Shown: one piece after another, positions 1 to 64,000 of the stretch
Numbering within the stretch: the stretch's first letter is position 1
Layout: every line of letters begins with the position of its first letter
Source: Desulfobacteraceae bacterium
Lineage (GTDB): Bacteria > Desulfobacterota > Desulfobacteria > Desulfobacterales > ETH-SRB1
Length of the DNA: 64,000 bases
Reading direction: 5' to 3'
NCBI GenBank assembly: GCA_030593145.1
Contig: JAUVHU010000005.1
Coordinates: 1,502 to 65,501 of the forward strand
Notes under the pieces: generated by a model
The model's database searches: none
What the model saw: the letters and a program-made list of their open reading frames with translations, nothing else
What the model was told of the DNA's origin: nothing
Made by a program: the position numbers and the translations under genes

Positions 1-1463
1 ATGAATGCGTCCACAACATTTTTGTCAAACTGAATATTGCGATTTTTCTGCAGTTCGCTTTTTACTTCATCTGTTTTTAACGCCTTTCGGTAAGGACGAT
101 CGGTTGTCATGGCATCGAAGGAGTCCGCTACGCTTAATATCCTTGAAAGAAAGGGGGTGTTTTCCCCAGAGAGCCCATCAGGATATCCTTTGCCATCCCA
201 CCTTTCATGATGGTGTCGGATGATTTTTCTTTCATCATCAAAAAGTGCGATCGACCGCAGTATGTTTTCACCAATTGCCGGGTGTTTTTTGATGATTTCA
301 TACTCTTCGTCAAGCAGACGACCGGGTTTTAGAAGGACATAATCGGGGATGGCAATTTTTCCTATGTCATGGAGCATGGAAGAAATTTTCAGCGATTCGA
401 TTTCATAGGCAGAGCAGTTCATGGCTCGGGCCGTATCAAGGGCAAGTTTTGTTACACGCCGCGAATGTCTATTGGTGTAATGGTCCCGCTCATGGATAGA
501 TAGAACCAGCGATTCAAAGGTGTCCATTATGCTAGTGAAGAAACTTTCGTATAGAAGCTTGTTTTCCAGATGAAGCGAGGCTCGTGCCGTGATGTTAAGC
601 ATGTATGAAAGATCTTTTTGTGTGAAATTACAGGCAGCATTTCTGCTCGTCACGGTAATGAGAGCAAAGACTTTATTTCTGATCATCAGTGGTGCGCAGA
701 CCAGATAGCGGTAGAGGCCATTTGGCTCTTTCGAGCTTAAGAGCCGGCCATCCCTTTTTCGTACCACCTCTTTGAAAAAATCTTTCAGACTTTCTACCAT
801 CGCATCATCCTCTTTGCTGATGAAACGTCCGTCTTTGGTTTGAAATGTTTTTCTGTAGAACTTGTCGTTTGCTTCATCAAAAAAAACCAGCAGGCATTTT
901 TCTCCGCCGGTTACATTGAGGGCAAGCATCATGATTTCTTCAAATATATCATCATTATCCTCACCCGTCTTTTCGATCCGTTCGCAAATCAAGTCGATTG
1001 TTGACAGTTTCTTGATTTTTTCGTTCAGCTTCCAGTTCATTCCTTCGATATTGAGGTTCTCTTTGGTCTGGATGGATTTTTCTTTGAGGTACAGGTCTAC
1101 CTTGAAGAGGAGCTTCTTTATTGTGAAGGGTTTTGTGAGAAAATCAAGAGCACCTTCCTTCATTGCGGAAATGGTGATATCGATTGTCGGGTAGCCTGTC
1201 ATGATGATGACGGGTGTAGAGGGGTTTAACTCTTTGATTTGGTTCAAAAGCTCCATGCCGCTCATGCCCGGCATTTGCAAATCGCTGATTACCAGATCGT
1301 AGGTTTCTTTTCGGAATGTTTCAAGCGCCTGAATTCCGTTTTCAACCTCCTTGGTGTTGAAATAATTCCCTTCCTTGAGAGCATCAGTAATGAATCTTCG
1401 CATAGCCAAATCATCATCTACGACAAGGATTGACTTTGCATTTTTGTAGTGTTGACCGCTCAT
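1..1463 (-). CDS. Response regulator with HD-GYP c-di-GMP phosphodiesterase output (REC, GAF-like middle region, HD-GYP). The 3' end runs off the left edge of the window.
   Basis: My own minus-strand translation from ATG 1463: MSGQHYKNAKSILVVDDDLAMRRF..DLVISDLQMPGMSGMEL (REC), then ..MLHDIGKIAIPD..HHERWDGKGYPDGL (HD-GYP). It is absent from the ORF track because there is no stop inside the window. Confidence 0.85.
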   Translation of the reverse strand, partial: MSGQHYKNAKSILVVDDDLAMRRFITDALKEGNYFNTKEVENGIQALETFRKETYDLVISDLQMPGMSGMELLNQIKELNPSTPVIIMTGYPTIDITISAMKEGALDFLTKPFTIKKLLFKVDLYLKEKSIQTKENLNIEGMNWKLNEKIKKLSTIDLICERIEKTGEDNDDIFEEIMMLALNVTGGEKCLLVFFDEANDKFYRKTFQTKDGRFISKEDDAMVESLKDFFKEVVRKRDGRLLSSKEPNGLYRYLVCAPLMIRNKVFALITVTSRNAACNFTQKDLSYMLNITARASLHLENKLLYESFFTSIMDTFESLVLSIHERDHYTNRHSRRVTKLALDTARAMNCSAYEIESLKISSMLHDIGKIAIPDYVLLKPGRLLDEEYEIIKKHPAIGENILRSIALFDDERKIIRHHHERWDGKGYPDGLSGENTPFLSRILSVADSFDAMTTDRPYRKALKTDEVKSELQKNRNIQFDKNVVDAF

Positions 1464-1471
1464 AAACCTGT

Positions 1472-1681
1472 TCACTTCGTTTCTTTATTTTGCAAGATGA
1501 TATCCAAAAGGTTGTATGAGATTTTGTCAAAAGCTTCTTTTTTGTTTTCTCCAGATGACAGAGTTACAATATCGGCCTTTTTGTTTAAGTTTTCCTGTTT
1601 ATGGTGTATCCGGTTTTCCATTTTGGTTTGCTTGTTGTAGACTTTAAGAACGCTTTCTACTTGATAAGTTGATATTGTCAT
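1472..1681 (-). CDS. Small hypothetical protein (69 aa), first gene behind a sigma28-type promoter and probably co-transcribed with the REC/HD-GYP gene.
   Basis: ORF track. An AGAGGTG Shine-Dalgarno lies about 5 nt before ATG 1681, and the gap to the next start (1463) is 8 nt. No protein family recognised. Confidence 0.5.
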   Translation of the reverse strand: MTISTYQVESVLKVYNKQTKMENRIHHKQENLNKKADIVTLSSGENKKEAFDKISYNLLDIILQNKETK

Positions 1682-1735
1682 GGCGCACCTCTAATGTTAC
1701 AAGATTTTTCTTAAGGTCTCCTACCCTTACTAATT

Positions 1736-1762
1736 AAATCGGCAAAAAGATTTGAAACTTTA
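1736..1762 (-). promoter_or_regulatory. Sigma28 (FliA)-type promoter.
   Basis: The minus strand reads TAAAGTTT-caaatcttttt-GCCGATTT, i.e. TAAA-N15-GCCGATTT against the consensus TAAA-N15-GCCGATAA. It lies about 55 nt upstream of ATG 1681. Confidence 0.65.
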
Positions 1763-1800
1763 GACAATTTTTAGTTAAGACAATCAAAAGATCCGGTTTT

Positions 1801-1998
1801 TTGCAGACGCAGACACTGCAAAATAACATAATACAGCTTTTTACGAGTTTGTCAAGGATGATGATTTCGTAAAAAGTCATTTGTACGTCACTTCCGCAAA
1901 AGCGGGAGTCTATAACTGATTGAATTTACTGAATTATCGCTTTCGCTGGAATGACAAAAAGGGTAGAAATCCGGCTTTTTACGAAGCCATCAAAGATG
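1801..1998. repeat. Cluster of TTCGTAAAAAG-type repeat units (family G). It includes an inverted copy of the 35-nt core found at 8048-8085.
   Basis: The reverse complement of 1808-1846 is TCGTAAAAAGCTGTATTATGTTATTTTGC, versus 8048 TCGTAAAAAGCTATATTATGTTGTTTTGC. There are also ATGATTTCGTAAAAAGTC (1861) and GGCTTTTTACGAAGCCATC (1973). Confidence 0.8.
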
Positions 1999-2002
1999 CT
2001 TG

Positions 2003-2018
2003 TGGCATATTAATTGCT
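2003..2018 (+). promoter_or_regulatory. Sigma54 (-24/-12) promoter.
   Basis: TGGCAT-ATTAA-TTGCT has exact consensus spacing (TGGCAC-N5-TTGCW). It lies about 125 nt upstream of ORF start 2145. Confidence 0.65.
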
Positions 2019-2144
2019 TTTGTATATATTCATTTGAAAAATATTTTTTACTGGAATCATCCCGCGACAAATTGCAGGGAATTCGACCCTGTTGTTTCCA
2101 ACTTCAGAATGACACTCTGTAAACTTTTTATGAGACTGTAAACA

Positions 2145-4862
2145 ATGGCTTTTTTTAAATCAGAGATGTTGCATGGTAAATTTCTTATGCTTCGAGACCT
2201 TTACAAAACGCTCCTTTTTAGCGCTATCCTCGAAATATTCAATATATTCCTCCGGTTAATCTGCCTGAGGCGGACACCTTTCATGTCTGCGTGCAACGCA
2301 CAGGCAGGCTTAAACTTGAGTCCCGCTTTTAGCGGGAAACATTTTTCAAAGGTCTCCCTTCTTATTTTAACCGCATGGCTTATTTTGTTGCCTGTTTCAG
2401 GAAGTTCCGCCGTAGAAGCTGAATATTACAGTGTTCATGTGGCTTCGTATAAAAACTTTAATGATGCCGCAGCGCTGAGCAATAGCCTGAAAACTCAGGG
2501 TTATGATTCTTTCTGCAAAACAGTGAATATTCCGAAGAAAGGGAAATGGCGTCGTGTGTTTATAGGAAGGTATAAGAACAGAGGCAAGGCATTGAAGGCT
2601 GGGAGAAAGTTGGTAAAAAAAAGGGTGATTAAGAATTTTATAATATTAAAAACCAAACCTGAAAATAAAAGAGCCGTGCCGCGCGGGAACGGAGAGGATG
2701 GGGAAATCTCCATTATTTCGGTTTTGGCAAAAAAGAAAATGGATTTGCTAAACAGAGAAGAGGCTGGGCAACCAAAAGAGGATGGTTCTTTGGAAGCTGT
2801 TAAAGAGGGAATGGATTCGCCAAGCACAGAAGAGGTTACGTTATCCCATAAAGAGGTTGTGCCACCCCATAAAGAGGTTGTGCCACCCCATGCAGATATA
2901 GAACTGAAGGTGGACGTGAAACCGTATGACAGCGCCATGAACGATTTTATGTCTGGAAAATACGAAGACGCTTTAAGCAAATTCAAAGAGATAGTTGAAA
3001 CTGAAAAGAATGAAACCGTGATGAGGCGCATAGCTGATTGTTACTACTTTTTAGGGAAAAAGGGGGATAAACGGCATGTCTCAGAAGCTATTGATCAATA
3101 TAGGAATATCATCCGAAACTATCCAGGTCTAAACAAGGAAAATGCGCAGGCCATTTACAGGATTGCCGAAAGTTACAGCCGTTTAAATTTTCATTACGAA
3201 GCGTTAATGGAATTTAAAAATCTCTGTTCAAAATATCCTGAATCAGACTACATGCCGGAATCTTTATACATGACAGGCAAAATGTATTACAAAACAAATA
3301 AATTTGGCGAAGCCATTAAGAAGTTTAAAGAATACATAAAAAGATTTCCAGACGGCAAACGTGTCAGAGACGCATATTTTGGCGTGGGGGATTGCTATTC
3401 TCAGATGCGCCAATTTAATGACGCTGATGTCTGGTATGATAATGCTTTGAAAAAGTGGCCTGCCATGGAAGATATTCCGGAAAATACTCTTTTGAAGTTG
3501 GGCTCGCATTACTTTCAAACCGGAAAATATGACAGAGCTCTGGACTTTTTTTTTGTTTGTCTGAACCTGTTTCCAGACGGCAAACATTGCAGCGATACTC
3601 TTTATAAGGTTGCCCGTTCCTTTGAGGCAATGGGACAATTGCGCAGTGCCCTTAAGGCGCTGAGTTTGGTGGTTGAACGGTATCCTGGCAGCGTGGAAGC
3701 TCAAAATAGCGCGCTCATTATGGCGAATATCGGGGTTAAAGATCCGAAAATAAAATTGCCGCTATATATTCTTCCAGGAATGGATTATTATGTAGATCCG
3801 ATCGAGACATACGAAAAAATGGCGGGAAAATTTTCTGATCTTGATATGGAGCAAGAGTTAATATTTCGTAAAGGAGATGCCCTGATAAAAGGAAGAAAGT
3901 ATCGGGAAGCGTTTGATAATTATTCTTTACTGGTGGATAGATTTCCTTATGGAACGTATAAAAAAGCAGGCGAGAAAAAACTTGTATTAAGCACAGGCCG
4001 CCTGGTTGACGATTACTATTCAAAGGAAGACTATATCGCTGTTTCGGATGTGTATTTTAATTCCGACAAAGCGGTTCTGCTTAAGAACGGCGATTTTGAT
4101 ATGTTGCTTAAAATTGGGAAGAGTTTGAAGGAAATGGGTTTGTTAGACCATGCGGCCGGATTCTTAGGGGAAATGATTGGTGTATTTGGAAAGGATAAAA
4201 GGGTAAGCAGGCTTTTGCTTGACATGGCGGAAATTGATTATGACAGGGGTTATTATGAAGATGCGAAAAAGAGATTAAATGAGCTGCATGGAAATCGGTT
4301 GGGAAAGGATAAAAGCACAGCGATTATTGCCACGAAGCTGCTTGGAGATATTTCTTACAAAGAGGGGCTTTTAAAAGAGGCTGCCGGCTTTTACTCGAAA
4401 GTTTTGGGTCCCGAATCAGAAATTGAAGATAGTGCGGCTGTTCGTGAAAAGTATGCTGATTCACTGAGAGAGATGGGCCTGTATTCATCTGCCATGATAA
4501 ATTATAAGAGGGTTCTGAAAAATTGCGACAGCGGTGCACAAAAATGTTTTGCACCTGTGATTATGGATTCTTACGAGGGTTTGGGAGATTGTTTGTATAA
4601 TAAAGGGAAGTATCAGCAGGCGATTCCGATGTATGAACGGTCTTTGGAGAGCGCTTCCGAAGGTGAACAAAACATGTGGACACTATTCAATATAGGGCGG
4701 GGATACGCAAATCTTGGTAATAAGTCTATGGCTGATAAATCCTTCAATTCATTAAAAGGAAAAGAAGGCGATGGATTTTGGTCGAGAATGGTGGATTATT
4801 ACGTGGCAGATAAAGACTGGACTGATAAATATGGGGCATATATTGAGGGATTGAGGAACTGA
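2145..4862 (+). CDS. SPOR-domain plus TPR-repeat protein (probably membrane-anchored or periplasmic).
   Basis: 905-aa ORF. A hydrophobic anchor (LLILTAWLILLPVSG) is followed by a SPOR-like segment (YSVHVASYKNFNDAAALSNSLKTQGYDSF..RRVFIGRYKNRGKALKAG) and then many TPR-like repeats. The 5' end overlaps repeat motifs, so the true start is uncertain. Confidence 0.75.
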   Translation: MAFFKSEMLHGKFLMLRDLYKTLLFSAILEIFNIFLRLICLRRTPFMSACNAQAGLNLSPAFSGKHFSKVSLLILTAWLILLPVSGSSAVEAEYYSVHVASYKNFNDAAALSNSLKTQGYDSFCKTVNIPKKGKWRRVFIGRYKNRGKALKAGRKLVKKRVIKNFIILKTKPENKRAVPRGNGEDGEISIISVLAKKKMDLLNREEAGQPKEDGSLEAVKEGMDSPSTEEVTLSHKEVVPPHKEVVPPHADIELKVDVKPYDSAMNDFMSGKYEDALSKFKEIVETEKNETVMRRIADCYYFLGKKGDKRHVSEAIDQYRNIIRNYPGLNKENAQAIYRIAESYSRLNFHYEALMEFKNLCSKYPESDYMPESLYMTGKMYYKTNKFGEAIKKFKEYIKRFPDGKRVRDAYFGVGDCYSQMRQFNDADVWYDNALKKWPAMEDIPENTLLKLGSHYFQTGKYDRALDFFFVCLNLFPDGKHCSDTLYKVARSFEAMGQLRSALKALSLVVERYPGSVEAQNSALIMANIGVKDPKIKLPLYILPGMDYYVDPIETYEKMAGKFSDLDMEQELIFRKGDALIKGRKYREAFDNYSLLVDRFPYGTYKKAGEKKLVLSTGRLVDDYYSKEDYIAVSDVYFNSDKAVLLKNGDFDMLLKIGKSLKEMGLLDHAAGFLGEMIGVFGKDKRVSRLLLDMAEIDYDRGYYEDAKKRLNELHGNRLGKDKSTAIIATKLLGDISYKEGLLKEAAGFYSKVLGPESEIEDSAAVREKYADSLREMGLYSSAMINYKRVLKNCDSGAQKCFAPVIMDSYEGLGDCLYNKGKYQQAIPMYERSLESASEGEQNMWTLFNIGRGYANLGNKSMADKSFNSLKGKEGDGFWSRMVDYYVADKDWTDKYGAYIEGLRN
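2847..2888 (+). repeat. In-frame 21-nt tandem duplication (HKEVVPP x2) inside the SPOR/TPR gene.
   Basis: CATAAAGAGGTTGTGCCACCC is repeated twice back to back. Confidence 0.9.
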
Positions 4863-5024
4863 AAAAAATGAACATTGAACACCCGCCGTGCTCGCGCACT
4901 GTCGCGGCAGGTCGAACGTTCAACATCGAATTTTGAATAAGGAATTTTGCCAATTTATAAACTGGCAGAGCGAAGCGATTTCATTATTCGACGTTCGATG
5001 TTCGATGTTGGACGTTTATCTTTT
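4862..5024 (+). repeat. Family A long-stem intergenic element, copy A1, with a nested GC-rich insertion at about 4880-4912.
   Basis: AAAAAAATGAACATTGAAC..TCGAACGTTCAACATCGAAT .. GAGCGAAGCGATTTCATTATTCGACGTTCGATGTTCGATGTTGGACGTTTATCTTTT. The arms are complementary. The upstream gene's TGA stop lies in the element's leading CTGAAAAAAATG. Confidence 0.85.
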
Positions 5025-5035
5025 AAAAGGAGCTT

Positions 5036-6382
5036 GTGAATAATTTGGAGAAGGCAACGAAGTGCGGGCCTGACCTGTCTGCGTGCGACGCACAGGCAGA
5101 GAAAAACCCATTCTTACAACAATCGTTTGAGAGTTTTGATCGGGCAACCATGAGGCTGCAAAAGGCTTTTGCCGATCTGGAAGAGAAATTTGAGGCCATA
5201 AACAAGGAGTTGGATTCCAAAAATATTGAATTGCAAAAAGCTCTGGCAGAGAAAGAAAAGATAAGCAGTTATCTTCAGAATATCATCGAGAGCCTTACGA
5301 CCGGTGTGATCGTGGCGGATCTGGAAGGAAAAACTACGATGATGAATCGGTTTGCCGAGGCGTTTACCGGGTTTTTGAGAGAGGATGCCGTGGGGGTAAA
5401 TGCAAATTTACTGTTTGAAAATAGATTCCCATCTGATCAGGAAGGGCACTTTGACCTCAAACATTTTGATGGCGGTGTGGGAGAAAAAATAAGATTGAAA
5501 GGAAGGAAATTAGAAATTTTTGCTTCTGCCGTCAAAACAGAGAATGATAAAGAAATAGGAATGGTTATTGTTCTTCGCGATATTACAAGACTTGAGAAAC
5601 TGGAAGAAAGGGTGAAGAGGACGGAAAAACTTGCTGCAATGGGTGAAACAGCGGCGAGTATTGCTCACGAAATAAGAAACCCCCTGGGGAGCATAGGGCT
5701 TTTAGCTTCTTTATTGATAAAGGAGCTGAAAGAGAAAAAGAACCGTGATAGAGCATCTCATATCATAAGCGCTGTAAATGATATGGACAATAAAATATCC
5801 AATCTGCTTATGTTTGCAAGAGATCAAAAGCCGTTGATGAAGGAAGTCAGCATCCATAATCTGCTTAAAGAAATTATAATTTTTTCCGAACAGATTCTCG
5901 GGAAAGAGAATATCATTCTTACTGTAAACTATGAAGATGTTGATCCTGTAATTGTCGGCAATGCCGAGATGTTAAAACAAGTATTTTTGAATCTTATGCT
6001 GAATGCCATGCAGGCGATGCCTGGTGGAGGAAATCTTTATATTAAAACGCGGATTTCCGGTGGCAATGATGAAAAAAAGAACTCTCTCAATCCAAACGTA
6101 GAAATCAGTTTTATGGACACAGGTAGCGGAATACCTGATGAAAACATAAAAAAGATATTTGATCCCTTTTTTACAGCAAAAGAGAAAGGCACGGGTCTTG
6201 GTCTTGCTATTGTTCACAATATTGTTGATATTCACGGTGGTTCGATAGATGTAGAGAACAACAAAGGTGGCGGGGCTGTTTTTAATATTACATTTTCTGT
6301 AACAGGGATCAGTGGCCGGGGGGCAGAACCCCGACTTTCGATTATGGAGAGCTATGAAAACAAAAACGATCTTAGTTGTTGA
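5036..6382 (+). CDS. Sensor histidine kinase (PAS-like, HisKA, HATPase), FlrB/FleS/NtrB-like partner of the downstream sigma54 activator.
   Basis: H-box AASIAHEIRNPLGSI; ATPase boxes LNLMLNAMQAM, DTGSGIP, GTGLGLAIV. The GTG start has AAGGAG only 3 nt upstream, so the start is uncertain. The 5' end contains a GC-rich repeat motif (5069-5101). Confidence 0.85.
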   Translation: MNNLEKATKCGPDLSACDAQAEKNPFLQQSFESFDRATMRLQKAFADLEEKFEAINKELDSKNIELQKALAEKEKISSYLQNIIESLTTGVIVADLEGKTTMMNRFAEAFTGFLREDAVGVNANLLFENRFPSDQEGHFDLKHFDGGVGEKIRLKGRKLEIFASAVKTENDKEIGMVIVLRDITRLEKLEERVKRTEKLAAMGETAASIAHEIRNPLGSIGLLASLLIKELKEKKNRDRASHIISAVNDMDNKISNLLMFARDQKPLMKEVSIHNLLKEIIIFSEQILGKENIILTVNYEDVDPVIVGNAEMLKQVFLNLMLNAMQAMPGGGNLYIKTRISGGNDEKKNSLNPNVEISFMDTGSGIPDENIKKIFDPFFTAKEKGTGLGLAIVHNIVDIHGGSIDVENNKGGGAVFNITFSVTGISGRGAEPRLSIMESYENKNDLSC

Positions 6383-7742
6383 CGATGAGCCTTCAATGAG
6401 GATCGCTCTTTCCGAATCTCTGGAGAGTTGCGGATATAAAGTCGAAGTATCAGAAAGTGGTGCTGATGCTCTTGAAAAATTTCAGGAGGATAAATTTGAA
6501 GTGGTTATAACCGACATGAGGATGCCAGGGATGAGTGGCATGGATGTCTTGCGAGGCGTTAAAAAGGTTTCTTCCAAAACTCCTGTTGTCGTTATAACGG
6601 CTTACGGTACGGTCAATACCGCAGTTGAAGCTATGAAAGAAGGGGCCGCGGATTTCCTTATGAAGCCGTTTTCAATAGATCATCTGGAATTGCTTGTTAA
6701 AAAAGTGGTAGCTGAAAAAGAAGGAAAGGAAGAGTGTGAATCAAAACATAAGGTAAAGAAATGCTTGTTCAGGGAAAAAACGATTATTACAGAGAACAAA
6801 AAAATGCTTGCCCTTCTAGAGTTGCTGAAGAGTGTGTCGAGAAGCAAATCAAGCATTTTGATACAAGGAGAAAGTGGTACTGGGAAGGAACTGGTTGCCC
6901 GGTATATACACCTTCACAGCGGCAGGGCAGATATGCCGTTTGTGGCGGTAAATTGCGCGGCTATTCCTCACAATCTTCTTGAGAGCGAAATGTTCGGACA
7001 TGAAAAGGGCGCATTTACTGGTGCGTCCAGAATGAGGCTTGGTAAATTCGAATTAGCCAATGGCGGAACATTGCTGCTGGATGAAATCAGCGAAATGGAT
7101 GTTCAGCTTCAGGCGAAACTCCTTCGAGTTATACAGGAATCTGAAGTCGACAGGCTGGGAGGCAAGGCATCTATTCCTATAGATGTTAGAATAATTGCCA
7201 CAACAAATGCAGATTTAAAGAAATATATTGATGATAAAAAGTTTCGGAAAGATCTCTATTATCGTTTGAATGTTATACCTGTGAACATTCCTCCTCTGAG
7301 GGAAAGAAAGGGGGACGTGCTGTTACTCTGCGGACATTTTATGGAAAAGTACAGTCGGCTCGGTGGGACAGCTATGCCAGTGTTGTCGAAGGAAGTTGAG
7401 CAACTGCTTGAAAGTTATAACTGGTCGGGCAATGTAAGGGAGCTGGAAAATGTGATTGAGAGGGCGGTACTGCTGTCCGGGGGGGGGACGATCCTGCCTG
7501 AACATCTCTATCTGGAGAGTGAAGGCGAGAGGCACAGACAACCGGCGGAAGCATCGTTAAAATCGGTCGTCTCGGAAGATGCTACGTTAAAGGAGATGGA
7601 AAAAAGACTTATATTTAAAACTCTGGAGAAGGCGGAAGGAAACAAAACCAGGGCGTCAGAAATTTTAGGCATAAGTGTGCGGACTATCCGGAATAAACTT
7701 AATGAATATAAGAAGGATGTGCAAGCGCTTGATGCGGGCTAA
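6354..7742 (+). CDS. Sigma54-dependent response regulator (REC, AAA+, Fis-type HTH), FlrC/FleR/NtrC-like.
   Basis: [23 protein letters not shown] (REC); GESGTGKE and GAFTGA (sigma54 interaction); C-terminal [17 protein letters not shown] (HTH). The internal ATG 6354 with a GGAGA SD is preferred over the ORF-track start 6312. Confidence 0.9.
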
Positions 7743-7945
7743 GGGACTGAAAAAAATGAACATCGAACATCGAACGTCCAACATCGAATGTTGAATAGGA
7801 AAAGCGGTATTGGGTGTTTGTTTTTTTATTCGATTTTAGAATAATTTGAGGAGCGGAGCGACATCATTATTCGACGTTCAATGTTCGATCCGCCGGAGGC
7901 GGACAAGTGCTTGCTCGCCTGTGGCGAGTTGGACGTTCATCTTTT
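7743..7945 (+). repeat. Family A element, copy A2, with a nested GC-rich insertion at about 7890-7928.
   Basis: GGGACTGAAAAAAATGAACATCGAACATCGAACGTCCAACATCGAATG .. AATAATTTGAGGAGCGGAGCGACATCATTATTCGACGTTCAATGTTCGAT[CCGCCGGAGGCGGACAAGTGCTTGCTCGCCTGTGGCGAG]TTGGACGTTCATCTTTT. It starts right after the TAA at 7740-7742. Confidence 0.9.
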
Positions 7946-7996
7946 AAGAGGTCAGGGGGGTCTTTCCCGTTGATCAGGGTTTGATGCCATGCGTTT

Positions 7997-8012
7997 TGGT
8001 ATAAGTATTGCA
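7997..8012 (+). promoter_or_regulatory. Sigma54 promoter of the flgB operon.
   Basis: TGGTAT-AAGTA-TTGCA with correct GG/GC spacing, about 135 nt upstream of the flgB ATG. A FlrBC-like pair is encoded just upstream. Confidence 0.6.
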
Positions 8013-8040
8013 TAAAATATAGTATTAATTAAACAGCATA

Positions 8041-8090
8041 AGATGAATTCGTAAAAAGCTATATTATGTTGTTTTGCGATACTGCAACCG
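8041..8090 (+). repeat. Family G element in the presumed flgB 5' UTR.
   Basis: GATGAATTCGTAAAAAGCTATATTATGTTGTTTTGCGATACTGCA. An inverted copy lies at 1801-1860, and the related palindrome lies at 28769-28826. Confidence 0.8.
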
Positions 8091-8145
8091 AAAACAACTT
8101 GTCAATCATATCAAAAGGTTATATTTTAATTAAAGGAATATTATT

Positions 8146-8487
8146 ATGGATGCGTTATTTGGTAAAACCATAGAAATGTTGTCTGCTGTTTTGGATTTTC
8201 GATCGGAAAGGCATAAGGTGATAGCCTCAAACATCGCAAATATAGATACTCCAAACTACAGGCCAAAGGATATTGTTTTCAAAGAAGAGCTGAAAGCCCT
8301 TATCAGCAATGAATATGGGGCAACGATTGGTAAAGTCGATTACGAGGTAATCGATTCAGGAGAAAAGGTAAACCTTGACAGTGAAATGGCAAAACTGGCG
8401 GAAAACAATCTTATGCATAATCTTACAGTAGAGCTGCTGGCAAGAAAGTTCAGGGGTTTGAATACTGTTTTGAGGGAGGCAAAATAA
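8146..8487 (+). CDS. flgB: Flagellar basal-body rod protein FlgB.
   Basis: 113 aa. The N-terminal rod motif is SNIANIDTPNYRPKD. It is the first gene of the canonical flgB-flgC-fliE order. Confidence 0.9.
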   Translation: MDALFGKTIEMLSAVLDFRSERHKVIASNIANIDTPNYRPKDIVFKEELKALISNEYGATIGKVDYEVIDSGEKVNLDSEMAKLAENNLMHNLTVELLARKFRGLNTVLREAK

Positions 8488-8488
8488 T

Positions 8489-8899
8489 ATGGAATTCATG
8501 TCATCTTTTCGGGTTTGCGCTTCGGGGCTTGCAGCCCAGAGGGCAAAAATGGACGTTATTGTATCGAATCTTGCTAACATTAATACAACGCGTACGCCTG
8601 AGGGTGGGCCGTACAAAAGAAAAGTCATTATTTTTTCTTCTGAGCCGATAGGTAGTTTTAATGATATTTTGCGAATGGTAAAGGTAGAAGGCATTACGGA
8701 AGAGAAAGAGAGCATAAGGAAGGTTTTTGATCCGAATCATCCCGATGCAGACTCAAAAGGCATTGTGGCTATGCCTGACATAAATACGGTTGCTGAAATG
8801 GCAGATATGATTACTGCGAACAGGGCGTATGAGGCTTGCGTTACCGCATTCGATACAACAAAAAATATGGCGCTTAAGGCGCTGGAACTTGGGAAATAA
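8489..8899 (+). CDS. flgC: Flagellar basal-body rod protein FlgC.
   Basis: 136 aa. Motifs are SNLANINTTRTPEGGPYKRK and a C-terminal MITANRAYEA. Confidence 0.95.
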   Translation: MEFMSSFRVCASGLAAQRAKMDVIVSNLANINTTRTPEGGPYKRKVIIFSSEPIGSFNDILRMVKVEGITEEKESIRKVFDPNHPDADSKGIVAMPDINTVAEMADMITANRAYEACVTAFDTTKNMALKALELGK

Positions 8900-8914
8900 A
8901 GGAGACGTTTAAAG

Positions 8915-9217
8915 ATGAACGATATGTTGATTAGGGGCGATTTGATACCCCCAATTTCAGATACTCCTGGAGAAAGCAGTAAAGTCGGGAAAAACGCGAG
9001 TTCTTTTAGCAATGTTTTGAAGGACAAAATCGGGGAAATCAACAAACTTCAATTAGATGCCGATGCTGCTATCGCAAAAGTGGAGCTCAGTGACTCAGGG
9101 AGTATTCATGAGGCAATGATTGCCATGGAAAAGGCAAGTATTTCCTTCAAGACAATGTTGCAGGTAAGGAACAAGATGTTAGAAGCCTATCAGGAAGTCA
9201 TGCGGATGCAGGTGTAG
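8915..9217 (+). CDS. fliE: Flagellar hook-basal body complex protein FliE.
   Basis: 100 aa. The C-terminal FKTMLQVRNKMLEAYQEVMRMQV is typical of FliE. Position after flgC fits, and there is an AAGGAG SD. Confidence 0.9.
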   Translation: MNDMLIRGDLIPPISDTPGESSKVGKNASSFSNVLKDKIGEINKLQLDADAAIAKVELSDSGSIHEAMIAMEKASISFKTMLQVRNKMLEAYQEVMRMQV

Positions 9218-9268
9218 AGGTCAGGGATCGAGAGATCAGAGGTCGGAGGTCAGAAGTCGGAGAATCAG
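9217..9268 (+). repeat. Family B G-rich word arm (GGTCAGRGG / GGAGGTCAGAAGTCGG), single arm.
   Basis: GAGGTCAGGGATCGAGAGATCAGAGGTCGGAGGTCAGAAGTCGGAGAATCAG lies directly after the fliE stop. No complementary arm is nearby. Confidence 0.85.
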
Positions 9269-9296
9269 CAACCAGCAAACCCCTTGAAAGGAATAT

Positions 9297-10877
9297 ATGG
9301 ATTCGGTATTTCAATTTTTATCTCAGTCAGGGAAGGTCTTTAAATCATTAACCCCATCGAAAAGATTATCTATTCTTGTTGTCGCTGTCATTACTCTAAT
9401 TAGCATAGTGGCATTTGTCGTTTTTGTAAATCAGAAAGAATACAGAACGCTTTTTTCCAATCTTTCTACTGAGGATGCAGGAGAGATTGTTGCTGTATTG
9501 CAGGAAAAAAAGATTCCCTATAAGGTATCTTCTGCTGGCGATTCCATATTGGTTCCTGCTGAATATGTTTCTGAATTAAGACTCGACCTGGCCGCTTCAG
9601 GGATGCCCGGAGGCGGGGTGGTGGGCTTTGAAATATTTGACACCAAGAATTTCGGGGTTACAGATTTTGTACAGAAGCTGAATTATCAAAGAGCGCTCCA
9701 GGGTGAATTATCACGCACAATCACCGGCCTGGATGAGATTAAACATAGCAGGGTTCATATCGTAATACCTAAGAAATCACTTTTTGTTGAAAAACAGGCA
9801 AAACCGACCGCTTCGGTTATTATAAAACTAAAAACAGGCAGGAAGCTGCGGGCATCTCAGGTAGAAGGTATAGCCTCTCTCGTGGCTGGTAGCGTGGAAG
9901 GGCTGAGTCCTGAAGAGGTAATGATAGTTGACAGCGGAGGAAATATTTTGTTAGCGGTGAGAAGCGGGTCTCAATTGTCGAAGCGGACAGATTCACAAAT
10001 GGAATTTCAGAGAAATGTAGAAAAGAATCTGGCGAACAGGATTCAAACCATGCTGGAAAAGGTGGTGGGAGAAGGAAAGGTTGTGGCAAGGGTTTCCGCT
10101 GTTCTTGATTTTAGAGTGATGGAAAAAACAGAGGAATCCTACGATCCTGAAGAACCTGTTGTGAGGAGTCTGCACCGCAGGAGCGAAAAGTCGAGCGTAC
10201 CTGTCAGTGGAGGAGAAAGTACTGTCACCTCTACCAGAGGATTGAGTACAAAATCCTATGGCACAGATCATGAAAAAACGGATGAAATAGTCAATTATGA
10301 AATAAACCGGGTTATCAGCAAGACCGTAATGCCGGTAGGGGAAGTGGAAAAATTGTCAATGGCTGTGCTGGTAGATGGAGTTTATAATAAAAATGATAAA
10401 GGTGTTGAAGAGTTTCAGCCAAGATCGAAAAAAGAGATAGAGACTCTGGAAAGCCTTGTTAAAAGGTCGGTTGGTTTTGATGCCAAAAGGGGCGATCAGA
10501 TAGTGGTAACCAGCATCCCTTTCAGAAAAATTGAATTAGAAATGGGGCCTGCTGAGGGGGAGGGCTGGAAGGCTAAATTACATTTAATTATTCCGTTCAT
10601 AAAATATTTTGTTTCATTAATTGTTCTTGTATTTGTTTTGTTTTTTATTCTGCGTCCTTTAATCAATTTCATTACGACAAAGGACGTGACCGAAAAGATT
10701 GTCGCAGAGGGATTGCCTTCTGCTGGAGTTGATAAGTTGCCAATTAAAGATATTTCGTTGGATATTGGAGGAGAGATAGATGAAAGTCTCAGAGGCCTGG
10801 ATGCTGTTAGGGGTCTGGCCAGTCAGGATGCCAAGAGCTTTGCGGAATTATTGAGAAACTGGCTCAGGAAAGGATAA
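9297..10877 (+). CDS. fliF: Flagellar MS-ring protein FliF.
   Basis: 526 aa with an N-terminal TM and a C-terminal TM (IIPFIKYFVSLIVLVFVLFFIL). YscJ/FliF-like segment: LDLAASGMPGGGVVGFEIFD..QRALQGELSRTI. Confidence 0.95.
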   Translation: MDSVFQFLSQSGKVFKSLTPSKRLSILVVAVITLISIVAFVVFVNQKEYRTLFSNLSTEDAGEIVAVLQEKKIPYKVSSAGDSILVPAEYVSELRLDLAASGMPGGGVVGFEIFDTKNFGVTDFVQKLNYQRALQGELSRTITGLDEIKHSRVHIVIPKKSLFVEKQAKPTASVIIKLKTGRKLRASQVEGIASLVAGSVEGLSPEEVMIVDSGGNILLAVRSGSQLSKRTDSQMEFQRNVEKNLANRIQTMLEKVVGEGKVVARVSAVLDFRVMEKTEESYDPEEPVVRSLHRRSEKSSVPVSGGESTVTSTRGLSTKSYGTDHEKTDEIVNYEINRVISKTVMPVGEVEKLSMAVLVDGVYNKNDKGVEEFQPRSKKEIETLESLVKRSVGFDAKRGDQIVVTSIPFRKIELEMGPAEGEGWKAKLHLIIPFIKYFVSLIVLVFVLFFILRPLINFITTKDVTEKIVAEGLPSAGVDKLPIKDISLDIGGEIDESLRGLDAVRGLASQDAKSFAELLRNWLRKG

Positions 10878-10889
10878 AGGAAAAATTGT

Positions 10890-11897
10890 ATGGGCATGAC
10901 GAAAGAAGAAAAGGCGGCGGTGCTCCTTTTGTCTTTGGACGAAGAAGTGGCGGCAGATGTAATGAGAAATCTCTCACCGGATGAGATCAGACGTGTCGGA
11001 AAATGTATGAGCGGGTTAAGCGGGGTGGCGAATGAAGATGTAGGAAGTGTTGCCAGGGAATTTTGCTCGCTTGCCGAGGAAAAAGGGAATAGAATCATGT
11101 CTGTTCAAGGTAGTGTTGTCGAAAGCATTGTATTGAAAGCATTGGGAGAAGTTAAGGGAAAAGAGGTCTTAAAAGTAATTGAAGATGGCAGCTTTTTAAT
11201 GGAGAGTCCAGTTATTGAAAATTTGAGGAATACAGATACACAGATATTGATTGATGCCACAAAGACGGAACATCCTCAGACCATAGCCCTTATACTGGCG
11301 CATCTTAGACCGGAACAGACATCTGAAATTATGGAACAATTTCCACCTGATAAGCAAGAAGAGATAGCAAGGAGGATCGCGACACTTGGAAGCGTTCCGC
11401 GTGAGTTTATGGAGGATATGGCTAAAACGCTTGAATCGGAAATGGTTGCAGAAAAAGATCGTGGAGAGCAAATTGGCGGAGTTAAGATGGTTGCGGAGAT
11501 TTTGAACAGGATGAGCCGATCAAATGAAAATAGAATTTTAGAATCATTTGAAAAGTCAAATGCGGATTTAGCGGCTGATATCAGAAACCTCATGTTTACT
11601 TTTGATGATATTTTCAAGTTAGATGACAGGAGTATGAGAATATTGCTTGAGGAGATAGATCGTGAAGTTTTGGCCATTGCTATCAAAATAATTGACAGTG
11701 AAATGAGAGAAAGGATTTTTAAAAATATGTCAAAGCGTGCCGGTGGAATGCTAAGGGAAGATATAGAGGTTATGGCCCCCAAAAGACTGTCAGAAGTTGA
11801 AAAAAGCCAGAAAACGATTATTGATACCGCAAAGAGACTGGAAAGTGAAGAGAAGATAACAATAACAACTGGCGGTGAAGATGATGTATTTGTCTGA
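10890..11897 (+). CDS. fliG: Flagellar motor switch protein FliG.
   Basis: 335 aa. Motifs are EEKAAVLLLSLDEEVAADVMRNLSPDEIRRV and the conserved MFTFDDI. Confidence 0.95.
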   Translation: MGMTKEEKAAVLLLSLDEEVAADVMRNLSPDEIRRVGKCMSGLSGVANEDVGSVAREFCSLAEEKGNRIMSVQGSVVESIVLKALGEVKGKEVLKVIEDGSFLMESPVIENLRNTDTQILIDATKTEHPQTIALILAHLRPEQTSEIMEQFPPDKQEEIARRIATLGSVPREFMEDMAKTLESEMVAEKDRGEQIGGVKMVAEILNRMSRSNENRILESFEKSNADLAADIRNLMFTFDDIFKLDDRSMRILLEEIDREVLAIAIKIIDSEMRERIFKNMSKRAGGMLREDIEVMAPKRLSEVEKSQKTIIDTAKRLESEEKITITTGGEDDVFV

Positions 11898-12588
11898 TTC
11901 CAATAAAGTTGTCAAGGCGCAGGACATTAAACTCACGAATTCGAGTGGAAAAGCGCCGGTTCGTTTTATTCGGGGCATTTCCCATATTCCGGCAAATGAA
12001 GCAGATTTTAATGTTCGTGAAAATGGCATGAATATCGGTTCTGAGATTGAGGAGCCCGGGAAACAGGTAGAGGAAATAATAAAGATTACAGAAAAAGAAG
12101 CCTATGACAGAGGATTTTCGAAAGGAGTAACAGAGGGGATAAATAAGGAAAAGAGGAAACTGGCTCTTGCCGCAGAATCTGTTGCGAAATTGATCGGAGA
12201 ATTAAAAGTACTGAAGGAAGAATTTCTAAAAGACTCTGAAAAGGAAATAATCGATCTTGTTTTTTTAATAGCCGGCACTGTTATACATAAGGAAGTGAGT
12301 ACAGGCAGGGAAGTTCTTCTTTCCGTTCTTAGCGATGCGATGAGAAATATACAGGAGAGGGATGATGTCAGTATCCGCTTGAACCCTGAAGATCATCGTT
12401 ATATAACAGAGGCAAAACCCGATTTCCTCGATAGTTTCGGCAATATATTGATTGAGAAGGACAAAGAAATTGGTCAGGGCGGGGCGGTGATAAAGACACT
12501 TTTTGGGACACTTGATGCCAGGCTGGATCAGCAGTTAAATAAGATCAGGGAGCAGGTGTTAGGGGGCGGGGTGGAGTTTCACAGTTAA
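11875..12588 (+). CDS. fliH: Flagellar assembly protein FliH.
   Basis: 237 aa. It sits between fliG and fliI and has the E/K-rich coiled region plus a FliH-like C-terminal half. The last ~15 codons (KIREQVLGGGVEFHS) lie in the left arm of a family B hairpin. Confidence 0.8.
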   Translation: MKMMYLSDSNKVVKAQDIKLTNSSGKAPVRFIRGISHIPANEADFNVRENGMNIGSEIEEPGKQVEEIIKITEKEAYDRGFSKGVTEGINKEKRKLALAAESVAKLIGELKVLKEEFLKDSEKEIIDLVFLIAGTVIHKEVSTGREVLLSVLSDAMRNIQERDDVSIRLNPEDHRYITEAKPDFLDSFGNILIEKDKEIGQGGAVIKTLFGTLDARLDQQLNKIREQVLGGGVEFHS

Positions 12589-12634
12589 CGGTTCCGGAAA
12601 CCCCTGACCCCCGACCCCTGATCTCCGATTCCTG
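12543..12634 (+). repeat. Family B hairpin spanning the fliH stop codon.
   Basis: The left arm is GATCAGGGAGCAGGTGTTAGGGGGCGGGGTGGAG. The right arm is CCCCTGACCCCCGACCCCTGATCTCCGATTCCTG. Confidence 0.8.
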
Positions 12635-12645
12635 AAAACATAAAC

Positions 12646-13953
12646 ATGAATTTTGAAAAATATCATAAAACAATTAAGGGTATAAACCCGTTTAGTGTCT
12701 ATGGAAAAGTAAGCGGGGTTATCGGTCTTCTCGTGGAAGGTTATAATCCTGAAACTTCCATAGGCGAGATGTGCCGGATTTATCCGAATGGCAGCAACAG
12801 AGCAATCGGCGCGGAAGTTGTGGGATTCAGGGAAGAAAAGGTTCTTTTAATGCCTTTCGGAAAGCTTGATGATGTCGGGCCTGGCTGCAGGATTCTTTCT
12901 ACGGGGAAAAGGTCGAATGTCAAAGTAGGCTCAAATCTTCTAGGAAGGGTTATTGATGGTCTGGGCAATCCTATTGATGACAAGGGACCAATAGAATCGG
13001 AAGACGAATATCCGATTTATGCTGATCCGATCAATCCTCTTAAAAGGGGCAGGATAACGAAACCGATAGACATTGGAATCAGAGCGATGAATGGGTTGCT
13101 CAGTTGTGGCAGAGGTCAGAGGATGGGGATATTTGCAGGCTCCGGGGTTGGCAAGAGCTTTCTCCTCGGCATGATTGCCAGAAACACAAAAGCTGATATC
13201 AATGTAATCGGACTCGTTGGCGAAAGAGGAAGAGAAGTTCGTGAGTTTATTGAAAATGATCTTGGCAAGGAAGGGCTTGCCAGGTCCGTGGTTGTTGTGG
13301 CGACATCGGACATACATCCTCTGGTCAGGATGAGGGCGGCGTATGTGGCGACTGCAATAGCGGAATATTTCAGGAATCAGGGAATGGAAGTTCTCCTTAT
13401 GGTTGATTCGTTGACCAGATTTGCAATGGCGCAGAGAGAGGTCGGTCTATCTATAGGAGAACCTCCAACCGCAAAAGGTTATACGCCATCGGTTTTCAGT
13501 ATTATGCCGAAGTTGCTGGAAAGAGCTGGGAACTTAGAAGATAGTGGAAGCATAACAGGTCTTTACACTGTTCTTGTGGAAGGCGATGATTTTAATGAAC
13601 CGATCGCTGATGCGGCAAGGTCACTTCTGGATGGTCATATAACTCTTGACCGAGGTTTAGCTGCAAGGAATCACTATCCTGCGATAGATGTTCTGGAAAG
13701 CATCAGCAGGTTGATGATAGATATTGTGAATGAGAAACACCGAAAGATGGCCGGCGATGTTTTAAATATTGTATCAACTTACAGGAAGGCTGAAGATTTG
13801 ATTAATATAGGCGCCTACGTGGAAGGAAGCAATCCGGGAATAGACAATGCAATAAGAATGATAGACAAGGTAAATTCATTTTTAAAACAGGATATTGACG
13901 AAAAGATCAGTTTTGAAGAAAGCGAAGAACAACTCTTTGCCCTTTTTGATTAA
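12646..13953 (+). CDS. fliI: Flagellum-specific ATPase FliI.
   Basis: 435 aa. Walker A is GSGVGKS, with a Walker B region LLMVDSLTRFA, as in the FliI/YscN family. Confidence 0.95.
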   Translation: MNFEKYHKTIKGINPFSVYGKVSGVIGLLVEGYNPETSIGEMCRIYPNGSNRAIGAEVVGFREEKVLLMPFGKLDDVGPGCRILSTGKRSNVKVGSNLLGRVIDGLGNPIDDKGPIESEDEYPIYADPINPLKRGRITKPIDIGIRAMNGLLSCGRGQRMGIFAGSGVGKSFLLGMIARNTKADINVIGLVGERGREVREFIENDLGKEGLARSVVVVATSDIHPLVRMRAAYVATAIAEYFRNQGMEVLLMVDSLTRFAMAQREVGLSIGEPPTAKGYTPSVFSIMPKLLERAGNLEDSGSITGLYTVLVEGDDFNEPIADAARSLLDGHITLDRGLAARNHYPAIDVLESISRLMIDIVNEKHRKMAGDVLNIVSTYRKAEDLINIGAYVEGSNPGIDNAIRMIDKVNSFLKQDIDEKISFEESEEQLFALFD

Positions 13954-13957
13954 GGAA

Positions 13958-14105
13958 GGGACTGAAAAAAATGAACATCGAACATCGAACGTCCAACATC
14001 GAACATCGAATGGGAAAAGATAAGGAAAAGATGTTGGAATAATTTGAGGAGCGGAGCGACATCATTATTCGACGTTCAATGTTCGATGTTGGACGTTCAT
14101 CTTTT
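13958..14105 (+). repeat. Family A element, copy A3.
   Basis: GGGACTGAAAAAAATGAACATCGAACATCGAACGTCCAACATCGAACATCGAATGGGAAAAGATAAGGAAAAGATG..AATAATTTGAGGAGCGGAGCGACATCATTATTCGACGTTCAATGTTCGATGTTGGACGTTCATCTTTT. It starts 4 nt after the fliI stop. Confidence 0.9.
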
Positions 14106-14137
14106 AAATGAACCCTGAACCGCTGAACGGTTATCAT

Positions 14138-14596
14138 ATGTTTAATTTCAGATTACAGACGGTATTAAAATACAGAAAACAGTTAGAAGAACGCCTGATG
14201 CTTGAATTTGCAGATAGAAAAAGGAACCTCGATTGTGAGAAAGAAACATTAAAAAAGCTGAAAAGAGGGCGGGCAGGTTTGATTTCCCGATTGAAAAAGA
14301 TGGGCGAGAGCAAGCTGAGCGCCGCTGATATTTCAATTTATCTTTCTTATATTAGTTACATGAAGGATGAGGAAAATCACAGTGAAGAGATTATTCGTCA
14401 GATTGGAAAGGAGCTGGAAGAAAAAAGAATAAAGCTTGTTAATGCTTCAAGAAAAAGAAAAATTCTGGAAATCATTAAAGAAAAAAAACTGAAAGAATAC
14501 AGGTTGTCTTTAACTGTCAAGGAACAGAAAGAACTGGATGAGGCTGGAATTTTTAGAACAGGTTTCAGGGATCGGGGGTTAGGGGTCAGGGGTTAA
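14138..14596 (+). CDS. fliJ: Flagellar export chaperone FliJ.
   Basis: The position after fliI fits. The sequence MFNFRLQTVLKYRKQLEE.. is the typical FliJ coiled-coil start. The ORF-track start 14108 lies in repeat sequence. The C-terminus (GFRDRGLGVRG) is encoded by a family B arm. Confidence 0.75.
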   Translation: MFNFRLQTVLKYRKQLEERLMLEFADRKRNLDCEKETLKKLKRGRAGLISRLKKMGESKLSAADISIYLSYISYMKDEENHSEEIIRQIGKELEEKRIKLVNASRKRKILEIIKEKKLKEYRLSLTVKEQKELDEAGIFRTGFRDRGLGVRG

Positions 14597-14599
14597 AGG
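14561..14599 (+). repeat. Family B G-rich arm forming the 3' end of fliJ.
   Basis: GGTTTCAGGGATCGGGGGTTAGGGGTCAGGGGTTAAAGG. Confidence 0.85.
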
Positions 14600-14607
14600 T
14601 GTGAAAA

Positions 14608-15210
14608 ATGAAGAAGTTGATAATTGCCTGTAACGTTTTGATATTATTTATTGTTTTGGTAAAGATCGCCATTGTCGGAGGAATAGTAAAAAATTCAGAA
14701 ACCGCAAACTCTTTTCTGACTGTAAATGAGGCTGCGGCGGATTCGCCGGTTACGGCTGATTTTGCACCTCCGGTGAGGGACGTATTCGAGGACAGTTTGT
14801 CAGAAGAAAGGAAGCTCCTATCTTCATTGATGGGGAAGCAAAAGGCGCTCAATGAGCGGGAAAACTTTTTACAGTCTGAAGAAAGAAGATTAAATTTATT
14901 AAGAGATGAGATACTTTCCAAAATTGATAGTTTGCAAGAGATAGAGAAGAGATTAACAACGCTTCTCGAAATGGTTGAGGAAAGAGATAATAGAAAATAC
15001 AAGAGCATGGCAAAGCTTTATGAGTCTGTTCCTCCTGTCCGGGCAGGTTCTATGCTGGAAAAACTGGACACCAGGACGGCTGCGGCTATAATTATGAACA
15101 TGAAAAGCAAAAAAGCGGGCGCAATATTGGGACATGTAAATCCAGCCAAATCTGTAGAGATAACCAGGGAGATAACTGGCCGGGTTCCCAGTTCAAGGTT
15201 AACTGAATAG
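14608..15210 (+). CDS. MotE/YlxF-family flagellar protein (MgtE-N-like domain, N-terminal TM).
   Basis: 200 aa with TM LIIACNVLILFIVLVKIAIVG. The C-terminal YESVPPVRAGSMLEKLDTRTAAAIIMNMKSKKAGAILGHV resembles an MgtE_N fold. It occupies the same position as ylxF in the Bacillus fla/che operon. Confidence 0.65.
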   Translation: MKKLIIACNVLILFIVLVKIAIVGGIVKNSETANSFLTVNEAAADSPVTADFAPPVRDVFEDSLSEERKLLSSLMGKQKALNERENFLQSEERRLNLLRDEILSKIDSLQEIEKRLTTLLEMVEERDNRKYKSMAKLYESVPPVRAGSMLEKLDTRTAAAIIMNMKSKKAGAILGHVNPAKSVEITREITGRVPSSRLTE

Positions 15211-15246
15211 TAAAAAGTATGCATTTCTACGCAGGAGCGTGGGAAC

Positions 15247-15315
15247 GAGAGAATCACTCGACTACTCGACCACCCAACCACTTGACCAATTCCCTACTCG
15301 ACTACTCAAGCTCGG
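15247..15315. repeat. Family C arm (CTCGACTACTCGAC words), right-arm orientation.
   Basis: GAGAGAATCACTCGACTACTCGACCACCCAACCACTTGACCAATTCCCTACTCGACTACTCAAGCTCG. Confidence 0.85.
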
Positions 15316-15421
15316 CATTTCTTTCAAGTCAACAGGCAATATTTGCCTCATCCTGAGTTTCCATCCTATATTGTTTTCATAACATCTTGATATTAAATGC
15401 AATTTTAAAAGTCCGAGAGGG

Positions 15422-15437
15422 TGGCATGTCTTTTGCT
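15422..15437 (+). promoter_or_regulatory. Sigma54 promoter upstream of the fliK region.
   Basis: TGGCAT-GTCTT-TTGCT with exact spacing. It overlaps the ORF-track start 15421, which is therefore unlikely to be real. Confidence 0.6.
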
Positions 15438-15516
15438 CTTATCCTTTTGTAAAGCATTGGTAACTGTTCACATTTCGCGAATAGCAATTTTGGGACTTTT
15501 TACGAGGTCATCAATA

Positions 15517-16314
15517 ATGACAGAATTCAATCTGATAAATCTAAAGCAAGACATCGGCCTTTCGGGCGCATCTGAAAAAATGCGAAAAGAAAAGACCGGT
15601 AAGGAAGCGGAGCAGATGATGCCGTTTGCCTGTATAATGGGGAATGCATGCTGTGCAACGACACAAAAGACGGGGGGAATTCCACCCGATCTCCGCCACG
15701 GCAAAGGGAAGATTGGGGGGCGTTCTAATAAAGGTAATGCGATCAGGCGAGGTGTGGCTTTTAATATAGATCCAGAGAATAATATTCTGAGCGCGGGGAA
15801 GGGTAAGACGGAAAAAACGAATCAGTTGTTGAATAATATCCTGGGCGCGGGGAAGGGTAAAACGGAAAAAACGAATCAATCGCTGCCGGTGAAAGGCAAG
15901 GGAACAAAAATAAACGGATCATTTTCCGGTAAGATTGATTTGCTGTCGAAAAAAGATAGCCAAAAGCAGACCGGGGGAAAAGTTGAAAATCTGCATGGGA
16001 GCAGTGGCCTTAAAAAAAGCAAAGCCGGAATAAACCATGTCTTGACCGGAGATGCCAAGGAGCCGCTGAAACCTGGGTTGAACAAGCAAAGCATTGAATC
16101 AGGGCTGACGAAGTCAGGATTAATCAAAGCGGTTGTCGAAAAAAATGAGGCTGTCAAAGAGAGCAGGAGCTTAAGGGCTGCTGATACTGTTGGACAAAAT
16201 CTCAGGACAGGAAAGATAGCCGTTGCTGTTTCTAAAGAGGGTAGTTTCAGGAAGAGCTGGGCTGGAATAAACAACGTCCTGGTCAAAGGTCAGAGGTCAA
16301 AGGTCAGAGGGTAA
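15517..16314 (+). CDS. Lys/Gly-rich low-complexity ORF, candidate N-terminal part of FliK (see finding on the split).
   Basis: ATG 15517 has a GAGG SD 9 nt upstream and lies downstream of the sigma54 promoter. The sequence is low complexity with a 54-nt tandem repeat. It ends at a TAA inside a family B repeat, and the next ORF carries the FliK C-terminal domain. Confidence 0.5.
   Translation: MTEFNLINLKQDIGLSGASEKMRKEKTGKEAEQMMPFACIMGNACCATTQKTGGIPPDLRHGKGKIGGRSNKGNAIRRGVAFNIDPENNILSAGKGKTEKTNQLLNNILGAGKGKTEKTNQSLPVKGKGTKINGSFSGKIDLLSKKDSQKQTGGKVENLHGSSGLKKSKAGINHVLTGDAKEPLKPGLNKQSIESGLTKSGLIKAVVEKNEAVKESRSLRAADTVGQNLRTGKIAVAVSKEGSFRKSWAGINNVLVKGQRSKVRG
15778..15885 (+). repeat. 54-nt tandem duplication (NNILSAGKGKTEKTNQLL x2) within the FliK-N ORF.
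   Basis: AATAATATTCTGAGCGCGGGGAAGGGTAAGACGGAAAAAACGAATCAG.. is repeated with a few substitutions. Confidence 0.9.
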
Positions 16315-16366
16315 AGGTCAGAGCTCAGAGCTTGCCCGCCGTCAGTCTGGCGGGGTCAGAGGTCAG
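16281..16366 (+). repeat. Family B G-rich repeat at the junction of the two fliK-region ORFs.
   Basis: GGTCAAAGGTCAGAGGTCAAAGGTCAGAGGGTAAAGGTCAGAGCTCAGAGCTTGCCCGCCGTCAGTCTGGCGGGGTCAGAGGTCAG. It contains the stop of the first ORF and a small CCCGCC/GGCGGG hairpin. Confidence 0.9.
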
Positions 16367-17188
16367 ATGGCAAAGATGGATGATGCCTCGGGAGTTTTGA
16401 TGTCCGGATTGAAGAATGTGGCTGCTGCAAAAGGAAAGATTACTAAAGAGTCCGGCAGGACGGGAGAAAAATCTTTTACACCCATAAAAGATAATGGCGG
16501 CAAAAACAGCACTGAAAATCTCTTGAAACATTCAATTCTTAATGGTGAAGAAACTGCTGTCCGGCATGAAAAAACAGGAGTTAAGGGATTCACCGATCAT
16601 AATATGGAGATTCTTCATAGAAAAATTTCATCGCCATCACATTTGGATAAGAGTTCTTCTGCCGGGGCATATCATCATACCTCTTTTCATTCAGGCGGTA
16701 GTTCGGTAGCTGTTAATAAGAGCGTGAACAGTTCAGGCATAGAACCTCGTGTTTTGATCAATCAGATTGCAAGCGCTGCGAAAAGGTCCGGAAGGGTAAG
16801 GATTACGCTCAACCCACCCCGTTTGGGCACATTGGATATGAATGTGCTTGTCAGGGATAACAAAGTGCATGTTATGTTGCAGGTGGAGAATAATGATGTC
16901 AGGCAGGTATTGCAGTCAAATCTGGAAAGCCTCAAAAGTTCTCTTCGCAATCACGGATTGGTCGCGGATAGCATAAATGTATCTGTTCAGGAAAAATCGG
17001 ATGGCGCTAATCATGGCGCTAATTATAGATCAGGGCAGAACGAAACATTATTTAAAGAAGGCGGAAACAGGGAATGGAACGAAGAAGATCATGAGGAGGG
17101 ACGAGATCCCTTGAATAATGACCCCTCATCATTTGAGGAAGAAAACCAGCGCGTTCTGGGTGATGGGCGTGTCAGTTTGTTTGCGTAA
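16367..17188 (+). CDS. fliK: Flagellar hook-length control protein FliK, C-terminal (Flg_hook) part.
   Basis: RVRITLNPPRLGTLDMNVLVRDNKVHVMLQVENNDVRQVLQSNLESLKSSLRNHGL matches the FliK C-terminal domain pattern. Its reading frame is already open from 16271. Confidence 0.8.
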   Translation: MAKMDDASGVLMSGLKNVAAAKGKITKESGRTGEKSFTPIKDNGGKNSTENLLKHSILNGEETAVRHEKTGVKGFTDHNMEILHRKISSPSHLDKSSSAGAYHHTSFHSGGSSVAVNKSVNSSGIEPRVLINQIASAAKRSGRVRITLNPPRLGTLDMNVLVRDNKVHVMLQVENNDVRQVLQSNLESLKSSLRNHGLVADSINVSVQEKSDGANHGANYRSGQNETLFKEGGNREWNEEDHEEGRDPLNNDPSSFEEENQRVLGDGRVSLFA

Positions 17189-17189
17189 C

Positions 17190-17244
17190 TGCTCAGGCAC
17201 AGAGGCACAGAGGCACAGAGGCACAAAGGGACAGAGGGTTAGAA
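17190..17244 (+). repeat. (GGCACAGA)3 word arm.
   Basis: CTCAGGCACAGAGGCACAGAGGCACAGAGGCACAAAGGGACAGAGGGTTAGAA lies directly after the fliK stop and abuts copy A4. Confidence 0.9.
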
Positions 17245-17420
<176 letters not shown>

Positions 17421-17503
17421 CAAAACAACGCTGTATGGAATAAATGCAACCTGTGAACGTTTACAAAATAACTTAGCGTTTATGTGAGTCAGGAGGGTAT
17501 GAA

Positions 17504-18151
17504 ATGTCAGATATAGAAGGTATAATCGGCAGCAGCAGCGAAAGTTTGCAAGCTTTGCAGACGAGCAGCACGATGGGGAAGGATGATTTTCTTAAAATGA
17601 TGATAGCCCAGCTTCAACATCAGGATCCTCTCAATCCTCTCGACGGCACGGATTTTACAGCGCAGCTTGCGCAGTTTTCCAGCCTTGAACAGTTGAGTAA
17701 TATGAATACTCAATTAGAAACCCTGGGTCTTTATCAGGCATCGTTAAATAATACCCAATCAATAAGTCTTATCGGCAAGGAAATAATCGCGATAGGCAAT
17801 GTCATAAAAGTAGATGGAGCATCTGCCGACCTTGCTTATAATTTGTCGGAAACCGCTAAAGTTACCATCAGAATTTATGATGAAGGGGGTAATCTTGTGG
17901 ATACCCTCGAACCTGGAACTCAAGAAGAGGGGGAAAATTTAGTTGTCTGGGATTGCAGCGGTGTTGCGGCCGGCAATTATACATTCGAGGTGTCTGCAAA
18001 CGATGCTAATGGAAATGCGGTGTCTTCTTATACAATGTTAACAGGGAAAGTAACCGGGGTTTCTTTTGAGGAAGGGTTTCCCGTTCTTTCCGTTAACGGG
18101 CAGGATATTTCTTTTGGGAATATAATTTCTGTGAATGAACCGGCAGGTTAA
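17504..18151 (+). CDS. flgD: Flagellar hook capping/assembly protein FlgD.
   Basis: 215 aa. The conserved FlgD N-terminal motif is LGKDDFLKMMIAQLQHQDPLNPLDGTDFTAQLAQFSSLEQL, followed by an Ig-like C-terminal part. Confidence 0.9.
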   Translation: MSDIEGIIGSSSESLQALQTSSTMGKDDFLKMMIAQLQHQDPLNPLDGTDFTAQLAQFSSLEQLSNMNTQLETLGLYQASLNNTQSISLIGKEIIAIGNVIKVDGASADLAYNLSETAKVTIRIYDEGGNLVDTLEPGTQEEGENLVVWDCSGVAAGNYTFEVSANDANGNAVSSYTMLTGKVTGVSFEEGFPVLSVNGQDISFGNIISVNEPAG

Positions 18152-18190
18152 CAACCGTGAACGGTTACAGCAAAAAAGGAGGTAATAAAA

Positions 18191-19750
18191 ATGGGAAGCT
18201 CATTATTTGCGGGCATTTCGGGCCTGGCATCCGCCGGCAAGCAGTTGGATGTTATCGGTAATAATATAGCCAATGTCAATACAGTCGGGTTCAGGTCCGG
18301 GAAAATACATTTCGGCGATATTTTAAGTCAAAGCGTTACGGGTGGAGCAGCGGCCGGCATGCAGGTCGGTCGTGGTGTGGACGTAGCTGCTATAACTACG
18401 CAATTTTCTTCTGGGTCATTTGAAACAACGTCAAATGCCACAGATCTTGCTATTGACGGTGACGGGTTTTTCATAGTCAAAGATGCCGATGGCGGAGAGT
18501 ATTACACCAGGGCAGGCGCATTTCATCTCGATAATGAAGGTTACCTTGTTGACGTCAATTCTCTTAAAGTGCAGGGTTATAACCTTGCCGGAAGCGATCC
18601 GGATACGATAACGGATATTTCTCTTTCCGGCGTACAGTCTGAACCATCCTCCACAACTGAAATTTCTGTCGGCGCAAACCTTGATGCTGCGACGGTTGCG
18701 GGAGATACCTTTAACGCATCCCAGACAGCTTACGATTCTCTCGGCACTATCCACTCACTCAAATTGACCTTTCAAAAGACAGAAGGGACCGGATACTGGG
18801 GTTTTAAGAGTTATCTGGATAACACTGCCGCTACAGCGCAGGCCTATTCCGGGCTTAAATTTGATACGGACGGTGTTCTTGATAAGGTTTACAGTGCGTC
18901 TGTTACCGGAACGGCTACGGAGGGCGCCGATTTGTTGTACACCACCGCCGGAGACGGTACGGCTACCATAACGGTAAATAACCAGGGCCAGCTCTATAAG
19001 GATACAACTGCGGCAATAGTCCTCACAAGAGGCGCCGACAATAATACATGGGCAATAACTGGGAACGGCGGTTACGCCAATATGTCGATTAGCCTTGGAA
19101 CTGTGGGTGATGATGATGAAGTAGAGATAGATCTGGATGGCGCCGGAGGCACCGACATCACATTTGACATATCAACAGGCACATGGGCAAACGCAGACAC
19201 GATAGAATTTACCATTGCTCAGACAGAAGTAACCCCTGCTGACGTTAATCTGACGATGCCCTCTATTACCGGCGCAACCATCGGAGCTTCCGGTGTGGTG
19301 GCATGGGATCTGGCCGGTACGACAGCGGAGGTGATAACCGGATATGCAAGCACATCCGTGATAAGGACATTGGTTCATGACGGATATTCATCCGGTTCAT
19401 TGAAGAGCATTTCTGTGGTTTCAGACGGCGTAATCAGCGGTTTCTTTACCAACGGTCAGACATCTGATATATCCCAGATCGTTCTCGCAGACTTTCCCAA
19501 TACAACGGGTCTGAAACGGATGGGGAAGAATCTTTTCAGCACAACCGTGGAGTCGGGATCTGCCGTTCCTAATCGTCCAGGATCTGCAGGTATGGGAGAG
19601 ATCAGCCCGAACTCGCTTGAGATGTCAAATACCGATATAGCGACGGAATTTATCAATATGATTACAGCGCAAAGGGCTTATCAGGCCAGCGCAAAGATTG
19701 TTACCGTAACCGACCAGATGATGGCCGAGCTGATGAACATCAAGAGATAA
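18191..19750 (+). CDS. flgE: Flagellar hook protein FlgE.
   Basis: 519 aa. The N-terminus is SGLASAGKQLDVIGNNIANVNTVGF. The C-terminus is EFINMITAQRAYQASAKIVTVTDQMMAELMNIKR. Confidence 0.95.
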   Translation: MGSSLFAGISGLASAGKQLDVIGNNIANVNTVGFRSGKIHFGDILSQSVTGGAAAGMQVGRGVDVAAITTQFSSGSFETTSNATDLAIDGDGFFIVKDADGGEYYTRAGAFHLDNEGYLVDVNSLKVQGYNLAGSDPDTITDISLSGVQSEPSSTTEISVGANLDAATVAGDTFNASQTAYDSLGTIHSLKLTFQKTEGTGYWGFKSYLDNTAATAQAYSGLKFDTDGVLDKVYSASVTGTATEGADLLYTTAGDGTATITVNNQGQLYKDTTAAIVLTRGADNNTWAITGNGGYANMSISLGTVGDDDEVEIDLDGAGGTDITFDISTGTWANADTIEFTIAQTEVTPADVNLTMPSITGATIGASGVVAWDLAGTTAEVITGYASTSVIRTLVHDGYSSGSLKSISVVSDGVISGFFTNGQTSDISQIVLADFPNTTGLKRMGKNLFSTTVESGSAVPNRPGSAGMGEISPNSLEMSNTDIATEFINMITAQRAYQASAKIVTVTDQMMAELMNIKR

Positions 19751-19758
19751 ATGTTACG

Positions 19759-19856
19759 TAGCCGTTCACGGCTTGAAACTTGAAATTGGAAAGTAGAAAT
19801 TTGGGAGAATGTATGAAGGCCAAATTTCCAATTTCAACGTTCCGTGAACGCTTACA
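19759..19856. repeat. Hairpin built from CCGTTCACGG / GAAATTGGAAA words (family N related).
   Basis: GTAGCCGTTCACGGCTTGAAACTTGAAATTGGAAAGTAGAAATTTGG .. CCAAATTTCCAATTTCAACGTTCCGTGAACGCTTAC. Confidence 0.85.
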
Positions 19857-19969
19857 ATATTACTTAGGTTTATGCATCAAGGGTTTATGTTTCAAGATTT
19901 AAGGTTAGTGAACCATGAACCTGACAACCTGAGTAGTTATGTGTCAAATTTCTGACAACCTGTCAAAAA

Positions 19970-19995
19970 CCCTTTTCTTCGGAAAAGGGTTTTTT
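19970..19995 (+). terminator. Rho-independent terminator after flgE.
   Basis: There is a perfect 8-bp stem (CCCTTTTC/GAAAAGGG) with a TTCG tetraloop followed by TTTTTT. An A-run precedes the stem, so it could act bidirectionally. Confidence 0.85.
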
Positions 19996-20085
19996 CTTTC
20001 CTCTGATCTCTGTCCTCTGCCTTGATTTTTATACACACTTAACACCGTGGCTATTGTAACCATCGGTTTTGTAAGCACTTTTTTT

Positions 20086-20170
20086 GAACCGTAGAATATC
20101 GAACAAGGAATGTCGAATGTCGAAGTGACCCCTTAGTAATTCTGCGGTTCCTTGTTCGATATTCAATGTT
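20086..20170. repeat. Hairpin with GAATATCGAACAAGGAA arms (a relative of the family A words).
   Basis: GAACCGTAGAATATCGAACAAGGAATGTCGAATGTCGAAG .. GCGGTTCCTTGTTCGATATTCAATGTT. Confidence 0.85.
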
Positions 20171-20182
20171 TTGGGGCGATTA

Positions 20183-20229
20183 CCCTGACGATAGACCCCT
20201 GATCCCCGAAACCTGACCCCCGAAACCTG
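20183..20229. repeat. Family B C-rich arm abutting the motA sigma54 promoter.
   Basis: CCCTGACGATAGACCCCTGATCCCCGAAACCTGACCCCCGAAACCTG ends 5 nt before the TGGCAT at 20235. Confidence 0.85.
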
Positions 20230-20234
20230 TTTCT

Positions 20235-20250
20235 TGGCATACTCTTTGCT
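20235..20250 (+). promoter_or_regulatory. Sigma54 promoter of the motA-fliL..fliA block.
   Basis: TGGCAT-ACTCT-TTGCT with exact spacing, about 125 nt upstream of the motA ATG and downstream of the flgE terminator. Confidence 0.7.
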
Positions 20251-20263
20251 TTTTCAAGTCTCA

Positions 20264-20350
20264 GTCGAGTGGTTAAATAATCAAGTAGTCAAGTAATTCG
20301 AAGAGAATCACCACTCAACCCCTCGACCCTCGACCACTCGACTACTCGAT
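20264..20350. repeat. Family C hairpin in the motA leader.
   Basis: GTCGAGTGGTTAAATAATCAAGTAGTCAAG - TAATTCGAAGAGAATCAC - CACTCAACCCCTCGACCCTCGACCACTCGACTACTCGAT. Confidence 0.85.
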
Positions 20351-20373
20351 CAAATTATAAGCGAACTATACAA

Positions 20374-21135
20374 ATGGATATATCAACTATTTTAGGAATT
20401 ATAGTCGGGTTTGGCCTTGTGGCCGGCGCCGTAGTTATGGGCGGCGGAGCCTCATGGTTTGTAAATCTTCCCTCTGCAATGATTGTTTTGGGCGGGACTT
20501 TTGGAGCCGTGCTTATCAACTATCCCATATCTGATCTGCTTGGTGTGTCAAAGGTGGGAAAGAATGTATTTTTCCGGAAAGAGCTGAAAACGGAAAAAAT
20601 GATAGAAATACTGTTGGATCTGTCAAAGGTTGCCAGGCGTGACGGGATACTTGCCCTGGAGGATAAAGTGGAAGAAATTAAAGATTCCTTCTTTGCCAAA
20701 GGGCTGACGTTAATGATAGATGGCGTTGAACCAGCTATCCTTTCCAGAATTCTTAATACGGAACTTGAATATATTTCCGAAAGGCACAGGCTGGGAGCGG
20801 AGATATTTACAACCATGGGGAATTTTGCGCCGGCCATGGGAATGGTGGGAACCCTGATAGGATTGATAAAGATGCTGGTGAATATGGAGGACCCGTCCGC
20901 CATAGGTCCGGCCATGGCTGTTGCCCTTGTAACCACCTTTTATGGCGTAGTCCTGGCAAATCTGGTTTTCCTGCCGGCCGCAGGCAAACTGAAGACGCGA
21001 AGCAACAGTGAACTTATGCAAAAGCAGCTGATGATAAGCGGCATCCTTTCTATCCAGTCAGGAGACAATCCAAGAGTGCTGGAAGATAAGCTCCATTCGT
21101 TTATATCACCCAAAAAGAGAAAAACTGCGTTTTAG
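20374..21135 (+). CDS. motA: Flagellar stator protein MotA (MotA/TolQ/ExbB channel family).
   Basis: 253 aa with four TM segments. The conserved motif is FAPAMGMVGTLIGLIKML..GPAMAVALVTTFYGVVLANLVFLP. Confidence 0.9.
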   Translation: MDISTILGIIVGFGLVAGAVVMGGGASWFVNLPSAMIVLGGTFGAVLINYPISDLLGVSKVGKNVFFRKELKTEKMIEILLDLSKVARRDGILALEDKVEEIKDSFFAKGLTLMIDGVEPAILSRILNTELEYISERHRLGAEIFTTMGNFAPAMGMVGTLIGLIKMLVNMEDPSAIGPAMAVALVTTFYGVVLANLVFLPAAGKLKTRSNSELMQKQLMISGILSIQSGDNPRVLEDKLHSFISPKKRKTAF

Positions 21136-21275
21136 GTAGCAGTTCAGACATTAAGACACAAGGGATGGATATGATTAACAAATTGAGGAATTAAAAATGA
21201 TAACATCCTTTAATTCGGAATCCCTGAATTTCCAAATTATATTATAACCTTAGTGCCTTAGTGGCGGAATTATTA
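21136..21275. repeat. Nested hairpins between motA and motB: outer AAGACACAAGGG / CCTTAGTGCCTTAGTG arms, inner family E unit.
   Basis: GTAGCAGTTCAGACATTAAGACACAAGGG .. AAATTGAGGAATTAAAAATGATAACATCCTTTAATTCGGAATCCCTGAATTTCCAAATT .. CCTTAGTGCCTTAGTGGCGG. Confidence 0.8.
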
Positions 21276-21286
21276 GTATTATAGAT

Positions 21287-21967
21287 ATGGAAGAGGAATC
21301 AAGAAAGAACAAAAAAAAAGAGGCGCCGGCTGCAGGCTGGGAGGTGATATATTGTTCTCTTGTTCTGATTCTGGTGGCTTTGTTTTCAATGCTTGTGTCG
21401 TATTCAACCATCGAAGAGGAAAAAATAAAACACTTTCAACAAGAAAAGGAGTTTCTCTCGGAAAACGGTACAGGCAGTGATGCACTGGATCTCTCTCAGG
21501 ATATTCTGGGAGCTCAGGGCGGAGTTGTGATGCAGACCATGAAATCCTTAAAAATGTCTTTGGCACAGGCAGGTCTGGATGAATCGGTCAGTATAGAAAA
21601 GATTGAGAAAGGATTTAAAGTCACTTTTGGAAGCAGTGTATTGTTTTCATCAGGAAAGGCTGAAATAAATAAAGATGCCTGTTTCTGTCTTGATGAGATG
21701 ATAAAGATAGCGCGAAATAATCCTTTTTTTGTAAGGGTGGAAGGTCATACTGATAATGTTCCGATAAATACTCTCGAGTTTCCATCGAACTGGGAACTCT
21801 CAACGACACGGGCGGTCAATGTTCTGCGGTATCTCTTTGAGAAGGGAGAACTTCCCGCGGAGAGGCTGGCCGCAGTCGGGTTCAGCCAGTATCATCCGCT
21901 CGCGTCAAATGACGTTTCTGGAGGCAGACGGAGAAACCGGAGGGTTGAATTTTATTTTGAACTATAA
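21287..21967 (+). CDS. MotB-like OmpA-domain protein lacking the conserved channel aspartate.
   Basis: 226 aa. The TM region is GWEVIYCSLVLILVALFSML, with Ser where MotB has the invariant Asp. The OmpA/MotB C-terminus is EGHTDNVPINTLEFPSNWELSTTRAVNVLRYL..RRNRRVEF. Confidence 0.8.
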   Translation: MEEESRKNKKKEAPAAGWEVIYCSLVLILVALFSMLVSYSTIEEEKIKHFQQEKEFLSENGTGSDALDLSQDILGAQGGVVMQTMKSLKMSLAQAGLDESVSIEKIEKGFKVTFGSSVLFSSGKAEINKDACFCLDEMIKIARNNPFFVRVEGHTDNVPINTLEFPSNWELSTTRAVNVLRYLFEKGELPAERLAAVGFSQYHPLASNDVSGGRRRNRRVEFYFEL

Positions 21968-22072
21968 GAGGCTCTTTCAAAATGTTCAATTTTGTTCAAG
22001 ATCAAGGAAGGCGACCAAATTTTAAATTAGGTTTAACCACAGGAATACATCGAGTATTTTGAGGATTAAAAT

Positions 22073-22879
22073 TTGAGCCTGACGCAGATATTGGGCAAAA
22101 GGGGACGTTTTGAAATTGGCTCTATAAAGTTGATTCTGGGGCGCCGAATGAAGAATAAGCATGAAGATCAAGAGAAAGGAGGGAAATGGCTCACAACCTT
22201 CAATGATATGGTGACACTGCTGCTTACATTCCTGGTTTTAGTTCTTTCTCTTTCAGTAATCGATAGATCTAAACTGGAACAGGCATCTTGTGCTATGAAC
22301 GCTGTATTTGATATGCCGAAAATAAAAAAAGAGGATGTGAAGATTTTTACCCCTTTTGTTGTTCCTATAAGAAGTAAAATCAGGATGTTTGAGGATAAAA
22401 AGAGCGAATTGGCCGAGCGTATAAACAAAGCAGCGGAAACGATTGCAAAAGCAACCGGAGACGGAGCTTCTGTCGGCCCTGAAGGCATAATGAATATAAA
22501 AGTAATAAAAGAGGGGGTTTCCGTTACCCTGGGGGAAAAGCTGTTATTCAAGACGGGTATGGCCGAAATTGAAGAAAAAAATCGGCCTGCCCTTAAGTCA
22601 CTCTGTTCTATTTTTCAAAAAACCGACAGCCGGATAAGGATAGAGGGACATACGGATGATGTTCCGATAAACACTCCCGAGTTTCCGTCGAACTGGGAAC
22701 TGTCAACGGCCCGAGCTGTAAATGTTGTCAAATATTTTATTTCCGAAGGCGGAATTCTCCCGGAAAGACTTTCTGCAGCAGGCTATGCAGACTCGAAACC
22801 CCTTTTCCCGAATGTGAGCGATCTCAACAGGGACATCAACAGAAGGGTGGAGGTTATTTTAGCATTAAAGAAAGAGTAA
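22073..22879 (+). CDS. motB: Flagellar stator protein MotB (canonical, Asp-containing).
   Basis: WLTTFNDMVTLLLTFLVLVLSL contains the conserved Asp. The OmpA-like C-terminus is EGHTDDVPINTPEFPSNWELSTARAVNVVKYF. TTG 22073 has a GAGGA SD 7 nt upstream. ATG 22148 is an alternative start. Confidence 0.85.
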   Translation: MSLTQILGKRGRFEIGSIKLILGRRMKNKHEDQEKGGKWLTTFNDMVTLLLTFLVLVLSLSVIDRSKLEQASCAMNAVFDMPKIKKEDVKIFTPFVVPIRSKIRMFEDKKSELAERINKAAETIAKATGDGASVGPEGIMNIKVIKEGVSVTLGEKLLFKTGMAEIEEKNRPALKSLCSIFQKTDSRIRIEGHTDDVPINTPEFPSNWELSTARAVNVVKYFISEGGILPERLSAAGYADSKPLFPNVSDLNRDINRRVEVILALKKE

Positions 22880-22909
22880 CAGGTCAGCCAGGCACAAAAG
22901 CCTGTAAAT

Positions 22910-22985
22910 AGTCGAGTAGTCGAGTAGTCGAGTAGTCGAGTAGCCAATCACTTGACCAATTTCCTGCTTGACCACTCGACCAATA
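22910..22985. repeat. Family C element: (AGTCGAGT)n left arm plus a conserved 35-nt right segment directly before the fliL SD.
   Basis: AGTCGAGTAGTCGAGTAGTCGAGTAGTCGAGTAGCCAATCACTTGACCAATTTCCTGCTTGACCACTCGACCAATA. Confidence 0.9.
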
Positions 22986-22997
22986 TCAAGAGGGGGC

Positions 22998-23507
22998 ATG
23001 GTAATGGTTGAAGAAGAAAAGGAAGAGGGAGAGGAAGAGGAATCTAAAGAAAAAGAACCTAAAAAAGGCAAGAAATCAATCATTAAATGGATTGTGGTGT
23101 TTTTGGGGGTAGTAATTCTCGGGGCCGCAGGTTTTGCGGGGTGGACGTATTATAAGACTCACATTTCCGGTTCAGAAAAAGCAGGCAGCGAACAGACTGT
23201 TCAGGAAACGGGCATCTGGTCCATGGGCAGCCTGGTTGTGAATTTAATGGATGCTGACGGCGAAAGGTACTTAAAGACTACGATTCAGATCGAAGTATCT
23301 AATCAGGATTGTATATCGGAGATGGAACTTTTAAAGCCAAAAATTACTGATAGTATTTTAGGCCTTCTTTCATCAAAAAGCTATAGGGAAATAGCAGGTT
23401 TTGAGGGAAAACAGCGTCTCAGAGACGAGATCGCCATGCGTCTGAACGGCTATCTTATTAAAGGTCAGGTCAGAAGGGTTTACTTTACCGAATTTCTTAT
23501 ACAATAG
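22998..23507 (+). CDS. fliL: Flagellar basal body-associated protein FliL.
   Basis: The E/K-rich N-terminus is followed by TM IIKWIVVFLGVVILGAAGFAGW and the FliL domain LVVNLMDADGERYLKTTIQIEV..LRDEIAMRLNGYL..VRRVYFTEFLIQ. ATG 22998 follows GAGGGGG. The ORF-track start 22968 lies inside the repeat. Confidence 0.85.
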   Translation: MVMVEEEKEEGEEEESKEKEPKKGKKSIIKWIVVFLGVVILGAAGFAGWTYYKTHISGSEKAGSEQTVQETGIWSMGSLVVNLMDADGERYLKTTIQIEVSNQDCISEMELLKPKITDSILGLLSSKSYREIAGFEGKQRLRDEIAMRLNGYLIKGQVRRVYFTEFLIQ

Positions 23508-23591
23508 AAGGATTAGGGGATTAAAGGATTAGGGAGTTAACGGCATTAAGATGGTAATTCTTAATCCTGACACCAAAGGAGAACAGCTTAG

Positions 23592-24578
23592 ATGGCCGAG
23601 ATATTGTCACAGGAAGAGGTGGATGCCCTTTTAACGGGAGTATCAGAAGGAGAGGTTGAGACGGAACAGCCGGAAGAGCAGGAGCCCTCAGAGGCACAGG
23701 TATACGATTTAACCGGTCAGGAGAAAGTCGTAAGAGGAAGGATGCCGGCGCTGGAGACGACGGCTGAAAGATTCGCCAGAAAGTTCAGGACAACTCTGTC
23801 ATCAGTGTTGAGACAAGTTGTCAGTGTAAACACTTTATCGGTTCATGTGACCAGGTATGAAGAGTTTATAAAAACAATTCCCGTGCCCGCGAGTCTTAAT
23901 CTCTTTAAAATGAATCCATTAAAGGGATCCGCACTTTTTGTTATTGAATCACGAGTAGTGTTTGCGCTGGTTGATATCATCTTCGGGGGATCCGGGCGTG
24001 AAACGGTTAAAATTGAGGGTAGAGAATTTACAATTATAGAAAACAATCTGATAAAGAAGATTGCATTGAATGCACTGTCTGATTTTGAAGATGTGTGGAA
24101 AATAATTGTACAATTTGATGTTGTCTATCAGGGAACGGAAACCAACCCCCAGTTTGTACAGCTTGTGGCGGCTACTGACACTGTGATTGTCATGCAATTT
24201 GAAGTCGACATGGGCTTTTCTGCCGGCAAAATTAGCTTTTGCATACCTTCTTTAATGGTAGAGCCGATCAGTAAAAAATTACAGGCAGGTTATCAGGAAG
24301 ATACATATGTGGCTGATAAAGAGTGGACGAACAGCTTTAATGAGAGTCTTAGAAACGCAAACGTGAATCTGGTTGTTGAGCTGGGTAAAACGGAGTTGAA
24401 TGGAAGAGAAATTACAAACCTGAAAGAAGGGGACGTGATATGTCTGGATCAATATTGCACTGATAGTCTGAATATTTATGTGGAAGATGTGCTTAAGCTT
24501 AAGGGGTACCCAGGGATTTATAAAGGCGGCAGGGCAATAGAGATATCAAAATTTATTGTTAGAAAAGAGGTGCATTGA
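23592..24578 (+). CDS. fliM: Flagellar motor switch protein FliM.
   Basis: 328 aa. The N-terminal CheY-P binding motif is MAEILSQEEVDALL. The conserved middle domain includes SALFVIESRVVFALVDIIFGG. Confidence 0.95.
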   Translation: MAEILSQEEVDALLTGVSEGEVETEQPEEQEPSEAQVYDLTGQEKVVRGRMPALETTAERFARKFRTTLSSVLRQVVSVNTLSVHVTRYEEFIKTIPVPASLNLFKMNPLKGSALFVIESRVVFALVDIIFGGSGRETVKIEGREFTIIENNLIKKIALNALSDFEDVWKIIVQFDVVYQGTETNPQFVQLVAATDTVIVMQFEVDMGFSAGKISFCIPSLMVEPISKKLQAGYQEDTYVADKEWTNSFNESLRNANVNLVVELGKTELNGREITNLKEGDVICLDQYCTDSLNIYVEDVLKLKGYPGIYKGGRAIEISKFIVRKEVH

Positions 24579-24579
24579 T

Positions 24580-25083
24580 ATGGAACAGAATGACTCGGTA
24601 GAAGAAGTAAAAGAAACAAAAAACAATGAAGGAAGCAGCGGGGATGATGTCCAGGATAAGTCGACGGAAGAAACAAAAGAAACAAAAGAAACAAAAGATA
24701 ATGAAGAAATCGGGTGGGACGATGTTAAGGATGAGATGAAGGCATCTGCTAAACCGGTTGAAAAAAAAGAAGTAAGCAATGTCGAATTTGATGAAATAAA
24801 ACAAGGTAAAGCAAAAGACGCATCACTGGATATGAATTTTCTTATGGATATACCACTTACAGTGACTGTTGAGCTTGGTAGAGGAAAGATGTTGATAAGC
24901 GAGCTTCTTAAGTTAGGCCAGAGTTCGGTTGTAGAGTTAACGAAATTTGCAGGAGAACCGATGGATGTCTTTGTCAATAATAGATTGATTGCCAGGGGTG
25001 AAGTAGTTGTGGTTAATGAGAGGTTTGGAGTTAGATTGACGGATATTGTTTCCCATTCCGAGAGACTTAATAAACTGAAGTAG
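24580..25083 (+). CDS. fliN: Flagellar motor switch protein FliN.
   Basis: The C-terminal SpoA/FliN domain is LMDIPLTVTVELGRGKMLISELLKLGQSSVVELTKFAGEPMDVFVNNRLIARGEVVVVNERFGVRLTDIV. ATG 24580 follows an AAAGAGG SD and the fliM stop. Confidence 0.9.
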   Translation: MEQNDSVEEVKETKNNEGSSGDDVQDKSTEETKETKETKDNEEIGWDDVKDEMKASAKPVEKKEVSNVEFDEIKQGKAKDASLDMNFLMDIPLTVTVELGRGKMLISELLKLGQSSVVELTKFAGEPMDVFVNNRLIARGEVVVVNERFGVRLTDIVSHSERLNKLK

Positions 25084-25140
25084 TTAAATAGCCAAGTCGT
25101 TGAGTAGCTAACCACTCGACCACTTCTAAGCGAAGCGAAT
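25084..25140. repeat. Family C short hairpin plus an AAGCGAAGCGAATTAAG core.
   Basis: GTTAAATAGCCAAGTCGTTGAGTAGCTAACCACTCGACCACTTCTAAGCGAAGCGAATTAAG. Confidence 0.8.
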
Positions 25141-25160
25141 TAAGTTATTTGAGGAGTGTC

Positions 25161-25571
25161 ATGAATTCACCGGAATTATTTCCATCTCTTTTAAAAATCA
25201 TATCGGCTCTTGCCGTTACGGTGGGTGTCATGATTGTTGTTGCGTATCTGTTTAAAAAAATCGTGAAAAAGGGAGGAGGAGTAATCAATGGCAGAGAATT
25301 GATAAAGATTTTGTCTGCTAAATACCTGGGGCCCAAGAGCAGTATAATGCTTATTGATGTGTTGGGCAAGATTATGGTGGTCGGCATTTCGAGCAGCAAG
25401 ATATCTCTGTTGACGGAGATTGTGGATTCTGAATCTCTTGAACAACTGAAAGATGTTCAGGGGCAGGAAGGCAAAAGTGCTTCCTTTTCTGATTGTTTGA
25501 AGGGACTGTTGAAGTCAAGTAGTTCAAAGCTTAAAGCTCAAAGCTCAAAGATTGAGGGCCAGGATGCTTAA
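25161..25571 (+). CDS. fliO: Flagellar biosynthesis protein FliO/FliZ.
   Basis: There is a single TM (LLKIISALAVTVGVMIVVAYLF) followed by a conserved segment (IKILSAKYLGPKSSIMLIDVLGKIMVVGIS). It lies between fliN and fliP. ATG 25161 follows a GAGGAG SD. Confidence 0.7.
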   Translation: MNSPELFPSLLKIISALAVTVGVMIVVAYLFKKIVKKGGGVINGRELIKILSAKYLGPKSSIMLIDVLGKIMVVGISSSKISLLTEIVDSESLEQLKDVQGQEGKSASFSDCLKGLLKSSSSKLKAQSSKIEGQDA

Positions 25572-26391
25572 GTTCTCTTTTCCTTTTGAGCTTAAACGAG
25601 GTCGTAAATTGACTTTTTTTGCAAGACCATCAAGGCTCGGGAAATGTCTTATATGCGTACTGGTAATTTCCGGACTCATTTTTTTTGCAAGTTCTTCGTG
25701 GGGGCAATCATTTTCCATCCCCTCGATAAGTTTGAATATTGGGGACGGCGGTGATGAGCCAGGCAGGGTAGCGGTAGTTATTCAGCTGTTGTTTCTTTTT
25801 ACAATACTTTCTCTTGCTCCCGCGATACTTGTAATGTTGACTTCGTTCACTCGAATTGTTGTCGTCCTTTCCCTTCTAAGACATGCTCTAGGTACGCAGC
25901 AGATGCCCGCAAACCAGATTATCATTGGATTATCCCTCTTTCTAACCTTTTTTATCATGACCCCTGTCTGGAATACGGTAAATTCTCAGGCGCTGCAACC
26001 ATATATCAATGAAGAGATATCGGCAGAAAGGGCCTTTGACCTGGCAGCGCAACCCATAAAAGAATTTATGTTAAAGCAGGCTGGAGAAAAAGATATTGCC
26101 CTTTTTGTCAGAATTTCAAGAGAGGAAAGACCACAAAAACCTGATGATATTAAACTTCCCGTATTAATACCCGCGTTTGTAATCAGTGAATTAAAGACGG
26201 CTTTTCAAATCGGATTTATGATCTATCTCCCTTTTTTGATACTGGATATGGTTGTTGCCAGTGTGCTTTTATCAATGGGAATGATGATGCTTCCACCTAT
26301 AATGATAAGCCTGCCGTTCAAACTACTCCTTTTTGTGCTGGTTGACGGGTGGAATTTGATAGTTGGTTCGCTGGTTCAAAGCTTTGCTTAA
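25564..26391 (+). CDS. fliP: Flagellar export apparatus protein FliP.
   Basis: The sequence has a signal-like N-terminus. The conserved motif is LTSFTRIVVVLSLLRHALGTQQMPANQIIIGLSLFLTFFIMTP. The start is ATG 25564 or TTG 25552, and it overlaps the fliO end. Confidence 0.9.
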   Translation: MLKFSFPFELKRGRKLTFFARPSRLGKCLICVLVISGLIFFASSSWGQSFSIPSISLNIGDGGDEPGRVAVVIQLLFLFTILSLAPAILVMLTSFTRIVVVLSLLRHALGTQQMPANQIIIGLSLFLTFFIMTPVWNTVNSQALQPYINEEISAERAFDLAAQPIKEFMLKQAGEKDIALFVRISREERPQKPDDIKLPVLIPAFVISELKTAFQIGFMIYLPFLILDMVVASVLLSMGMMMLPPIMISLPFKLLLFVLVDGWNLIVGSLVQSFA

Positions 26392-26398
26392 CCTAAAA

Positions 26399-26500
26399 TG
26401 AGCTATTAGCTATTAGCTTTTAGCTATTAGTCAAACTATATCAAGATATTATTAAATAATAACATTAGAGCTAACGGCTAATTGCTAACAGCTAATCGCT
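26399..26500. repeat. Hairpin with GCTATTAGC-word arms between fliP and fliQ.
   Basis: GAGCTATTAGCTATTAGCTTTTAGCTATTAG - 35 nt AT-rich loop - TAGAGCTAACGGCTAATTGCTAACAGCTAATCGC. Confidence 0.9.
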
Positions 26501-26529
26501 TAACGTAAGTTTAACAAAAAGAGATACGC

Positions 26530-26799
26530 ATGACTGTTGATATGATTATCGGGTTGGCAGCCGAAGCCATAAAGGTTACCTTGTTGCTTGCAGCTCCTAT
26601 GCTTGGTGTAGGTCTTGTTATTGGTCTTATTGTCAGCATATTTCAGGCTGTAACTCAGATTCAGGAAATGACATTGACATTTGTTCCTAAGATAGTTGGC
26701 GTTATGCTGGCCCTCGTTGTTGCGCTCCCCTGGATGATTAATATTATAGTTACTTATACTCAAAACCTCTTTTCCAATATTCCTACGTATATAAAGTAA
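26530..26799 (+). CDS. fliQ: Flagellar export apparatus protein FliQ.
   Basis: 89 aa. The conserved motif is PMLGVGLVIGLIVSIFQAVTQIQEMTLTFVPKI. Confidence 0.9.
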   Translation: MTVDMIIGLAAEAIKVTLLLAAPMLGVGLVIGLIVSIFQAVTQIQEMTLTFVPKIVGVMLALVVALPWMINIIVTYTQNLFSNIPTYIK

Positions 26800-26836
26800 G
26801 GGATTAAGGGATTAAGGGATTAAGGGATTAAGGGAT
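26797..26836 (+). repeat. Perfect 8-nt microsatellite (TAAGGGAT)x5 forming the entire fliQ-fliR spacer.
   Basis: TAAGGGATTAAGGGATTAAGGGATTAAGGGATTAAGGGAT is followed directly by GTG 26837. The first TAA is the fliQ stop. Confidence 0.95.
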
Positions 26837-27601
26837 GTGCCGCAAATAACTGTAGAACAGATTGAGACGTTTATTTTTATACTCCTCAGGGTAAGCTCGA
26901 TAGTAGTAACCATGCCTATTATCGGGAACAGGACTGTTCCTGCCAGGGTAAAAGGGGGGCTGTCTCTGATGATAGTATTTCTCCTTTTTCCATTTATTAA
27001 ACTCCATATTCCGTCTCCTGACATTCTGCCGTTGGCATTGAGAATGGCCGGGGAGGTTATGATTGGCATCACCATAGGGTTTGCGGGCAGACTGGTCTTT
27101 GCTGGAGTGCAGCTTGCGGGACAGCTTGCAGGCTTTCAAATGGGTTTTGCCATTGTAAATGTGTTTGATCCCATGACCAGCGCGCAGGTTTCAATTATAG
27201 CCCAATTTCAATATCTGCTTGCCATGCTGGTGTTTCTTGCTGTTGACGGCCACCATCTCTTTTTACACGCTATCACGGAAAGTTACAGGATTGTTCCTGC
27301 TTTTGGTTTTCATTTTTCAGGAGAATTAACACAGTCAATCATGGAGTTTTCAAAAGATATGTTTGTCGTTGCAATTAAGACAGGCGCTCCTGTTATCGCA
27401 ATGCTTTTGATGATAAGTATCGGGTTTGGATTGATTGCCAGGACCGTTCCCCAGATTAATATACTTATCGTTGGGTTTCCTGTGAAAATAGCAGTGGGGC
27501 TTATATGTATAGGACTTGCCCTTCCTGTTTTCGTAAGAATGGTTGGCGGTATTTTTCTGAATTTTGGAGAAAAGCTGAACATGCTTTTCCATTTAATGTG
27601 A
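26837..27601 (+). CDS. fliR: Flagellar export apparatus protein FliR.
   Basis: 254 aa polytopic membrane protein. The FliR-like motif is GEVMIGITIGFAGRLVFAGVQLAGQLAGFQMGF. Its position between fliQ and flhB fits. Confidence 0.9.
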   Translation: MPQITVEQIETFIFILLRVSSIVVTMPIIGNRTVPARVKGGLSLMIVFLLFPFIKLHIPSPDILPLALRMAGEVMIGITIGFAGRLVFAGVQLAGQLAGFQMGFAIVNVFDPMTSAQVSIIAQFQYLLAMLVFLAVDGHHLFLHAITESYRIVPAFGFHFSGELTQSIMEFSKDMFVVAIKTGAPVIAMLLMISIGFGLIARTVPQINILIVGFPVKIAVGLICIGLALPVFVRMVGGIFLNFGEKLNMLFHLM

Positions 27602-27617
27602 GGGTTTTTTGACACAA

Positions 27618-27681
27618 GTGTCAGGAATCGGGGGTTAGGTGTCAGGGATTGGGGATTGAGGGCTGATTCCTGACTCCTGAT
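27618..27681. repeat. Family B hairpin between fliR and flhB.
   Basis: GTGTCAGGAATCGGGGGTTAGGTGTCAGGGATTGGGGATTGAGGG - CTGATTCCTGACTCCTGAT. Confidence 0.85.
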
Positions 27682-27692
27682 AACTAAAAAAT

Positions 27693-28769
27693 ATGGCTGA
27701 AGAAAATAAAGATCAGGAAAAGACCGAGCGCGCCAGTCCTAAGAAACGAGAAAAGGCGCGAAAGAAAGGTCAGGTTGTAAAAAGCAGGGAGATTGCGTCT
27801 GTGGCGGTTCTGCTGGTCAGCCTGGCTTTCTTCTGGTTTGGTTCTTCAGCTATGTTTGATAAGATGATGGCTCTTACAAGGTGGTTGATTACCGAGTCCA
27901 GCCAATTCAATGTTAATTATAACAATATCCAGGGTCTTTCAGTCGGTATTGTGTATAAAATTTTCGCCATGCTTTTTCCTCTTCTTTTGGCTGCATTCTC
28001 AATGGCTTTGTTTGCTAATTACGTTCAGGTTGGTTTTGTGCTTTCTTCAGAATCAATGCAGCCGAAACTCTCAAAAATTGATCCGATCAAGGGACTTCAA
28101 AAGTTGTTTTCCATCAAAGGCCTTGTGGAGCTGGTGAAGAATATATTTAAGATTTCGCTGATCGCTTTCGTTGTTTATGTGACTATTAAGGGGGAAATAG
28201 ACAATTTTATTCCATTGATGGACCAGAGCGTGTGGGGAATATTGATTTACATTGGAGAGGTTGCATTCAAGATTATTCTCAGAGTTTGTTTAGCGCTTAT
28301 AATCCTTGCAGTTTTAGATTATATTTATCAGAAGTGGGAATTTGAAAAAAATCTTAAAATGTCAAAGCAGGAGGTAAAGGATGAATTCAAGCAGACAGAA
28401 GGTGATCCTCTTGTAAAGGCAACAATAAAGCGTCTTCAGAGGGATGCTGCCAGAAAAAGAATGATGGCAAGTGTTCCTGAAGCGGATGTGGTTATAACAA
28501 ATCCTACCCATCTCGCCGTTGCGCTTTGCTATGATCAGGCAAGCGCGTCTGCTCCCAAGGTGGTAGCTAAAGGGGCTGGTTTCATAGCTGAGAATATAAA
28601 AGAAATCGCCATAAAAAACAATGTGTCTATTATTGAGAACAAGCCGCTGGCACGAGTATTGTATAAGAATGTTGATGTGGATGAGATAATACCGGAAAAT
28701 TTGTACAAGGCGGTTGCTGAAGTACTGGCATTTGTTTACAGCAAGAAGAATAGTCGAGTAGTTAAATAA
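27693..28769 (+). CDS. flhB: Flagellar export switch protein FlhB.
   Basis: 358 aa. The autocleavage motif is VVITNPTHLAVAL. The C-terminus is APKVVAKGAGFIAENIKEIA..LYKAVAEVLAFVYS. Confidence 0.95.
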   Translation: MAEENKDQEKTERASPKKREKARKKGQVVKSREIASVAVLLVSLAFFWFGSSAMFDKMMALTRWLITESSQFNVNYNNIQGLSVGIVYKIFAMLFPLLLAAFSMALFANYVQVGFVLSSESMQPKLSKIDPIKGLQKLFSIKGLVELVKNIFKISLIAFVVYVTIKGEIDNFIPLMDQSVWGILIYIGEVAFKIILRVCLALIILAVLDYIYQKWEFEKNLKMSKQEVKDEFKQTEGDPLVKATIKRLQRDAARKRMMASVPEADVVITNPTHLAVALCYDQASASAPKVVAKGAGFIAENIKEIAIKNNVSIIENKPLARVLYKNVDVDEIIPENLYKAVAEVLAFVYSKKNSRVVK

Positions 28770-28826
28770 GATGAATTCGTAAAAAGTCAAAAAAGGTGGT
28801 TTTTCGGACTTTTTACGAGTTCATCA
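28769..28826. repeat. Family G palindrome (19-bp stem) directly after the flhB stop.
   Basis: GATGAATTCGTAAAAAGTC - AAAAAAGGTGGTTTTTCG - GACTTTTTACGAGTTCATC. Confidence 0.9.
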
Positions 28827-28827
28827 A

Positions 28828-28920
28828 TAGTTGAGTGGTTGAATCATTAAATAATTGAGCAGTTAAAATAGTCGAGTAGTCGGGTGGTTAAATGGTTGAG
28901 GATTGCGACCACTTGACGAA
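28828..28920. repeat. Family C left-arm-type words running into the annotated flhA 5' end.
   Basis: AGTTGAGTGGTTGAATCATTAAATAATTGAGCAGTTAAAATAGTCGAGTAGTCGGGTGGTTAAATGGTTGAGGATTGCGACCACTTGAC. Confidence 0.8.
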
Positions 28921-31024
28921 GTCTGAAACAGGGTTAAAAATGGTTGATTCTTACGTTAAAACCGGTAATTTCGTCAATTTGTTTAAAGGCAGTAATACTG
29001 TGCTGGCCGCAGGTATAACAGGTATCCTTCTCGTTATGATGATACCGATGCACCCCTTTGCTCTCGATATTCTCCTGTCTTTCAGTATCACTTTTGCTCT
29101 GATTATACTGCTGCTTTCCATTTATACACCAAAACCTATCGATTTTTCCGTTTTTCCATCCATTCTTTTAATTGCAACTTTGCTTCGTTTGTCCCTTAAT
29201 GTGGCTTCCACGCGTCTTATACTTCTCCATGGCAATGAGGGCCCAGGAGCGGCCGGGCAGGTCATCAAGGCATTCGGCACCTTTGTTGTCGGCGGTAATT
29301 ATGTGGTTGGGTTTATAATATTTCTGGTGCTTGTCCTGATTAATTTTATTGTGATAACCAAGGGCGCTACAAGGATAGCCGAAGTGGCGGCAAGATTCAC
29401 TCTGGACGCGATGCCCGGAAAACAGATGAGCATTGACGCTGATCTTAATGCAGGGGTGATTACAGATGCAGAGGCGAGACAAAGGCGGCTTGAAATCGGG
29501 CTGGAATCAAAATTTTATGGCGCAATGGATGGTGCGAGCAAGTTTGTGAGGGGAGATGCAATCGCGGGGATTGTTATTGCCATGATAAATATTCTCGGTG
29601 GTTTGATTGTCGGCGTGCTGCAGCAGGGCATGTCGGTGGCGGATGCTGCTCGCGTTTATACTCTTCTTACAGTAGGTGACGGGCTGGTAACGCAGATTCC
29701 GGCGCTGATTGTATCGACTGCCGCCGGCATGCTTATTTCCAGGTCTACAGCCTCAACTGATTTAGGTAAGGAGATAGGAAGGCAACTCTTTGCCCAGCCA
29801 AAGGTGATTGCTACGGCTTCAATTATCCTGTTAATATTTGGTTTAATTCCAGGCATGCCCAAGATACCTTTTTTGACCATTTCTCTCATAGCGGGAGTTA
29901 TTGCATATAGAATATTTAAATCGTTAAAGAAGGTTGAAGATGTGGAGGAGAAGCCGCAGCCTGAAGCAGTAGAGGAATCCATAGAAGCTCTTTTGCCCCT
30001 TGATAGTCTTGAACTTGAGATGGGATACAGCCTGATACCTCTTGTTGATGCAGAACAGGGTGGTGAATTGCTTGAGAGAATCAAGGGGCTGAGAAGGCAG
30101 ATGGCCGTTGAAATGGGCTTTGTCATGCCTCCAATACACATAAGAGACAATCTGCAGATAAAACCCGGTGAATATGTTGTTAAACTGAAAGGAGTTGAGG
30201 TAGCCAGAGGAGAAATACATATGGGCAAGTATCTGGCAATAACTGCAGGAAATAAAGGCGCAAAGGTAACAGGAATTGAGGCAAGGGAACCTGCTTTTGG
30301 CCTGTCTGCTGTCTGGATAGATGAAAAAGAAAAAGAATCGGTTCAAGCAAAGGGCTTTGTCGTTGTTGATCCGGCTTCCATTATTACGACCCATTTGACT
30401 GAAATTGTAAAAACGCATGCAGATGAACTGTTGGGCAGACAGGAAGTTCAGTCTTTGCTGGATAGTCTGGCAGTGAGCCATCCCAAAGTTATAGAGGAGC
30501 TTATTCCGAATATCGTTCCGCTTGGCACGCTTCAGAAAGTACTACAGAGGCTTTTGAAGGAGAGAATTTCTATTCGCGATATTCTTACCATACTGGAAAC
30601 ATTAGCGGATTATGCGCCTATGACAAAAAATGTCGACATGTTAACAGGGTATGCAAGACAGGCCCTGGCCAGGATGATAACAAAGGAATATAAGGACGCG
30701 GATGGGGACATAACGGTTGTTATGGTTTCTCCCGACATTGAGGACAAAATTAATAAATCTGTTCAGCATACGGAATATGAATCATTTGTTACGGCTGACC
30801 CCACTTTGATACAAGAAGTTGTGGGCAATCTCAAGAAGTTCGTCAAAATTTTCAGCGACAAAGGCCTGCCGCCGGTTATTCTTTGTTCGCCCAATGTCAG
30901 GGGATATTTAAGCAAGATACTGGAAAAGTTTTTCCCTAATATCGTTGTTCTTTCCCACAACGAAATTATTCGTGATGTAAATATCAAATCTCTTGGTATG
31001 CTGGCGGTAAAAGATGCAGATTAA
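28892..31024 (+). CDS. flhA: Flagellar export gate protein FlhA.
   Basis: 710 aa of the FHIPEP family. Motifs are VIKAFGTFVVGGNYVVGFIIFLVL and ITKGATRIAEVAARFTLDAMPGKQMSIDADL. ATG 28892 lies inside the repeat, so ATG 28940 (MVDSYVKTGN..) is a plausible true start. Confidence 0.95.
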   Translation: MVEDCDHLTKSETGLKMVDSYVKTGNFVNLFKGSNTVLAAGITGILLVMMIPMHPFALDILLSFSITFALIILLLSIYTPKPIDFSVFPSILLIATLLRLSLNVASTRLILLHGNEGPGAAGQVIKAFGTFVVGGNYVVGFIIFLVLVLINFIVITKGATRIAEVAARFTLDAMPGKQMSIDADLNAGVITDAEARQRRLEIGLESKFYGAMDGASKFVRGDAIAGIVIAMINILGGLIVGVLQQGMSVADAARVYTLLTVGDGLVTQIPALIVSTAAGMLISRSTASTDLGKEIGRQLFAQPKVIATASIILLIFGLIPGMPKIPFLTISLIAGVIAYRIFKSLKKVEDVEEKPQPEAVEESIEALLPLDSLELEMGYSLIPLVDAEQGGELLERIKGLRRQMAVEMGFVMPPIHIRDNLQIKPGEYVVKLKGVEVARGEIHMGKYLAITAGNKGAKVTGIEAREPAFGLSAVWIDEKEKESVQAKGFVVVDPASIITTHLTEIVKTHADELLGRQEVQSLLDSLAVSHPKVIEELIPNIVPLGTLQKVLQRLLKERISIRDILTILETLADYAPMTKNVDMLTGYARQALARMITKEYKDADGDITVVMVSPDIEDKINKSVQHTEYESFVTADPTLIQEVVGNLKKFVKIFSDKGLPPVILCSPNVRGYLSKILEKFFPNIVVLSHNEIIRDVNIKSLGMLAVKDAD

Positions 31025-32147
31025 AAGATATGATGCGCTGAGTATAAATGAGGCTATGCAGAAGATAAAGGCGGATATGGGCCGGGATGCCATAGTGCTT
31101 TCCAGCAGAAGGCTGAATGGCAGGCTTGAGGTGGTTGCCGCGAGGGATGATAATTATGAAATTCTAAAAGAAAGTGAAGTTGAAAAATGCGAAAAAGAGG
31201 AATCAGATACTTTTTCCATAATCAGGTCGGATGTTAATGAGTTGAAGTCCTTTATTAAGGATTTCAAAAAGCAAGGGGGTGTTTATGCCGAGCTGACTGA
31301 GATAAAGGAGACAATGAGCCTTCTGTTTGATGTTCTTGGCATTCAAAATAATGGAAGAATTTCTTCTCCTCTGTCAAAAGTTTATTATCACCTGATTTCG
31401 ACAGGCGTATCGAAACAACGGGCTTGCGCATTAATAGAGGAGTTGAAGAAGGATAGCCGGGCGGAAGATCCGGATAATTATCATTATACTCTATCTGCTG
31501 TTGAGAATATGATGAAACGATCTATTACTTCTTCTTATAGGAATACGGGGAAAAAGAGGGTCTCCGTCTTTGTCGGTCCCGCGGGTGATGGGAAAACAAC
31601 AACCCTGGCAAAGCTGGCAGCGCGCTGTTTATTCGGAGATAAATTAAATGTAGGTATCATAACAATGGATACATATCGGATAGGCGCGGTGGAACAACTG
31701 AAAAGATATGCTGATATCATGGGTGTTCCCATGGAAGTTGCTTCTGAAAAGAAGGAGTTAGAGAGAGTTTTGAATAAGTTTGCCGACAAAGATGTCGTAC
31801 TGATAGATACGCCGGGGAAAAGTCGTGGTGATGAAAGTTATTTATTGAAATTGAAGAAATGTTTTACGATGGGTCTTTCCATGGAAACGAATCTTGTTTT
31901 AAGCATGACGTCAAGCCAGGAAAGCATGATGGATGCTGTAGCGAGATTTGGTGTTATAAATTATAATAACATTATATTTACTAAGCTGGATGATTCAAAA
32001 AAATTCGGTTCAATTTACAATGTTATTGATCATGTCGGTAAACCGGTGTTCTACGTTGCCAATGGACAAAATGTTCCTCAGGATTTAAATAAAATGGATC
32101 CCGCAAAGCTTGCAAGGCTGATAGTTGGAACAGGGATCAGGAGTTAG
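31014..32147 (+). CDS. flhF: Flagellar SRP-like GTPase FlhF.
   Basis: The N-terminus is MQIKRYDALSINEAMQKIKADMGRDAIVL. The GTPase motifs are GPAGDGKTTT, DTPG and TKLDD. The last codons (GTGIRS) are encoded by a family B arm. Confidence 0.9.
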   Translation: MQIKRYDALSINEAMQKIKADMGRDAIVLSSRRLNGRLEVVAARDDNYEILKESEVEKCEKEESDTFSIIRSDVNELKSFIKDFKKQGGVYAELTEIKETMSLLFDVLGIQNNGRISSPLSKVYYHLISTGVSKQRACALIEELKKDSRAEDPDNYHYTLSAVENMMKRSITSSYRNTGKKRVSVFVGPAGDGKTTTLAKLAARCLFGDKLNVGIITMDTYRIGAVEQLKRYADIMGVPMEVASEKKELERVLNKFADKDVVLIDTPGKSRGDESYLLKLKKCFTMGLSMETNLVLSMTSSQESMMDAVARFGVINYNNIIFTKLDDSKKFGSIYNVIDHVGKPVFYVANGQNVPQDLNKMDPAKLARLIVGTGIRS

Positions 32148-32238
32148 GGATCAGAGGTCAGGGATCAGGGGGCAGGGATCAGAGAACAGGGGAAAGGCGT
32201 AACCGGCTGATCCCCGATCCCCGAAACCTGATCCCCTG
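32131..32238. repeat. Family B hairpin spanning the flhF stop.
   Basis: CAGGGATCAGGAGTTAGGGATCAGAGGTCAGGGATCAGGGGGCAGGGATCAGAGAACAGGGG - AAAGGCGTAACCGG - CTGATCCCCGATCCCCGAAACCTGATCCCCTG. Confidence 0.9.
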
Positions 32239-32255
32239 TAAAGGAGGTAGTTTTA

Positions 32256-33137
32256 GTGGATCAGGCAGGAGTCTTAAGAAAAATGAAGAATAATGGGGTT
32301 TCCCCTGCAATTGAACGAAAAAGATATAATGGCAATACCCGTGTTATCGCTATTACCAGCGGCAAAGGTGGTGTTGGAAAAACAAGTATAACCGCGAATC
32401 TTGCATATATTTTTTCGAAAATGGGGAAAAAAACTTTGTTGCTTGATGCAGATACAGGGTTGGCCAACATAGATGTGATCCTTGGAATTACTACGAAATA
32501 TAATTTATCCCACGTCCTTCGCGGCGAAAAAACCCTGTCCGAGGCTATTGTCGAAGGTCCGGGAGGCATCAAGATTCTGCCGGCGACTTCAGGAATCCGG
32601 GGGATGGTTGAGTTGTCAAAAGGGCAGAAGTTTACTTTGTTGGAAGAGCTGGATGAACTGGATGAAGATTTCGATTTTATGCTTATAGATACAGCCGCTG
32701 GAATTACCGATAACGTCATGTATTTTAATATGGCGGCCAGGGAAATTATCGTAGTTGTTTCACCTGAACCCACGTCATTGACGGATGCTTACGCCTTAAT
32801 CAAAATGCTTTATCAGGATTATAAAGCAAAATGTTTTATGTTGCTTGTCAACATGGTCAAAGATTCGAATGAAGCCGTAGAGGTTTACACGAGATTAAGC
32901 AATGCGACAAATCATTTTCTTGGTCTTCCAATCGAGTATCTGGGGCATATCCCTTATGATCAAAATGTTTCAAAAGCAGTTAGGAAACAAAGACTGCTGG
33001 CTGAGATTTTCTCTGATTCAAAGGCGAGTAAAAGCATGTTTAAAATTATCGAAAAGTTGTGCCTGAAACAGCCGAAAGATTATGAAAACGGGACTATTAA
33101 ATTCTTTGGCAGGTCTAACATTGACAAAAATAGGTAA
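32256..33137 (+). CDS. flhG: MinD-type ATPase FlhG (FleN/YlxH), flagellar number and placement regulator.
   Basis: The deviant Walker A is SGKGGVGKTS and Walker B is MLIDTAAG. It lies between flhF and fliA. GTG 32256 follows an AAGGAGG SD. Confidence 0.9.
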   Translation: MDQAGVLRKMKNNGVSPAIERKRYNGNTRVIAITSGKGGVGKTSITANLAYIFSKMGKKTLLLDADTGLANIDVILGITTKYNLSHVLRGEKTLSEAIVEGPGGIKILPATSGIRGMVELSKGQKFTLLEELDELDEDFDFMLIDTAAGITDNVMYFNMAAREIIVVVSPEPTSLTDAYALIKMLYQDYKAKCFMLLVNMVKDSNEAVEVYTRLSNATNHFLGLPIEYLGHIPYDQNVSKAVRKQRLLAEIFSDSKASKSMFKIIEKLCLKQPKDYENGTIKFFGRSNIDKNR

Positions 33138-33139
33138 TA

Positions 33140-33262
33140 GTTCAGCTACAAAGACACCGAGTCACAAAGGGAAAAAGTTACAGATATTTCTTTTTACTGC
33201 ACATAAAAAATAAATAATCATTTTAGAATGTTAGTGTCTTAGTGCCTTTACGGCTAAACTTA
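33140..33262. repeat. Hairpin with AAGACACCGAGTCACAAAGGG / GTGTCTTAGTGCCTTT arms upstream of fliA.
   Basis: CAGCTACAAAGACACCGAGTCACAAAGGG .. about 60 nt AT-rich loop .. GTTAGTGTCTTAGTGCCTTTACGGCTAAAC. The arm words are shared with 21136-21275. Confidence 0.8.
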
Positions 33263-33269
33263 TACAAAA

Positions 33270-33992
33270 ATGACTGATAAAAAAAAACGCGAGAAACTGA
33301 TAATTAAATATGTGCCTCTTGTTAAGAATATTGTCGGCAGGATTGCCTTGAGACTTCCCGATCATGTGGACACGGATGATCTGATCAGCGCCGGTATAAT
33401 AGGATTGATGTCGGCTCTGGAGAAATTTGACGAAACAAAGAAAGTGCGGTTTGAAACATATGCGCAGTTCAGGATCCGTGGGGCCATATTGGATGAATTA
33501 AGAGCGAGAGACGATGCGCCCAGATCGGTTAGAAGCAAAGAAACGATGCTGAAAGATACACTTGATGTGTTGCGGAAAAAGTTCGGACGTCATCCAACGG
33601 ATGAAGAAATTTCGCATTATCTTGGTATATCACTTAACAATTATTATAAATTTCTTGATGAAGCAAGGGGTGTCCGCATCCTGAGCAATGATGATTTACC
33701 ATCGAGCTACTGTGAAAAATACGGCAGGCATGATGTGTTGGAAAAAATTGATCAAAACAATCCTTTTTTCCTTCTTGCTAACAGAGAACTTAAAAATATA
33801 TTGAAGAATGCAATAGATTCACTTCCCGAAAAAGAGAAACTGGTGTTGTCTCTCTATTATTATGAGGAGTTAACATTAAAGGAAATAGGACTGACATTGA
33901 AATTGACGGAATCAAGAATTTGTCAGATCCACTCCCAGGCAATACTGAGACTAAAGGGCAGCTTGAAAAAAATCAGATATGACATTACTTAG
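33270..33992 (+). CDS. fliA: Flagellar sigma factor FliA (sigma28).
   Basis: 240 aa. Region 2 is LISAGIIGLMSALEKFDETKKVRFETYAQFRIRGAILDELR. Region 4.2 is ELTLKEIGLTLKLTESRICQIHSQAILRLK. Confidence 0.9.
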   Translation: MTDKKKREKLIIKYVPLVKNIVGRIALRLPDHVDTDDLISAGIIGLMSALEKFDETKKVRFETYAQFRIRGAILDELRARDDAPRSVRSKETMLKDTLDVLRKKFGRHPTDEEISHYLGISLNNYYKFLDEARGVRILSNDDLPSSYCEKYGRHDVLEKIDQNNPFFLLANRELKNILKNAIDSLPEKEKLVLSLYYYEELTLKEIGLTLKLTESRICQIHSQAILRLKGSLKKIRYDIT

Positions 33993-34992
33993 ACAAATTG
34001 TTGCCGGATATTATAAAAGGGTGCTGATGGCCGTATGTCTGTGTATTGTGCTGTTTGCAGTCGGCTGGTTTATCAGGGGTAATGGGTCGGGGTCATGGGT
34101 CATCAAGGGTCAGGGATCAGGGATCAGGAGTCAGGGGTCAGGGATCGGGGGGCAGAAGTCAGAAGTTGGAAGTCAGGAGTCGGAGGCCGGAAGTCAGGAG
34201 TCGGAGGCCGGAAGTCAGGGGTCGGAAGTCAGATATCAGATGTCGGAAGTCAGAGGTTGGAAGTCAGAAGTTGGAAGTCAGGAGTCGGAAGTCGGAGGTC
34301 AGGAGTCGGAAGTCGGAAGTCAGGAGTCAGAAGTTGGAAGTCAGGAGTCGGAGGTTGGAAGTCAGGGGTCGGAAGTCAGAGGTCAGGGGTCGGAAGTCGG
34401 AGGTCAGGAGTCGGAAGTCGGAGGTCAGGAGTTGGAAGTCGGAGGTCAGGAGTCGGAAGTTGGAAGTCAGAGGCCGGAAGTCAGAAGTCAGGAGTCGGAA
34501 GTCGGGGGTCAGGAATCGGAGGCCGAAGGTCAGGGGTTGGAAGTCAGATATCAGATGTCGGAAGTCAGAGGTTGGAAGTCAGAAGTTGGAAGTCAGGAGT
34601 CGGAAGTCAGAGGTCAGGAGTCGGAGGCTGGAAGTCAGAGGCCGGAGATCAGAGGTCATGAGCCAATAGGTTCTGTAAAGAAAAGTTTGCCGGTGACTGC
34701 TTCCATGGAAGAACGGTTTGAATATTTTAATGATTTTATTGTTCATTTAAAAGGTGATCGCAGGAAAGACAGAGTGCTGATTTGTGATGTGGTTATTGAA
34801 CTGAATCAAGGGATGAAACTGCCGCAAAAGAGGATTGAGTTGAGAAAGGTCATATATAATACATTGAAAAAACTTTCGGGGTTGTCTGAAATCAAAAGAG
34901 GATTAAAAGAAAAAATTAAAAGCAGCTTGAATAATTTTATGGATGATGAAATAATAAAAGATGTGTACTTTGCTAGGTTTGTTTTATTGTAA
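33979..34992 (+). CDS. FliL-family paralog with a ~195-aa acidic heptad-repeat spacer between the TM helix and the FliL-like domain.
   Basis: TM VLMAVCLCIVLFAVGWFI is followed by about 27 heptads (GSQESEV / GGQESEV ..). The C-terminus FNDFIVHLKGDRRKDRVLICDVVIEL..LRKVIYNTLKKL..LKEKIKSSLNNFM..IKDVYFARFVLL aligns by eye with the FliL at 22998. The start overlaps the fliA stop by 14 nt. Confidence 0.65.
   Translation: MTLLRQIVAGYYKRVLMAVCLCIVLFAVGWFIRGNGSGSWVIKGQGSGIRSQGSGIGGQKSEVGSQESEAGSQESEAGSQGSEVRYQMSEVRGWKSEVGSQESEVGGQESEVGSQESEVGSQESEVGSQGSEVRGQGSEVGGQESEVGGQELEVGGQESEVGSQRPEVRSQESEVGGQESEAEGQGLEVRYQMSEVRGWKSEVGSQESEVRGQESEAGSQRPEIRGHEPIGSVKKSLPVTASMEERFEYFNDFIVHLKGDRRKDRVLICDVVIELNQGMKLPQKRIELRKVIYNTLKKLSGLSEIKRGLKEKIKSSLNNFMDDEIIKDVYFARFVLL
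34074..34660 (+). repeat. Expanded family B repeat (21-nt period, higher-order ~315-bp duplication) inside the FliL paralog. It is stop-free in all three + frames.
   Basis: GGAAGTCAGGAGTCGGAAGTC-type units. The ORF track shows three overlapping + ORFs (33979, 34046, 34095). GTCAGATATCAGATGTCGGAAGTCAGAGGTTGGAAGTCAGAAGTTGGAAGTCAGGAGTCGGAAGTC occurs twice (about 34225 and about 34540). Confidence 0.95.
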
Positions 34993-35022
34993 AATAAATG
35001 AAATAGTGGAATTATTTGAAAA

Positions 35023-35799
35023 ATGGATGAGGACATGAACCAAGAAGAAATTTTCAAGAAACTGGAAAAAGAATTTGAATCGACTTTTGTGGAACTTGTT
35101 TCCGGCATTATTCACGACTTCGCCAACCCCTTAAATGGGATTTTGGGTCGTTCTGAGCTTTTGGAGGCAAAGGCGGAGCACCTTAAACTTATTATAAACG
35201 ATAAAGATAATATAGATGCCGAGATCCTGGAAGGTTGCAAAAAGATAATTTATGATTCCGGCTTGATTGCAAAGGAAGCGAACAGGCTTTTTGGCCTGTT
35301 TAATGATGTGACAGGAAAATTTCAGAGTCTGAGTAACGCTGCCTTACAAAAAATCAATTTATCCGAGCTTGTAGAGGCTGAAATGAAATTCCTTCAGTTT
35401 TACCGGAATATTAAGCATGATATTAAAAAGAAACTAACATTGGACAGGGAAATCCCGGAAATATCAGGAGTAAAAGCCGATTATTCCATTTTTCTGTCGG
35501 CGATAATCAGACGTTCTGTAAATTCCATGAAAGACAGCGAATTAAAGGAGCTGGTTGTTTCCACAGGTCATGATGATTCACATGTATATGTCAAAATTGA
35601 GGATACCGGAACGCCCATTCCCGAGATCGAAATAAAAGAAATAATCGAAAATTGGAATTCATCCGACTATCCACTTCATGATTTGAATGAAGATAACAGG
35701 TTGTTATATGCGCTATTTCTCTTGAAAAAATATGGAGTTCTTTTTCAGATTACACATGAGTCGGGTTTTAATGTTATTTTGATAAAGATACCTTATTGA
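35023..35799 (+). CDS. Sensor-less histidine-kinase-like protein with a degenerate ATP-binding domain.
   Basis: The H-box is IHDFANPLNGILGRSELL. The HATPase-like region has KIEDTGTPIP (G1-like), but I see no GxGxG G2 box (LYALFLLKKYG in its place). There is no TM or sensor domain. Confidence 0.55.
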   Translation: MDEDMNQEEIFKKLEKEFESTFVELVSGIIHDFANPLNGILGRSELLEAKAEHLKLIINDKDNIDAEILEGCKKIIYDSGLIAKEANRLFGLFNDVTGKFQSLSNAALQKINLSELVEAEMKFLQFYRNIKHDIKKKLTLDREIPEISGVKADYSIFLSAIIRRSVNSMKDSELKELVVSTGHDDSHVYVKIEDTGTPIPEIEIKEIIENWNSSDYPLHDLNEDNRLLYALFLLKKYGVLFQITHESGFNVILIKIPY

Positions 35800-35890
35800 G
35801 GATTTAGGGATTGGGAAATTGAGGGATTGTGGAATTAAAATCAATATAATACATTTAATTCCCAAATTCCTAAATTCGCAATTAAGCGAA
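35799..35890. repeat. Family E hairpin (core GGAATTAAAATCAATA, tail AATTAAGCGAA).
   Basis: GGATTTAGGGATTGGGAAATTGAGGGATTGTGGAATTAAAATCAATATAATACATTTAATTCCCAAATTCCTAAATTCGCAATTAAGCGAA. Confidence 0.85.
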
Positions 35891-35894
35891 CAGC

Positions 35895-35922
35895 TAAAGA
35901 TTATAATAGATTATGACGATAA
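35895..35922 (+). promoter_or_regulatory. Sigma28-type promoter.
   Basis: TAAA-N16-GACGATAA has the same spacing as the flgM promoter at 43401. It lies about 65 nt upstream of ATG 35987. Confidence 0.5.
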
Positions 35923-35986
35923 AACAGGTAGGGAAGTGAGATAATTGTTCAAGTAAACAGCCTAAGTAGTTAAGGAGGTTGAAATC

Positions 35987-36289
35987 ATGGTCAGATCGCT
36001 TGATGTGCAGCAGATATTATTGCAATCCAATGCGATTGAGCGTGTTCAGCAGATTCAACAGCACCAGACCGAAGTTCAGCAGAAACATTTTGAAGCTCAA
36101 CTGGCCAAAGATAAGAGGGAGCTGAAAGAAAAAGTTAAAGATCTTGAAGAAACAGAGCGGCTTATGATCAAAGAGGAAGAGGAGCGGGCTAAGAGGGAAA
36201 AGAACACGGGAGAAAACAGTGCAAAAAAGAAAAAAGATGGCGCTGATGCTGCCGATAAACCCTTGGGAAAAATAGATATAAGGGTATAA
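35987..36289 (+). CDS. Hypothetical Q/E/K-rich coiled-coil protein (100 aa).
   Basis: ORF track. An AAGGAGG SD lies 7 nt upstream, and the stop is coupled to the next ATG (TAAGATG). No protein family recognised. Confidence 0.5.
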   Translation: MVRSLDVQQILLQSNAIERVQQIQQHQTEVQQKHFEAQLAKDKRELKEKVKDLEETERLMIKEEEERAKREKNTGENSAKKKKDGADAADKPLGKIDIRV

Positions 36290-36290
36290 G

Positions 36291-36758
36291 ATGAGCATAG
36301 AGTTTATGTTGGGGCTTCAGATCTTTGCAGATATAGCGTTGTGTCTTGCCATTGTATTTCTTATACGGACGGCAAGCAGAGAAATAAAAAAGAGGCCCCA
36401 GGGAATAAGCGCAAAAACTTTTTCTGAATTCAGTAAGTTGATTGAAGACTCCAGACGTTCTACTGATGATCTTTTTCATGCTTTAAACGAAGTGAAGGGA
36501 GTTGTATATGTTCTGAATGAAAAAGAGAATCGATTGAAAACCCTCATAAAAGAATCAGATGCCATGTTAGAAGATCGAAAGTCAGGAGATTCAAACTGCG
36601 GGGAAAAGTATGAAGATGTTATAAAAATGGCCGGACAGGGACTGAATGAAAAAGAGATAGCCGACATGTTGAATCTAACTGAAGGAGAGATATGTCTTAT
36701 TTTAGATCTTCATCGAAAAAAGAATGAAAATTCTTACTCCCACAATACCATCCCATAA
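36291..36758 (+). CDS. DUF2802-like small membrane protein (N-terminal TM, C-terminal helix-turn-helix-like tail).
   Basis: The TM is LGLQIFADIALCLAIVFLI. The C-terminus YEDVIKMAGQGLNEKEIADMLNLTEGEICLILDLHR resembles, from my memory, the DUF2802 tail seen in flagellar and che clusters. Confidence 0.5.
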   Translation: MSIEFMLGLQIFADIALCLAIVFLIRTASREIKKRPQGISAKTFSEFSKLIEDSRRSTDDLFHALNEVKGVVYVLNEKENRLKTLIKESDAMLEDRKSGDSNCGEKYEDVIKMAGQGLNEKEIADMLNLTEGEICLILDLHRKKNENSYSHNTIP

Positions 36759-37815
36759 TTCAAATCACTTGTTGCAAATTCAAAAAAAAGCGGAATTTTT
36801 GCCTCCTCTTTCTGTTGGCGAAGTGGTGGAAGCGGAAATCATGGAAACCTCTCGTTACGGGAAGGCGCTGATTTTGCTGAAAAACAGCAGAGTTATGGTG
36901 GATTCCGGGCTGTTGCTTAAAAAAGGGGAAAAGATTGCGGTAAGGGTAACGCAACTGCATCCTGGTGTTATCCTTCATATAGTCCGGAATGAGGTGTCGC
37001 AAAATTCCAGGTTGATGGATTATTTTAGATTCTACCGTTCAAACCCTAAGGCTCTCTTTGAGTTTCTCATAGAGGGTATTGACAGGTTCAGTCCTGAAAA
37101 TTTAGGGGAACTTGCAGAGCGCCTCGAAAAAGAAGATGTCAGAAATATACAAAACATATTAAAATCTCTGATATTTTCCAGGAAAAGTTTGAAACGCCCA
37201 CTCTTTTTTAGAGATTATGTCTCTAAATTCAGCTACTTGATGGAGAAAAATAATGCCTCTCAAAATTTGAAGGGACTCTTGATAAGGATGTTGGGCAGGC
37301 TTCAGTTATTAATGGAAACCAGAAATCTTCCCGCAGCGGAAAAACTTGCCGGATTTGTCCGTTCTTCTTTGCAAGTAATTGACTCTCATCAGGTGATAAA
37401 TTATTTGTTTCATGAATATGAGGGTAAATATATGTTTCAAGTCCCTCTGCTGTTTCCGGAGAATATGGGCATGGCGCAGATATTTGTGAAATTTGGAGAT
37501 CGTGATTCAAAGGGTAAGGGCCGCCGGAACGAGAAAAATGTGTTGTTTTTGCTGAATATGGATGTCCTGGGTGATATTATTGTCGAAGCAAAGATTAAAA
37601 CAAAGAAAATAAGCTGTGTATTGAAATGTAAGGATGAAAATATATGTAATTTTATTAGATTGTTTTTAGAAGAACTTGGAGAAAAGCTCACAGCTTTAGG
37701 ATATGACATAGATTATTTGACGTGTGTGACAGAGAAGGATGATTTAAAAATAAAGGCTGAATATCGCGAGTTTCAAAACTTGTTTGCCATGGAAAGTGTG
37801 GATATTCTGGTATGA
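36724..37815 (+). CDS. FliK-like protein (second Flg_hook-type domain protein).
   Basis: The C-terminal part LFLLNMDVLGDIIVEAKIKTKKISCVLKCKDENICNFIRLFLEELGEKLTALGYDI fits the L.P..LG...v.......v.f......v...l......L...L...G pattern of FliK C-domains. It is translationally coupled (ATGA) to the FlhB-C-like gene. Confidence 0.5.
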   Translation: MKILTPTIPSHNSNHLLQIQKKAEFLPPLSVGEVVEAEIMETSRYGKALILLKNSRVMVDSGLLLKKGEKIAVRVTQLHPGVILHIVRNEVSQNSRLMDYFRFYRSNPKALFEFLIEGIDRFSPENLGELAERLEKEDVRNIQNILKSLIFSRKSLKRPLFFRDYVSKFSYLMEKNNASQNLKGLLIRMLGRLQLLMETRNLPAAEKLAGFVRSSLQVIDSHQVINYLFHEYEGKYMFQVPLLFPENMGMAQIFVKFGDRDSKGKGRRNEKNVLFLLNMDVLGDIIVEAKIKTKKISCVLKCKDENICNFIRLFLEELGEKLTALGYDIDYLTCVTEKDDLKIKAEYREFQNLFAMESVDILV

Positions 37816-38102
37816 ACAAAGACAAAAGAGAGACAACAATTGCCGCCGCTCTAAAATATGACGGAAACAGTAATTCGGCGCCGAAGGTTACAGCGAGGGG
37901 AAGAGGCGCCATTGCTGAAAAGATTATAGAACTTGCAAAAAAACATAAGGTGCCGATAAAGGAAGATCCGGCTTTGGCACAGATCCTGAGCCGGCTTGAT
38001 ATAGATGAACAAATCCCTTCTGAGCTTTACAAGGCCGTTGCTGAAATCCTGGCCTTTGTTTATTCAATCAATGAACGGTACAGGGAGCAGGGAAAAAGAT
38101 GA
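37812..38102 (+). CDS. Stand-alone FlhB C-terminal (CC subdomain) homolog, YlqH/EscU-C-like, without an NPTH site.
   Basis: AALKYDGNSNSAPKVTARGRGAIAEKIIELAKKHKVPIKEDPALAQILSRLDIDEQIPSELYKAVAEILAFVYS aligns residue for residue with FlhB 28520-28745 (ALCYDQASASAPKVVAKGAGFIAENIKEIA..LYKAVAEVLAFVYS). Confidence 0.85.
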   Translation: MNKDKRETTIAAALKYDGNSNSAPKVTARGRGAIAEKIIELAKKHKVPIKEDPALAQILSRLDIDEQIPSELYKAVAEILAFVYSINERYREQGKR

Positions 38103-38300
38103 ACATCGAAGATCGAACGTCCAACATCGAATGTTGAATGGGAAAAGACAAGAAAAAAATGAACATCTAAAAAAAAACAGAAATAGCTGTTGAATGTTCG
38201 GTATTGGTTTTTCATTCGATTTTAGAATAATTTGAGGAGCGGAGCGACATCATTATTCGATGTTCGACGTTCAATGTTCGATGTTGGACGTTAATCTTTA
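38092..38300 (+). repeat. Family A element, copy A5. It supplies the TGA stop of the FlhB-C-like gene.
   Basis: AAAAAGATGAACATCGAAGATCGAACGTCCAACATCGAATGTTGAATGGGAAAAGAC.. GGTATTGGTTTTTCATTCGATTTTAGAATAATTTGAGGAGCGGAGCGACATCATTATTCGATGTTCGACGTTCAATGTTCGATGTTGGACGTTAATCTTT. Confidence 0.9.
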
Positions 38301-38446
38301 AATTGTGACCCCTAAACTACTCGACTACCTTTATAAAAGGGCCCGCCAAACAGGAAAAAATTTCCTATTATAAACTAAATTGCTTATCTCCTGATGCTAA
38401 TTACCTCGTCAAACAGAGCAGTTTTTGACATTCATTCCGACTTCCG

Positions 38447-38529
38447 TTCTCTGCTCCCTGCTCTTAGCTCCACGCTCTCCGCTCCCTGCTCTTAGCCCCT
38501 TGCTTTCTGCTCCACGCTCTCCGCTCCTT
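38447..38529. repeat. C-rich word arm (CTGCTCCCTGCTCTTAGCTCCACGCTCTCCGCTCC x2) abutting the flgF sigma54 promoter.
   Basis: It ends at the nucleotide before the TGGCAT at 38530. Its reverse complement words (GAGCAGGGAGCGGAGAGCG) occur in the cheA coding sequence at 57305-57392. Confidence 0.85.
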
Positions 38530-38545
38530 TGGCATACAAATTGCT
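38530..38545 (+). promoter_or_regulatory. Sigma54 promoter of the flgF-flgJ block.
   Basis: TGGCAT-ACAAA-TTGCT with exact spacing, 33 nt upstream of the flgF ATG 38578, which has a GGAGG SD. Confidence 0.7.
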
Positions 38546-38577
38546 TTACTTCACATACAGAAGAGGAGGCAGGAGAC

Positions 38578-39291
38578 ATGATTAACGGTATTGAGATATT
38601 GGCAAATGCGGCTATAAGTCAGATTAGCCGGCTTGATTGCGTTACGCACAATATTGCCAATGTTAACACTCCGGGTTTTAAGGCAGAGCGGTTCCATTTT
38701 TTAGAGGCAATCTCCGAAAAGATGGCGAAGGAAGGCAGACCTGCGCAGAGAACGGCAACAAGTGTCAATTATTCCCGTGGAATTATACAGAAAACCGGCA
38801 ATGTTCTTGATCTGGCAATAGACGGGAAGGGATTTTTTGCTATTCAGACAAAAGCCGGTGTCGCCTATACGAAAGATGGAAGGTTTACGCTCAATAAGAA
38901 CGGAGAGCTGGTTACACAGGCCGGAGATTATGTTCTTGGCAGGGGTGGAAAAATTACCATTGGGGGAAATGACATCCAGATAAGTAAAGAAGGTGTGATA
39001 AGTGTGGATGGCGATGAAGTTGATGCATTGAAGATCGAAAACTTTCGTGAACTATCTGCTCTTGTTAAGATTAATACTGGTCTCTATCGTAATCCTGATA
39101 ATTTAGCAGGAGCAAAAAAAGAAGAGAATGTATATGTTCAATCCGGATATCTTGAACTTTCCAATGTCCAGGCTATAAGAGAAATGGTCGAAATGATTAA
39201 TATACAACGCACTTTTGAATCATACCAGAAAGCGATTCAGACCATATCGGAACAGGATAGATCATCAACAACCCGCATCGGGAGACTGTAA
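38578..39291 (+). CDS. flgF: Flagellar basal-body rod protein FlgF.
   Basis: Motifs are VTHNIANVNTPGFKAER, DLAIDGKGFFAIQT, and a C-terminal EMVEMINIQRTFESYQKAIQT. The ORF-track start 38425 lies upstream of the promoter, so ATG 38578 is used. Confidence 0.85.
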   Translation: MINGIEILANAAISQISRLDCVTHNIANVNTPGFKAERFHFLEAISEKMAKEGRPAQRTATSVNYSRGIIQKTGNVLDLAIDGKGFFAIQTKAGVAYTKDGRFTLNKNGELVTQAGDYVLGRGGKITIGGNDIQISKEGVISVDGDEVDALKIENFRELSALVKINTGLYRNPDNLAGAKKEENVYVQSGYLELSNVQAIREMVEMINIQRTFESYQKAIQTISEQDRSSTTRIGRL

Positions 39292-39314
39292 CAAAGACTG
39301 AAGGGAGGATTAAC

Positions 39315-40097
39315 ATGATAAGGGCTTTATGGACGGCCGCAACCGGCATGGAGGCGCAGCAGATAAGCCAGGACGTTGTTGCGAATAACCTGGCCAATAT
39401 CAATACCGTTGGATTTAAAAAGGCAAGGGCCGATTTTCAGGATCTCATGTATCAGATATCTTCGAAATCAGGGGCCGAGACATCCGGCGGAGGTCAGCTG
39501 CCGGTGGGTATGGAGGTCGGTATGGGCGTAAAACCGGTGGCTGTTCAAAAAATGTTTACCCAGGGTGATTATATGCAGACAGGCAATAAATTTGACTGGG
39601 CTATTGAGGGGGATGGGTTTTTTCAGCTTGATGATAATGGGCGTACTGTTTACACACGTGCGGGCAGTTTCAGGACTGACAAGGATGGCGTGCTGTGCAA
39701 TGCAGAAGGGCTTAAATTAACACCCGAAGTTTCCATACCTGCGGAAATGGTACATTTTACCATTGACAGCGGAGGCACATGGACAGCAGCAGACGGGCAA
39801 GGCACTTCCTTGGGAACCGGCAGGATAGAGCTTGCCAGGTTTATCAACCCAGCCGGACTTACCAGTCTGGGAAGAAATCTCTATGACGAAACAGACGCAT
39901 CCGGTTCCGCCACTGCCGGGAATCCAGGAGAAGATGGGGCCGGCACCATTTCACAGAATTTCCTGGAGATGTCAAATGTAAATGTTGTGGATGAGATGGT
40001 CAAGATGATTGTGGGCCAGAGAGCATACGAGATAAATTCAAAGGCAATCCAGACAGCGGATGCGATGCTGCAGATGGCTAACAGCCTCAAGAGGTAA
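39315..40097 (+). CDS. flgG: Flagellar distal rod protein FlgG.
   Basis: 260 aa. Motifs are MIRALWTAATGMEAQQ..VANNLANINTVGFKK and a C-terminal EMVKMIVGQRAYEINSKAIQTADAMLQMA. Confidence 0.95.
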   Translation: MIRALWTAATGMEAQQISQDVVANNLANINTVGFKKARADFQDLMYQISSKSGAETSGGGQLPVGMEVGMGVKPVAVQKMFTQGDYMQTGNKFDWAIEGDGFFQLDDNGRTVYTRAGSFRTDKDGVLCNAEGLKLTPEVSIPAEMVHFTIDSGGTWTAADGQGTSLGTGRIELARFINPAGLTSLGRNLYDETDASGSATAGNPGEDGAGTISQNFLEMSNVNVVDEMVKMIVGQRAYEINSKAIQTADAMLQMANSLKR

Positions 40098-40129
40098 GGA
40101 TTAGGGGATTAAAGGAGTAAGGAGTGAGA

Positions 40130-40858
40130 ATGTCACGCAAAATACATAACATAGCTTTCTTAATTGCGAGTGTTGTTTCACTGTTTCTTTTCAACAGTTA
40201 TCTGTACGCGGCTCCTGCAGCAGTGATAAAAGGGGAAACGATAAATGCGGCTGTTAGAGCATATATTGAAAATAACATGCCCTGGCCGAAAAGCGTTGTG
40301 CGGGTGGAATTCCCCGCCAGGGTGGCTGATTTGAAACTGACAGGAAAAAAAATCACCTATCGGGTCATGAGCAGAAGGAATGAGGATTTTATAGGAGATT
40401 CTTCCTTTACCGTCAGGTGCTATGAAAATGGCGCATTTTTGAACGGAAAGACTGTCAGAGCAAGGATAGAGGTGCTGATGGATGTTGTGGTCAGCACAAA
40501 GTCTCTTTCTAAAAATGGCAGGATTAACCGTGATGATGTGAGATTGGTCAAAAGGTGGTTTAACCGCTTGCCCTCAAATATTATCTCGAGTCATGATGCT
40601 GTTGTGGGTATGAAACTTCGCACAAATGTTAAACCAAACGCTGAAATAACCGGGAATATGGTGAGAAGGATACCGATGGTAAAGAGGGGGAAGCCGGTAA
40701 GAATTGTTTTTGAAAACGGCTCAATGAGAATAACGACCATTGGACTGTCAGAGCAGGATGGAATGCACGGGGAGTTGATAAAGGTCAGAAATGTATCGTC
40801 TAAAAATATGATTTATGCCAGGGTGACGGGTAATTCTCTGGTGAAGGTGGATTTTTAA
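40130..40858 (+). CDS. flgA: P-ring assembly chaperone FlgA.
   Basis: There is a signal-like N-terminus. The SAF/FlgA C-terminus is VVGMKLRTNVKPNAEITGNMVRRIPMVKRGKPVRIVFENGSMRITTIGLSEQDGMHGELIKVRN. ATG 40130 lies 6 nt after AAGGAG. Confidence 0.8.
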   Translation: MSRKIHNIAFLIASVVSLFLFNSYLYAAPAAVIKGETINAAVRAYIENNMPWPKSVVRVEFPARVADLKLTGKKITYRVMSRRNEDFIGDSSFTVRCYENGAFLNGKTVRARIEVLMDVVVSTKSLSKNGRINRDDVRLVKRWFNRLPSNIISSHDAVVGMKLRTNVKPNAEITGNMVRRIPMVKRGKPVRIVFENGSMRITTIGLSEQDGMHGELIKVRNVSSKNMIYARVTGNSLVKVDF

Positions 40859-40859
40859 T

Positions 40860-41615
40860 ATGAAATCAAATAATAACAACCACTCGATCACTCGACCACT
40901 CAACATAGTCTTGATGGGTATCCTTTTCTTGTTCGTTATTGCCGGATGTTCTTCAAACATTAATATGGTAAAAAAAGATGAACCTGTTCCGGTTCCAAAG
41001 GAGAAAATATCGCTTCCGCCTACAGGATCAATCTGGCCCGGCGAAAATGCGAAAAATTCGCTCTTTACCGATAATAAAGCAAGGCATGTTGATGATATCA
41101 TTACAATAGTCATAGACGAGTATTCCTCGGGCAGCAATTCAGCCGATACAAGCACCAGCAGAGACACCAAAACTCTTGCGGGAATATCTTCCCTCCTCGG
41201 GATGGATAGACAGATCGCCAGGAGAAACAAGGATCTTACAAATGGAGTAGATATACATACTCCGGGGCTTCTCCCATCAATTCAGGTTGGCGGCACTTCC
41301 AAAAACAGTCTCACAGGCAAGGGCAAAACGAGCCGTGATGGTACATTAGAGGCAAAGATAACAGCTAAGGTTGTCAGGGTACTCTCCAATGGCAATCTCG
41401 CCATAGAGGGGAGACGGCGGTTGGCTATAAATGCCGAAGATCAGTACATTGTTGTTTCCGGCATTATCAGACCCGAGGATATTACCTCGGACAATGTTGT
41501 ATCATCACAGTACATTGCCGATGCAAAGATTGTTTATACAGGCAGTGGCGTGATTAATGACAAAATGAGACCGGGCTGGCTGACGCGCGTTGTGGATTGG
41601 GCATGGCCGTTTTAA
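40860..41615 (+). CDS. flgH: L-ring lipoprotein FlgH.
   Basis: The lipobox is LFLFVIAGC. Conserved motifs are DIITIVIDE and LAIEGRRRLAINAEDQYIVVSGIIRPEDI. The first ~15 codons consist of family C words (AACCACTCGATCACTCGACCACTC). ATG 40914 is an alternative start. Confidence 0.9.
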   Translation: MKSNNNNHSITRPLNIVLMGILFLFVIAGCSSNINMVKKDEPVPVPKEKISLPPTGSIWPGENAKNSLFTDNKARHVDDIITIVIDEYSSGSNSADTSTSRDTKTLAGISSLLGMDRQIARRNKDLTNGVDIHTPGLLPSIQVGGTSKNSLTGKGKTSRDGTLEAKITAKVVRVLSNGNLAIEGRRRLAINAEDQYIVVSGIIRPEDITSDNVVSSQYIADAKIVYTGSGVINDKMRPGWLTRVVDWAWPF

Positions 41616-41702
41616 GGGGTCAGGGCTCGGGGATTAGCGGGTCAGAGATTGAGGGATTAGAAGGTTAAAGGTCGGAGAACCAATAACGGTGAACGGTTAT
41701 CT
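41616..41702 (+). repeat. Family B G-rich arm plus an AACGGTGAACGGTT mini-hairpin before flgI.
   Basis: GGGGTCAGGGCTCGGGGATTAGCGGGTCAGAGATTGAGGGATTAGAAGGTTAAAGGTCGGAGAACCAATAACGGTGAACGGTTATC. Confidence 0.85.
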
Positions 41703-41717
41703 TGAGAGGATGATTTT

Positions 41718-42896
41718 ATGAAAACAGCAAGAATCTTCACATACGTTGCAATTTCTTTTGCAATTAGTTTTATTGTTGTGTCTCATGCGTACTCTGCCCG
41801 CATCAAGGATATTTCCAGTATCGGCGGGGTCAGGGATAACCAGTTGGTAGGCTATGGTCTGGTAGTTGGTCTGGCCGGAACCGGCGACGATATTGAGAAC
41901 GGATTTACAAAGGAAACCCTTGCCAATATGTTGAGCAGACAGGGGCTTGGGATGAAAGAGGGGTCCAGAAATAACCTGAGTTCAGATAATGTGGCATCAG
42001 TTATGATCAGCGCCGAGCTTCCTCCATTCGCCAAGGTGGGATCGAGAATAGACGTTATGGTTTCATCCATCGGTGATGCAGATAGCCTGCGGGGAGGAAC
42101 TCTTCTTATGACACCGCTCAGTGGGGCGGACGGCAGGGTCTATGCAGTGGCGCAGGGGGCGGTATCTGTCGGAGGTTTTGCCGCAGGCGGAGGAGGCGCG
42201 AGTATTTCCAAGAATCACCCGACTGTTGGTCGGGTTACAAACGGCGCCTTTATCGAGAGGGAATTGGAGTACGATTTTGAAAACAGGAAGTCACTTTCCA
42301 TAAATCTTTATCGACCTGATTTTACGACTGCGACAGGGGTGGCCGCGGCCATAAATGGTGTGATAGCCGGCGTGGAGGCGAAGCTTGTTGATTCATCTAC
42401 CGTTACTGTAAATATAAAGGAATCTTTTAAAGGGAGTATAGTAAAGCTTCTCTCGATTGTTGAAAATATTAATGTTGCGGTTGACTCTCCCGCGGTTGTG
42501 GTCATAGATGAGAAGACCGGCACAATTGTTATGGGAGAAAATGTTAGGATATCCACCGTTGCCGTGGCACATGGGAATTTGTTCATCCAGATAAAGGAAG
42601 AAAAGAAGGTGTCTCAACCCTCCCCATTTGCTCTTGCTCCTCCTGCCGGCGGCGTTCCGGTTGATGTGGGAGCCGGCGCTGTGATCGCTCCTGGAGGACA
42701 GACGGTTGTGACAACCGAAACAGCAATTGGTGTTGAAGAAGAGAAGAATCGCCTGGTGGTAGTACCGAAGGGGGTTACTATTCAGGAGGTTGTAAGGGCG
42801 CTCAACGCAATAGGTGTTACGCCAGGGGATCTGATAACCATATTGCAGACAATCAAATCTGCAGGGGCGCTCCAGGCGGATTTGAAGCTAATATAG
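41718..42896 (+). CDS. flgI: P-ring protein FlgI.
   Basis: 392 aa. After the signal peptide comes RIKDISSIGGVRDNQLVGYGLVVGLAGTGD. The C-terminus is LNAIGVTPGDLITILQTIKSAGALQADLKLI. Confidence 0.95.
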   Translation: MKTARIFTYVAISFAISFIVVSHAYSARIKDISSIGGVRDNQLVGYGLVVGLAGTGDDIENGFTKETLANMLSRQGLGMKEGSRNNLSSDNVASVMISAELPPFAKVGSRIDVMVSSIGDADSLRGGTLLMTPLSGADGRVYAVAQGAVSVGGFAAGGGGASISKNHPTVGRVTNGAFIERELEYDFENRKSLSINLYRPDFTTATGVAAAINGVIAGVEAKLVDSSTVTVNIKESFKGSIVKLLSIVENINVAVDSPAVVVIDEKTGTIVMGENVRISTVAVAHGNLFIQIKEEKKVSQPSPFALAPPAGGVPVDVGAGAVIAPGGQTVVTTETAIGVEEEKNRLVVVPKGVTIQEVVRALNAIGVTPGDLITILQTIKSAGALQADLKLI

Positions 42897-42976
42897 AATT
42901 AGGTGTTAAGTGTTAAGGATTAAGTCGAAGCAATTCTTTGTTTTATCAATCACTTAATGTCTAATACTTAACACAG
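42897..42976 (+). repeat. Family D element, copy D1 (core GTCGAAGCAATTCTTTGTTTTATCAAT).
   Basis: GAATTAGGTGTTAAGTGTTAAGGATTAAGTCGAAGCAATTCTTTGTTTTATCAATCACTTAATGTCTAATACTTAACAC. Confidence 0.9.
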
Positions 42977-42979
42977 TCA

Positions 42980-43336
42980 ATGAGGAACCGGATGGAAGAA
43001 ATAAGATTAAATGGATCACCAATAGTGGTGCTTTCCGGGCAGGAAGAGCCGAACCGGCCTGACCGGCATCATCTGGAAATCAAGGAAGAGAAGCTGAAAA
43101 AAGCGTGTGCTGATTTTGAATCCATCTTCATCAATTTCATGCTTAAGACCATGCGGAATACGGTTCCGCAAAGCGGAACCAACAAGCTTCCCGGCAAGGA
43201 TATTTATGCCGCAATGATTGATCAAAAGGTAGCGGAAGACCTCGCAAAAAGAGGGGGAGGCATAGGCCTTCAGGAAATGCTTTTACGCCAGCTTAAATCG
43301 GGGGGCGGGGATCAGGGGTCAGGGATTAAGGATTAG
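42980..43336 (+). CDS. flgJ: Rod-binding protein (FlgJ N-terminal domain only, no muramidase domain).
   Basis: KLKKACADFESIFINFMLKTMRNTV..DIYAAMIDQKVAEDLAKRGGGIGLQEML matches the rod-binding domain pattern. The C-terminus (GGGDQGSGIKD) is repeat-encoded. Confidence 0.75.
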   Translation: MRNRMEEIRLNGSPIVVLSGQEEPNRPDRHHLEIKEEKLKKACADFESIFINFMLKTMRNTVPQSGTNKLPGKDIYAAMIDQKVAEDLAKRGGGIGLQEMLLRQLKSGGGDQGSGIKD

Positions 43337-43380
43337 GTTGAAGCAATTCTTGGTTTTATCAATTGCTTAACACCTAACAC
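43307..43380 (+). repeat. Family D element, copy D2 (chimeric arms).
   Basis: GGGGATCAGGGGTCAGGGATTAAGGATTAGGTTGAAGCAATTCTTGGTTTTATCAATTGCTTAACACCTAACAC. The right arm complements GTGTTAGGTGTTAAG-type arms (as at 61565), not its own left arm. Confidence 0.85.
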
Positions 43381-43400
43381 TTTTGAACCTGAATAATTAC

Positions 43401-43428
43401 TAAAGTTTTATTACAAACTTGCCGATAT
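43401..43428 (+). promoter_or_regulatory. Sigma28 promoter of the flgM operon.
   Basis: TAAAGTTT-N12-GCCGATAT, i.e. TAAA-N16-GCCGATAT against the consensus TAAA-N15-GCCGATAA. It lies 40 nt upstream of the flgM ATG. flgM is a classical FliA-dependent gene. Confidence 0.75.
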
Positions 43429-43467
43429 TGTTATAAAATGAGGTAAAATAAAAAGGAGGCGTTGCAG

Positions 43468-43776
43468 ATGAAAATTACTGAGACTGGAAATTCTCTGACT
43501 AAGCTCATTTCGCAGTATAAGACAAATGAGAAGAAAGTGAATTCCGAGCCTGAAAAGCAGACGGCTGACAGTGTAGTTCGGGAAGAAAAGGTCAGTTTAT
43601 CCTCCGCGGCAAGGGATATTCAGCAGGCAGAGAAGGCTATCGAAAAACTCCCCGATGTTCGCGAAGAAAAGGTGCGGGAATTACAGGATCAGATAGAAAC
43701 GGGAAGATACGATGTTAGCGGAGAAAAGATTGCCGGAAAAATGATAAGTGAATCACTTATGGATGTCGTGGTTTAA
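43468..43776 (+). CDS. flgM: Anti-sigma28 factor FlgM.
   Basis: The motifs are EKVSLSSAARDI and a C-terminal VRELQDQIETGRYDVSGEKIAGKMI, which is the FlgM signature. An AAGGAGG SD lies 9 nt upstream. Confidence 0.8.
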   Translation: MKITETGNSLTKLISQYKTNEKKVNSEPEKQTADSVVREEKVSLSSAARDIQQAEKAIEKLPDVREEKVRELQDQIETGRYDVSGEKIAGKMISESLMDVVV

Positions 43777-43780
43777 AACA

Positions 43781-44305
43781 ATGAATAATGAACTGCATTT
43801 TCTTTATGACTCTCTTATTTCAGTGCTGAGAAACGAGGTGGATGTTTACAGTAAAATTCACAAATGTTTCCTGAATGAGAGAGAAATTCTGGCGGGATCT
43901 TCTGTGGATGAACTGTATGAAAGCAATTCCAGAAAAGAGACTTGTATTCTGAAGGCCAGGATAGTCGAAGAGGCAAGGACAAAAATAGTTGAGAGAATTA
44001 CTAATGTTCTTAATCTTGATGGAAAAGCTCTCAATAAGGATAGAAGCCTTTCAACGTTGCTGCTTCATGGAGATGACAGCCAGAAAAGGGATCTCGAGGA
44101 ATGCCGGTCAGCGCTCAAATCTCTTTTGATGGACATTCATGGGTTGAACGATAGGAATAAAACGCTGCTCGATTCCTCTCTTTTTTATGTGCGAAAATCT
44201 ATCGATTTTTTAGGGCAGCTTATTTACCCCAACGCAACCTATATGAGTACGGGAAGATTAAAAACAAACAATCTGAATGGAAAGATTGTTTGCAGGGAAG
44301 GATAG
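43781..44305 (+). CDS. flgN: FlgN-like export chaperone.
   Basis: The position between flgM and flgK fits. The helical N-terminus LYDSLISVLRNEVDVYSKIHKCFLNEREIL is of the FlgN type. ATG 43781 lies just after the flgM stop. Confidence 0.6.
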   Translation: MNNELHFLYDSLISVLRNEVDVYSKIHKCFLNEREILAGSSVDELYESNSRKETCILKARIVEEARTKIVERITNVLNLDGKALNKDRSLSTLLLHGDDSQKRDLEECRSALKSLLMDIHGLNDRNKTLLDSSLFYVRKSIDFLGQLIYPNATYMSTGRLKTNNLNGKIVCREG

Positions 44306-44309
44306 GTAA

Positions 44310-45692
44310 ATGTCTGGTATCGATGTATTGAATATCGCAAAAGATAGTCTGTTGAGTCATCAGACCGCGATAAATCTTACGGGGACCAATATTGCAAATG
44401 CAAACACCCCTGGATATTCGAGGCAGCGAGCTGCATTCAGCACCTTGGTTGAAAGTGTTGAGATAGCAGGGATAGAAAGGATATATGATCAGTTTCTCGG
44501 GGTTCAGATCAATGAGCAGGCGAATGATCTGGGGGACAGTGAAGCTAAAAAGGACGCGCTGGGCAGGATTGAAATGACCTTTAATGAGACTGACGGCGGC
44601 GGAATTAATGAATTATTGAATAAATTCTGGGGCGCCTGGGAGGATTTGTCCGCGAATCCTTCAGGGCAGGCTGAAAGACAGACGCTGGTTTCCGTTTCCC
44701 AGAGTCTGACTTCCCTGTTTCGCTCATATAGCGATGAGCTCCTTTCCGCGCAGGATGACGCAAATGCACGGATACCGGTTCTGGTGGATCAGGTCAACGA
44801 CTATGCTTCGGATATAGCCGATATAAACGCCAGAATTTTACAGGCCGGAACGGATGATAAGGATGATCCCGGTCTGAATAGTCTCAGAGACAAAAGAGCA
44901 AATGTTTTATCAGAGCTGGCTGAGCTTGTCGATTTCCATTATGTCAAGGATTCAAAGGATTCAATAAGCGTTTTTCTGTCCAATGGTATGCCGCTGGTAG
45001 AAGGTGGCGAGACGTGGGAACTTGATGTTGTGACGGAGAACCACGCCGAAAATCCTTCTTTTTATGACGTTGTTTTCGAAGATGCTACCGATGTAGTGAT
45101 TAATAGTTCTATAACAAAAGGAAAACTGGCGGCTTTCCTGGAGGTTCGCGATACCACGGCAAAGGGTTATATGGACAGTCTTGATGCTCTCGCTGCCGCC
45201 CTTGTTGAAAAGGTGAACGATCAGCATAAACTGGGGTATGATATGAATCAAAATCTGGGTGAAGATTTCTTTGTTTTTGACATAGTTCCAGAAGTCGAAG
45301 AGGCCAGATATATGAAAGTCAGCGCCGCTATCATAGCCGATATAAATAAAATAGCGGCATCTGAGACTGTCAATGGCGATGGCGGAAATGCCGTAAGTAT
45401 GAATACTATAAAAGATGAACTGACTATGGACGACGGCAAATCGACTTTCAGCAGCTACTATTCGTCTCTCGTGGCGCAGGTCGGTCAGGATGTTGCATAT
45501 GTGAACAGGAGTTTTGATCATCATACAAATCTCATGAGTCAGTTGACGAACAGAAGAGAGGGGATTTCCGGGGTGTCGATTGATGAAGAGATGATGAACC
45601 TTATCAGGTATCAGACCGGTTATAACGCGTCGGCCAGACTTTTTGGCGCCGCACAGGAACTGGGAGATACTCTGATGAACCTGGTGCGGTAG
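44310..45692 (+). CDS. flgK: Hook-filament junction protein FlgK.
   Basis: 460 aa. The N-terminus is AINLTGTNIANANTPGYSRQ. The C-terminus is VSIDEEMMNLIRYQTGYNASARLFGAAQELGDTLMNL. Confidence 0.9.
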   Translation: MSGIDVLNIAKDSLLSHQTAINLTGTNIANANTPGYSRQRAAFSTLVESVEIAGIERIYDQFLGVQINEQANDLGDSEAKKDALGRIEMTFNETDGGGINELLNKFWGAWEDLSANPSGQAERQTLVSVSQSLTSLFRSYSDELLSAQDDANARIPVLVDQVNDYASDIADINARILQAGTDDKDDPGLNSLRDKRANVLSELAELVDFHYVKDSKDSISVFLSNGMPLVEGGETWELDVVTENHAENPSFYDVVFEDATDVVINSSITKGKLAAFLEVRDTTAKGYMDSLDALAAALVEKVNDQHKLGYDMNQNLGEDFFVFDIVPEVEEARYMKVSAAIIADINKIAASETVNGDGGNAVSMNTIKDELTMDDGKSTFSSYYSSLVAQVGQDVAYVNRSFDHHTNLMSQLTNRREGISGVSIDEEMMNLIRYQTGYNASARLFGAAQELGDTLMNLVR

Positions 45693-45772
45693 AGAGATTA
45701 GAAGTCGGAGGTCAGAAGATTAGAGGGTTAGGTTGAGGCAATTCTTTGTTTTTTATCAATTACCCAACATGT
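45693..45772 (+). repeat. Family D element, copy D3.
   Basis: AGAGATTAGAAGTCGGAGGTCAGAAGATTAGAGGGTTAGGTTGAGGCAATTCTTTGTTTTTTATCAATTACCCAACATG. Confidence 0.85.
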
Positions 45773-45787
45773 CTGTGAGGCAGTATT

Positions 45788-47023
45788 ATGGTAATGCGTA
45801 TATCGGAAAACATAAAGTTTAGTACAATAGTCGATAATATGTTTAAGTCTCAGGACAGTTATAATAAACTCGCTGAAAAAATTGCTTCACTAAAGGAAAT
45901 TAACAGGCCGTCGGATGATCCAATCGGCATGAACAGGGTGCTGAACTTGCGAGAATCCAGGGCATCCGTCGAGCAGTACACCCGGAATATGGATGGTTGT
46001 GAATCATGGCTCACAATCACGGAATCAAAACTGTCGGCTGCGGGCGACCTTCTAATAAAGGCCAGGGAAGTGGCTGTTGCCCAGTCAACGGCGACTGCAT
46101 CTGCTGAGATGCGAAACGCTGAAGCGGGAACTGTGCAGCAGCTTATAGATGAAATGCTTGCCCTTGCTAATTCAAAGTATGAGGGCAGGTATCTCTTTTC
46201 GGGCGCGAAAACGGGAGAAGAGCCTTTTTCATCTTCCGTAGGATCTGCCGCTATAGGAACGGCTGCCGCGGCTGATGGAAATACATTTGACGGTGACGTG
46301 ACATCCAGTGGTACATATACAGGCAGTGTAAACAAGACTTATGTGGTGAAGATTACCGATTGGGATAATGTGACAGAAACGGCAACTTATGATGTATCTG
46401 ATGATGGAGGAACAAGCTGGATATCAACAGGGAAAACCTTTATATTGCCGGATGGTGGTTCAGTAGATACCGGTGCCGGAGACATAGGTGATGGCATAGT
46501 TTTGACCTTTGATGATACCGGTGCGGCTGATCCTGAGCTGGCCGATGGTGATATCTTTTATGTCCACGCCCTTGCCGCAGGATATTACAACGGCAACGGC
46601 GAAGAAATGTCCGTTAATATCGGCGAAGGAACCTCCTTTGCTTACTCCATTTCAGGTGAAGCAGCCTTTACGGACAAGGGGGAGGGGAGTGTTGAAATAT
46701 TCGAGGTTCTTAATGAGTTAAAGACGGCGCTGGAGAATAACGATCCGGACGGCATAGCGTCCTGCTTAGACGGTCTCAAGGATGCGTCTGATCAAATATC
46801 GAAAAATATTTCCAGGTGCGGCGCCAGGATGAACAGATTAGAGATAGCGAAAAACAACATGGCTGATATGGAGATGGATTTGACCGGGCTGATTTCTAAG
46901 GTAGAAGATGCAGATATATCTGAAATAATTACCAAGCTTGCTATGAAAGAGATTGTCTTGAAGGCCTCGTACAGTGTGGCATCAAGGATAGGAAATTTAA
47001 CAATACTCGATTTTCTCAGATGA
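45788..47023 (+). CDS. flgL: Hook-filament junction protein FlgL.
   Basis: 411 aa. The flagellin-like N-terminus is PSDDPIGMNRVLNLRESRASVEQYTRN. The C-terminus is RMNRLEIAKNNMADMEMDLTGLISKVEDADISEIITKLAMKE. Confidence 0.85.
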   Translation: MVMRISENIKFSTIVDNMFKSQDSYNKLAEKIASLKEINRPSDDPIGMNRVLNLRESRASVEQYTRNMDGCESWLTITESKLSAAGDLLIKAREVAVAQSTATASAEMRNAEAGTVQQLIDEMLALANSKYEGRYLFSGAKTGEEPFSSSVGSAAIGTAAAADGNTFDGDVTSSGTYTGSVNKTYVVKITDWDNVTETATYDVSDDGGTSWISTGKTFILPDGGSVDTGAGDIGDGIVLTFDDTGAADPELADGDIFYVHALAAGYYNGNGEEMSVNIGEGTSFAYSISGEAAFTDKGEGSVEIFEVLNELKTALENNDPDGIASCLDGLKDASDQISKNISRCGARMNRLEIAKNNMADMEMDLTGLISKVEDADISEIITKLAMKEIVLKASYSVASRIGNLTILDFLR

Positions 47024-47030
47024 ATCAGGT

Positions 47031-47138
47031 GGATAGATTGAGGAATTGGGGAATTGAGGGATTGAGGAATTAAAATCAATAGAACACCTTCAATTTCTGA
47101 ATTCCTTAATTCCTGAATTCACAATTAAGCGAAGCGAA
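47031..47138. repeat. Family E hairpin, second copy.
   Basis: GGATAGATTGAGGAATTGGGGAATTGAGGGATTGAGGAATTAAAATCAATAGAACACCTTCAATTTCTGAATTCCTTAATTCCTGAATTCACAATTAAGCGAAGCGAA. Confidence 0.85.
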
Positions 47139-47145
47139 AAATAAT

Positions 47146-47394
47146 ATGCTAATCCTGACAAGGAAGTTAGGGGAATCAATCAGAATCGGTGATAATATAA
47201 AGATTACTGTTTCTGATATAAAAGGTAAACAGATAAGAATAGGGATTGAAGCGCCAGAAGACGTAGCTGTTCATCGCGAAGAGGTTTACCGGGTGATCAG
47301 GGAGAATGTTCTGGCAGCAGGATACGATGTTTCAAATGATAATAGCCTGTCTCATGTATGGAACAGGTTGAAAAATCCGAAGGAGGAAGTTTAG
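47146..47394 (+). CDS. csrA: Carbon storage / translational regulator CsrA.
   Basis: [48 protein letters not shown] is an almost textbook CsrA core. Confidence 0.95.
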
Positions 47395-47882
47395 TGAGAA
47401 TTTCTACCACCCGCTTTGGAGATATAAGTATTGATGAAGCCAGGGTTATTAAGATAAAAGATGGGATGTTGGGTTTTGAACACTTGAAAAAATATGTATT
47501 CTTAATCCATGATGAAAAGATTCCCTTCTGGTGGCTGCAGTCCATTGATGATGGTTCGGTAGCTTTTGTCGTTATCAACTCCCTTGCCGTAAAACCGGAT
47601 TACGAACCGGTGATATCTGATGATGAAGTGAAATTGCTTGAAATCGCATTGCCTGAAGATGCGGTTTTGTTTTCTGTTGTAACGATCTGTTCTGATCCGT
47701 TCAAGGTAACGGCAAACCTGAGAGCTCCCATTGTGATCAACGCAAAAAAAATGCTGGGAAAACAGATTATCCTTGTTGAATCGGATTATCCTGTTCAGTA
47801 TCCAATAACAGAAAATAAGGTATTTCTCGAAGAAAAGGCATACAAAAAAGGAGAAATGATTTCTTCCGCTCTGGCTCTGTAA
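47394..47882 (+). CDS. fliW: Flagellar assembly factor FliW (CsrA antagonist).
   Basis: [37 protein letters not shown] is the typical FliW start. GTG 47394 overlaps the csrA stop (TAGTG) and has an AGGAGGA SD 6 nt upstream. The ORF-track start 47358 is inside csrA. Confidence 0.9.
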   Translation: MRISTTRFGDISIDEARVIKIKDGMLGFEHLKKYVFLIHDEKIPFWWLQSIDDGSVAFVVINSLAVKPDYEPVISDDEVKLLEIALPEDAVLFSVVTICSDPFKVTANLRAPIVINAKKMLGKQIILVESDYPVQYPITENKVFLEEKAYKKGEMISSALAL

Positions 47883-47890
47883 AACAGATA

Positions 47891-47968
47891 GATAGGCTGA
47901 AGGCATTTAGGTTGTAGGTTACAAAAACTAATCGCCTTCAGTCTAAACAATCTTAGTAATTACAATAT
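47891..47968. repeat. Family H hairpin (TAGGCTGAAGGC / GCCTTCAGTCT) with a CAGTCTAAACAATCTTAGTAATTAC core.
   Basis: GATAGGCTGAAGGCATTTAGGTTGTAGGTTACAAAAACTAATCGCCTTCAGTCTAAACAATCTTAGTAATTAC. Related cores lie at about 49110 and about 49253. Confidence 0.8.
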
Positions 47969-47970
47969 AG

Positions 47971-48175
47971 CGGTTAGGCGTTAACCTCTTGATAAAACAA
48001 AGAGCTGCTTCAACTTGTCCCTTAATCTTCTAATCCATTAAATCTCTAAATTCCTTTTTTGTTCCTTTGACCTCTAATCTCCGATTCCTGATCCTGATCT
48101 CTAATTCCCAGCTTCTAATTTCCAATCCGATTTCCGGCCCCTGATCCCCTCCCTACGATCCTTGTCTCCAATCGA
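47971..48175 (-). repeat. Family D core in inverted orientation (D4), followed by a ~145-nt C-rich multi-word arm.
   Basis: TTGATAAAACAAAGAGCTGCTTCAAC is the reverse complement of the D core. It is followed by CCCTTAATCTTCTAATCC..CCTCTAATCTCCGATTCCTGATCCTGATCTCTAATTCCCAGCTTCTAATTTCC..CCCCTGATCCCCTCC. Confidence 0.85.
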
Positions 48176-48185
48176 CTTCATAAGA

Positions 48186-48201
48186 TGGCATGAGTTTTGC
48201 T
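48186..48201 (+). promoter_or_regulatory. Sigma54 promoter of the GGDEF gene.
   Basis: TGGCAT-GAGTT-TTGCT with exact spacing, 40 nt upstream of ATG 48242. Confidence 0.65.
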
Positions 48202-48241
48202 TAACATTTAAGCAATATATTTTTAAGGAAAGGATAATGTC

Positions 48242-49063
48242 ATGAAAAATATCGGGGAATTAAAACATCCAGATCTGGCTGTAGCGGCACCTGTCTGCGT
48301 TACGGCCGCGACAGGCAGGCAGCAGACAAGTGGGTTGCTCGACCAGGGATTTTGTTTTTTCAACCGGTTGGTTGAAATCGGTGATGATGTTGCTGAAAAG
48401 AACAGACAACTATTTATTGAAAATCTTAACCTTCAATCTGAAATAAAGAGGCTGAAAAAGATTAGTTTTATTGACGCTGCAACGGGAATCTATAATAAAA
48501 GGTATTTGCAGATAAGGCTTGAAGAAGAATTTGCCAGAGCGCGAAGGTATGGTTCTCCGCTTTCCTCTATTTTTATTGATTTGGATAACTTTAAATCTAT
48601 TAATGATACACATGGCCATATTATTGGTGACAAGCTGCTCAAAGATGTGGCCTCTGTTTTGGAGGATTTGTGCCGCAGTGAAGATGTGCTGATTCGTTTT
48701 GGGGGTGAGGAGTTTGTCGTCCTCATGTCAGATACAGGCAGTTCTGAAGCCGTTATACTGGCTGAAAGAATCAGGAAAAAAGTTAAAGAATATCTTTTTT
48801 CCTATGGAGATATCAAGATTTCAATATCTGCAAGTTTGGGTGTAAGTACTCTTAATAATGGCGACTTTAAATATGTGAGCGATCCGGAACAGTTGATACG
48901 TATGGCGGATAGAGCAATGTACATGGTTAAACAGAACGGCAAAAATAATACATGCTATTTGCCCTTTCGTTCTGAAAAAGGCAATCCAGTTCCTTCACCT
49001 GTTTGCCGCTTGCCTGTGCAATCGCACGTAGACAGGTGCCGGCACAGTCAGGGGAGTTGCTGA
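48242..49063 (+). CDS. Diguanylate cyclase (GGDEF domain, active-site GGEEF, RxxD I-site present).
   Basis: Motifs are DAATGIYNKRYL, FIDLDNFKSINDTHGHIIGD, and RSEDVLIRFGGEEF. Both termini overlap GC-rich repeat motifs (48289-48323, 48997-49046), so the ends are uncertain. Confidence 0.85.
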   Translation: MKNIGELKHPDLAVAAPVCVTAATGRQQTSGLLDQGFCFFNRLVEIGDDVAEKNRQLFIENLNLQSEIKRLKKISFIDAATGIYNKRYLQIRLEEEFARARRYGSPLSSIFIDLDNFKSINDTHGHIIGDKLLKDVASVLEDLCRSEDVLIRFGGEEFVVLMSDTGSSEAVILAERIRKKVKEYLFSYGDIKISISASLGVSTLNNGDFKYVSDPEQLIRMADRAMYMVKQNGKNNTCYLPFRSEKGNPVPSPVCRLPVQSHVDRCRHSQGSC

Positions 49064-49071
49064 GCTGCAAT

Positions 49072-49170
49072 ATGAGTAACCACTCATAGATGAAGCTATA
49101 AACTAACAGCCTGCAGTCTAAAAACTTGAGTAGACGCCTATAGCCTAAGTAACCTGAGTGGTTACAATTT
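49072..49170. repeat. Hairpin GAGTAACCACTCA / TGAGTGGTTAC with a family H-like core.
   Basis: GAGTAACCACTCATAGATGAAGCTATAAACTAACAGCCTGCAGTCTAAAAACTTGAGTAGACGCCTATAGCCTAAGTAACCTGAGTGGTTAC. Confidence 0.8.
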
Positions 49171-49561
49171 GAGATTTTTCGGCTAACACCTTAGAGTGAC
49201 ATTAATACCCTCCTATGTTTTCTTGTTTCCACGCTTCTGTGTGGGGATGTATAACAGTCTAAACAACTCGAGTAGTTACTCCTGATTTTTAATGGGAAAA
49301 ATTTTCCGGTACGGGAAATTTTTTTTGCATTGTTCTTATGCTTAGCATTTTTTATCTTCTTTTTCATTCTTTCCAATTATTTCAATTGATTAAATGTCAT
49401 GAAATGTATTTATAGTGACAAAAAAGATTTTTTTAAGTCTATTACCTAAATTGAGTACTTTTTGATCAGCTTTGATACCCCGTCCACTTGCGGCGGGGAG
49501 CTTCATTTTTTGCCGATTACAATGGTTGCATTAGATAAAATCGTTGCAAATTGTCCAATTC

Positions 49562-49590
49562 TTGTATACAAAAAAAGACCTTTGTATAAT
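49562..49590 (+). promoter_or_regulatory. Candidate sigma70-type promoter for the che operon.
   Basis: TTGTAT - 17 nt - TATAAT, about 285 nt upstream of the cheW ATG. No other support. Confidence 0.35.
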
Positions 49591-49681
49591 TCCCACTTTT
49601 GCCCACTTTTGGTCATTGCGAGGAGTGAAACTACGAAGTAGTTTCGTGGCTTATCAATATATTATAAGATTGCTTTGCTCG

Positions 49682-49711
49682 CGCAGCGCAGGCGTTTGCG
49701 CCGCGTGTCGT
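49682..49711 (-). repeat. GC-rich 30-mer, solo inverted copy of the insertion found inside element F2.
   Basis: CTCGCGCAGCGCAGGCGTTTGCGCCGCGTG is the reverse complement (1 mismatch) of CACGCGGCGCAAGCGCCTGCGCTGCGCGAG at 61639-61668. Confidence 0.9.
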
Positions 49712-49797
49712 TCGTAACGACAATTGGTGTTTTGCAAAGGTCTCAAAAGTTGGTTTGACGGCTTACTCTACTTTACTTCAGAAGTAGCTATATTGTT

Positions 49798-49858
49798 TGT
49801 TGAATGGTTAACTAATAACCACTCGACTAATTTCCTGCTCGACCACTCGACCAATAAC
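49798..49858. repeat. Family C element whose right segment matches the fliL leader copy.
   Basis: GTTGAATGGTTAACTAATAACCACTCGACTAATTTCCTGCTCGACCACTCGACCAATAAC. Compare 22951-22985, CTTGACCAATTTCCTGCTTGACCACTCGACCAATA. Confidence 0.9.
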
Positions 49859-49873
49859 AAAGGAGACAAAAAA

Positions 49874-50386
49874 ATGACGGAATTAACGGAAACAATGGAC
49901 CAGGCCGTAAAGATTATGAAAGACAGAAAAGGAAAATATCTTACCTTTTCTCTGGCGGGTGAAGAATACGGCATAGGCATTTTGAAGATCAAGGAGATCA
50001 TAGGGATGATGCCGATTACCACGGTGCCCAGGACACCGGAGTTTGTGAAAGGGGTGATAAACCTTCGCGGCAAGGTCATTCCCGTGATTGATTTAAGACT
50101 GAGGTTCGGAATGGAAAAGATCGACTATACTGAACGCACCTGCATAATCGTTGTCGAGCTCAAAAACCGGGGAATAGACATCCTGATTGGCGTAGTGGTC
50201 GATTCTGTCTCAGAAGTACTAAACATCAAAGCCGAGGACATTGAAGATACGCCGACATTCGGAATTAGCCTGGATACAGCCTACATCCTTGGCATGGCCA
50301 AGATGGAAGGAGGGGTCAAGATACTGCTCGATATTGACATGGTGTTTAGCAGCGAAGAAATAGCCGCCTTGGAAAACGCGGCATAG
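49874..50386 (+). CDS. cheW: Chemotaxis coupling protein CheW.
   Basis: KYLTFSLAGEEYGIGILKIKEIIGMMPITTVPRTPEFVKGVINLRGKVIPVIDLRLRFG is a typical CheW sequence. ATG 49874 follows an AAAGGAGA SD. The ORF-track start 49724 runs through repeats. Confidence 0.9.
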   Translation: MTELTETMDQAVKIMKDRKGKYLTFSLAGEEYGIGILKIKEIIGMMPITTVPRTPEFVKGVINLRGKVIPVIDLRLRFGMEKIDYTERTCIIVVELKNRGIDILIGVVVDSVSEVLNIKAEDIEDTPTFGISLDTAYILGMAKMEGGVKILLDIDMVFSSEEIAALENAA

Positions 50387-50569
50387 CTGGATGTTCGCTG
50401 CTGGTTACTCGTTAATAGTTGCTGGTTGATTGGATGATTGAAGCTCTTAATCGACAATTGTCAATCCTGTGGCCAATGACCAAAAAATGTAGGGCAATAA
50501 TGTTCAAGAATATAAAAATAGGCACAAAGATAGCGTTAGGATTTGCAAAGGATTTTAAAAGGAGAACAG

Positions 50570-51070
50570 ATGATGTTAACAAGAGCAAAAAAATATTCGA
50601 TCAAAAGCTTTTGCATCTACATCCTGTTTTTAATCTTGCTGTTATGTTATGCTCCTTTCGGTAGCGGCGGATGTGAAGCATCGGATAAAATCTATATTGG
50701 TTCGGATGCATGCATGGAATGTCATGAAGCAGAGTATAAAAGCTTTAAAACATTTTCGCACAAAAGAAATTCATTCAAGTCTATCAAAACCATGAAAAAA
50801 AGATTGATTGATGAAGAGTTTAGAGGATGCTTTGAATGCCATACTACAGGATACGGCAAACCAGGTGGGTTTAAATCAGAAGCCGAAACCCCGCATCTTA
50901 AAAACGCAGGCTGTGAAGTCTGTCATGGTCAGGGCAGTATTCATGTGGAAACAGGCGACCCTGAGGATATCGATGGACAGTTGACAGTGAAGGTGTGTGA
51001 AACATGCCATAATTTAGAACGCGTGGGAGCCTTTCATTATAAGCCCTTAATTTATGGGGGGGCGCACTAA
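50570..51070 (+). CDS. Small tetraheme c-type cytochrome (secreted, possibly a lipoprotein).
   Basis: There are four CxxCH motifs (CMECH, CFECH, CEVCH, CETCH). The hydrophobic N-terminus ends ..FGSGGC. An AAGGAG SD lies 6 nt before ATG 50570. The stop overlaps the MCP start (TAATG). Confidence 0.8.
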
Positions 51071-52710
51071 TGGAAAACAAAACGACAAAAGGTATGCCGT
51101 TTATGATCGGTGGACTCGCGACTCTCTTTTCACTTGTTCTTGGTTCTATAATCTATATTAATATCTCAGACCAACGGAAACATATTAAAGCAGAGGTCTA
51201 TCATACAACAAATATGCTTGCAGACACATTCTATAACGGCATGATGTATCCAATGGCTATAGGTGATTCTGAAGCTGTCGAACACCAGATGGAAGGGTTC
51301 AGAGACCTTATGGAAGAAGGGGAAGAGGTCTTAGTCTTCGGTTTTGACGAGCATATAACTTATGCCTCTGAAAAAGAGAGAATCGGGAGCAGTGTAACCG
51401 AATTGACTGATTCATCCGATCTCAGAGCCGCAATCAATCAATTGATACAAAACGGTAAATCCGATCAGACCGGATATGAAGAAACCGTAAAAGGAAAGCC
51501 CTGTTTGACTACGATTCGCCCAATTTTGAACGAAAATCGCTGCTTTCACTGCCATGGTTCAAGCCAGCCCGTCCTCGGAGTCTTGATGATACGAGAGAGT
51601 GTCGAAAAGATGTATAAAGACCTTGGAAAGCTCCGTAACAAGAATATAATTATAGGCCTTTCCGGAAGCTTAATTGTTATCCTGATGCTTTTTTTATTAA
51701 TTTCGAGAGTGGTTATTCGTCCCATTAAAAGAATTGCAACTATACTGCATGATCTTGTCGGCCAGATAGCCTCAGCTTCAGGTCAGGTTTCATCCGCCAG
51801 TCAGTTTCTTGCCGAAGGATCATCCGAACAGGCAACCGCAATCGAAGAGACATCATCCTCCCTTGAAGAGATGTCCTCCATGACTAAACAGAACGCGGAT
51901 AATGCAAGTCAAGTGGACAGTCTTATGAAAGAAACCAGCCATGTGGTATCAGATGCCAACTCTTCCATGACCGAGCTTACCACATCCATGGAAGATATTT
52001 CAAAGGCTAGCGATGAAACCCAGAAGGTTGTCAAAACAATAGATGAAATCGCGTTCCAAACTAATCTGCTTGCCTTAAATGCGGCTGTGGAAGCAGCCAG
52101 AGCAGGTGAGGCAGGAGCAGGTTTTGCAGTGGTGGCTGAAGAGGTCAGAAATCTCGCGCTCCGTTCCGCCGACGCGGCCAAAAACACGGCTGAGCTGATA
52201 GATGGAACGGTAAAAAAGGTTAAAAACGGATCCGAACTGGCAACGCAAACCAATGATGCATTCAGCAAGGTTGCGGAAAGCTCCTCCAAAGTAGGAGAAC
52301 TGGTTGCCGAGATCTCCGCGGCATCGAATGAACAGGCCCAGGGTATTGAACAGACAAACACAGCTGTAGCCGAGATGGATAAGGTAATCCAGCAGACCGC
52401 AGCCAATGCCGAAGAATCAGCTTCCGCCTCTGAGGAGATGAACACACAGGTAGAGCAGATGATGGGGGTTGTAGAAGAACTGGAAGTCTTGGTTGGCGGA
52501 GGCAGTGGGCAGAGGTCGGAGAGTAAGGAGGATATCGTGCAGATGAGTTTGCCAAAGGGTTCTGGCGGACATACAGGTCATATTATAGAGCCTGTTTTCA
52601 GAACAGGCAATCGGGCAGTCCGCGAAACAAAACCGGAAATTAGTCAGAGCGCGGAAGTTGCGTCTGATCGGATAATTCCTTTAGATGAAGAGGATTTTAG
52701 GAGTTTTTAG
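51070..52710 (+). CDS. Methyl-accepting chemotaxis protein with a CxxCH heme-c motif in its periplasmic sensor domain.
   Basis: There are two TM helices (about aa 10-30 and aa 195-215), with CFHCH between them. The conserved signalling tip is [40 protein letters not shown]. The C-terminal DFRSF fits the aromatic-xx-aromatic pentapeptide pattern. Confidence 0.9.
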
Positions 52711-52713
52711 CCT

Positions 52714-53535
52714 ATGGCCGAATTAAGTGATATTGATTTTGAAAAGATAAGAAGTCTTGTTTATGAACAGAGTGGTATCAATCTGCATAAGGGTAAAAAG
52801 GAGCTGGTGAAAGCCCGGTTAGGCAAACGCCTGCGGGAAGGAAAATTCGGGTCTTTCAGGGATTATTATCGTTATGTGACAACCGAAAAGGGGATTAATG
52901 AATTGGTTGTCATGATCGATTCTATTTCTACAAATTTGACAAGCTTTTTCAGGGAAGAAACCCATTTTCACAAGCTTCGCGAGGTTATATCTGCGTTGAT
53001 GGAGACGCCTGGTAACGGTAGTTCTGTGTTCGGGTTGAAGATATGGAGTGCAGGCTGTTCGACAGGTGAGGAGCCATACTCGCTTGCAATTACCTTGAGG
53101 GAGATTGCTTATGGCAGAAAAGTTGATCTTCAAATATTGGCCACCGATATTTCTACTGAGGTGCTTAAAACCGCATTAGCCGGCGTATACACAAAGGAAA
53201 AGCTTGGCAAAATTTCTCCCTCGCTTCTGAAAAAATATTTTCAGATTGGACGAAACGATTGGAGTGGATATTATCGGGCAAAGAATGAAATTAAAGATAT
53301 TATAAAGTTCAGGAGATTCAATCTTATGGAAGCCCAGCCTTTTAAAGGTCTTTTTAACGCTATATTCTGCAGGAATGTTATGATATATTTCGATAAAGAG
53401 ACACAAGATGGTCTTGTAAACAGATTTTACGACAGCCTGAAAAAAGGGGGTTATTTTTTTGTTGGTCATTCTGAAAGTTTGACTGGTTTGACTCACCGGT
53501 TTAAGTATGTCGAGCCGAGTGTTTATCGGAAATAG
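52714..53535 (+). CDS. cheR: Chemotaxis methyltransferase CheR.
   Basis: The N-terminal helical domain is followed by the SAM-methyltransferase motif IWSAGCSTGEEPYSLA and then FCRNVMIYFD. Confidence 0.9.
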   Translation: MAELSDIDFEKIRSLVYEQSGINLHKGKKELVKARLGKRLREGKFGSFRDYYRYVTTEKGINELVVMIDSISTNLTSFFREETHFHKLREVISALMETPGNGSSVFGLKIWSAGCSTGEEPYSLAITLREIAYGRKVDLQILATDISTEVLKTALAGVYTKEKLGKISPSLLKKYFQIGRNDWSGYYRAKNEIKDIIKFRRFNLMEAQPFKGLFNAIFCRNVMIYFDKETQDGLVNRFYDSLKKGGYFFVGHSESLTGLTHRFKYVEPSVYRK

Positions 53536-53559
53536 GGGGCAGTGATCGGGGATCAGGGA

Positions 53560-53705
53560 ATGAGTTTTAAGAGTTGTCGGGATCTGGAGGTTTGGCAAAA
53601 GGCAATGGAACTGGTAGTGGTAGTAGAATCCTATCGGATAGGCTCTTAAGCAGGACAGCGGAAGTTGGTCGAATGCTTAACGGGTTACGAAAATCCCTGA
53701 GAAAG
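53560..53705 (+). pseudogene. Internally deleted, frameshifted relic of a four-helix-bundle protein gene (23S rRNA intervening-sequence protein family).
   Basis: The N-terminal piece MSFKSCRDLEVWQKAMELVVVVESYR (stop at 53647) and, in another frame, the C-terminal piece SRTAEVGRMLNGLRKSL are the two hallmark ends of that ~120-aa family. About 70 aa in the middle are missing. Confidence 0.6.
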
Positions 53706-53741
53706 TATAATCGACCCCTGTATAAATGTTATGGTAACTTT

Positions 53742-54224
53742 ATGAGCAAGATTATAGTTGGAGTTCCGGATATGAAGGTAAGCGGAAACGTTAAGGATGT
53801 GCTGGTTACCTATGCCCTTGGTTCATGTATTGCTGTTGCTGTTTATGATCCAGTGGTAAAGGTGGGAGGACTTTTGCATTTTATGCTTCCCGACTCATTG
53901 CTTGATTTAAACAAGGCAGGAAAAACACCGGCGATGTTTGCAGATACCGGCGTACCTTTTTTGTTTAAATCGTGTTACAAGTTGGGAGCCGAAAAAAGGC
54001 GTATGATCGTAAAGATTGCCGGCGGGGCTAGCATCCTGGATAATTCAAACCACTTCCGTATCGGCCAGAAAAACATAACCGCTTTGAGAAAGATATTCTG
54101 GAAAAACAATGTCCTGGTAGATGGTGATGACACCGGTGGATATTACAATCGGACAGTTCGTCTGCATATTTCTACCGGCAAATTTGATATTAAGGATTCC
54201 AGCGGGGTTTTTAAGGAGTTGTAG
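53742..54224 (+). CDS. cheD: Chemoreceptor glutamine deamidase CheD (copy 1).
   Basis: The CheD signature is YALGSCIAVAVYDPVVKVGGLLHFMLPDS. ATG 53742 is used because the ORF-track start 53574 reads through the pseudogene relic. Confidence 0.85.
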   Translation: MSKIIVGVPDMKVSGNVKDVLVTYALGSCIAVAVYDPVVKVGGLLHFMLPDSLLDLNKAGKTPAMFADTGVPFLFKSCYKLGAEKRRMIVKIAGGASILDNSNHFRIGQKNITALRKIFWKNNVLVDGDDTGGYYNRTVRLHISTGKFDIKDSSGVFKEL

Positions 54225-54232
54225 GGTAACCT

Positions 54233-54452
54233 CACAGTTTATAGTTATCGGTTCACGGTTAAAAAATAGATTGCACAAGGATTGGTTGCGGAGCTGAGAA
54301 CACATATTTATATTTCACGAGAGCTTATATATTTTCTGATTTAGATGCGAAAGAATTAATTCAAAAGTTAAAATCAATATCCAAAACGCTTCAATCGTTG
54401 CATAGTTCTATTAGAAAAAACTGTGAACTGTGAACCGACAACCGTGAACGGT
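54233..54452. repeat. Long-range inverted repeat of family N words enclosing about 150 nt (cheD-cheY spacer).
   Basis: The left arm is CACAGTTTATAGTTATCGGTTCACGGTT. The right arm is AACTGTGAACTGTGAACCGACAACCGTGAACGGTT, ending 13 nt before ATG 54466. Confidence 0.8.
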
Positions 54453-54465
54453 TAAGGGAGTTATT

Positions 54466-54897
54466 ATGTCTTTCAATGTACTGATTGTGGATGATTCAAA
54501 TTCAATGCGCGCTGTTATAAAGAAGATCATTTCAATTTCAGGTTTTAAGATAGATCAATGCGTTGAGGCCGGGAACGGGAAGGAGGCGCTGGAGGCGCTG
54601 ACAGACAATTGGGTGGATGTGATTGTATCGGATATAAATATGCCGGAAATGAATGGTTTCGAATTATTAAAGAGTTTAAAAGAAGATGATCTTCTTAAGA
54701 ACATTCCCGTCATACTTATAACTACGGAAAGCAGTGAGGAACGTATGCAGGATGCGTTCAATCTCGGAGCAAAGGGTTTTATAAAAAAACCTTTTACTCC
54801 TGAAGAGGTTAAAAAAATTCTTTATGAGGTCATAGGGGTGAATAATGAAGGAGAATATGAAGAAGATAGAGGAGACAATGAGGCTTTCGATTTCTGA
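54466..54897 (+). CDS. cheY: CheY-like single-domain response regulator.
   Basis: NVLIVDDSNSMRAVI..DVIVSDINMPEMNGFELL..VILITTES..GAKGFIKKPF has all the REC acidic, Thr and Lys positions. Confidence 0.85.
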   Translation: MSFNVLIVDDSNSMRAVIKKIISISGFKIDQCVEAGNGKEALEALTDNWVDVIVSDINMPEMNGFELLKSLKEDDLLKNIPVILITTESSEERMQDAFNLGAKGFIKKPFTPEEVKKILYEVIGVNNEGEYEEDRGDNEAFDF

Positions 54898-55333
54898 AGT
54901 CTTTGAAAAGATGTTTTATATCTTTCTTGAACCTCTGGATGATGAAAGTGATGAATATGATATGGAAGCTGCCATAAGGTTTGAAGGTTCCCTGAGCGGG
55001 GAGATCAGGACTTTACTTTCTATAGAAATGGCGAAAGCTATGATTCAAAATATGCTGAATATAGAGGAGGATAAAATAACCGGACATGACATTGAAGATT
55101 GCTTAAAAGAAGCTGTTAATATGATCTGCGGAAATTTTCTCGGTAAATTTGACAGCGCAAAGGTATTTAATCTATCAATGCCGGTGTTTAGTGAACCCTC
55201 CCTTTTTAAGAAAGAGGGAGTGGAGGGATTATCAGATGAAAAATCCAGAGACTCCGGATTAAGCGGAAATATTTGCAGGATGGATTTTGACTCGGATAGC
55301 GGAAGAATTTGTGTGATTATTGAGGTTAGTTGA
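54845..55333 (+). CDS. CheX/CheC-like protein (putative CheY-P phosphatase). Weak call.
   Basis: The size, che-operon context and the N-terminal ISEVFEKMFYIF.. and ..EAVNMICGNFLGKF segments resemble CheX. It overlaps the preceding gene by about 50 nt, so the start is uncertain. Confidence 0.45.
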   Translation: MKENMKKIEETMRLSISEVFEKMFYIFLEPLDDESDEYDMEAAIRFEGSLSGEIRTLLSIEMAKAMIQNMLNIEEDKITGHDIEDCLKEAVNMICGNFLGKFDSAKVFNLSMPVFSEPSLFKKEGVEGLSDEKSRDSGLSGNICRMDFDSDSGRICVIIEVS

Positions 55334-55346
55334 GTAAATACTTACT

Positions 55347-55859
55347 ATGAAAGAAAAAGATATCCAATTATACGAATATTATCTGAAACCCGGATATATA
55401 TTCTTGAATACTGAACCTTCTATGATATCCACAGTTATAGCTTCTTGTGTGGCTGTATCTTTATGGGACTGCAGGAAAAAATATGGTGGTATAGCGCATT
55501 ATTTATATCCTTTTATAAGCACCGAGGATGAGGCAACAGCTCGGTACGGAAATGTGGCGATCAGCTATTTAATAAGCATGTTTTTAAAAGAGGGGACAGA
55601 TAAAAAAAATATTAAAGCTCAGATATTTGGCGGGGCATCATTGCAACAATCGACTGAATGCAGGAAAGTAGCAAAAGAGAATGTTGGGATTGCCAGAAGT
55701 GTTTTGGGAAAATTTAAAATCAGTGTTATTTCAGAGGATGTGGGCGGTAATTTAGGCCGCAAGCTTCTTTACAACGCTTTTAGCAACGAAACCATCGTTT
55801 ACAAGGTGAAAAAACTTCGCCAGAATGACTGGTATCCTTATATAAATAACAGAGAATAA
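55347..55859 (+). CDS. cheD: CheD paralog (copy 2).
   Basis: ASCVAVSLWDCRKKYGGIAHYLYP and AQIFGGAS parallel the CheD motifs of copy 1 (GSCIAVAVYDPVVKVGGLLHFMLP, VKIAGGAS). Confidence 0.7.
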   Translation: MKEKDIQLYEYYLKPGYIFLNTEPSMISTVIASCVAVSLWDCRKKYGGIAHYLYPFISTEDEATARYGNVAISYLISMFLKEGTDKKNIKAQIFGGASLQQSTECRKVAKENVGIARSVLGKFKISVISEDVGGNLGRKLLYNAFSNETIVYKVKKLRQNDWYPYINNRE

Positions 55860-55880
55860 TTGAGCAGGCTTTTAGGCTGA

Positions 55881-56927
<1,047 letters not shown>

Positions 56928-56953
56928 CCTGAGTAATTACAGAGGTGTAAATT

Positions 56954-59164
56954 ATGAAAGAATATGATTCTTTGATGAATTTGATTGATAGTATAGCTTC
57001 CGACTTTTTATTTTTCGATAGCAAGGAAATCGATGTGCCGGCCGCAGGTAATTTTCTTAATAAATTGGAGCAGTTAATAAAAGAAGCGGAGGCTTTAGAG
57101 GCAGATCGGTTAAAAAGGGTAGCCAGTGGATTAAGTAGTCTTCTCGAGAAGATCATTCTTGAAAGAATAGAGGATAAAGAAGCAGGATTCGGCGTCTTTG
57201 AAAAGGGTATTACCCTGATGCAGGAGATCGGTGACAGTCTTAAGAACACTGGCGGTTACGAAGGCGATATTGAAAGTTTTATGGAGTCAATTGCCGTTCT
57301 TACTGGAGAGCAGGGAGCGGAGAGCGGAGAGCAAATAGCGGAAAGCGAAGAGCAAGTAGCAGAGAGCAAAGAGCAGGGAGCGGAGAGCGACGAGATACAG
57401 GACGAGTCGCTGTTGAGGGATTTTATTGTTGAAGGTCTGGAATACATTGATGAGATTGAGGTAAATTTATTGAATCTGGAGCAGGACCCTGAGAATTTAG
57501 ATTGTGTTAATGCTATATTCAGACCGTTTCATTCCATCAAGGGGGTGGCCGGGTTTCTCAATCTAGAAGCGATTCGTGATCTTGCCCATACCCTTGAGAA
57601 CCTTCTGGATAAGGTAAGAAATAAGGAATTATTGGTGAGTTCCCGGCTTATAGATATAATTCTTGATGGATCCGATGTTCTGAAGGCGATAATTGTTAAA
57701 TTGAAAGACGATATGGAAGGCAATCCGACTGAACCTTTAGAGATTGATACATCTACCTTGAAAAAGCGGATAGAAAGTATTGAACAGGGTGCTCCGGATA
57801 CCGTTGAAGTGAAAAAACTGGGTGAAATACTGGTCGAAGACGGTGCTATAACAGAGGAGAACCTGGAGCAAGGCCTTGAAGTTGCAGAACAATCGATTCC
57901 ACCCAAGAAAATTGGGGAAGCCCTGATATCTGAAGGTAAGGTTACTCCGAAGCAGGTATCACAGGCCCTGAGAAAACAGACAAAGAAGGCCGTAGATACC
58001 GCTGTGGTAAGGGTAAATATAAAGAAGCTGGATGATTTAATCGATATGGTTGGTGAACTGGTCATTACACAGTCGATGATCAGGCAGAATTCGTTTATTC
58101 TATCAAATTCCGATATAAGGTTGAGCAGAGATGTTTCCCGTCTGTCCAGTATTACATCGGAACTCCAGAGAACCTCTACCAGCTTGAGAATGGTGCCTAT
58201 CAAGCAGACATTTCAGAGGATGTCCCGTCTTGTCAGGGATCTGTCCAGAGATGCCGGAAAGCATGTTGGTGTTGTCACGGAAGGTGAGGATACGGAGATA
58301 GACAGAAATATGGTGGAGGAGATATATAATCCGCTTGTACACATGGTACGGAATGCCGTAGATCATGGTATAGATTCTTCTGAGGAGCGTATAAAGGCCG
58401 GTAAACCTGAAAAGGGCATGGTACGGCTCAAGGCCTTTCACAGAGGAGGTAATGTTGTAATCGAAATATCGGATGACGGAAAAGGGCTGGATAGGGACGT
58501 AATACTGAAAAAGGCTGTCGAGAAAGAACTTATCGATAGTTCAGATGATCTTTCGGATCAGGATATTTATAAGCTGATTTTTTCCGCCGGTTTTTCAACT
58601 GCTGCGAAAGTAACGGATATCTCCGGGCGGGGAGTGGGGATGGATGTAGTGAAACAGGCCGTGGAAAAACTGCGGGGAAAAATAGAGATTGACAGTGTTA
58701 TTAATGAAGGTTCTACCTTTGCGCTTGGCTTTCCTCTTACCATGGCCATTATTGACGGCATGATTGTGAGGGTGGGCGGTGAAAGGTATATTATTCCTAC
58801 TACCGCTATCAGACAGTTGTTGCGTCCCAAGGAGGAATCTTATAACAATATAGTCGGCAAGGGTGAAACGATAAACGTGATGGGCAATCTTTTGCCGTTG
58901 GTAAGGTTGTATAAGATCTTCGGTATAGAGCCTGAGCATGAAAATCCCTGGGAAGCCATAGTGGTGGTGCTTGAAGGTGAAAACAGATCCAAGTGTTTGC
59001 TGGTGGATGAGATTTTAGGTGAAGAGGAAGTGGTGATCAAAAGTCTTGGTGAAAGTTTGAAAAGCAGCAAAGGAGTTTCCGGTGGTGCTATCATGGGGGA
59101 TGGTAATGTAGGATTGATATTGGACCCGGAAGGGCTGTTTGAATTGAGTGAGAGTTTAGGTTGA
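56954..59164 (+). CDS. cheA: Chemotaxis histidine kinase CheA, with a ~150-aa N-terminal extension and a repeat-encoded acidic linker.
   Basis: HPt domain ([14 protein letters not shown]), dimerisation domain, HATPase ([27 protein letters not shown]) and a CheW-like C-terminus. The linker [27 protein letters not shown] is encoded by word repeats. Confidence 0.95.
57305..57392 (+). repeat. GAGCAGGGAGCGGAGAGC-word repeat within cheA coding sequence.
   Basis: GGAGAGCAGGGAGCGGAGAGCGGAGAGCAAATAGCGGAAAGCGAAGAGCAAGTAGCAGAGAGCAAAGAGCAGGGAGCGGAGAGCGA is the reverse complement type of the arm at 38447-38529. Confidence 0.85.
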
Positions 59165-59181
59165 ATAAAAGGAGTGTGGTC

Positions 59182-59568
59182 ATGGACGTTGATAAGGATA
59201 TGAAAGTACTGGTGGTTGATGATTTTGCCACGATGAGAAGGATTATTAAAAATCTTTTAAAACAGGGAGAGTATAAAAACATTACCGAGGCCGAGGATGG
59301 TGTGGAGGCTTTGAAGATACTGAAATCAGAAAAGGTAGATTTAATCATCTCTGACTGGAATATGCCCAATATGACTGGTCTTGAGCTTCTTAAAGCTGTC
59401 AGGGCGGATAGTGAACTTTCCAGTTTGCCGTTTCTGATGGTTACGGCGGAATCTCTCAAAGACAACATTGTGATGGCGGTCAAGGAAGGAGTCAGTAATT
59501 ATATTGTAAAACCTTTTACCGCCGAGGTCTTGAGTGAAAAAATCGAAAAAATAATAGAGAAGATGTAA
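59182..59568 (+). CDS. cheY: Chemotaxis response regulator CheY.
   Basis: [56 protein letters not shown] is a classic CheY (DW-NMP motif). ATG 59182 follows an AAGGAG SD. Confidence 0.9.
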
Positions 59569-59617
59569 TTGCTCAGGTTGTTTAGGCTGAAGGCTGAAAG
59601 GTCAAAAGGAGAAAACA

Positions 59618-60085
59618 ATGGATGTTAGATTTATAAATGCCTTTTTAGATGGAACGCTTAATGTACTGAAAACAATGGCTTTTGTCGAACCGAAACCGGG
59701 CAAGCCTTATCTTAAGAAAGATAGTTTGGCCAACGGTGATGTTTCAGGGATAATAGGTCTTACAGGATCGGCAACCGGTTCAATGGCGCTGAGCTTTTCT
59801 GAGGGATCTATATTAAAGATTGTGTCAAATATGTTAGGTGAAGAGATAAAAGAAATCAATGGCGATATTACGGATGCTGTGGGTGAGATTACAAATATGG
59901 TTTCAGGCGCAGCCAGAAAAGAGCTGGAGCCGCTCGGCTTAAATATTTCGGCAGCAATTCCTACTGTGGTTTCCGGCAAAAGTCATTCGATCAAACATGT
60001 TTTGGGTGGGCCAAGCATTATTATTCCATTTGAGATAGAGGAAGGTCCTTTTGTTGTAGATATTTGTATAGGCGGGGTGAAATAA
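59618..60085 (+). CDS. cheX: CheX-family CheY-P phosphatase.
   Basis: Motifs are FINAFLDGTLNVLKTMAF, DVSGIIGLTGSATGSMALSF, and ITDAVGEITNMVSGAARKEL (CheX/CheC ExxN-like). An AAGGAGA SD is present. Confidence 0.75.
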   Translation: MDVRFINAFLDGTLNVLKTMAFVEPKPGKPYLKKDSLANGDVSGIIGLTGSATGSMALSFSEGSILKIVSNMLGEEIKEINGDITDAVGEITNMVSGAARKELEPLGLNISAAIPTVVSGKSHSIKHVLGGPSIIIPFEIEEGPFVVDICIGGVK

Positions 60086-60120
60086 AAAGGAAAGTGAAAA
60101 AACTAAGAAACACTGCAAGA

Positions 60121-60262
60121 GTTTGAAGTGAACTAAAGTTTAAAGTGAGCTAAAGTTAATGAATTCTGTCAATTATATAAAATCAGTGGAGCGAAGCGAC
60201 TCCATAACTTTAGGCACTTTAGCTCACTTTAGGCACTTTTAACTTGTACGACTTCAAGTAAA
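60121..60262. repeat. Family F hairpin, copy F1 (core TGTCAATTATATAAAATCAGTGGAGCGAAGCGACTCCAT).
   Basis: GTTTGAAGTGAACTAAAGTTTAAAGTGAGCTAAAGTT - AATGAATTCTGTCAATTATATAAAATCAGTGGAGCGAAGCGACTCCAT - AACTTTAGGCACTTTAGCTCACTTTAGGCACTTTTAACTTG. Confidence 0.9.
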
Positions 60263-60320
60263 ACAGCTTCTTTCAGGGGCAAACCAAAGCTTGGTTCTTT
60301 GGACCAGGATTCTTTATCAT

Positions 60321-61481
60321 TCAGAATCTTATACATATCACTTTGCCGGATATCCATGCCCTTTCAAAAGCCCATGCAATTTCGGCATCAAATTGAGTTC
60401 CTCTATTTCTTGCTATTTCCTTAAGAGCATCTTCCGGCTTTAAGGCTTTTCTATATGGTCTGTTGCTGGTCATTGCATCAAAGCTGTCAGCCACTGCCAA
60501 CAGTCTTCCTTTGATGGAGATATTTTCTCCAACCAGGCCCCTGGGGTAACCCTTGCCGTCAAATCTTTCATGGTGGTCAAGGATATAGGGTGTTACAGAT
60601 TTTAAGAAAGAGATATCTTTGACTATTTGAGCGCCAATCAAGGGGTGTGCTTTTATGTGATTGTATTCATTATCGGTAAGCTTTCCCGGCTTGTTCAGAA
60701 TGAAATCGGGGATGCCTATCTTGCCGACGTCATGAAGCATCCCTCCCCAATCGATGAGCTCTATTTCATTTTTGTCCCAGTGAAGCTCCTCGGCTATTGC
60801 TTTAGAAAATCGAGCAACTCTTTCAGAATGTCCTTTCGTGTATGGATCACGCGCTTCTATGGAGTTGGTAATAGCTTTGATGGTATAGAAATAAGCAGAT
60901 TTCAGATCATCAAACAGGTATGCGTTTTCCAGTGACAAGGAAAAGAAATCTACGAGAATGTGTAGAAGTTTTGAGGTTTGCTGTCTTATGAAATCTTTGT
61001 CTTCTTCAAAGACAATGACAACCGCGCCTATAGTTCTTTTCAGGTTGGAAAGGGGAGCTATCATGACACTTAAAAGCCGACCGCTTTCTTTTCCAAAAAC
61101 TTCAGTCTGGACACTCAGGGGAATGCCATTGCTGATGACCCGTCCGAAATTCCCAAGGCTGATTTGAGCCTCGACTTCCTTTTGAATAACAGCCGAAAAT
61201 TTTTCAGGTTTTGATATTTTGTGGATAAACTCAATACCTTTTTCTTCTACAAGAAAGACTGAGCAAACTTCAATTTTAACCAGTTGCCTGAGCCTGACAA
61301 GCCATGTCTCAAGTATGTGATGAACATCATGAGATAAGAGAACCTCGGATTGAAAGCGGCTTAACCGATCAAGCTTATCTTGAATGCTGATAAGCGCTCT
61401 GTTCGATTCTTCCAAAAAGTGCAGTTTTTTGATCATTGGTTCAAGTTCAATTTGATCGATTTGTGTTTGTTTGTTTTCCAT
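60321..61481 (-). CDS. GAF-like sensor plus HD-GYP c-di-GMP phosphodiesterase.
   Basis: 386 aa. The motifs are GMLHDVGKIGIPDFILNKPGKLT and HHERFDGKGYPRGL. The N-terminal half is GAF-like. Confidence 0.85.
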   Translation of the reverse strand: MENKQTQIDQIELEPMIKKLHFLEESNRALISIQDKLDRLSRFQSEVLLSHDVHHILETWLVRLRQLVKIEVCSVFLVEEKGIEFIHKISKPEKFSAVIQKEVEAQISLGNFGRVISNGIPLSVQTEVFGKESGRLLSVMIAPLSNLKRTIGAVVIVFEEDKDFIRQQTSKLLHILVDFFSLSLENAYLFDDLKSAYFYTIKAITNSIEARDPYTKGHSERVARFSKAIAEELHWDKNEIELIDWGGMLHDVGKIGIPDFILNKPGKLTDNEYNHIKAHPLIGAQIVKDISFLKSVTPYILDHHERFDGKGYPRGLVGENISIKGRLLAVADSFDAMTSNRPYRKALKPEDALKEIARNRGTQFDAEIAWAFERAWISGKVICIRF

Positions 61482-61554
61482 TTTTAATAAACTCTTACTT
61501 TTCTCATAAGGACAGGCTTTTATGAGCCTGAACGAAAATCTCGATTTTTTGTAG

Positions 61555-61720
61555 GTTGGTGTTTGTGTAGTGTTAAGTGTTAGGTGTTAAGTGTTAGGTG
61601 TTAAGGAATTATGTCAATTATATAAAATCAGTGGAGCGACACGCGGCGCAAGCGCCTGCGCTGCGCGAGCGACTCCATAACTTTAGGCACTTGAACTTTG
61701 AACCGTGAACGGTTCTTGTA
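61555..61720. repeat. Family F element, copy F2. It is chimeric (GTGTTAAG-type left arm, TTTAGGCAC-type right arm) and its core is split by a GC-rich 30-mer.
   Basis: GGTTGGTGTTTGTGTAGTGTTAAGTGTTAGGTGTTAAGTGTTAGGTGTTAAGG - AATTATGTCAATTATATAAAATCAGTGGAGCGA[CACGCGGCGCAAGCGCCTGCGCTGCGCGAG]CGACTCCAT - AACTTTAGGCACTTGAACTTTGAACCGTGAACGGTTC. Confidence 0.9.
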
Positions 61721-61738
61721 TTTAAACCTATCTGCGTT

Positions 61739-61797
61739 AATCCTCCAGAGGCGGACAAGTCTGTGTGAATCCTCCAAAGGCGGACAAGTCTGTGGCT
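61739..61797 (+). repeat. Direct tandem repeat, 2 x about 30 nt (AATCCTCCARAGGCGGACAAGTCTGTG).
   Basis: AATCCTCCAGAGGCGGACAAGTCTGTGTG / AATCCTCCAAAGGCGGACAAGTCTGTGGC. The related GAGGCGGACA motif also occurs at 7895 and 2268. Confidence 0.9.
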
Positions 61798-61809
61798 GAA
61801 TAGTTATGA

Positions 61810-62676
61810 TTATTCAAATTCCATAATAGAAATGCTTTCCTCAAAAAGTTTTATGGATTTTTGCATAACGTATTCAAGATCACTTAACTTAAGATCTAAA
61901 ATTTCCCATGCTTTTTGATTAACAATCGGTACCCGTTTCTCTCCGCCTGATCCCATACGAAGAGCTATGCAGAGACTGTTTCCGATGTGAACGGCTGCAA
62001 TCTCTTTCGTCAGGGTGTCCGGCATATAGGACAAATGATGGTGGGCTATCATGTTGACTGTTTCCTGGGGCAAATTCCATTTTTTAGCCAGGGCGCCTCC
62101 TGTCTGAGCATGATCAAAACCCAGTATCTTTTTTTCCGATTCAGACATCTGAGATCCGGTCTCCACAACATTGGCGACCACATCGTTAAACTCTTCGCAC
62201 AAATAGGCGGCATGGATCAGTTTTCCTATGTCGTGAAGTAGCCCTCCTGTGAAAACATCTTCAGGGTTTTTTAAGTAGGCGGTTTCAGCCAGGACCCTCG
62301 ATAGGATTGCGCATCCTGTGGAATGTTTCCAGAACTCCTGCATATTAAATGCGCTGCTCGATTTGAATTCTTTTACAATTTTATACATAGAAGCTGCGAG
62401 TACCATGTTTTTTATTTCGGTCAGCCCCAAAATTACGATGGCATGCCGCAGATCTCCGATTTTATTATAAAAACCATAGGCAGCCGAGTTGACAATTTTG
62501 AGTACCATGGCCGCTATAGCCTGATCTTCAGAGATGATATTGCTTATCATTTTGATTGATGAGTCCGGTGTATTCAGAAGACGTGAAAGCTTCATGTAAA
62601 TAGTAGGTAAAATTGGCAGGTTACCAATGGAATTTATTATTGTATCAATCTTTTTCGATTTCATCAGTAGAACCAT
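61810..62676 (-). CDS. HDOD-domain signalling protein.
   Basis: LPILPTIYMKLSRLLNTPDSSIKMISNIISEDQAIAAMVLKIVNSAAYGF.. and GLLHDIGKL are typical of HDOD. The start is 62676 or 62664, and it overlaps the upstream ORF. Confidence 0.8.
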   Translation of the reverse strand: MVLLMKSKKIDTIINSIGNLPILPTIYMKLSRLLNTPDSSIKMISNIISEDQAIAAMVLKIVNSAAYGFYNKIGDLRHAIVILGLTEIKNMVLAASMYKIVKEFKSSSAFNMQEFWKHSTGCAILSRVLAETAYLKNPEDVFTGGLLHDIGKLIHAAYLCEEFNDVVANVVETGSQMSESEKKILGFDHAQTGGALAKKWNLPQETVNMIAHHHLSYMPDTLTKEIAAVHIGNSLCIALRMGSGGEKRVPIVNQKAWEILDLKLSDLEYVMQKSIKLFEESISIMEFE

Positions 62677-63013
62677 TGGTTTGATTTGCGGCCTGTCGCA
62701 AACTTATTTTTTTAACAATCTTGTATATTTCCTCCATGACAGGATTAGCTTCAACAGGTGGAAATAATTCGTCAAGCTTCCTTTCAATCGATTCAACAAT
62801 ATCAGTCGACAGGGCTTCCATTTCTTGTTTTATCACTTGATCGCCGTCAATACCCTTTATGTCAACTCCTGTGATTCCCCAAGTCTTAAAAGAATTGATA
62901 TGTTTTTCAGTCAGCGCGTTACCTTTGCCCAGAATGACAGCGCCATGCCTGTTTTTGGTAGATTGCGCCAAAATCATACCGGTTTTCAGATCATTTATAT
63001 TTAAGATACCCAT
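62645..63013 (-). CDS. Hypothetical 122-aa protein between the sigma54 activator and the HDOD gene.
   Basis: ORF track. The N-terminus INDLKTGMILAQSTKNRHGAVILGKGNALTEKHINSFKTWGITGVDI resembles the small N-terminal modules often fused to HD-GYP proteins, from memory. No firm family call. Confidence 0.45.
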   Translation of the reverse strand: MGILNINDLKTGMILAQSTKNRHGAVILGKGNALTEKHINSFKTWGITGVDIKGIDGDQVIKQEMEALSTDIVESIERKLDELFPPVEANPVMEEIYKIVKKISLRQAANQTNGSTDEIEKD

Positions 63014-63047
63014 AAACTAATTCCGTGTTGTAGAAAGTGGAAAATTG

Positions 63048-64000
63048 CTAATTAATCTTATATCTCTTTAATTTTTCTACAAAGGTTGTTCTGTTCAGGT
63101 CCAATAATTTTGCGGCCCTGTTTTTTATTCCACCTGATTTTTGCAGAGCCTTCCGGAGCAAATCTTTTTCAAATTGACCGATTATTTCATTCAGACCCAG
63201 ACCGTCATCAGGGATATCAATGTCGCTTATGACTCTTTCAGTTCCATTTGAATTCAGTCTTATCTTATCAGGCAAATCCTCCAACTCTATATTGCCGTGT
63301 TCTTTCATGACAACAAGCATTTCAATCAGGTTTTGCAATTCTCTTACATTGCCCGGCCAGTGATATTTCGTGAGGTAATTCATGGCTTCAGGTGTTAATT
63401 CCTTAATATTTTTCTCTTTTGATTTATTAAATATTCTCAGGAAATGATTGACCAGTACAGGTATATCTACCTTTCTTTCTCTTAGAGGCGGAAGATGAAT
63501 AGGTATTACATTGATGCGATAAAAGAGATCCTCCCTGAATCTTTTTTCTGCCACGGCCTTTTCTAAATCCTGGTTTGTTGCGGTAATAATCCTTATATCC
63601 ACATCTATGGTCTTCATGCCTCCAATTCTTTCGAACCGTCTTTCCTGTATTACCCTCAATACTTTTACCTGCAATGAAGGACTCATATCGCCTATCTCAT
63701 CGAGAAAAATTGTTCCCCCATGCGCTAATTCAAACCGTCCTGTTCTGCTCCGTATGGCTCCGGTAAACGCGCCTTTTTCATGCCCAAACAGTTCGCTTTC
63801 GAGAAGCTCTTCAGGAATTGCACCGCAGTTCACCGTAACAAGAGGGAGGGATTTTCTTTTGCTGTTGAAATGCAGAGCCCTGGCCACTAACTCCTTGCCG
63901 GTTCCACTTTCGCCGTATATGGCAACAGTGCTGTCTGATGAAGCCACTTTTTTAATCTTTTCAAAAACCTTTTTCATGCCATTGCTGTACCCTATTATCT
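63048..64000 (-). CDS. Sigma54-dependent transcriptional activator (AAA+ plus Fis-type HTH). The N-terminus lies beyond the right edge of the window.
   Basis: Motifs are [24 protein letters not shown], and a C-terminal [19 protein letters not shown]. The reading frame continues upstream of Met 63977 (..[12 protein letters not shown]), so the gene is partial. Confidence 0.9.

Follow-up and report, generated by a model that had tools for sequence, protein, structure and literature searches.

Repeats between flagellar genes of a Desulfobacteraceae bacterium are probable ORF-less relics of a PF05635 cassette

The PF05635 protein family was first discovered inside intervening sequences (IVSs) of 23S rRNA. 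ORF-containing IVSs, as in Leptospira, Coxiella burnetii, Brucella and Xanthomonas, are ~0.4-0.5 kb long and bounded by inverted repeats, which pair into a long stem; the loop carries an ORF of the S23p/PF05635 family in sense to the host transcript, variable-number tandem heptamers lie beside the ORF start, and the ORF can decay. Shorter, ORF-less IVSs in Salmonella, Yersinia and Campylobacter are stem-loops of ~100-150 nt that are removed from the transcript by RNase III. Stems that can be RNase III substrates and affect mRNA stability are also formed by Correia elements of Neisseria, enterobacterial ERIC/IRU, REP/BIME and MITEs. Part of the background on ORF-less IVSs is found in the description of the Coxiella IVS, which is 428 nt long and has an S23p ORF in sense, variable tandem heptamers and an inverted-repeat stem that RNase III cleaves (PMC4990558). 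Where rRNA IVSs and their S23p ORFs come from, how they move and what they are for are questions that date back to about 1990 and are still discussed (PMC4990558). A resemblance of PF05635 to Avd has been reported, and no other Pfam domain occurs as often beside the reverse transcriptases of diversity-generating retroelements (DGRs) (PMC10053308). [quoted passage not shown]

We analysed a 64,000-nt stretch of a Desulfobacteraceae genome (the window), in which repeats of one family, here called family A, lie between flagellar genes. We think it probable that these repeats are ORF-less relics of a selfish, sense-inserted PF05635 cassette, and that the relics form RNase III-type duplexes in operon mRNAs.

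Five copies of family A in the window

Five copies of 148-209 nt each were found, all on the + strand and in sense relative to their flanking genes (Table 1). Their positions, common orientation and neighbouring genes agree with the original prediction, as does the presence of a stop codon within the element in two cases: the left end of A1 contains the host TGA at 4860-4862, and the A5 arm contains the TGA at 38100-38102 of the FlhB-C-like gene. The 35-nt right-hand block AATAATTTGAGGAGCGGAGCGACATCATTATTCGA was exact in four copies (0 expected from shuffles), and the core of A1 is a diverged variant, GAGCGAAGCGATTTCATTATTCGA, at 4968-4991. Searches with the 17-mer TTCGATGTTGGACGTTC and its complement gave 20 matches at up to three mismatches, all within the five copies, against 0.18 expected; no further copy was detected in the window by this search. 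Sequence comparison bore out the two loop subtypes described earlier (A2/A5 and A3/A4), and the left motif thought to be common to all copies lacks its GGGACTG start in A5.

Table 1. Family A copies and associated features in the window
Feature	Position	Strand	Context
Copy A1	4862..5024	+	Apparent ORF-less cassette relic; TPR/SPOR protein gene / histidine kinase gene
GC-rich mini-hairpin	4881..4911	+	Nested in A1 left arm; extra block in no other copy
Copy A2	7743..7945	+	Sigma-54 response regulator (stop TAA 7740-7742) / flgB; core block 7840-7874
Nested 39-nt GC-rich hairpin CCGCCGGAGGCGGACAAGTGCTTGCTCGCCTGTGGCGAG	7890..7928	+	Within A2 right arm
Copy A3	13958..14105	+	fliI (stop 13951-13953) / fliJ; core block 14038-14072
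Copy A4	17245..17420	+	fliK / flgD; core block 17347-17381
Outer repeat module (CAAAACAAC..TGGAATAAATGCAACCTGTGAACGTTTACAAAATAACTTAGCGTTTATG)	17421..17484	+	Directly after A4
Copy A5	38092..38300	+	FlhB-C-terminal-like gene / rod-protein gene; core block 38226-38260

Folding recovered the anticipated long-range stem in each copy, with 21-36 pairs, the longest perfect helix measuring 12-25 bp, and these stems are made of 7-nt units. The layout is less simple than first described, since nested mini-hairpins in A1 and A2 and a module after A4 had been omitted. The insert in A2 occurs at the same arm position in two relatives (L047 and L051) and is near-identical in two others (L080 and L100), and the outer module forms the right flank of family A at many other loci, with its reverse complement on the left flank. 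For A3 the folding z score was -4.5 with the + strand, against -6.5 with the - strand. Folding of the + strand gave an energy lower by 4.5 kcal/mol, which is a composition effect because shuffles showed the same shift. A test of G:U against A:C asymmetry gave no sense-strand signature in the stem, with 99 G:U pairs on the + strand and 105 on the - strand; with such equal counts, selection of the stem as RNA and as a DNA palindrome look alike.

No curated RNA family was seen with the Rfam 15 covariance models, which gave 0 matches at gathering thresholds over the whole window and 0 at E<=1 over positions 4700-17600; no rRNA was detected in the window by the same search. An intrinsic terminator in sense was considered and rejected, since A1 and A3 offered no more than weak local stems rich in G and T, together with CATCTTTT.

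The parent cassette and its four-helix-bundle protein

Family A is homologous to a ~0.5-kb cassette that Desulfobacterales carry in abundance and that lies in sense between genes of many sulfate-reducing bacteria; full-length forms occur in L010, L208 and others. The left arm consists of AAAAGATGAAC and three to five units ATCGAAC/GTCCAAC, and is followed by a short, purine-rich leader, an ORF for a 121-aa four-helix-bundle protein (PF05635/TIGR02436), a 3'UTR with or without a 40-nt block containing GAGGAGCGGAGCGAC, and a right arm complementary to the left. The order in L010 is lepA stop, left arm, ORF, core, right arm and leuC start, and its ORF scored 2.5e-13 against PF05635, 4.8e-24 against TIGR02436 and 3e-16 against PDB 2rld. 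Intact ORFs of this kind are under purifying selection (dN/dS 0.09 at dS 0.54). The cassette has neither a promoter nor a transposase of its own, and no transposase was found beside the ORF-bearing relatives at four gene-called sites.

Aligned to L010 and L208, the window copies comprise the 5' ~100 nt and the 3' 100-170 nt of the cassette, with the ~360-nt ORF missing, and tblastn detected no four-helix-bundle ORF in the window. The claim that the element has no coding potential thus holds for the window copies and fails for the family, whose full cassette carries an ORF. A2 retains part of the cassette 3'UTR (CGGTATTGGGTGTTTG...ATTCGATTTTAG), and A5 keeps the 3'UTR and, from the lost ORF, its final four codons with the stop (AAACAGAAATAG, 38175-38186). 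In A3, the shortest copy, the core is joined straight onto the 5' leader, and in A4 the arm and leader are duplicated internally, a variant that recurs in relative L092 at another junction. The matches listed form a decay series of seven near-full ORFs, ~10 3' remnants of 17-54 codons and a remainder without ORF. As judged from these alignments, the window copies are evidently ORF-deleted derivatives of the cassette and not a stand-alone RNA motif. The RNA-level role proposed earlier is supported in that every copy contains an RNase III-type duplex; an autonomous RNA motif kept by selection at these junctions is not supported.

The arm units invite comparison with integrons. GTCCAAC and GTTGGAC fit both heptamers of the attC core consensus (RYYYAAC / GTTRRRY) in nearly every copy, and the ORF cassettes, like those of an attC site or a secondary-site cassette insertion, are promoterless and co-oriented. 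However, the arms flank the ORF rather than both lying after it, the stems are perfect, with no extrahelical bases and no unpaired spacer, no integrase is present among the scanned window ORFs, and relatives that lack the element keep the flagellar gene order. Arm placement and bulge-free stems led us to reject the integron reading, which we take to be extremely unlikely.

Distribution, orientation and alternative origins

In a genome collection that did not include the source genome, family A was detected at at least 117 loci in at least 46 species-level genomes, with a maximum of at least nine per genome. The best 120 protein clusters were all at least 86% identical, except for one row at 67%, and were mostly on short contigs. 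Among the at least 117 loci listed, copies between tandem genes were sense in 42 cases and antisense in three (34:2 after related sites were merged), and all four independently gene-called ORF-bearing sites were sense. The co-orientation noted in the window is therefore general, not a chance outcome of five copies in a cluster read one way, and the suspicion that a classical, randomly oriented MITE scatter would not produce it is upheld. The cassette explanation itself offers no mechanism for the 34:2 bias. The position after stop codons, also thought to be special, did not prove so: median distances were 53 nt from stop to arm and 63 nt from arm to next start, and the pattern arises because operon spacers are short. 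As other repeat modules also often intervene, stop-codon-proximal insertion was rejected as a targeting rule.

The family is polymorphic between close relatives. It is absent at fliI/fliJ, response regulator/flgB and fliK/flgD in L118-L121 (FliI protein identity 76-83%), and present in L064 at flhB/flhA and in L092 upstream of fliP, positions occupied by other hairpins in the window; relatives with family A at other flagellar junctions show 84-90% nucleotide identity. Relatives also carry heptamer-arm hairpins of different families at the same junctions, and every close relative has one at fliI/fliJ and at other junctions, which could mean that some hairpin there benefits the host. The copies might accordingly be cis-acting RNA hairpins selected by the host at cistron junctions for 3'-end protection, mRNA segment stoichiometry or read-through attenuation, with a link to the cassette that is only historical. 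The strong sense bias and the recurrence of hairpins of differing sequence would agree with such selection, as would arms conserved at ~85% against 73% at third codon positions. Family A is, however, not kept at orthologous sites, and its continuous ORF remnants, many subtypes, nested inserts and mosaic structure also argue against host selection, together with G:U pairs lacking strand asymmetry and the failure to match Rfam even at E<=1. We consider this origin fairly unlikely.

An ordinary DNA MITE moved in trans by a transposase encoded elsewhere would explain why the elements are small, numerous, polymorphic in their insertion sites and bounded by terminal inverted repeats, the bias then resulting solely from selection against polar antisense insertions. 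Four window copies have an A7-8 run at the left end, which in antisense would give a terminator-like stem followed by U7-8. Most copies, however, have symmetric AAAAGATGAAC...GTTCATCTTTT ends, and this asymmetry therefore cannot be general. The parent element, moreover, encodes a four-helix-bundle protein and not a transposase: the only ORF-bearing relatives among the matches listed encode this protein, with no IS-type transposase parent. No direct repeat indicative of target-site duplication was shared at the A/T-rich flanks compared (full-length and window copies), and no transposase, integrase or reverse transcriptase was present among the scanned window ORFs. A MITE origin thus appears quite unlikely. 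Polymorphism and copy number are our only grounds for calling the family mobile, since we found neither an enzyme that could move it nor a target-site duplication nor a clean empty site. The core motif did not occur in IMG/VR, nor did the full cassette in the phage set of GenBank or the plasmid set of PLSDB. In the literature searched, the arm and core strings were not found, and neither PF05635 cassettes in operons nor such repeats in Desulfobacterales were described.

Mu-like phage contigs carry the left arm alone, with no right arm or four-helix-bundle gene, at 0-60 nt before start codons (tandem sense 13, antisense 0). This sense leader suggests that the arms may have a translational role beyond the cassette explanation. 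The array encodes a 12-codon mini-ORF, MNIEHRTSNIE[F/C]*, ending TGA-ATG, and a sense (GAACATC)n array could act as a translation module that couples ribosomes to the next ORF, with the right arm as a gating anti-leader. In 79 of 213 arms an ATG adjoins or overlaps the stop of the mini-ORF, and in the cassette the mini-ORF ends ~10 nt before the four-helix-bundle start, as such a module would predict; these counts are not independent, because copies are related by descent. Against it, heptamer number varies and shifts the frame, 116 of the 213 arms show no coupling, and the ORF to be served is gone in the window copies, which makes a translation module an unlikely basis for the family. Coupling from a host stop into the arm ATG, present in A5 and L198, is not general and was rejected.

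Relation to rRNA IVSs and proposed fate in operon mRNAs

The cassette resembles ORF-containing rRNA IVSs in size, stem-forming inverted repeats, a sense loop ORF of the same family, heptamers beside the ORF start and ORF decay. Its hosts are mRNA operons (flagellar, pilus and metabolic), whereas the rRNA IVSs occupy 23S helix 25/45; it also differs in having many copies per genome and arms that are themselves heptamer arrays. Family A copies all lie between protein-coding genes rather than in rRNA, with stems in the window copies and an S23p-family ORF in full-length relatives. The ORF-less rRNA IVSs, which sit at fixed rRNA helices, are likened to family A by architecture, not sequence. Correia, ERIC/IRU, REP/BIME and MITE repeats share with it a length of 100-200 nt, inverted-repeat bounds, intergenic location, multiple copies and mosaic, nested structure. 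Correia/ERIC/REP-type families, however, are thought to be IS- or RAYT-derived, often have target duplications and show no 34:2 sense bias, whereas family A appears to derive from a four-helix-bundle gene cassette. TAACTGA and cyanobacterial STRR repeats are likewise tandem 7-nt units, oriented and intergenic, but TAACTGA-type repeats form direct arrays that have no predicted structure and no associated ORF, whereas the complementary arrays of family A pair around a gene or its remnant. Avd is a DGR accessory; the cassettes examined have no adjoining reverse transcriptase, template repeat or variable repeat.

According to the cassette explanation, which we favour, the cassette occupies spacers between host genes, almost always in sense. 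From this position we infer that it is transcribed within the host operon, and it may affect flagellar gene expression. The ORF would be lost, often by deletion between AAGAAACA repeats at its two ends, and ORF-less versions would also be copied to new sites. The arms of the remaining 150-210 nt element pair as a near-perfect duplex of 20-45 bp. By analogy with the Coxiella IVS, for which excision by RNase III has been demonstrated (PMC4990558), RNase III most probably cleaves the duplex, which would release the loop and split the polycistronic flagellar mRNA at the junction.

We also considered that the elements are mRNA intervening sequences, a self-propagating class at cistron boundaries that relies on transcription of the host operon and is excised by RNase III, with the Avd-like protein aiding the copying of the excised RNA to DNA by a reverse transcriptase in trans. 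An RNA-based life cycle of this kind would account for the near-absolute sense orientation. We hold this reading to be distinctly improbable; if true, it would give the long-unexplained rRNA IVSs and their S23p proteins an origin and a function.

The elements break metagenome assemblies (most matches are on contigs <2 kb), and when MAGs of Desulfobacterales are annotated they displace the apparent stops and starts of genes. In this lineage an IVS-like element abounds and has recently been active; some copies have the ORF and others lack it, and they lie in ordinary operons under a strict orientation rule. Hundreds of natural insertion events are thus available for analysis, and the lineage makes testable the movement of the cassette, the segmentation of operon mRNAs by RNase III, and the role of the protein outside diversity-generating retroelements.

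Family A copies and the full-length cassette

The five family A copies predicted from the sequence (A1-A5) were confirmed directly in the window, as were the two stop codons that lie within elements (Table). A2-A5 contain exact copies of a 35-nt block, AATAATTTGAGGAGCGGAGCGACATCATTATTCGA, where chance would give 0 in the window search, and A1 a diverged one. Matches to the stem 17-mer or its complement numbered 20 at ≤3 mismatches (0.18 expected), all within A1-A5, and this search detected no additional family A copy in the window. The arms consist of tandem 7-nt units, ATCGAAC/GTCCAAC on the left and GTTCGAT/GTTGGAC on the right, and folding of the five copies gave 21-36 long-range pairs per copy, the longest perfect helix in each spanning 12-25 bp.

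Table. Coordinates of family A and associated features in the window
Feature	Position	Neighbouring genes (Pfam) or description
A1	4862-5024	TPR/SPOR protein, PAS histidine kinase
A2	7743-7945	sigma-54 response regulator, FlgB
A3	13958-14105	FliI, FliJ
A4	17245-17420	FliK, FlgD
A5	38092-38300	FlhB-C-terminal-like, rod protein
Element-internal stop	4860-4862	TGA of TPR gene
Element-internal stop	38100-38102	TGA of FlhB-C-like gene
Mini-ORF (example)	7756-7794	left arm of A2
Nested mini-hairpin	4881-4911	in A1
Nested mini-hairpin	7890-7928	in A2
Outer module, right member	17421-17484	after A4
Heptamer array	14106-14140	TGAACCC/TGAACCG
Probable fliJ start	~14138	MFNFRLQ
Array-bearing spacer	12599-12640	
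Array-bearing spacer	20194-20235	
Array-bearing spacer	25500-25590	
Array-bearing spacer	28770-28900	
Array-bearing spacer	32127-32236	
Array-bearing spacer	35801-35877	
Array-bearing spacer	42898-42969	
Array-bearing spacer	43311-43382	
Array-bearing spacer	47036-47112	
FliL-like ORF	33979-34992	
21-nt periodic repeats	34019-34711	~690 nt, in FliL-like ORF
Palindromic repeat	28765-28830	spacer
Palindromic repeat	~8055-8075	spacer

A full-length cassette was found at L010, a locus outside the window, where the lepA stop is followed by AAAAGATGAAC and heptamers, a short leader rich in purines, an ORF of 121 aa, AATTAAG with the core, and complementary heptamers with GTTCATCTTTT, ahead of the Shine-Dalgarno sequence and start of leuC. 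The ORF product is a four-helix-bundle (4HB) protein that matches PF05635, "23S rRNA-intervening sequence protein" (2.5e-13, Pfam), TIGR02436 (4.8e-24) and PDB 2rld (3e-16); the DGR accessory protein Avd has been reported to be similar to PF05635 (PMC10053308). Since dN/dS was 0.09 at a dS of 0.54 among 11 distinct full-length ORFs, intact cassette copies code for a working protein. The arms are ~85% identical, a figure somewhat inflated by the use of local alignments, compared to 73% at third codon positions. Not every cassette has the 40-nt core block: at L120, L198, L203 and L206 the ORF and arms are present but the block is missing. The 3' half of the block, CATCATTATTCGA, is complementary to the left-arm end.

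Alignment of A1-A5 with the cassettes of L208 and L010 (MAFFT) showed that the window copies comprise the 5' ~100 nt and the 3' 100-170 nt of the cassette, with the ~360-nt ORF deleted; A5 retains AAACAGAAATAG, the last ORF codons and stop, along with the 3'UTR. No 4HB ORF was found in the window. Elsewhere, the 330 nt 5' of each core match held, in many copies, the 3' end of the coding sequence (...EELIKIFVTSIKTAEKKKK*) and in some the whole gene. Among 120 core matches listed, 7 had a near-full ORF (90-100% amino acid identity across species), ~10 kept 17-54 codons of its 3' end, and no ORF was present in the remainder. Many ORF-less copies at other loci read ATGAAGAAACAGAAATAG, in which the ORF start (MKKQ) is joined to its end (KKQK*) across a AAGAAACA direct repeat.

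Distribution, turnover and orientation

Contigs drawn from one genome per species were scanned with the core GAGCGRAGCGAYDTCATTATTCGA, which matched at least 117 stretches. The 80 stretches among the matches listed represent no fewer than 46 MAGs of Desulfobacterales/Desulfobacteraceae, Desulfatibia, Desulfaltia, Eth-SRB1 and Eth-SRB2 among them, and one genome alone contributed 9 or more. The 4HB query found at least 7,964 protein clusters (E≤1e-5). All of the best 120 of these but one, at 67%, were ≥86% identical to the query, and they came mostly from contigs under 2 kb, as is usual for repeats whose many copies fragment assemblies.

Family A insertions are polymorphic between relatives. 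In the closest metagenomic relatives of the flagellar cluster (L118-L121; FliI 76-83% identical), family A is absent from the fliI/fliJ, response regulator/flgB and fliK/flgD junctions. Conversely, a copy lies at flhB/flhA in L064 (88-90% nucleotide identity), and the A4-type variant immediately precedes fliP in L092 (84-89%); in the window both places are taken by other hairpins. One ORF-less variant occurs at differing sites in related genomes, so ORF-less forms have not solely decayed in place and are copied too.

All five window copies lie on the + strand, as do nearly all genes between 1 and 60 kb. The predicted co-orientation with transcription held in other genomes: in a census of 117 loci with a simple longest-ORF gene caller, copies between tandem genes were sense in 42 cases and antisense in 3, the remaining arrangements including 21 convergent and 7 divergent spacers. 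The three antisense calls involve genuine genes. Once loci resembling each other in their flanks were merged (94 clusters), the ratio stood at 34:2 (two-sided binomial p ~2e-8), and all 4 of the independent sites that bear the ORF and have gene calls in a database were sense (fumarase/4HB; SIS regulator/4HB/Fer4-CCG; T2SSE/4HB/T2SSF; PFK/4HB/GDT1). Replication-strand effects would be most unlikely to yield so strong a bias, given that the gene-strand skew of such genomes is modest.

An ordinary transposase-driven MITE would fit poorly with this bias, with a parent cassette that lacks a transposase, and with the flanks compared, at which no target duplication was seen; no transposase, integrase or reverse transcriptase was present among the scanned window ORFs. 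The orientation bias would suit an RNA element selected by the host at cistron junctions, as would the other heptamer-arm hairpins that relatives carry at the same junctions. However, turnover, ORF remnants, mosaicism and the lack of a strand signal speak against host selection. G:U pairs in the long stem numbered 105 on the antisense and 99 on the sense strand, and the stem therefore offers no evidence of RNA-level selection. A3 folded with z = -4.5 (+ strand) and z = -6.5 (- strand). Rfam gave no match across the window (gathering thresholds) or in 4700-17600 (E≤1). Nor was position directly after stop codons, part of the original prediction, borne out as a special feature: the median gap from stop to first arm was 53 nt, and from right arm to next start 63 nt. 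Placement after stops in the window is attributed to operon spacers being short; family A spacers also contain arrays of purine-rich 7/8-mers, as well as the outer inverted-repeat module.

Solo arms and other repeats

In IMG/VR, contigs of Mu-like phage with genes for transposase, portal, head morphogenesis and terminase (L209-L228) carry the array of the left arm by itself, AAAAGATGAAC(ATCGAAC)n..GAATTTTGAATG, with no right arm, core or 4HB gene; one contig, IMGVR_UViG_3300033145_001804, holds at least 8 arrays. These are intergenic and always in gene sense, 0-60 nt 5' of start codons, with 13 sense and 0 antisense between tandem genes. Left arms begin with ATG and stay open for ~12 codons (MNIEHRTSNIE[F/C]) in A1-A5 and in 213 arms elsewhere, of which 79 have the stop adjoining or overlapping an ATG (TGAATG or ATGA); a nested 31-nt insert in A1 preserves this frame. 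The phage arrays and the mini-ORF, which often ends TGA-ATG, are suggestive of a translation leader, although the arm copies are not independent. An attC site was rejected on architectural grounds, despite heptamers that match RYYYAAC/GTTRRRY.

GC-rich mini-hairpins (~20-40 nt) are nested in the AT-rich arms of A1 and A2 and at L047, L051, L080, L100, L074, L081 and L065. The 39-nt insert of A2 is identical at the equivalent arm position in L047 and L051 and near-identical in L080 and L100, which suggests either a very small array-targeting element or an arm variant that spread after it had been interrupted. Family A often lies within a second pair of inverted repeats (L033, L039, L203 and many others), whose left member is CCATAAGCGCTAAGTTGTTTTG... 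and whose right member is ...CAAAACAACTTAGCGCTTATGG, with an internal TGTGAACGTTTACA palindrome. The window has the right member only, and L119 a short remnant of this module at the A4-equivalent place, without family A. A palindromic repeat, GATGAATTCGTAAAAAGTC...GACTTTTTACGA(G/A)TTCATC, lies in spacers of the window, L064 and L108, and is nested within a family A copy in L064.

Many further spacers of the cluster hold arrays of differing 7- or 8-nt units (GGGATCA/GGGGTCA, AAAGCTC, GTCGAGTA, GGATTAAG, GGGATTG), which often pair with their own complement into hairpins, and L118-L120 carry yet different heptamer-arm hairpins at the corresponding flagellar junctions. Family A thus seems to be one example of a lineage-wide trait, namely hairpins with heptamer arms placed at cistron boundaries. 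The in-frame repeats in the N-terminal part of the FliL-like ORF consist of GGGATCA/GGAAGTC heptamers, as in the spacer arrays. The array after A3 reaches the probable true fliJ start, upstream of which there is no Shine-Dalgarno motif; related GTGAACGG repeats precede fliJ in L118-L120, and the array resembles the TAACTGA repeats that closely precede start codons in Beggiatoaceae (PMC4679880).

Likeness to rRNA intervening sequences

The cassette has the architecture of ORF-containing 23S rRNA intervening sequences (IVSs). The Coxiella IVS, of 428 nt, contains a decaying S23p ORF in sense to the transcript, preceded by tandem heptamers (GACAGAT) of variable number, and its inverted repeats form a stem cut by RNase III; its origin and mobility were left unexplained (PMC4990558). 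Our literature search found no published description of the arm and core sequences, of these repeats in Desulfobacterales, or of PF05635 cassettes inside operons. What comes closest in the literature are rRNA IVSs and, in Beggiatoaceae and cyanobacteria, oriented heptamer repeats of TAACTGA (PMC4679880).

By this likeness, family A most likely represents relics of an IVS-like selfish cassette living in mRNA operons. Such a cassette would be transcribed by read-through from the host operon, and in the 20-45 bp duplex of family A RNase III would meet a canonical substrate. The loop would be cut out by such cleavage, which would also divide the flagellar polycistron at fliI/fliJ, fliK/flgD and other junctions and may affect expression.

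Follow-up and report, generated by a model that had tools for sequence, protein, structure and literature searches.

Intergenic inverted arrays of short tandem words in a Desulfobacteraceae flagellar gene cluster and their probable relation to a four-helix-bundle gene cassette

The flagellar and chemotaxis super-operon of an uncultured Desulfobacteraceae bacterium, a relative of sulfate reducers, is interspersed with modular repeats, which lie between the stop codon of one gene and the ribosome-binding site of the next in otherwise tightly packed operons. This raises the question of what these repeats are and where they come from. The stretch analysed here, referred to as the window, comprises 64,000 nt, and its nearest named relative is Desulfobacteraceae Eth-SRB1 (86% identity for FlgK and 82% for FliM). 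On balance, we favour the reading that the repeats are palindromic elements whose arms consist of inverted arrays of tandem 7-9-nt words, and that several of them are decayed or ORF-less derivatives of a cassette carrying a four-helix-bundle gene (TIGR02436/PF05635). The repeats described in the initial annotation were confirmed: words and cores were present at, or a few bases from, all listed starts of families B to F and of two one-off word pairs, and the cores and the words of families G and H were located by pattern searches. The novelty lies in the content of the loop, i.e., the four-helix-bundle gene, since inverted heptamer arrays themselves have already been reported.

The anatomy of the elements could be observed directly. 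TRF detected 101 short-period arrays in the window, the most common periods being 7 (30 arrays), 8 (15), 14 (14) and 9 (8). Tandem arrays of 7-, 8- or 9-nt words cover 14.8% of the bases in gaps but 2.25% of those in coding regions; in a shuffled intergenic control, coverage drops to about 11 of 7284 nt (0.16%). That arrays fill nearly every gap, as first stated, is a mild overstatement, as 24 of 40 gaps pass the TRF threshold and at least eight further ones contain imperfect arrays by eye. The proposed modular build of periodic arms and a small set of loop cores was borne out, and single-armed or chimeric copies do exist; small elements are also nested inside others. Compared to dinucleotide shuffles, eleven two-armed elements fold with z-scores of -3.5 to -9.3, the folds of B12543 (z = -1.8) and B32131 (z = -2.2) are weaker, and no fold better than the shuffles was obtained for the single-armed arrays at 9217, 16281 and 41616 (z +1.8 to -1.0). 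The pairing energy of left arms is -0.93 kcal/mol/nt with the right arm of the same element and -0.90 with right arms from the same word family, but only -0.41 kcal/mol/nt with those from other word families. The complementarity of the arms within an element is therefore real and specific to the word family rather than a by-product of low complexity. The view that conservation concerns structure and not sequence applies only across word families, as arms belonging to one family are interchangeable. In D-type copies other than D1, the arms barely pair. The right arm of D2 and the left arm of F2 are indeed complementary, because F2 has in its left arm an array of GTGTTAA, the word that also makes up the left arm of D1. 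The stems show a modest sense-strand bias (better folding in sense for 16 of 24; 98 versus 67 G-U pairs), which could be caused by strand-biased C-to-T mutation on the G-rich coding strand.

The link to an ORF is seen in close relatives, in which the same word arms as in the window bracket a complete gene of around 120 amino acids encoding a four-helix-bundle, Avd-like protein annotated as '23S rRNA IVS protein' (TIGR02436 score of 138 bits, cutoff 24). Such PF05635 genes are located inside inverted word arrays at L084:905-1204, L084:11384-11824, L084:14876-15180, L087:11361-11958, L082:4700-4960, L090:~1377-1469 and L015:18290-18720. The window itself contains a decayed type-b cassette (53536..53720, +) with the left arm GGGGCAGTGATCGGGGATCAGGGA, a right-arm stub CGACCCCTG and the N-terminal 25 and C-terminal 25 amino acids of the ORF (tblastn 1e-7, HMM 6e-4). 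The orthologous junction in L088 is 9 nt long, and comparison of this empty site with the filled site at 53536 reveals a clean insertion after the stop codon. A hairpin of AACYGTG words (54225..54465, +; arms 54234-54260 and 54426-54452) encloses at 54263-54430 a frameshifted C-terminal half of a four-helix-bundle ORF, a weak match (E = 0.05 and 0.8) whose pieces are colinear.

Family A, judged by sequence, is an ORF-deleted derivative of the four-helix-bundle cassette. Its loop sequences and the L087 cassette flanks are colinear, and this extends to the last codons of the type-c ORF, which is intact in L087. Copy 5 (38095..38300, +) is an ORF-deleted cassette that retains these last codons and the stop (AAACAGAAATAG, KQK*). 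The loop of copy 2 (7750..7945, +) retains the 3' flank of the type-c cassette, and its right arm carries a GC-rich insert (7893-7934). In copy 1 (4863..5030, +), the arms are GAACATC/GATGTTC and the left one contains a nested GC-rich mini-hairpin (4888-4918), copy 3 (13966..14107, +) has arms of 38 nt (z = -6.0), and in copy 4 (17255..17425, +) the left arm is duplicated and preceded by a (AGGCACAG)n array (17195-17237). A U-rich tail after the stem is found in family A only.

At least five word types are cassette arms, namely those of families A (GAACATC), B (GGTCAGG/GGATCAG) and H (GGCTGAAGG), AACYGTG and GGATTAAG; the evidence for H and GGATTAAG comes from relatives only, and part of that for A, B and AACYGTG comes from the window itself. 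No ORF remnant was found in families C, D, E and F, whose putative link to the cassette consists of a shared architecture and the motif AGCGRAGCGA only. In most of the derivatives present in the window, the ORF is missing or decayed, and their relation to the full cassette resembles that of MITEs to IS elements.

Family B forms hairpins at 12542..12624 (+; GGTCAGG/GGATCAG words against CCTGACC, the left arm overlapping the end of fliH), 27618..27685 (+; FliR>FlhB junction, z = -4.8) and 32127..32235 (+; FlhF>FlhG junction). Single-armed G-rich arrays are present at 9217..9275 (+), 14561-14596, 16281-16366 and 41616-41685, and C-rich single arrays entered under family B at 20183-20232 and 48030-48150. 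In family C, the hairpin at 22908..22985 (+) pairs (TAGTCGAG)4.4 with CTCGAC words (z = -7.0); other copies are located at 15247-15310, 20262-20352, 25084-25125, 28826-28925 and 49795-49860.

The core of family D occurs at 42924, 43337 (+) and 47988 (-) with at most 3 mismatches each, where 0 are expected by chance, and with a 2-nt insertion in the copy at 45693. In copy 1 (42897..42975, +), GTGTTAA arms flank the GAAGCAATTCTTTGTTTTATCAAT core (z = -5.8). The left array of copy 2 (43297..43385, +) lies within the 3' end of the rod-binding gene, whose stop codon is supplied by the word GATTAG. Copy 3 (45693..45770, +) occupies the FlgK>FlgL junction, and copy 4 (47971..48150, -) is inverted and has a long C-rich array. 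A metagenome scan detected the D core only at the orthologous junction, apart from one chance coding match; it is not a dispersed repeat, which counts against the favoured reading. Of the three sites first assigned to family E, those at 35799 and 47031 share the exact core (at 35831 and 47066), whereas the one at 21136 is only a weak relative. The first copy (35797..35885, +) consists of ATTGAGGR octamers (z = -4.3); the second (47035..47146, +) lies upstream of csrA, ends in AAGCGAAGCGA (z = -6.6) and corresponds to a junction of 5 nt in L089 and L090.

Family F has two exact 28-nt core copies, at 60167 and 61612. Copy 1 (60120..60245, +) is built from 9-mer words (AAAGTGAGCT) and its core contains a GGAGCGAAGCGACTCC mini-hairpin, and copy 2 (61555..61700, +) is a chimera: its left array is of the GTGTTAA type, its right arm belongs to family F, and a GC-rich insert of 28 nt (61640-61667) interrupts the F core. 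The family G word TTCGTAAAAAG is present in 4 copies versus 0.07 expected; the MITE-like element at 28770..28825 (+) has terminal inverted repeats of 19-25 nt (GATGAATTCGTAAAAAGTC...; z = -9.3), and a long copy lies at about 1850-1995. The H word forms a hairpin (47890..47950, +; GGCTGAAGG words at 47894/47935, z = -6.1), occurs again at 59584 and also flanks the reversed four-helix-bundle gene in L084 (14876-15180). A hairpin of GCTATTA/GCTAAYN words (26397..26506, +) lies in the FliP>FliQ junction, which measures 13 nt in the compact relative described below. The word pair at 33140 had been regarded as a one-off; however, the outer arms of this hairpin (CAGCYACAAAGACAC...GTGTCTTAGTG; 33145..33262, +) recur at 21136-21270 and in L122, L088 and L090.

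The turnover of the elements could be followed at ten orthologous loci. In a compact relative (L089/L123), junctions range from -59 to 83 nt, compared to 38-620 nt in the window and Eth-SRB1, and the spacers of 21 junctions add up to 939 nt in the compact genome, 2473 nt in the window and 2441 nt in Eth-SRB1. As the junctions of the compact relative are nearly empty, the elements are insertions with fast turnover. The FlhF and FlhG genes, which are separated by a B hairpin in the window, overlap in this relative. At FlgK>FlgL, five different elements are found among seven genomes, and the eighth, compact genome has 23 nt only; the core of D copy 3 is kept in L082 and L090, and other elements occupy the junction in L083, L084, L087 and L088. 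Entire word units distinguish strains whose FlgK is 97% identical.

Even the compact genome retains a few hairpins. The B-type hairpin at FliR>FlhB is shared by the three genomes compared, L123 included, a hint that some of these elements may serve the host.

Across unrelated loci and orders, the ORF subtype tracks the arm word. Type-b proteins with 72-76% identity are accompanied by GGGTCAG-type words at three unrelated loci (L084, L106, L116), as is the type-b remnant of the window, and a Nitrospiraceae homologue with 48-54% identity (L015) has the similar word AGGGTCA. CTGCCYT is common to the four-helix-bundle genes of PCC 7120 and Stanieria (proteins 79% identical) and GGGTGTA to those of Calothrix and N. 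punctiforme (81%). Using a score of at least 12 on a strict inverted-complementarity measure, inverted word-array flanks were detected for 14 of 25 four-helix-bundle ORFs or remnants, compared to 1 of 63 host genes of the window and none of the 44 remaining CDS within a 50-kb stretch of a Nostoc plasmid. The positives belong to six phyla: Cyanobacteriota, Bacteroidota, Pseudomonadota (alpha), Desulfobacterota, Nitrospirota and Gemmatimonadota. Some of the 11 cases below the threshold have short arms by eye; among these 11, two have a one-sided array and one has direct-orientation arrays on both sides, of which Gemmatirosa may be a second case. The Oscillatoria gene has no flanking array, and those of Nostocales are bracketed by inverted STRR-type arrays.

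STRR sequences are cyanobacterial tandem heptamer arrays, reportedly described by Mazel et al. in 1990, and small dispersed repeats nested in them were reportedly described by Elhai et al. in 2008 (cited in PMC3116915). Like the elements studied here, they are intergenic tandem heptamers with very small elements nested inside; unlike them, the host here is a member of the Desulfobacteraceae and the words differ. A published link of STRR arrays to a gene cassette was not found in the literature searched. The architecture had been considered undescribed; however, convergent (inverted) pairs of intergenic, stem-loop-capable tandem arrays of the heptamer GGGAATC are known in Xanthomonas (PMC4692102), and Geobacter metallireducens has multicopy tandem-heptanucleotide elements in intergenic and some intragenic positions (PMC2700814), with a consensus (MTYCTGA) complementary to a word of family B. 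Inverted pairing is stated for Xanthomonas only. In these reports, each genome has one or two such words, which are read as G-quadruplexes or IHF/HU sites; unlike what is seen here, neither loop cores nor an associated ORF are mentioned (PMC4692102, PMC2700814). The TAACTGA repeats of Beggiatoaceae, cyanobacteria and Bacteroidetes are likewise intergenic heptamer arrays just upstream of start codons, and their patchy spread across phyla overlaps that of the four-helix-bundle genes, but almost all are direct arrays of a single word, with one inverted case reported (PMC4679880). A parallel in content is provided by the intervening sequences (IVS) of 23S rRNA in Leptospira and Coxiella, which carry an S23p ORF (PF05635/TIGR02436) in the loop of a long inverted-repeat stem, have ORF-less versions and show a sporadic distribution pointing to horizontal transfer; in Coxiella, the inverted repeats form a 28-bp stem that is cut by RNase III (PMC4990558). 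In contrast to these IVS, which occupy helices 9, 25 or 45, the elements described here reside between protein genes, in mRNA junctions, and have arms of tandem 7-9-nt words whose copy number varies; their cleavage by RNase III would be by analogy.

A full-length cassette consists of inverted word arms with the four-helix-bundle gene in the hairpin loop, and loss or decay of the ORF would give rise to the hairpins of the window, with smaller GC-rich hairpins and the TIR-bounded family G nested among them. Gain, loss and replacement of elements are rapid, and arms change their number of units by slippage while keeping complementarity. As neither a target-site duplication nor a transposase-like enzyme was identified, we only infer that arms and ORF move as one unit; the four-helix-bundle protein may recognise its own word array. 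In the polycistronic mRNA, the long stems of 20-40 bp would probably be cut by RNase III, as in the rRNA intervening sequences, and such cleavage would split or stabilise operon transcripts.

Alternatively, the arrays could arise in place by replication slippage, with hairpins kept by selection for a REP/BIME-like RNA role in operons (3' end protection, partial termination or translational coupling) and the four-helix-bundle genes homing into existing loops as later lodgers. Unit-number changes between near-identical strains, a possible single-unit seed ACCCCTGA in a compact junction, the many hairpins with 15-30-nt loops and no ORF trace, the retained FliR>FlhB hairpin and the slightly better folding in sense would all fit. 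However, independent local slippage would not explain why a given subtype keeps its word at loci that are unrelated, in different genera and once in a homologue from another phylum; moreover, family A copies share cassette-derived loop sequence, one relative does without elements at most junctions, and only family A has the U-rich tail. We therefore consider this scenario rather unlikely. Less probable still is that the arrays are multimeric sites of a host regulator tuning flagellar expression, either CsrA, which would act on words containing GGA in a cluster that bears CsrA and FliW, or IHF/HU, as put forward for Geobacter. Regulator binding was suggested in the Geobacter and Beggiatoaceae papers (PMC2700814, PMC4679880), many words contain GGA (GGGATCA, AGGATTA, TGAGGAAT, TAAGGGAT), csrA is immediately preceded by an E element, and single arrays on the sense strand are more often G-rich (about 10) than C-rich (about 4). 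However, GGA is absent from the words of families A, C, D and F. In addition, close relatives have different words at a given junction and the compact one has none, unlike a conserved regulatory site, and neither the inverted arrangement nor the loop ORF would be explained.

The elements are neither CRISPR, ERIC nor classic REP/BIME, and an Rfam search gave no match at gathering thresholds. They resemble REP/BIME and REPINs in being intergenic hairpin repeats in operons that are probably selfish and possibly affect the mRNA, but a REP has a fixed palindromic sequence and is linked to a RAYT transposase (PMC3116915). We give very little credence to the idea that the elements are REPINs or MITEs mobilised by a RAYT, an IS200/IS605 TnpA or some other transposase whose gene lies elsewhere in the genome, even though some arrangements are nested and chimeric and family G has true terminal inverted repeats. 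The arms are periodic tandem words of variable number instead of a fixed 20-30-nt palindrome with a conserved head, and a RAYT, TnpA or other transposase was seen neither among those window genes that were scanned or could be matched to relatives nor among the precomputed Pfam entries for ~150 kb of related loci. The gene that recurs inside the elements is the four-helix-bundle gene and not the partner suspected in the initial annotation.

A word array has also been absorbed into a coding sequence: a FliL-like gene contains twenty-three in-frame 21-nt units of three heptamers each (34153..34653, +).

The window has a G+C content of about 42%, carries nearly all of its genes on the plus strand and represents a flagellar and chemotaxis super-operon (FliF, FliI, FlgE, FlhA, FlgI, FlgK, MCP, CheA). 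Its nearest named relative is Desulfobacteraceae bacterium Eth-SRB1 (FlgK 86%, FliM 82% identity), and uncultured relatives with graded degrees of similarity are found for both FlgK and FliM. The host is therefore a member of the Desulfobacteraceae; assignment to a cyanobacterium or a Beggiatoa was rejected on the basis of the flagellar genes and these homologues. A scan for tRNAs and an Rfam search at gathering thresholds gave no match in the window, which also contains no rRNA. TRF detected 101 short-period arrays, mainly with a period of 7, 8, 14 or 9, among which 7 and 14 dominate. These arrays cover 14.8% of the intergenic bases, compared to 2.25% of the coding bases and approximately 0.16% of shuffled intergenic sequence. 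The TRF threshold is reached in 24 of the 40 gaps, and imperfect arrays can be seen by eye in several more. With around 33 array bases per kb, the window is considerably denser than the other fetched flagellar loci (at most 11). A search of genome contigs with FlhA yielded only relatives with up to 66% identity, some of which have weaker heptamer hairpins. The modular repeats described in the initial annotation are thus real and richer than was supposed there: all words and cores that were checked could be located, at most a few bases off, and the E-like copy at 21136 is the sole weak case.

The arms, which are 20 to 40 nt long, were also claimed to complement each other in many copies. Eleven two-armed copies fold better than dinucleotide shuffles (z-scores of -3.5 to -9.3); the effect is smaller in two B copies, and arrays with a single arm do not fold. 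When left arms were cross-paired, they reached -0.93 kcal/mol/nt with their own right arm, -0.90 with right arms of the same family and -0.41 with those of other families. Same-family pairing is therefore roughly twice as strong as other-family pairing and exceeds what low-complexity sequence would produce; the complementarity is real and specific to the word family, not to the individual copy. The complementarity between the arms of D2 and F2, which lie 18 kb apart, is likewise present and arises from their shared GTGTTAA vocabulary. Sense stems are somewhat more stable than antisense stems in 16 of 24 cases and contain more G-U pairs (98 versus 67), a comparison that is confounded by strand composition, and a G-rich coding strand could yield this modest sense bias through mutation alone. 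A function as intrinsic terminators was rejected for every family except A, because the stems are not followed by a U-tract.

A small ORF of the PF05635 (23S_rRNA_IVP/bAvd) family recurs in the loops of word-armed hairpins of relatives; it matches the NCBIfam model TIGR02436 'four helix bundle protein' with 138 bits (cutoff 24). Three of these cassettes are found in the Eth-SRB1 stretch L084, namely at 11384-11824 with GGTCAGG/CCCTGAT arms, at 905-1204 with AGAAGGT/ACCTTCT arms and at 14876-15180 with the family H word GGCTGAAGG. The AGAAGGT/ACCTTCT arms also enclose a reversed cassette at another locus (L082:4700-4960), and the cassette of L087 (11361-11958) has the family A arms GAACATC/GATGTTC. 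Arms made of GGATTAAG surround an N-terminal ORF remnant at L090:~1377-1469, and AGGGTCA arms flank a cassette in a Nitrospiraceae MAG (L015). The window itself harbors decayed copies. At 53536-53720, a B-type left arm is followed by 25 codons each from the beginning and the end of a type-b ORF, which are 76-81% identical to Eth-SRB1, and by a right-arm stub. At 54263-54430, a frameshifted C-terminal half is located between AACYGTG-word arms; this match is weak, but its two pieces are colinear. Family A loops align lengthwise with the flanks of the L087 cassette, and copy A5 retains the final ORF codons and the stop codon, AAACAGAAATAG; family A is thus an ORF-deleted derivative of the cassette, and the family B arms correspond to the arms of type-b cassettes. 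No ORF remnant was found in families C, D, E and F.

In the sequences compared, ORF subtype and arm word go together. Type-b proteins, which are 72-76% identical, are associated with GGGTCAG-type words at unrelated loci: the FlgK>FlgL junction of Eth-SRB1, an acyl-CoA synthetase/enoyl-CoA hydratase junction (L106) and an argG/enoyl-CoA hydratase junction (L116). The same words accompany the type-b remnant at the CheR>CheD junction of the window. The PCC 7120 and Stanieria proteins (79% identical) have CTGCCYT in common, and those of Calothrix and N. punctiforme (81% identical) share GGGTGTA. Words differ among proteins with an identity of 57% or less, except for the Nitrospiraceae homologue, which is 48-54% identical to type-b and has the similar word AGGGTCA. 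The four-helix-bundle proteins P0179 and P0154, which are present on multiple contigs, were sought at several loci; each time, the same locus was recovered from many samples, and both loci have B-type words.

Ten orthologous stretches were fetched from relatives to compare the junctions. One relative (L089/L123; FlgK 84%, FliM 81% identical) has a compact genome, in which the junctions FlgK>FlgL, FlgL>CsrA, FlgH>FlgI, FliP>FliQ and FlhB>FlhA comprise 23, 5, 13, 13 and 2 nt, respectively. Junctions that are short in this genome span 38 to 620 nt in the window and Eth-SRB1, and the spacers of 21 junctions sum up to 939 nt in the compact genome, 2473 nt in the window and 2441 nt in Eth-SRB1. The elements are always located after a stop codon and upstream of the following gene's conserved ribosome-binding region. 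A single junction can contain different elements in different relatives: at FlgK>FlgL, the window, L082 and L090 have a D-core element, L083 a B-armed element and other small repeats, L088 a GATTGAT-word hairpin, and L084 and L087 ORF-bearing word-armed cassettes. E3, D2 and D3 vary by entire word units even between strains whose FlgK proteins are 97% identical. In view of these differences in junction length, element and unit number, the elements are lineage-specific insertions or expansions with a fast turnover. Comparison of the filled site at 53536-53741 with the empty site of L088 (9 nt) reveals a clean insertion immediately 3' of the stop codon, and no obvious target-site duplication was found between these two sites. 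Some hairpins are kept in the compact genome; these may have been co-opted by the host. When metagenomes were scanned with the D core, the only matches were the orthologous junction in one relative and a chance match in coding sequence; family D is therefore local and not dispersed, and its four copies lie within 5 kb and are conserved at orthologous sites only. Viral contigs scanned with the A core, the C arm and the E core gave no match.

The association of ORF and word arrays extends beyond the Desulfobacteraceae. A tblastn search of plasmids with an Eth-SRB1 protein matched 50 records, mostly from Nostocales, the classical home of STRR heptamers, and the flanks of 14 genes were inspected. 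Inverted word arrays surround the ORF in Nostoc edaphicum (GGGAGTA), Calothrix and N. punctiforme (GGGTGTA), Anabaena 90 (GGTGACA), Geminocystis, Picosynechococcus, Stanieria, Azospirillum (GGACAGA) and Riemerella (AAGGTTC). The PCC 7120 ORF has an array at one side only, the Pseudanabaena ORF has arrays in direct orientation at both sides, which may also apply to Gemmatirosa, and the flanks of the Oscillatoria ORF contain no word array. By one strict, ungapped complementarity measure, 14 of 25 ORFs or remnants had a flank score of at least 12, compared to one of 63 host genes of the window. Among the 45 CDS of a 50 kb Nostoc plasmid region, the four-helix-bundle gene alone passed this threshold with a score of 30 (median 7, next-best 11). 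This region also has ORF-less hairpins with the same word as the full cassette (AGGGAGT), located 4 kb from it, and thereby resembles the window. On the cyanobacterial plasmids L093, L099 and L100, four-helix-bundle cassettes with heptamer arrays are located within CRISPR-Cas operons, in the cas6/cas4 gap in Anabaena 90 and Pseudanabaena and in the cmr2/cmr3 gap in Picosynechococcus. Such locations could account for the published 'associations' between the 23S rRNA IVP domain and CRISPR.

The initial annotation had excluded REP, CRISPR and ERIC elements, and this holds, as REP/REPIN, CRISPR and ERIC each fail on defining features. REP/REPIN sequences are fixed imperfect palindromes of about 20 to 35 nt with a conserved head, arranged as inverted doublets, whereas the arms described here consist of a variable number of words that differ between families. 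CRISPR arrays contain identical direct repeats with regular unique spacers, whereas the words are arranged head to tail without spacers and in inverted arms. A RAYT transposase, suggested as a possible partner, was found neither among the window genes that were scanned or matched to relatives nor in the Pfam listings of approximately 150 kb of related loci. MITEs have terminal inverted repeats and a target-site duplication and derive from an autonomous element by internal deletion. Family A and the copy at 53536 arose through internal deletion, and family G has terminal inverted repeats; the filled and empty sites show no clear target-site duplication, and the 'autonomous' parent cassette encodes no known transposase. 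The 23S rRNA intervening sequences (IVS) with an S23p ORF share the terminal inverted repeats that form a long stem as well as the PF05635/TIGR02436 ORF, which is intact in relatives and present as remnants in the window (53536-53720, 54263-54430 and the last codons in A5). They reside in helix 9, 25 or 45 of the 23S rRNA gene, whereas all copies described here lie between protein-coding genes, and IVS membership fails on location only. STRR-type arrays also consist of tandem 7-nt units in non-coding DNA at many loci per genome, but their host is a (heterocystous) cyanobacterium instead of a Desulfobacteraceae bacterium with a flagellar cluster. Published precedents include approximately 70 convergent GGGAATC heptamer-array pairs in Xanthomonas, which were read as G-quadruplex motifs (PMC4692102), and tandem-heptanucleotide multicopy elements in Geobacter metallireducens, which were read as IHF/HU sites (PMC2700814) and whose consensus, MTYCTGA, complements a family B word. 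TAACTGA direct repeats have been found in Beggiatoaceae, cyanobacteria and Bacteroidetes (PMC4679880). In view of these and the STRR precedents, the architecture can no longer be regarded as undescribed; the elements are kin of STRR-like inverted heptamer arrays and IVS-type hairpin cassettes. No link between heptamer arrays and PF05635/TIGR02436 genes was found in the searchable literature.

Catalogues of tandem heptamer arrays in bacteria date back to 1990, and the arrays were interpreted as targets for fingerprinting, as G-quadruplexes or as sites for regulators; to our knowledge, no origin has been established for them. Binding of a regulator, such as CsrA to GGA-rich words, seems an improbable explanation for the arrays described here. 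Their anatomy is that of palindromic cassettes with tandem-word arms, which occur in full and decayed forms and are inserted just 3' of stop codons, and their dynamics comprise rapid gain, loss and replacement as well as slippage-type changes in unit number. Either the arms and the ORF would move as a unit, or an Avd-like oligomeric protein would recognize its own word array. By analogy to the rRNA IVS, the stems of 20 to 40 bp would be RNase III substrates on the polycistronic mRNA. The 23S rRNA intervening sequences of Coxiella and Leptospira harbor the same ORF family; the Coxiella element has inverted repeats at its ends and a 28-bp stem that is cut by RNase III, and its authors mention an old proposal in which the ORF has a role in mobility (PMC4990558). 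We tentatively propose, as a possibility that we hold with limited confidence, that the heptamer (STRR-type) arrays of cyanobacteria, Desulfobacterota, Nitrospirota, Bacteroidota and proteobacteria are arms or relics of one widespread, unrecognized class of palindromic mobile cassettes, which carries an Avd-like four-helix-bundle protein as cargo and is the same element as the ORF-bearing 23S rRNA intervening sequence. The oligomeric protein would recognize its own word array, so that ORF subtype and word would evolve together. If true, this would explain the origin of the STRR sequences and assign a function to the TIGR02436 family, which comprises more than 5,500 clusters at E<=1e-20 in one search; we know of no function of TIGR02436/PF05635 beyond that of the DGR accessory protein Avd. 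Should arrays and the four-helix-bundle family form one element, array origin and protein function would both become testable, and this unexpected unifying link merits a genome-wide test.

Smaller repeats and motifs accompany the elements, and some are nested within them. The motif AGCGRAGCGA occurs eight times in the window (4969, 7852, 14050, 17359, 25129, 38238, 47128 and 60190, all in sense orientation on the plus strand; 0.26 expected), either at the right end of loops (A, F) or directly 3' of the right arm (C at 25084; E3 immediately upstream of csrA). Very small GC-rich hairpins are located in cores or arms at 61640-61667, where the F2 core is split, at ~49676-49708 (reverse), 4888-4918, 7893-7934 and 61731-61794. 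These hairpins recall the small dispersed repeats that, according to Elhai, are reportedly nested within cyanobacterial STRR arrays; STRR arrays with such repeats are the cyanobacterial counterpart of the elements described here. Related CGCCGCAGGCGGA inserts are found in the E loops of L084, L088 and L090. The MITE-like family G (1850-1995, 8043-8060 and 28770-28825; L083:7170-7300) is bounded by the terminal inverted repeats GATGAATTCGTAAAAAGTC / GACTTTTTACGAGTTCATC, and its long copies hold GGATTCCGGC...GCCGGAATGAC hairpin modules that are additionally found by themselves in L083, L084 and L090 arrays. Short AACCGTGAACGGTT palindromes (18155-18170, 41697-41712, 54441-54456 and 61697-61712) immediately precede the ribosome-binding sites of flgE, flgI and other genes. 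The one at flgI is conserved in L083, L084 and L087 and missing from compact genomes; the palindromes may represent either a binding site or AACYGTG hairpins that have collapsed. The imperfect palindrome GTTCCCATGCTCCTGCGTGGGAATGCATA (window 49236-49265; L083:11420-11450; L122:6745-6775 and 13135-13165; tail of L082) recurs in gaps of several relatives, often within word-armed loops.

Word arrays can also expand into coding sequence. A FliL-like gene (33979-34992) contains an in-frame array at 34153-34653 with twenty-three 21-nt units, each of three family-B-type heptamers, which adds approximately 190 amino acids of SEVGSQE-like 7-residue repeats; the orthologue of the compact relative comprises 157 amino acids. 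The second case is cheA (56954-59164), in which 21-nt repeats of GGAGAGC-type words at 57305-57394 encode a (GAESxEQ)n linker. Five genes end inside a word array, namely fliH (12588), a fliJ-like gene (14596), the N-terminal ORF call of fliK (16314), flhF (32147) and the rod-binding gene (43336). Their stop codon is derived from a word, e.g., GATTAG, and arrays thus rewrite C-termini and confuse ORF calls by creating C-terminal extensions and false ORFs; a spurious TTG start at 53574 runs across the cassette remnant. The hairpins also have a practical effect, as they break short-read assemblies: the contigs of the closest relatives (L081; proteins P0241-P0243) are about one gene long (1.5-2.4 kb), which fits assemblies that break at the repeats flanking each gene.

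What the first reader, a model, noticed from the sequence alone, without database searches (positions are those of the whole stretch)
33979..34992. FliL paralog carrying a 585-bp repeat expansion that is open in all three forward frames and encodes about 27 acidic heptads between the TM helix and the FliL domain
The ORF joins a credible N-terminal TM helix (VLMAVCLCIVLFAVGWFI) to a C-terminal segment. That segment aligns by eye with the canonical FliL at 22998-23507 (..IVHLKGD..VLICDVVIEL..LKEKIKSSLNNFM..VYFARFVLL versus ..VVNLMDA..YLKTTIQIEV..LRDEIAMRLNGYL..VYFTEFLIQ). Between the two lies 34074-34660, a 21-nt-period array of the same GGTCAG/GGAAGTC words that form intergenic family B arms. 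It translates to GSQESEV-type heptads. It also contains a ~315-bp higher-order duplication, with the unit containing GTCAGATATCAGATGTCGG present twice. No stop occurs in any + frame, which is why the ORF track shows three overlapping ORFs. An indel of any length would therefore change the sequence but would not terminate inside the array. The gene overlaps the fliA stop by 14 nt, so it is likely co-expressed with sigma28. A FliL domain held on a ~195-residue acidic, probably disordered periplasmic tether would be structurally unusual for a stator-associated protein. The array is also an obvious candidate for length polymorphism.
Basis: partly seen in the sequence, partly recalled or inferred. 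Interest (0 to 1): 0.7.

Follow-up and report, generated by a model that had tools for sequence, protein, structure and literature searches.

The report
FliL paralog with expanded heptanucleotide-repeat linker
A second FliL-type flagellar motor gene, just downstream of the flagellar sigma factor gene, has had a 7-base DNA repeat in its linker region grow to 84 copies, giving a roughly 200-residue acidic floppy spacer where relatives have 18-53 residues; it is a real and unusual variant of a known protein, not a new kind of system.

Summary
ORF 33979-34992 (337 aa) overlaps the fliA stop by 14 nt. It encodes an N-terminal hydrophobic helix, a repeat-encoded linker and a C-terminal FliL domain. 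That domain scores 34.7 bits against Pfam PF03748 (cut-off 24.6), and its AlphaFold2 model best matches the H. pylori, C. jejuni and Vibrio FliL structures.

The repeat's basic unit is 7 nt (RGRRGTY, consensus GGAAGTC), not 21 nt. There are 84 units without indels, overlaid by 21/105/315-nt periodicity. The same heptamer family forms short intergenic arrays elsewhere in the window.

Orthologs from Desulfobacterales metagenomes sit in the same place (flhA-flhF-flhG-fliA-X-kinase-like gene). They carry the same array at the same site but with only 2-20 units, and the cleanest arrays differ in steps of 21 nt. The domain after the array is under purifying selection (dN/dS 0.17-0.33).

Short-read contigs of the same organism break at both array edges, so the array is real but its exact length has no independent confirmation.

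Openness in all three frames is a by-product: the closest relative has stops in an alternative frame. I read this as an in-frame expansion of a simple-sequence repeat in a tolerant, disordered periplasmic linker. It is a new variant of a known kind, of moderate interest.

The parts
33270..33992 (+). fliA (sigma-28 type sigma factor). Its stop codon overlaps the start of the FliL paralog by 14 nt.
   Evidence: Pfam Sigma70_r2, r3 and r4. The same overlap is seen in orthologous loci L004 and L019.
33979..34992 (+). Complete FliL-paralog ORF, 337 aa.
   Evidence: ORF list. The N-terminus MTLL..YYK..CLC is conserved in orthologs. Synteny flhA-flhF-flhG-fliA-X-HK-like is conserved.
33979..34074 (+). 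N-terminal segment: a short basic cytoplasmic head (R5, K13, R14) and the hydrophobic helix VLMAVCLCIVLFAVGWFI. It may be a signal-anchor or a cleavable signal; this is unresolved.
   Evidence: AlphaFold2 helix at residues 2-32. C20 and C22 are invariant in 24 sequences.
34077..34153 (+). 5' sub-array of 11 G-tract heptamers (GGGTCAN / AGGGATC type). It contains a canonical G-quadruplex motif at 34076-34122.
   Evidence: Heptamer table. TRF periods 7/14/28. G-quadruplex regex scan.
34154..34657 (+). Main sub-array of 72 heptamers, RGRRGTY (GGAAGTC x25, AGGAGTC x12), organised in 21-nt triplets that encode G-[SG]-Q-[EGK]-S-E-V heptads.
34224..34293 (+). First copy of the 70-nt perfect internal duplicate. 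The second copy is at 34539-34608, offset 315 nt.
34539..34608 (+). Second copy of the 70-nt perfect internal duplicate.
34658..34716 (+). Non-repeat part of the linker (EPIGSVKKSLPVTASMEER), shared with orthologs L001, L006 and L035.
34717..34989 (+). FliL (SPFH-like) periplasmic domain, residues 247-337, with beta-beta-alpha-alpha-beta topology.
   Evidence: Pfam PF03748 match at residues 251-335. AlphaFold2 pLDDT 85-89. Foldseek 7sgn, 9hmf and 6ahq. dN/dS 0.17-0.33.
34046..34669 (+). Alternative-frame ORF through the array (207 aa, basic RSRKSEV-type heptads). A by-product of the stop-free heptamer composition.
34095..34661 (+). Second alternative-frame ORF through the array (188 aa). A by-product.
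22998..23507 (+). Canonical fliL of the same genome, located next to motB-like and fliM genes. It serves as the reference for calling 33979-34992 a paralog.
   Evidence: Pfam FliL 82.9 bits; NCBIfam PRK08455 109 bits. Neighbouring genes.
35023..35799 (+). Conserved downstream neighbour, a weak HisKA/HATPase-like protein.
   Evidence: Conserved in L001-L004, L019, L035 and L015.

Best explanation
This is a genuine, translated gene for a second FliL-family protein, conserved immediately downstream of fliA in a clade of Desulfobacterales.

In this clade the segment between the N-terminal hydrophobic helix and the periplasmic FliL domain is encoded by a heptanucleotide simple-sequence repeat (RGRRGTY). 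The repeat belongs to the same family as short intergenic arrays scattered through the genome.

Because 7 is not a multiple of 3, only gains or losses of three heptamers (21 nt) or multiples keep the FliL domain in frame. The array has therefore evolved as 21-nt units that encode G-S-Q-x-S-E-V heptads. In this lineage, slippage or unequal recombination on 21-, 105- and 315-nt registers inflated it to 84 heptamers. The result is a roughly 200-residue, strongly acidic, intrinsically disordered spacer.

The expansion is tolerated because the segment is a flexible linker, not a folded part. The protein most likely still works as a membrane-proximal, FliL-type accessory of the flagellar motor, expressed and probably translationally coupled with sigma-28.

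Shown: gene structure, domain identity, repeat anatomy, orthology and synteny, length variation, purifying selection.
Inferred: mutational mechanism, tolerance of the linker, motor association, topology.
For: FliL identity:
- Pfam PF03748 scores 31.3 and 34.7 bits against a cut-off of 24.6.
- An ortholog profile hits PDB FliL 7sgn (E 3.3e-6) and 9hmf.
- The AlphaFold2 domain has pLDDT 85-89. Foldseek top hits are H. pylori FliL 7sgn (target-normalised TM-score 0.69-0.74), C. jejuni 9hmf and Vibrio 6ahq, followed by stomatin/HflK SPFH domains.

Orthology and context:
- 35 homologs at E <= 1e-22, all 95-190 aa, named FliL family wherever a source names the function.
- The flhA-flhF-flhG-fliA-X-HK-like order recurs in six independent loci and in a Syntrophales relative.

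The array is ancestral and variable:
- The same heptamers sit at the same site with 6-20 units in L009, L007, L010, L012, L019, L004 and L020. The coding stretches there are 96, 96, 138, 138, 159 and 159 nt, i.e. steps of 21 nt.
- Linkers are 18-53 aa in orthologs against 214-216 aa here.
- The closest relatives differ strongly. L004 (fliA 93.8% nt identity) has about 19 units. L035 (96.5%) has at least 37 units plus an unbridged scaffold gap.

In-frame registers are favoured:
- The longest perfect self-match is 12 nt at periods 7, 14 and 28. It is 31 nt at period 21, 27 at 42, 28 at 63, 34 at 105 and 70 at 315.

Selection on the downstream domain:
- dN/dS is 0.17-0.33 against six orthologs.
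- dN/dS is 0.28 against L035, which also carries a long array.

The array is real:
- Two contigs from an independent short-read assembly (SRR18936876) are 100% identical to the window. They end at 34197 and start at 34579, inside the array.

Other support:
- The linker is predicted to be disordered (pLDDT below 50, residues 35-243).
- There is no RNA-family hit and no unusual RNA fold (z -0.97).
- The same heptamer family occurs in seven short arrays elsewhere in the window, between the long ORFs.
Against: - There is no expression or proteomic evidence for this gene in this organism.
- The exact array length (588 nt) has no independent confirmation. Short reads cannot bridge it, and a mis-assembly in 21-nt steps would still look in frame.
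- The homolog set comes almost entirely from short-read metagenomes. These censor long arrays (L022 starts inside an array, L035 has an N gap). The window may therefore be less of an outlier than it looks.
- Pairwise dN/dS cannot isolate the window's own branch, so recent loss of function is not excluded.
- In Vibrio FliL the length of the 17-residue linker matters for localisation (PMC6426602). A 12-fold longer linker could therefore impair a canonical FliL-type role.
- The hydrophobic core is only 13-18 residues in the family. A Syntrophales relative has a lipobox-like IAGC. The segment might therefore be a cleaved signal, not an anchor.
Confidence: 0.72

Rival explanations
1. Phase-variable contingency locus. 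Slippage by single heptamers (+/-7 nt) switches the FliL domain off and on. The OFF states still produce membrane-targeted proteins with basic repeat tails, because all three frames are open through the array.
For: - The unit length of 7 is not a multiple of 3 and lies inside an ORF.
- No + strand stop occurs over 34105-34650. Heptamer-order shuffles leave all three frames open in only 0.035% of trials. All 12 T-ending heptamers are followed by G, so no T|AG junction is created.
- Both alternative frames stop within 12 nt after the array.
Against: - The units are degenerate. The longest perfect period-7 tract is 19 nt (2.7 copies). Tracts in 21-nt registers are far longer. Known phase-variable repeats are long perfect tracts (own knowledge).
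- The clean ortholog arrays differ in multiples of 21 nt.
- The nearest relative L035 has 2 stops in an alternative frame, and L004, L019 and L009 have one each. Keeping all frames open is therefore not conserved.
- The stop-free state can arise from recent amplification of a few stop-free 21-105-nt units, so the junctions are not independent events.
Confidence: 0.07
2. A decaying or functionally neutral gene. The paralog is dispensable in this lineage, and the array is a runaway neutral expansion on its way to pseudogenisation.
For: - dN/dS of the domain (0.28-0.30 against L035 and L004) is higher than that of fliA (0.12).
- Orthologs tolerate other insertions inside the domain.
- The linker is 4-12 times longer than in any assembled relative.
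Against: - The frame is intact over 588 nt of repeat.
- dN/dS is well below 1, with 14 non-synonymous and 11 synonymous differences where neutrality predicts a ratio of about 4.2 to 1.
- All family-invariant residues are retained.
- The 14-nt overlap with fliA and the synteny are conserved.
Confidence: 0.12
3. Assembly artefact in length. The array exists, but its 84-unit length or internal order was produced by the assembler.
For: - Independent short-read contigs stop at 34197 and 34579.
- L035 has a 100-N gap in its array.
- No second assembly spans the array (one search found no identical protein on record).
Against: - Both array edges and flanks are reproduced exactly.
- The interior has structured, non-trivial variation rather than collapsed identical units.
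- Failure of short reads to bridge it itself implies an array longer than the read or insert scale.
- A close relative also has an unbridgeable array.
Confidence: 0.09

Closest known systems
Canonical FliL (Pfam PF03748; structures 7SGN H. pylori, 6AHQ Vibrio alginolyticus, 9HMF C. jejuni)
   Same: - One N-terminal hydrophobic helix followed by a periplasmic SPFH-like domain.
- Pfam score above the cut-off, and the best structural matches are FliL chains.
- Encoded within a flagellar gene cluster.
   Different: - It is not an equivalog of canonical FliL. The NCBIfam FliL models score 26.5 bits against cut-offs of 131-218. Pairwise BLASTP to the genome's own FliL is not significant.
- It is located after fliA, not next to motAB and fliM.
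- The linker is about 214 aa. In Vibrio FliL it is about 17 aa (PMC6426602).
MotF, the FliL paralog of Sinorhizobium meliloti (PMC9541039)
   Same: A divergent second FliL-fold protein that coexists with the canonical FliL. It is recognisable mainly by profile or structure.
   Different: - No sequence relationship beyond the shared fold was shown here.
- MotF has only a 7-residue disordered stretch (aa 26-32) and a short helix between its N-terminal helix and the domain, and no repeat array.
- A MotF-like function (plug release) was not tested here.
Heptanucleotide simple-sequence repeats of bacteria: GGGNATC in Xanthomonas and Nostoc (PMC4692102), cyanobacterial STRR repeats, TAACTGA in Beggiatoaceae (PMC4679880)
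   Same: - Tandem 7-nt units in many short arrays, mostly between co-oriented genes. G-tract variants could form G-quadruplexes (papers read).
- The 5' sub-array (AGGGATC, AGGGGTC) resembles the GGGNATC type.
   Different: [quoted passage not shown] This one has 84 units.
- It lies inside an ORF and is maintained in frame as triplets of heptamers across a clade.
In-frame tandem-repeat (VNTR) spacers of bacterial envelope proteins, e.g. the Ser-Asp repeat stalks of staphylococcal Clf/Sdr adhesins (own knowledge)
   Same: A low-complexity, disordered spacer encoded by DNA repeats. Its length varies between strains and it sits between an anchor and a functional domain.
   Different: - Those repeats have units that are multiples of 3 nt and occur in surface-exposed adhesins.
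- Here the unit is 7 nt, and the protein is a periplasmic flagellar-motor accessory.

Membership tests
FliL family (PF03748) | Score above the Pfam gathering threshold | tested here: met
   31.3 bits for the full protein and 34.7 bits for the C-terminal 111 aa, against a cut-off of 24.6. The match covers profile positions 6-101 of 103.
FliL family (PF03748) | SPFH/stomatin-like periplasmic fold as in solved FliL structures | tested here: met
   AlphaFold2 residues 247-336 have pLDDT 85-89. Foldseek ranks 1-11 are FliL chains (7sgn E 7.6e-6, target-normalised TM-score 0.69-0.74; 9hmf; 6ahq). Stomatin and HflK/C follow.
FliL family (PF03748) | Single N-terminal transmembrane anchor with the C-terminus in the periplasm | tested here: inconclusive
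   A helix at residues 2-32 with an 18-residue hydrophobic core and a basic N-terminal side. In orthologs the core is only 13-18 residues. No signal-peptide or lipoprotein predictor was available, and a distant relative has a lipobox-like IAGC.
FliL family (PF03748) | Encoded among flagellar genes | tested here: met
   flhA, flhF, flhG and fliA lie upstream. Rod genes and a flhB-like gene lie downstream.
FliL family (PF03748) | Forms rings around, or interacts with, MotA/MotB stator units | not testable with these tools
   Needs cryo-electron tomography, pull-downs or genetics.
Canonical FliL equivalogs (NCBIfam PRK08455, PRK07021, PRK07718, PRK06654) | Score above the equivalog cut-off | tested here: not met
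   The best score is 26.5-27 bits against a cut-off of 187. The genome's canonical FliL scores 109 bits, also below the cut-off. The gene is best treated as a divergent paralog.
Phase-variable (contingency) SSR locus | Repeat unit not a multiple of 3, located inside the ORF | tested here: met
   7-nt unit, 84 copies.
Phase-variable (contingency) SSR locus | Long tract of identical units that favours single-unit slippage | tested here: not met
   The longest perfect period-7 tract is 19 nt (2.7 copies). Column identity is 75%.
Phase-variable (contingency) SSR locus | Alleles that differ by non-3n numbers of bases (ON/OFF) | tested here: not met
   All complete orthologs are in frame, and clean arrays differ by 21 nt or multiples. 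The sample is limited and there are no population data for this species.
Intergenic heptanucleotide SSR families (GGGNATC / STRR-like) | Tandem 7-nt units of a shared consensus, dispersed through the genome | tested here: met
   The window outside this gene holds about 23 short period-7 arrays, against 0 in shuffled sequence. Seven of them belong to the RGRRGTC family.
Intergenic heptanucleotide SSR families (GGGNATC / STRR-like) | Located in non-coding DNA, with short arrays (2-26 units) | tested here: not met
   This array is inside a conserved ORF and has 84 units. The published range is 2-26 units (PMC4692102).

The most novel reading that the evidence does not exclude
The heptanucleotide array is not merely tolerated but acts as an evolvability device for the flagellar motor.

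In-frame 21-nt steps would tune the length and charge of an acidic periplasmic tether. That would set how far a FliL-type ring subunit can reach from the membrane. Occasional 7-nt slips would switch the domain off and leave a membrane-targeted repeat protein. Together these would give population heterogeneity in motor behaviour in an uncultured sulfate reducer.

The G-quadruplex motif at the array's 5' end and the 22 Shine-Dalgarno-like pentamers inside it could add control of translation rate or of frame.
Probability: 0.08. Interest if true: 0.7.

Novelty: new variant of a known kind. Interest (0 to 1): 0.4.

Why it matters
FliL linker length is known to matter for assembly with the stator in Vibrio: shortening the linker abolishes localisation. 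Here a natural series of FliL-paralog alleles spans 18 to about 214 linker residues among close relatives (fliA 90-96.5% nt identity in the four loci compared). The whole series is generated by a single repeat. That makes it a ready-made length series for asking how much positional freedom a FliL-type domain can have.

It is also a clean example of how a repeat whose unit is not a multiple of three can live inside a gene. Selection filters the slippage products, so the 7-nt repeat evolves as a 21-nt, seven-residue unit.

There is a practical lesson too. Such arrays break short-read assemblies, so long alleles are systematically missing from metagenome protein catalogues.

Tried and rejected
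- Exact-protein look-up of the 337-aa product found nothing on record. Neighbour look-ups showed why: short-read contigs break in the array.
- Pairwise BLASTP of the C-terminal domain against the canonical FliL was not significant.
- Selection to keep all three frames open looked plausible from shuffles. I rejected it because relatives, including the closest one, carry stops in alternative frames, and because the junctions are not independent after recent amplification.
- An RNA-level function found no support: no Rfam match (best E 0.73) and a fold z-score of -0.97.
- The sigma-70 promoter and terminator scan between fliA and the gene gave counts no higher than in shuffled sequence. No sigma-28 promoter scan was available.
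- An internal start after the array (Met at 34705-34707) with the array as intergenic DNA was rejected. The hydrophobic N-terminus is conserved and stays in frame with the domain in about 18 distinct ortholog sequences. A domain without it would lack any export signal.
- Genome and metagenome scans for the same species returned no second full-length copy. The best matches were 77% identical in metagenome contigs and 73% in genome contigs.
- Literature searches found nothing on heptanucleotide repeats in Desulfobacterales or on repeat-encoded FliL linkers.
Full report
**1. What is in the sequence**

The ORF 33979-34992 (+, 337 aa, ATG) exists as described. It overlaps the stop of the upstream gene by 14 nt. 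That upstream gene is a sigma-28-type fliA with sigma-70 regions 2, 3 and 4. It is preceded by flhG (ParA/MinD type), flhF (SRP54 type) and flhA (FHIPEP).

Two further + strand ORFs, 34046-34669 and 34095-34661, run through the same stretch in the other two frames. Tandem Repeats Finder reports an array at 34153-34638 with period 21 (23.1 copies, 80% matches). It also scores as period 105. A 5' portion at 34072-34162 has periods 7/14/28.

**2. Anatomy of the repeat**

The elementary unit is 7 nt, not 21.
- Cutting 34077-34664 into heptamers in one register gives 84 units with no indel and 75% column identity.
- The consensus is GGAAGTC (25 exact copies), followed by AGGAGTC (12 copies).
- The first 11 units are G-tract variants such as AGGGATC and AGGGGTC. 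The remaining 72 fit RGRRGTY.

On top of this lies a 21-nt superstructure.
- Self-identity is 0.76-0.85 at most offsets that are multiples of 21 (up to 315 nt). It is 0.65-0.73 at other multiples of 7.
- The longest perfect self-matches are 31 nt at period 21, 27 at 42, 28 at 63, 34 at 105 and 70 at 315. They are only 12 nt at periods 7, 14 and 28.

In the ORF frame, each triplet of heptamers reads G-[SG]-Q-[EGK]-S-E-V. The linker (residues 33-227) has 38 Glu, no Asp, 12 Arg and 4 Lys. Its net charge is -22 and its pI is 4.36. The C-terminal domain has pI 9.5.

**3. The repeat family is genome-wide, but elsewhere short and almost always non-coding**

A period-7 scan finds about 23 short arrays (5-8 units) elsewhere in the window, against none in shuffled sequence. 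Nearly all lie between ORFs. Seven belong to the same RGRRGTC family, at 9231, 12599 (minus strand), 14567, 16285, 32139, 43300 and 45693. The array in this gene is roughly ten times longer than any other. Apart from a GGAGAGC array ahead of the Hpt domain of cheA, and a short array at the 3' end of ORF 25149-25571, it is the only one well inside a long ORF.

**4. The protein is a FliL-family paralog**

- The C-terminal 111 aa score 34.7 bits on Pfam FliL (cut-off 24.6), covering profile positions 6-101 of 103.
- A profile of the orthologs hits the solved FliL chains 7sgn (E 3.3e-6) and 9hmf.
- AlphaFold2 with the ortholog alignment gives a helix at residues 2-32. Residues 35-243 have pLDDT below 50. 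A confident beta-beta-alpha-alpha-beta domain covers 247-336 at pLDDT 85-89.
- The top 11 Foldseek matches to that model are FliL periplasmic domains from H. pylori, C. jejuni and Vibrio, with target-normalised TM-scores up to 0.74. Stomatin and HflK/C SPFH domains follow.

It is not the canonical FliL. That gene is at 22998-23507, next to motB-like and fliM genes, and scores 82.9 bits on Pfam. The two proteins are not significantly similar in pairwise BLASTP (E 0.28). The NCBIfam FliL equivalog models score only about 27 bits against the paralog.

**5. Orthologs**

A search of the 5.8-billion-protein collection with the C-terminal domain returned 35 relatives at E <= 1e-22.
- All are 95-190 aa.
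- They come from Desulfobacterales, 'Deltaproteobacteria' and Thermodesulfobacteriota metagenome-assembled genomes.
- They are named FliL family wherever a source names the function.
- One named relative is Desulfobacteraceae bacterium Eth-SRB1.

The gene order flhA-flhF-flhG-fliA-X-(kinase-like)-(100 aa)-DUF2802 is conserved. A 40%-identical Syntrophales relative keeps the fliA-X-kinase-like arrangement but has no repeat.

In the alignment the N-terminus (MTLL..GYYKK..CLC..LFA) and the domain are conserved. The orthologs carry short versions of the same heptads at exactly the site of the window's array.

At the DNA level these are the same heptamers, with 6-20 units. The clean cases have coding stretches of 96, 96, 138, 138, 159 and 159 nt, which is a series in steps of 21 nt. 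Linker lengths are 18-53 aa in orthologs against 214-216 aa here.

In the exhaustive search of 1.84 billion representatives, no relative has its FliL domain starting later than residue 184. That one (P0107) has a different repeat ahead of its hydrophobic segment. The domain starts at residue 247 here.

**6. Is the array real, and is the window really an outlier?**

An independent short-read assembly (SRR18936876) contains two contigs that are 100% identical to the window. One ends at 34197 and the other starts at 34579, both inside the array. The array and both its junctions are therefore real, but its full length is not independently verified.

Long arrays are censored in short-read data.
- The closest relative, L035 (fliA 96.5% nt identity), has at least 37 units interrupted by a 100-N scaffold gap.
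- Contig L022 starts inside an array.
- L004 (fliA 93.8% identity) has about 19 units.

Strong length variation between close relatives is thus shown. The claim that 84 units is the maximum is not.

**7. Evidence that the ORF is read through the array**

- All complete orthologs keep the N-terminal helix, the array and the domain in one frame.
- Clean arrays differ by multiples of 21 nt.
- The same heptad frame (..Q.SEV) is used throughout.
- The domain downstream of the array has dN/dS of 0.17-0.33 against six orthologs. Against L035, which also carries a long array, it is 0.28, with 14 non-synonymous and 11 synonymous differences where neutrality predicts about 4.2 to 1. For comparison, fliA gives 0.12 and the downstream kinase-like gene 0.21.

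**8. 'Open in all three frames'**

This is true over 34084-34658. Heptamer-order shuffles rarely reproduce it: all three frames stay open in 0.035% of trials. The reason is that all 12 T-ending heptamers are followed by G, which avoids T|AG junctions.

I do not read this as selection, for three reasons.
- The junctions are not independent after recent amplification of 21-315-nt blocks.
- L035 has 2 stops in an alternative frame within 211 nt.
- L004, L019 and L009 each have one such stop.

Both alternative frames terminate within 12 nt after the array. Any indel that is not a multiple of 3 would therefore remove the FliL domain.

**9. Mechanism proposed**

A heptanucleotide simple-sequence repeat of the genome's RGRRGTC family has occupied the linker-coding segment of this gene since before the Desulfobacterales subclade diversified. 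Replication slippage or unequal recombination changes its length. Selection for the downstream domain passes only 21-nt multiples. The array thereby acquires 21-nt periodicity, and the long perfect matches in 21-nt registers favour further in-frame changes (inference).

In the window's lineage the Glu-encoding variant AGGAGTC was amplified, which produced a strongly acidic spacer of about 200 residues.

For a disordered chain of about 214 residues, the scaling Rg = 0.254*N^0.522 nm (own knowledge, Bernado and Blackledge 2009) gives Rg of about 4 nm and an end-to-end distance near 10 nm. The domain would then be only loosely confined near the membrane. In Vibrio FliL the 17-residue linker is needed for localisation, and its length rather than its sequence matters (PMC6426602). 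Lengthening has not been tested there. A second FliL-fold protein that cooperates with FliL in one motor has a precedent in S. meliloti MotF (PMC9541039).

**10. Open points**

- The N-terminal segment could be a signal-anchor, a lipoprotein signal or a cleaved signal. The invariant Cys20 and Cys22 argue for a retained helix. The short hydrophobic core, and a lipobox-like IAGC in a distant relative, leave doubt.
- The exact array length is unconfirmed.
- Expression is untested.
- Whether the paralog sits in the motor is unknown.

**11. Verdict**

This is a new variant of a known kind: a FliL-family paralog whose linker is encoded by a hyper-expanded, in-frame heptanucleotide repeat. Interest is moderate. 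It offers a neat natural series of linker lengths and a clear case of 7-nt repeat evolution under a reading-frame constraint. It shows no evidence of a new mechanism.

Noticed in passing
window 57304-57398 (inside ORF 56954-59164): The cheA-like ORF (Hpt, dimerisation, HATPase and CheW domains) carries about 13 GGAGAGC-type heptamers. They correspond to residues 117-148, just before the Hpt domain that starts at residue 153. Either this is a second in-frame heptamer array in an N-terminal extension, or the true start is downstream and the array is a 5' leader.
   Followed up: partly
window 38448-38529 (inside ORF 38425-39291): A 14/28-nt array (TCTCAGCTCCACGC type) lies in the first 35 codons of a FlgF/G-like rod ORF. 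The rod domain of that ORF begins at residue 57, so the annotated TTG start is probably too far upstream and the array is likely non-coding.
   Followed up: partly
window-wide, e.g. 7750, 13965, 17370, 38249 (GAACATC/GATGTTC family); 26797 (TAAGGGAT x5); 22909 (TAGTCGAG x4.4); 17195 (AGGCACAG x5.4); 61560 (AGTGTTA): About 23 short tandem arrays of 7-nt units (plus perfect 8-nt arrays) sit almost exclusively between co-oriented flagellar and chemotaxis genes, against none in shuffled sequence. There are several distinct unit families. They resemble cyanobacterial STRR, Xanthomonas GGGNATC and Beggiatoaceae TAACTGA repeats. I found no report of such repeats in Desulfobacterales.
   Followed up: partly
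window 34076-34122; also 14568, 26800, 41616, 43300: All five canonical G-quadruplex motifs (G3+ N1-7, at least four tracts) on the + strand fall inside heptamer or octamer arrays. One covers the first 47 nt of the FliL-paralog array on the sense (mRNA) strand.
   Followed up: no
window 34077-34664: The array contains 22 Shine-Dalgarno-like pentamers (13 AGGAG, 9 GGAGG). That is 37 per kb, against 3.4 per kb for the whole window. It is a consequence of the Glu and Gly codons, but could affect ribosome pausing or frame maintenance.
   Followed up: no
orthologs P0005, P0016, P0022, P0026, P0032 and P0009, P0018, P0019, P0032, P0037 (alignment A1): Some orthologs carry other insertions inside the FliL domain. 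One is an 11-residue KPVCRDEHGTG-type insert in the first beta hairpin. Another is a 20-40-residue LLKIPPSPLYQRGVRGDFHP-type insert between the helices, which looks like a translated palindromic repeat element. This gene family seems unusually tolerant of repeat insertions.
   Followed up: no
window 21287-21967 and 22073-22879: Two OmpA-domain MotB-like genes lie in tandem upstream of the canonical fliL. Only the second has the MotB plug domain.
   Followed up: no
L015 2701-3327 (Syntrophales MAG): The distant ortholog after fliA has a lipobox-like IAGC at the end of its hydrophobic segment and no heptad array. This hints that some family members may be lipoproteins, not transmembrane-anchored proteins.
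   Followed up: no
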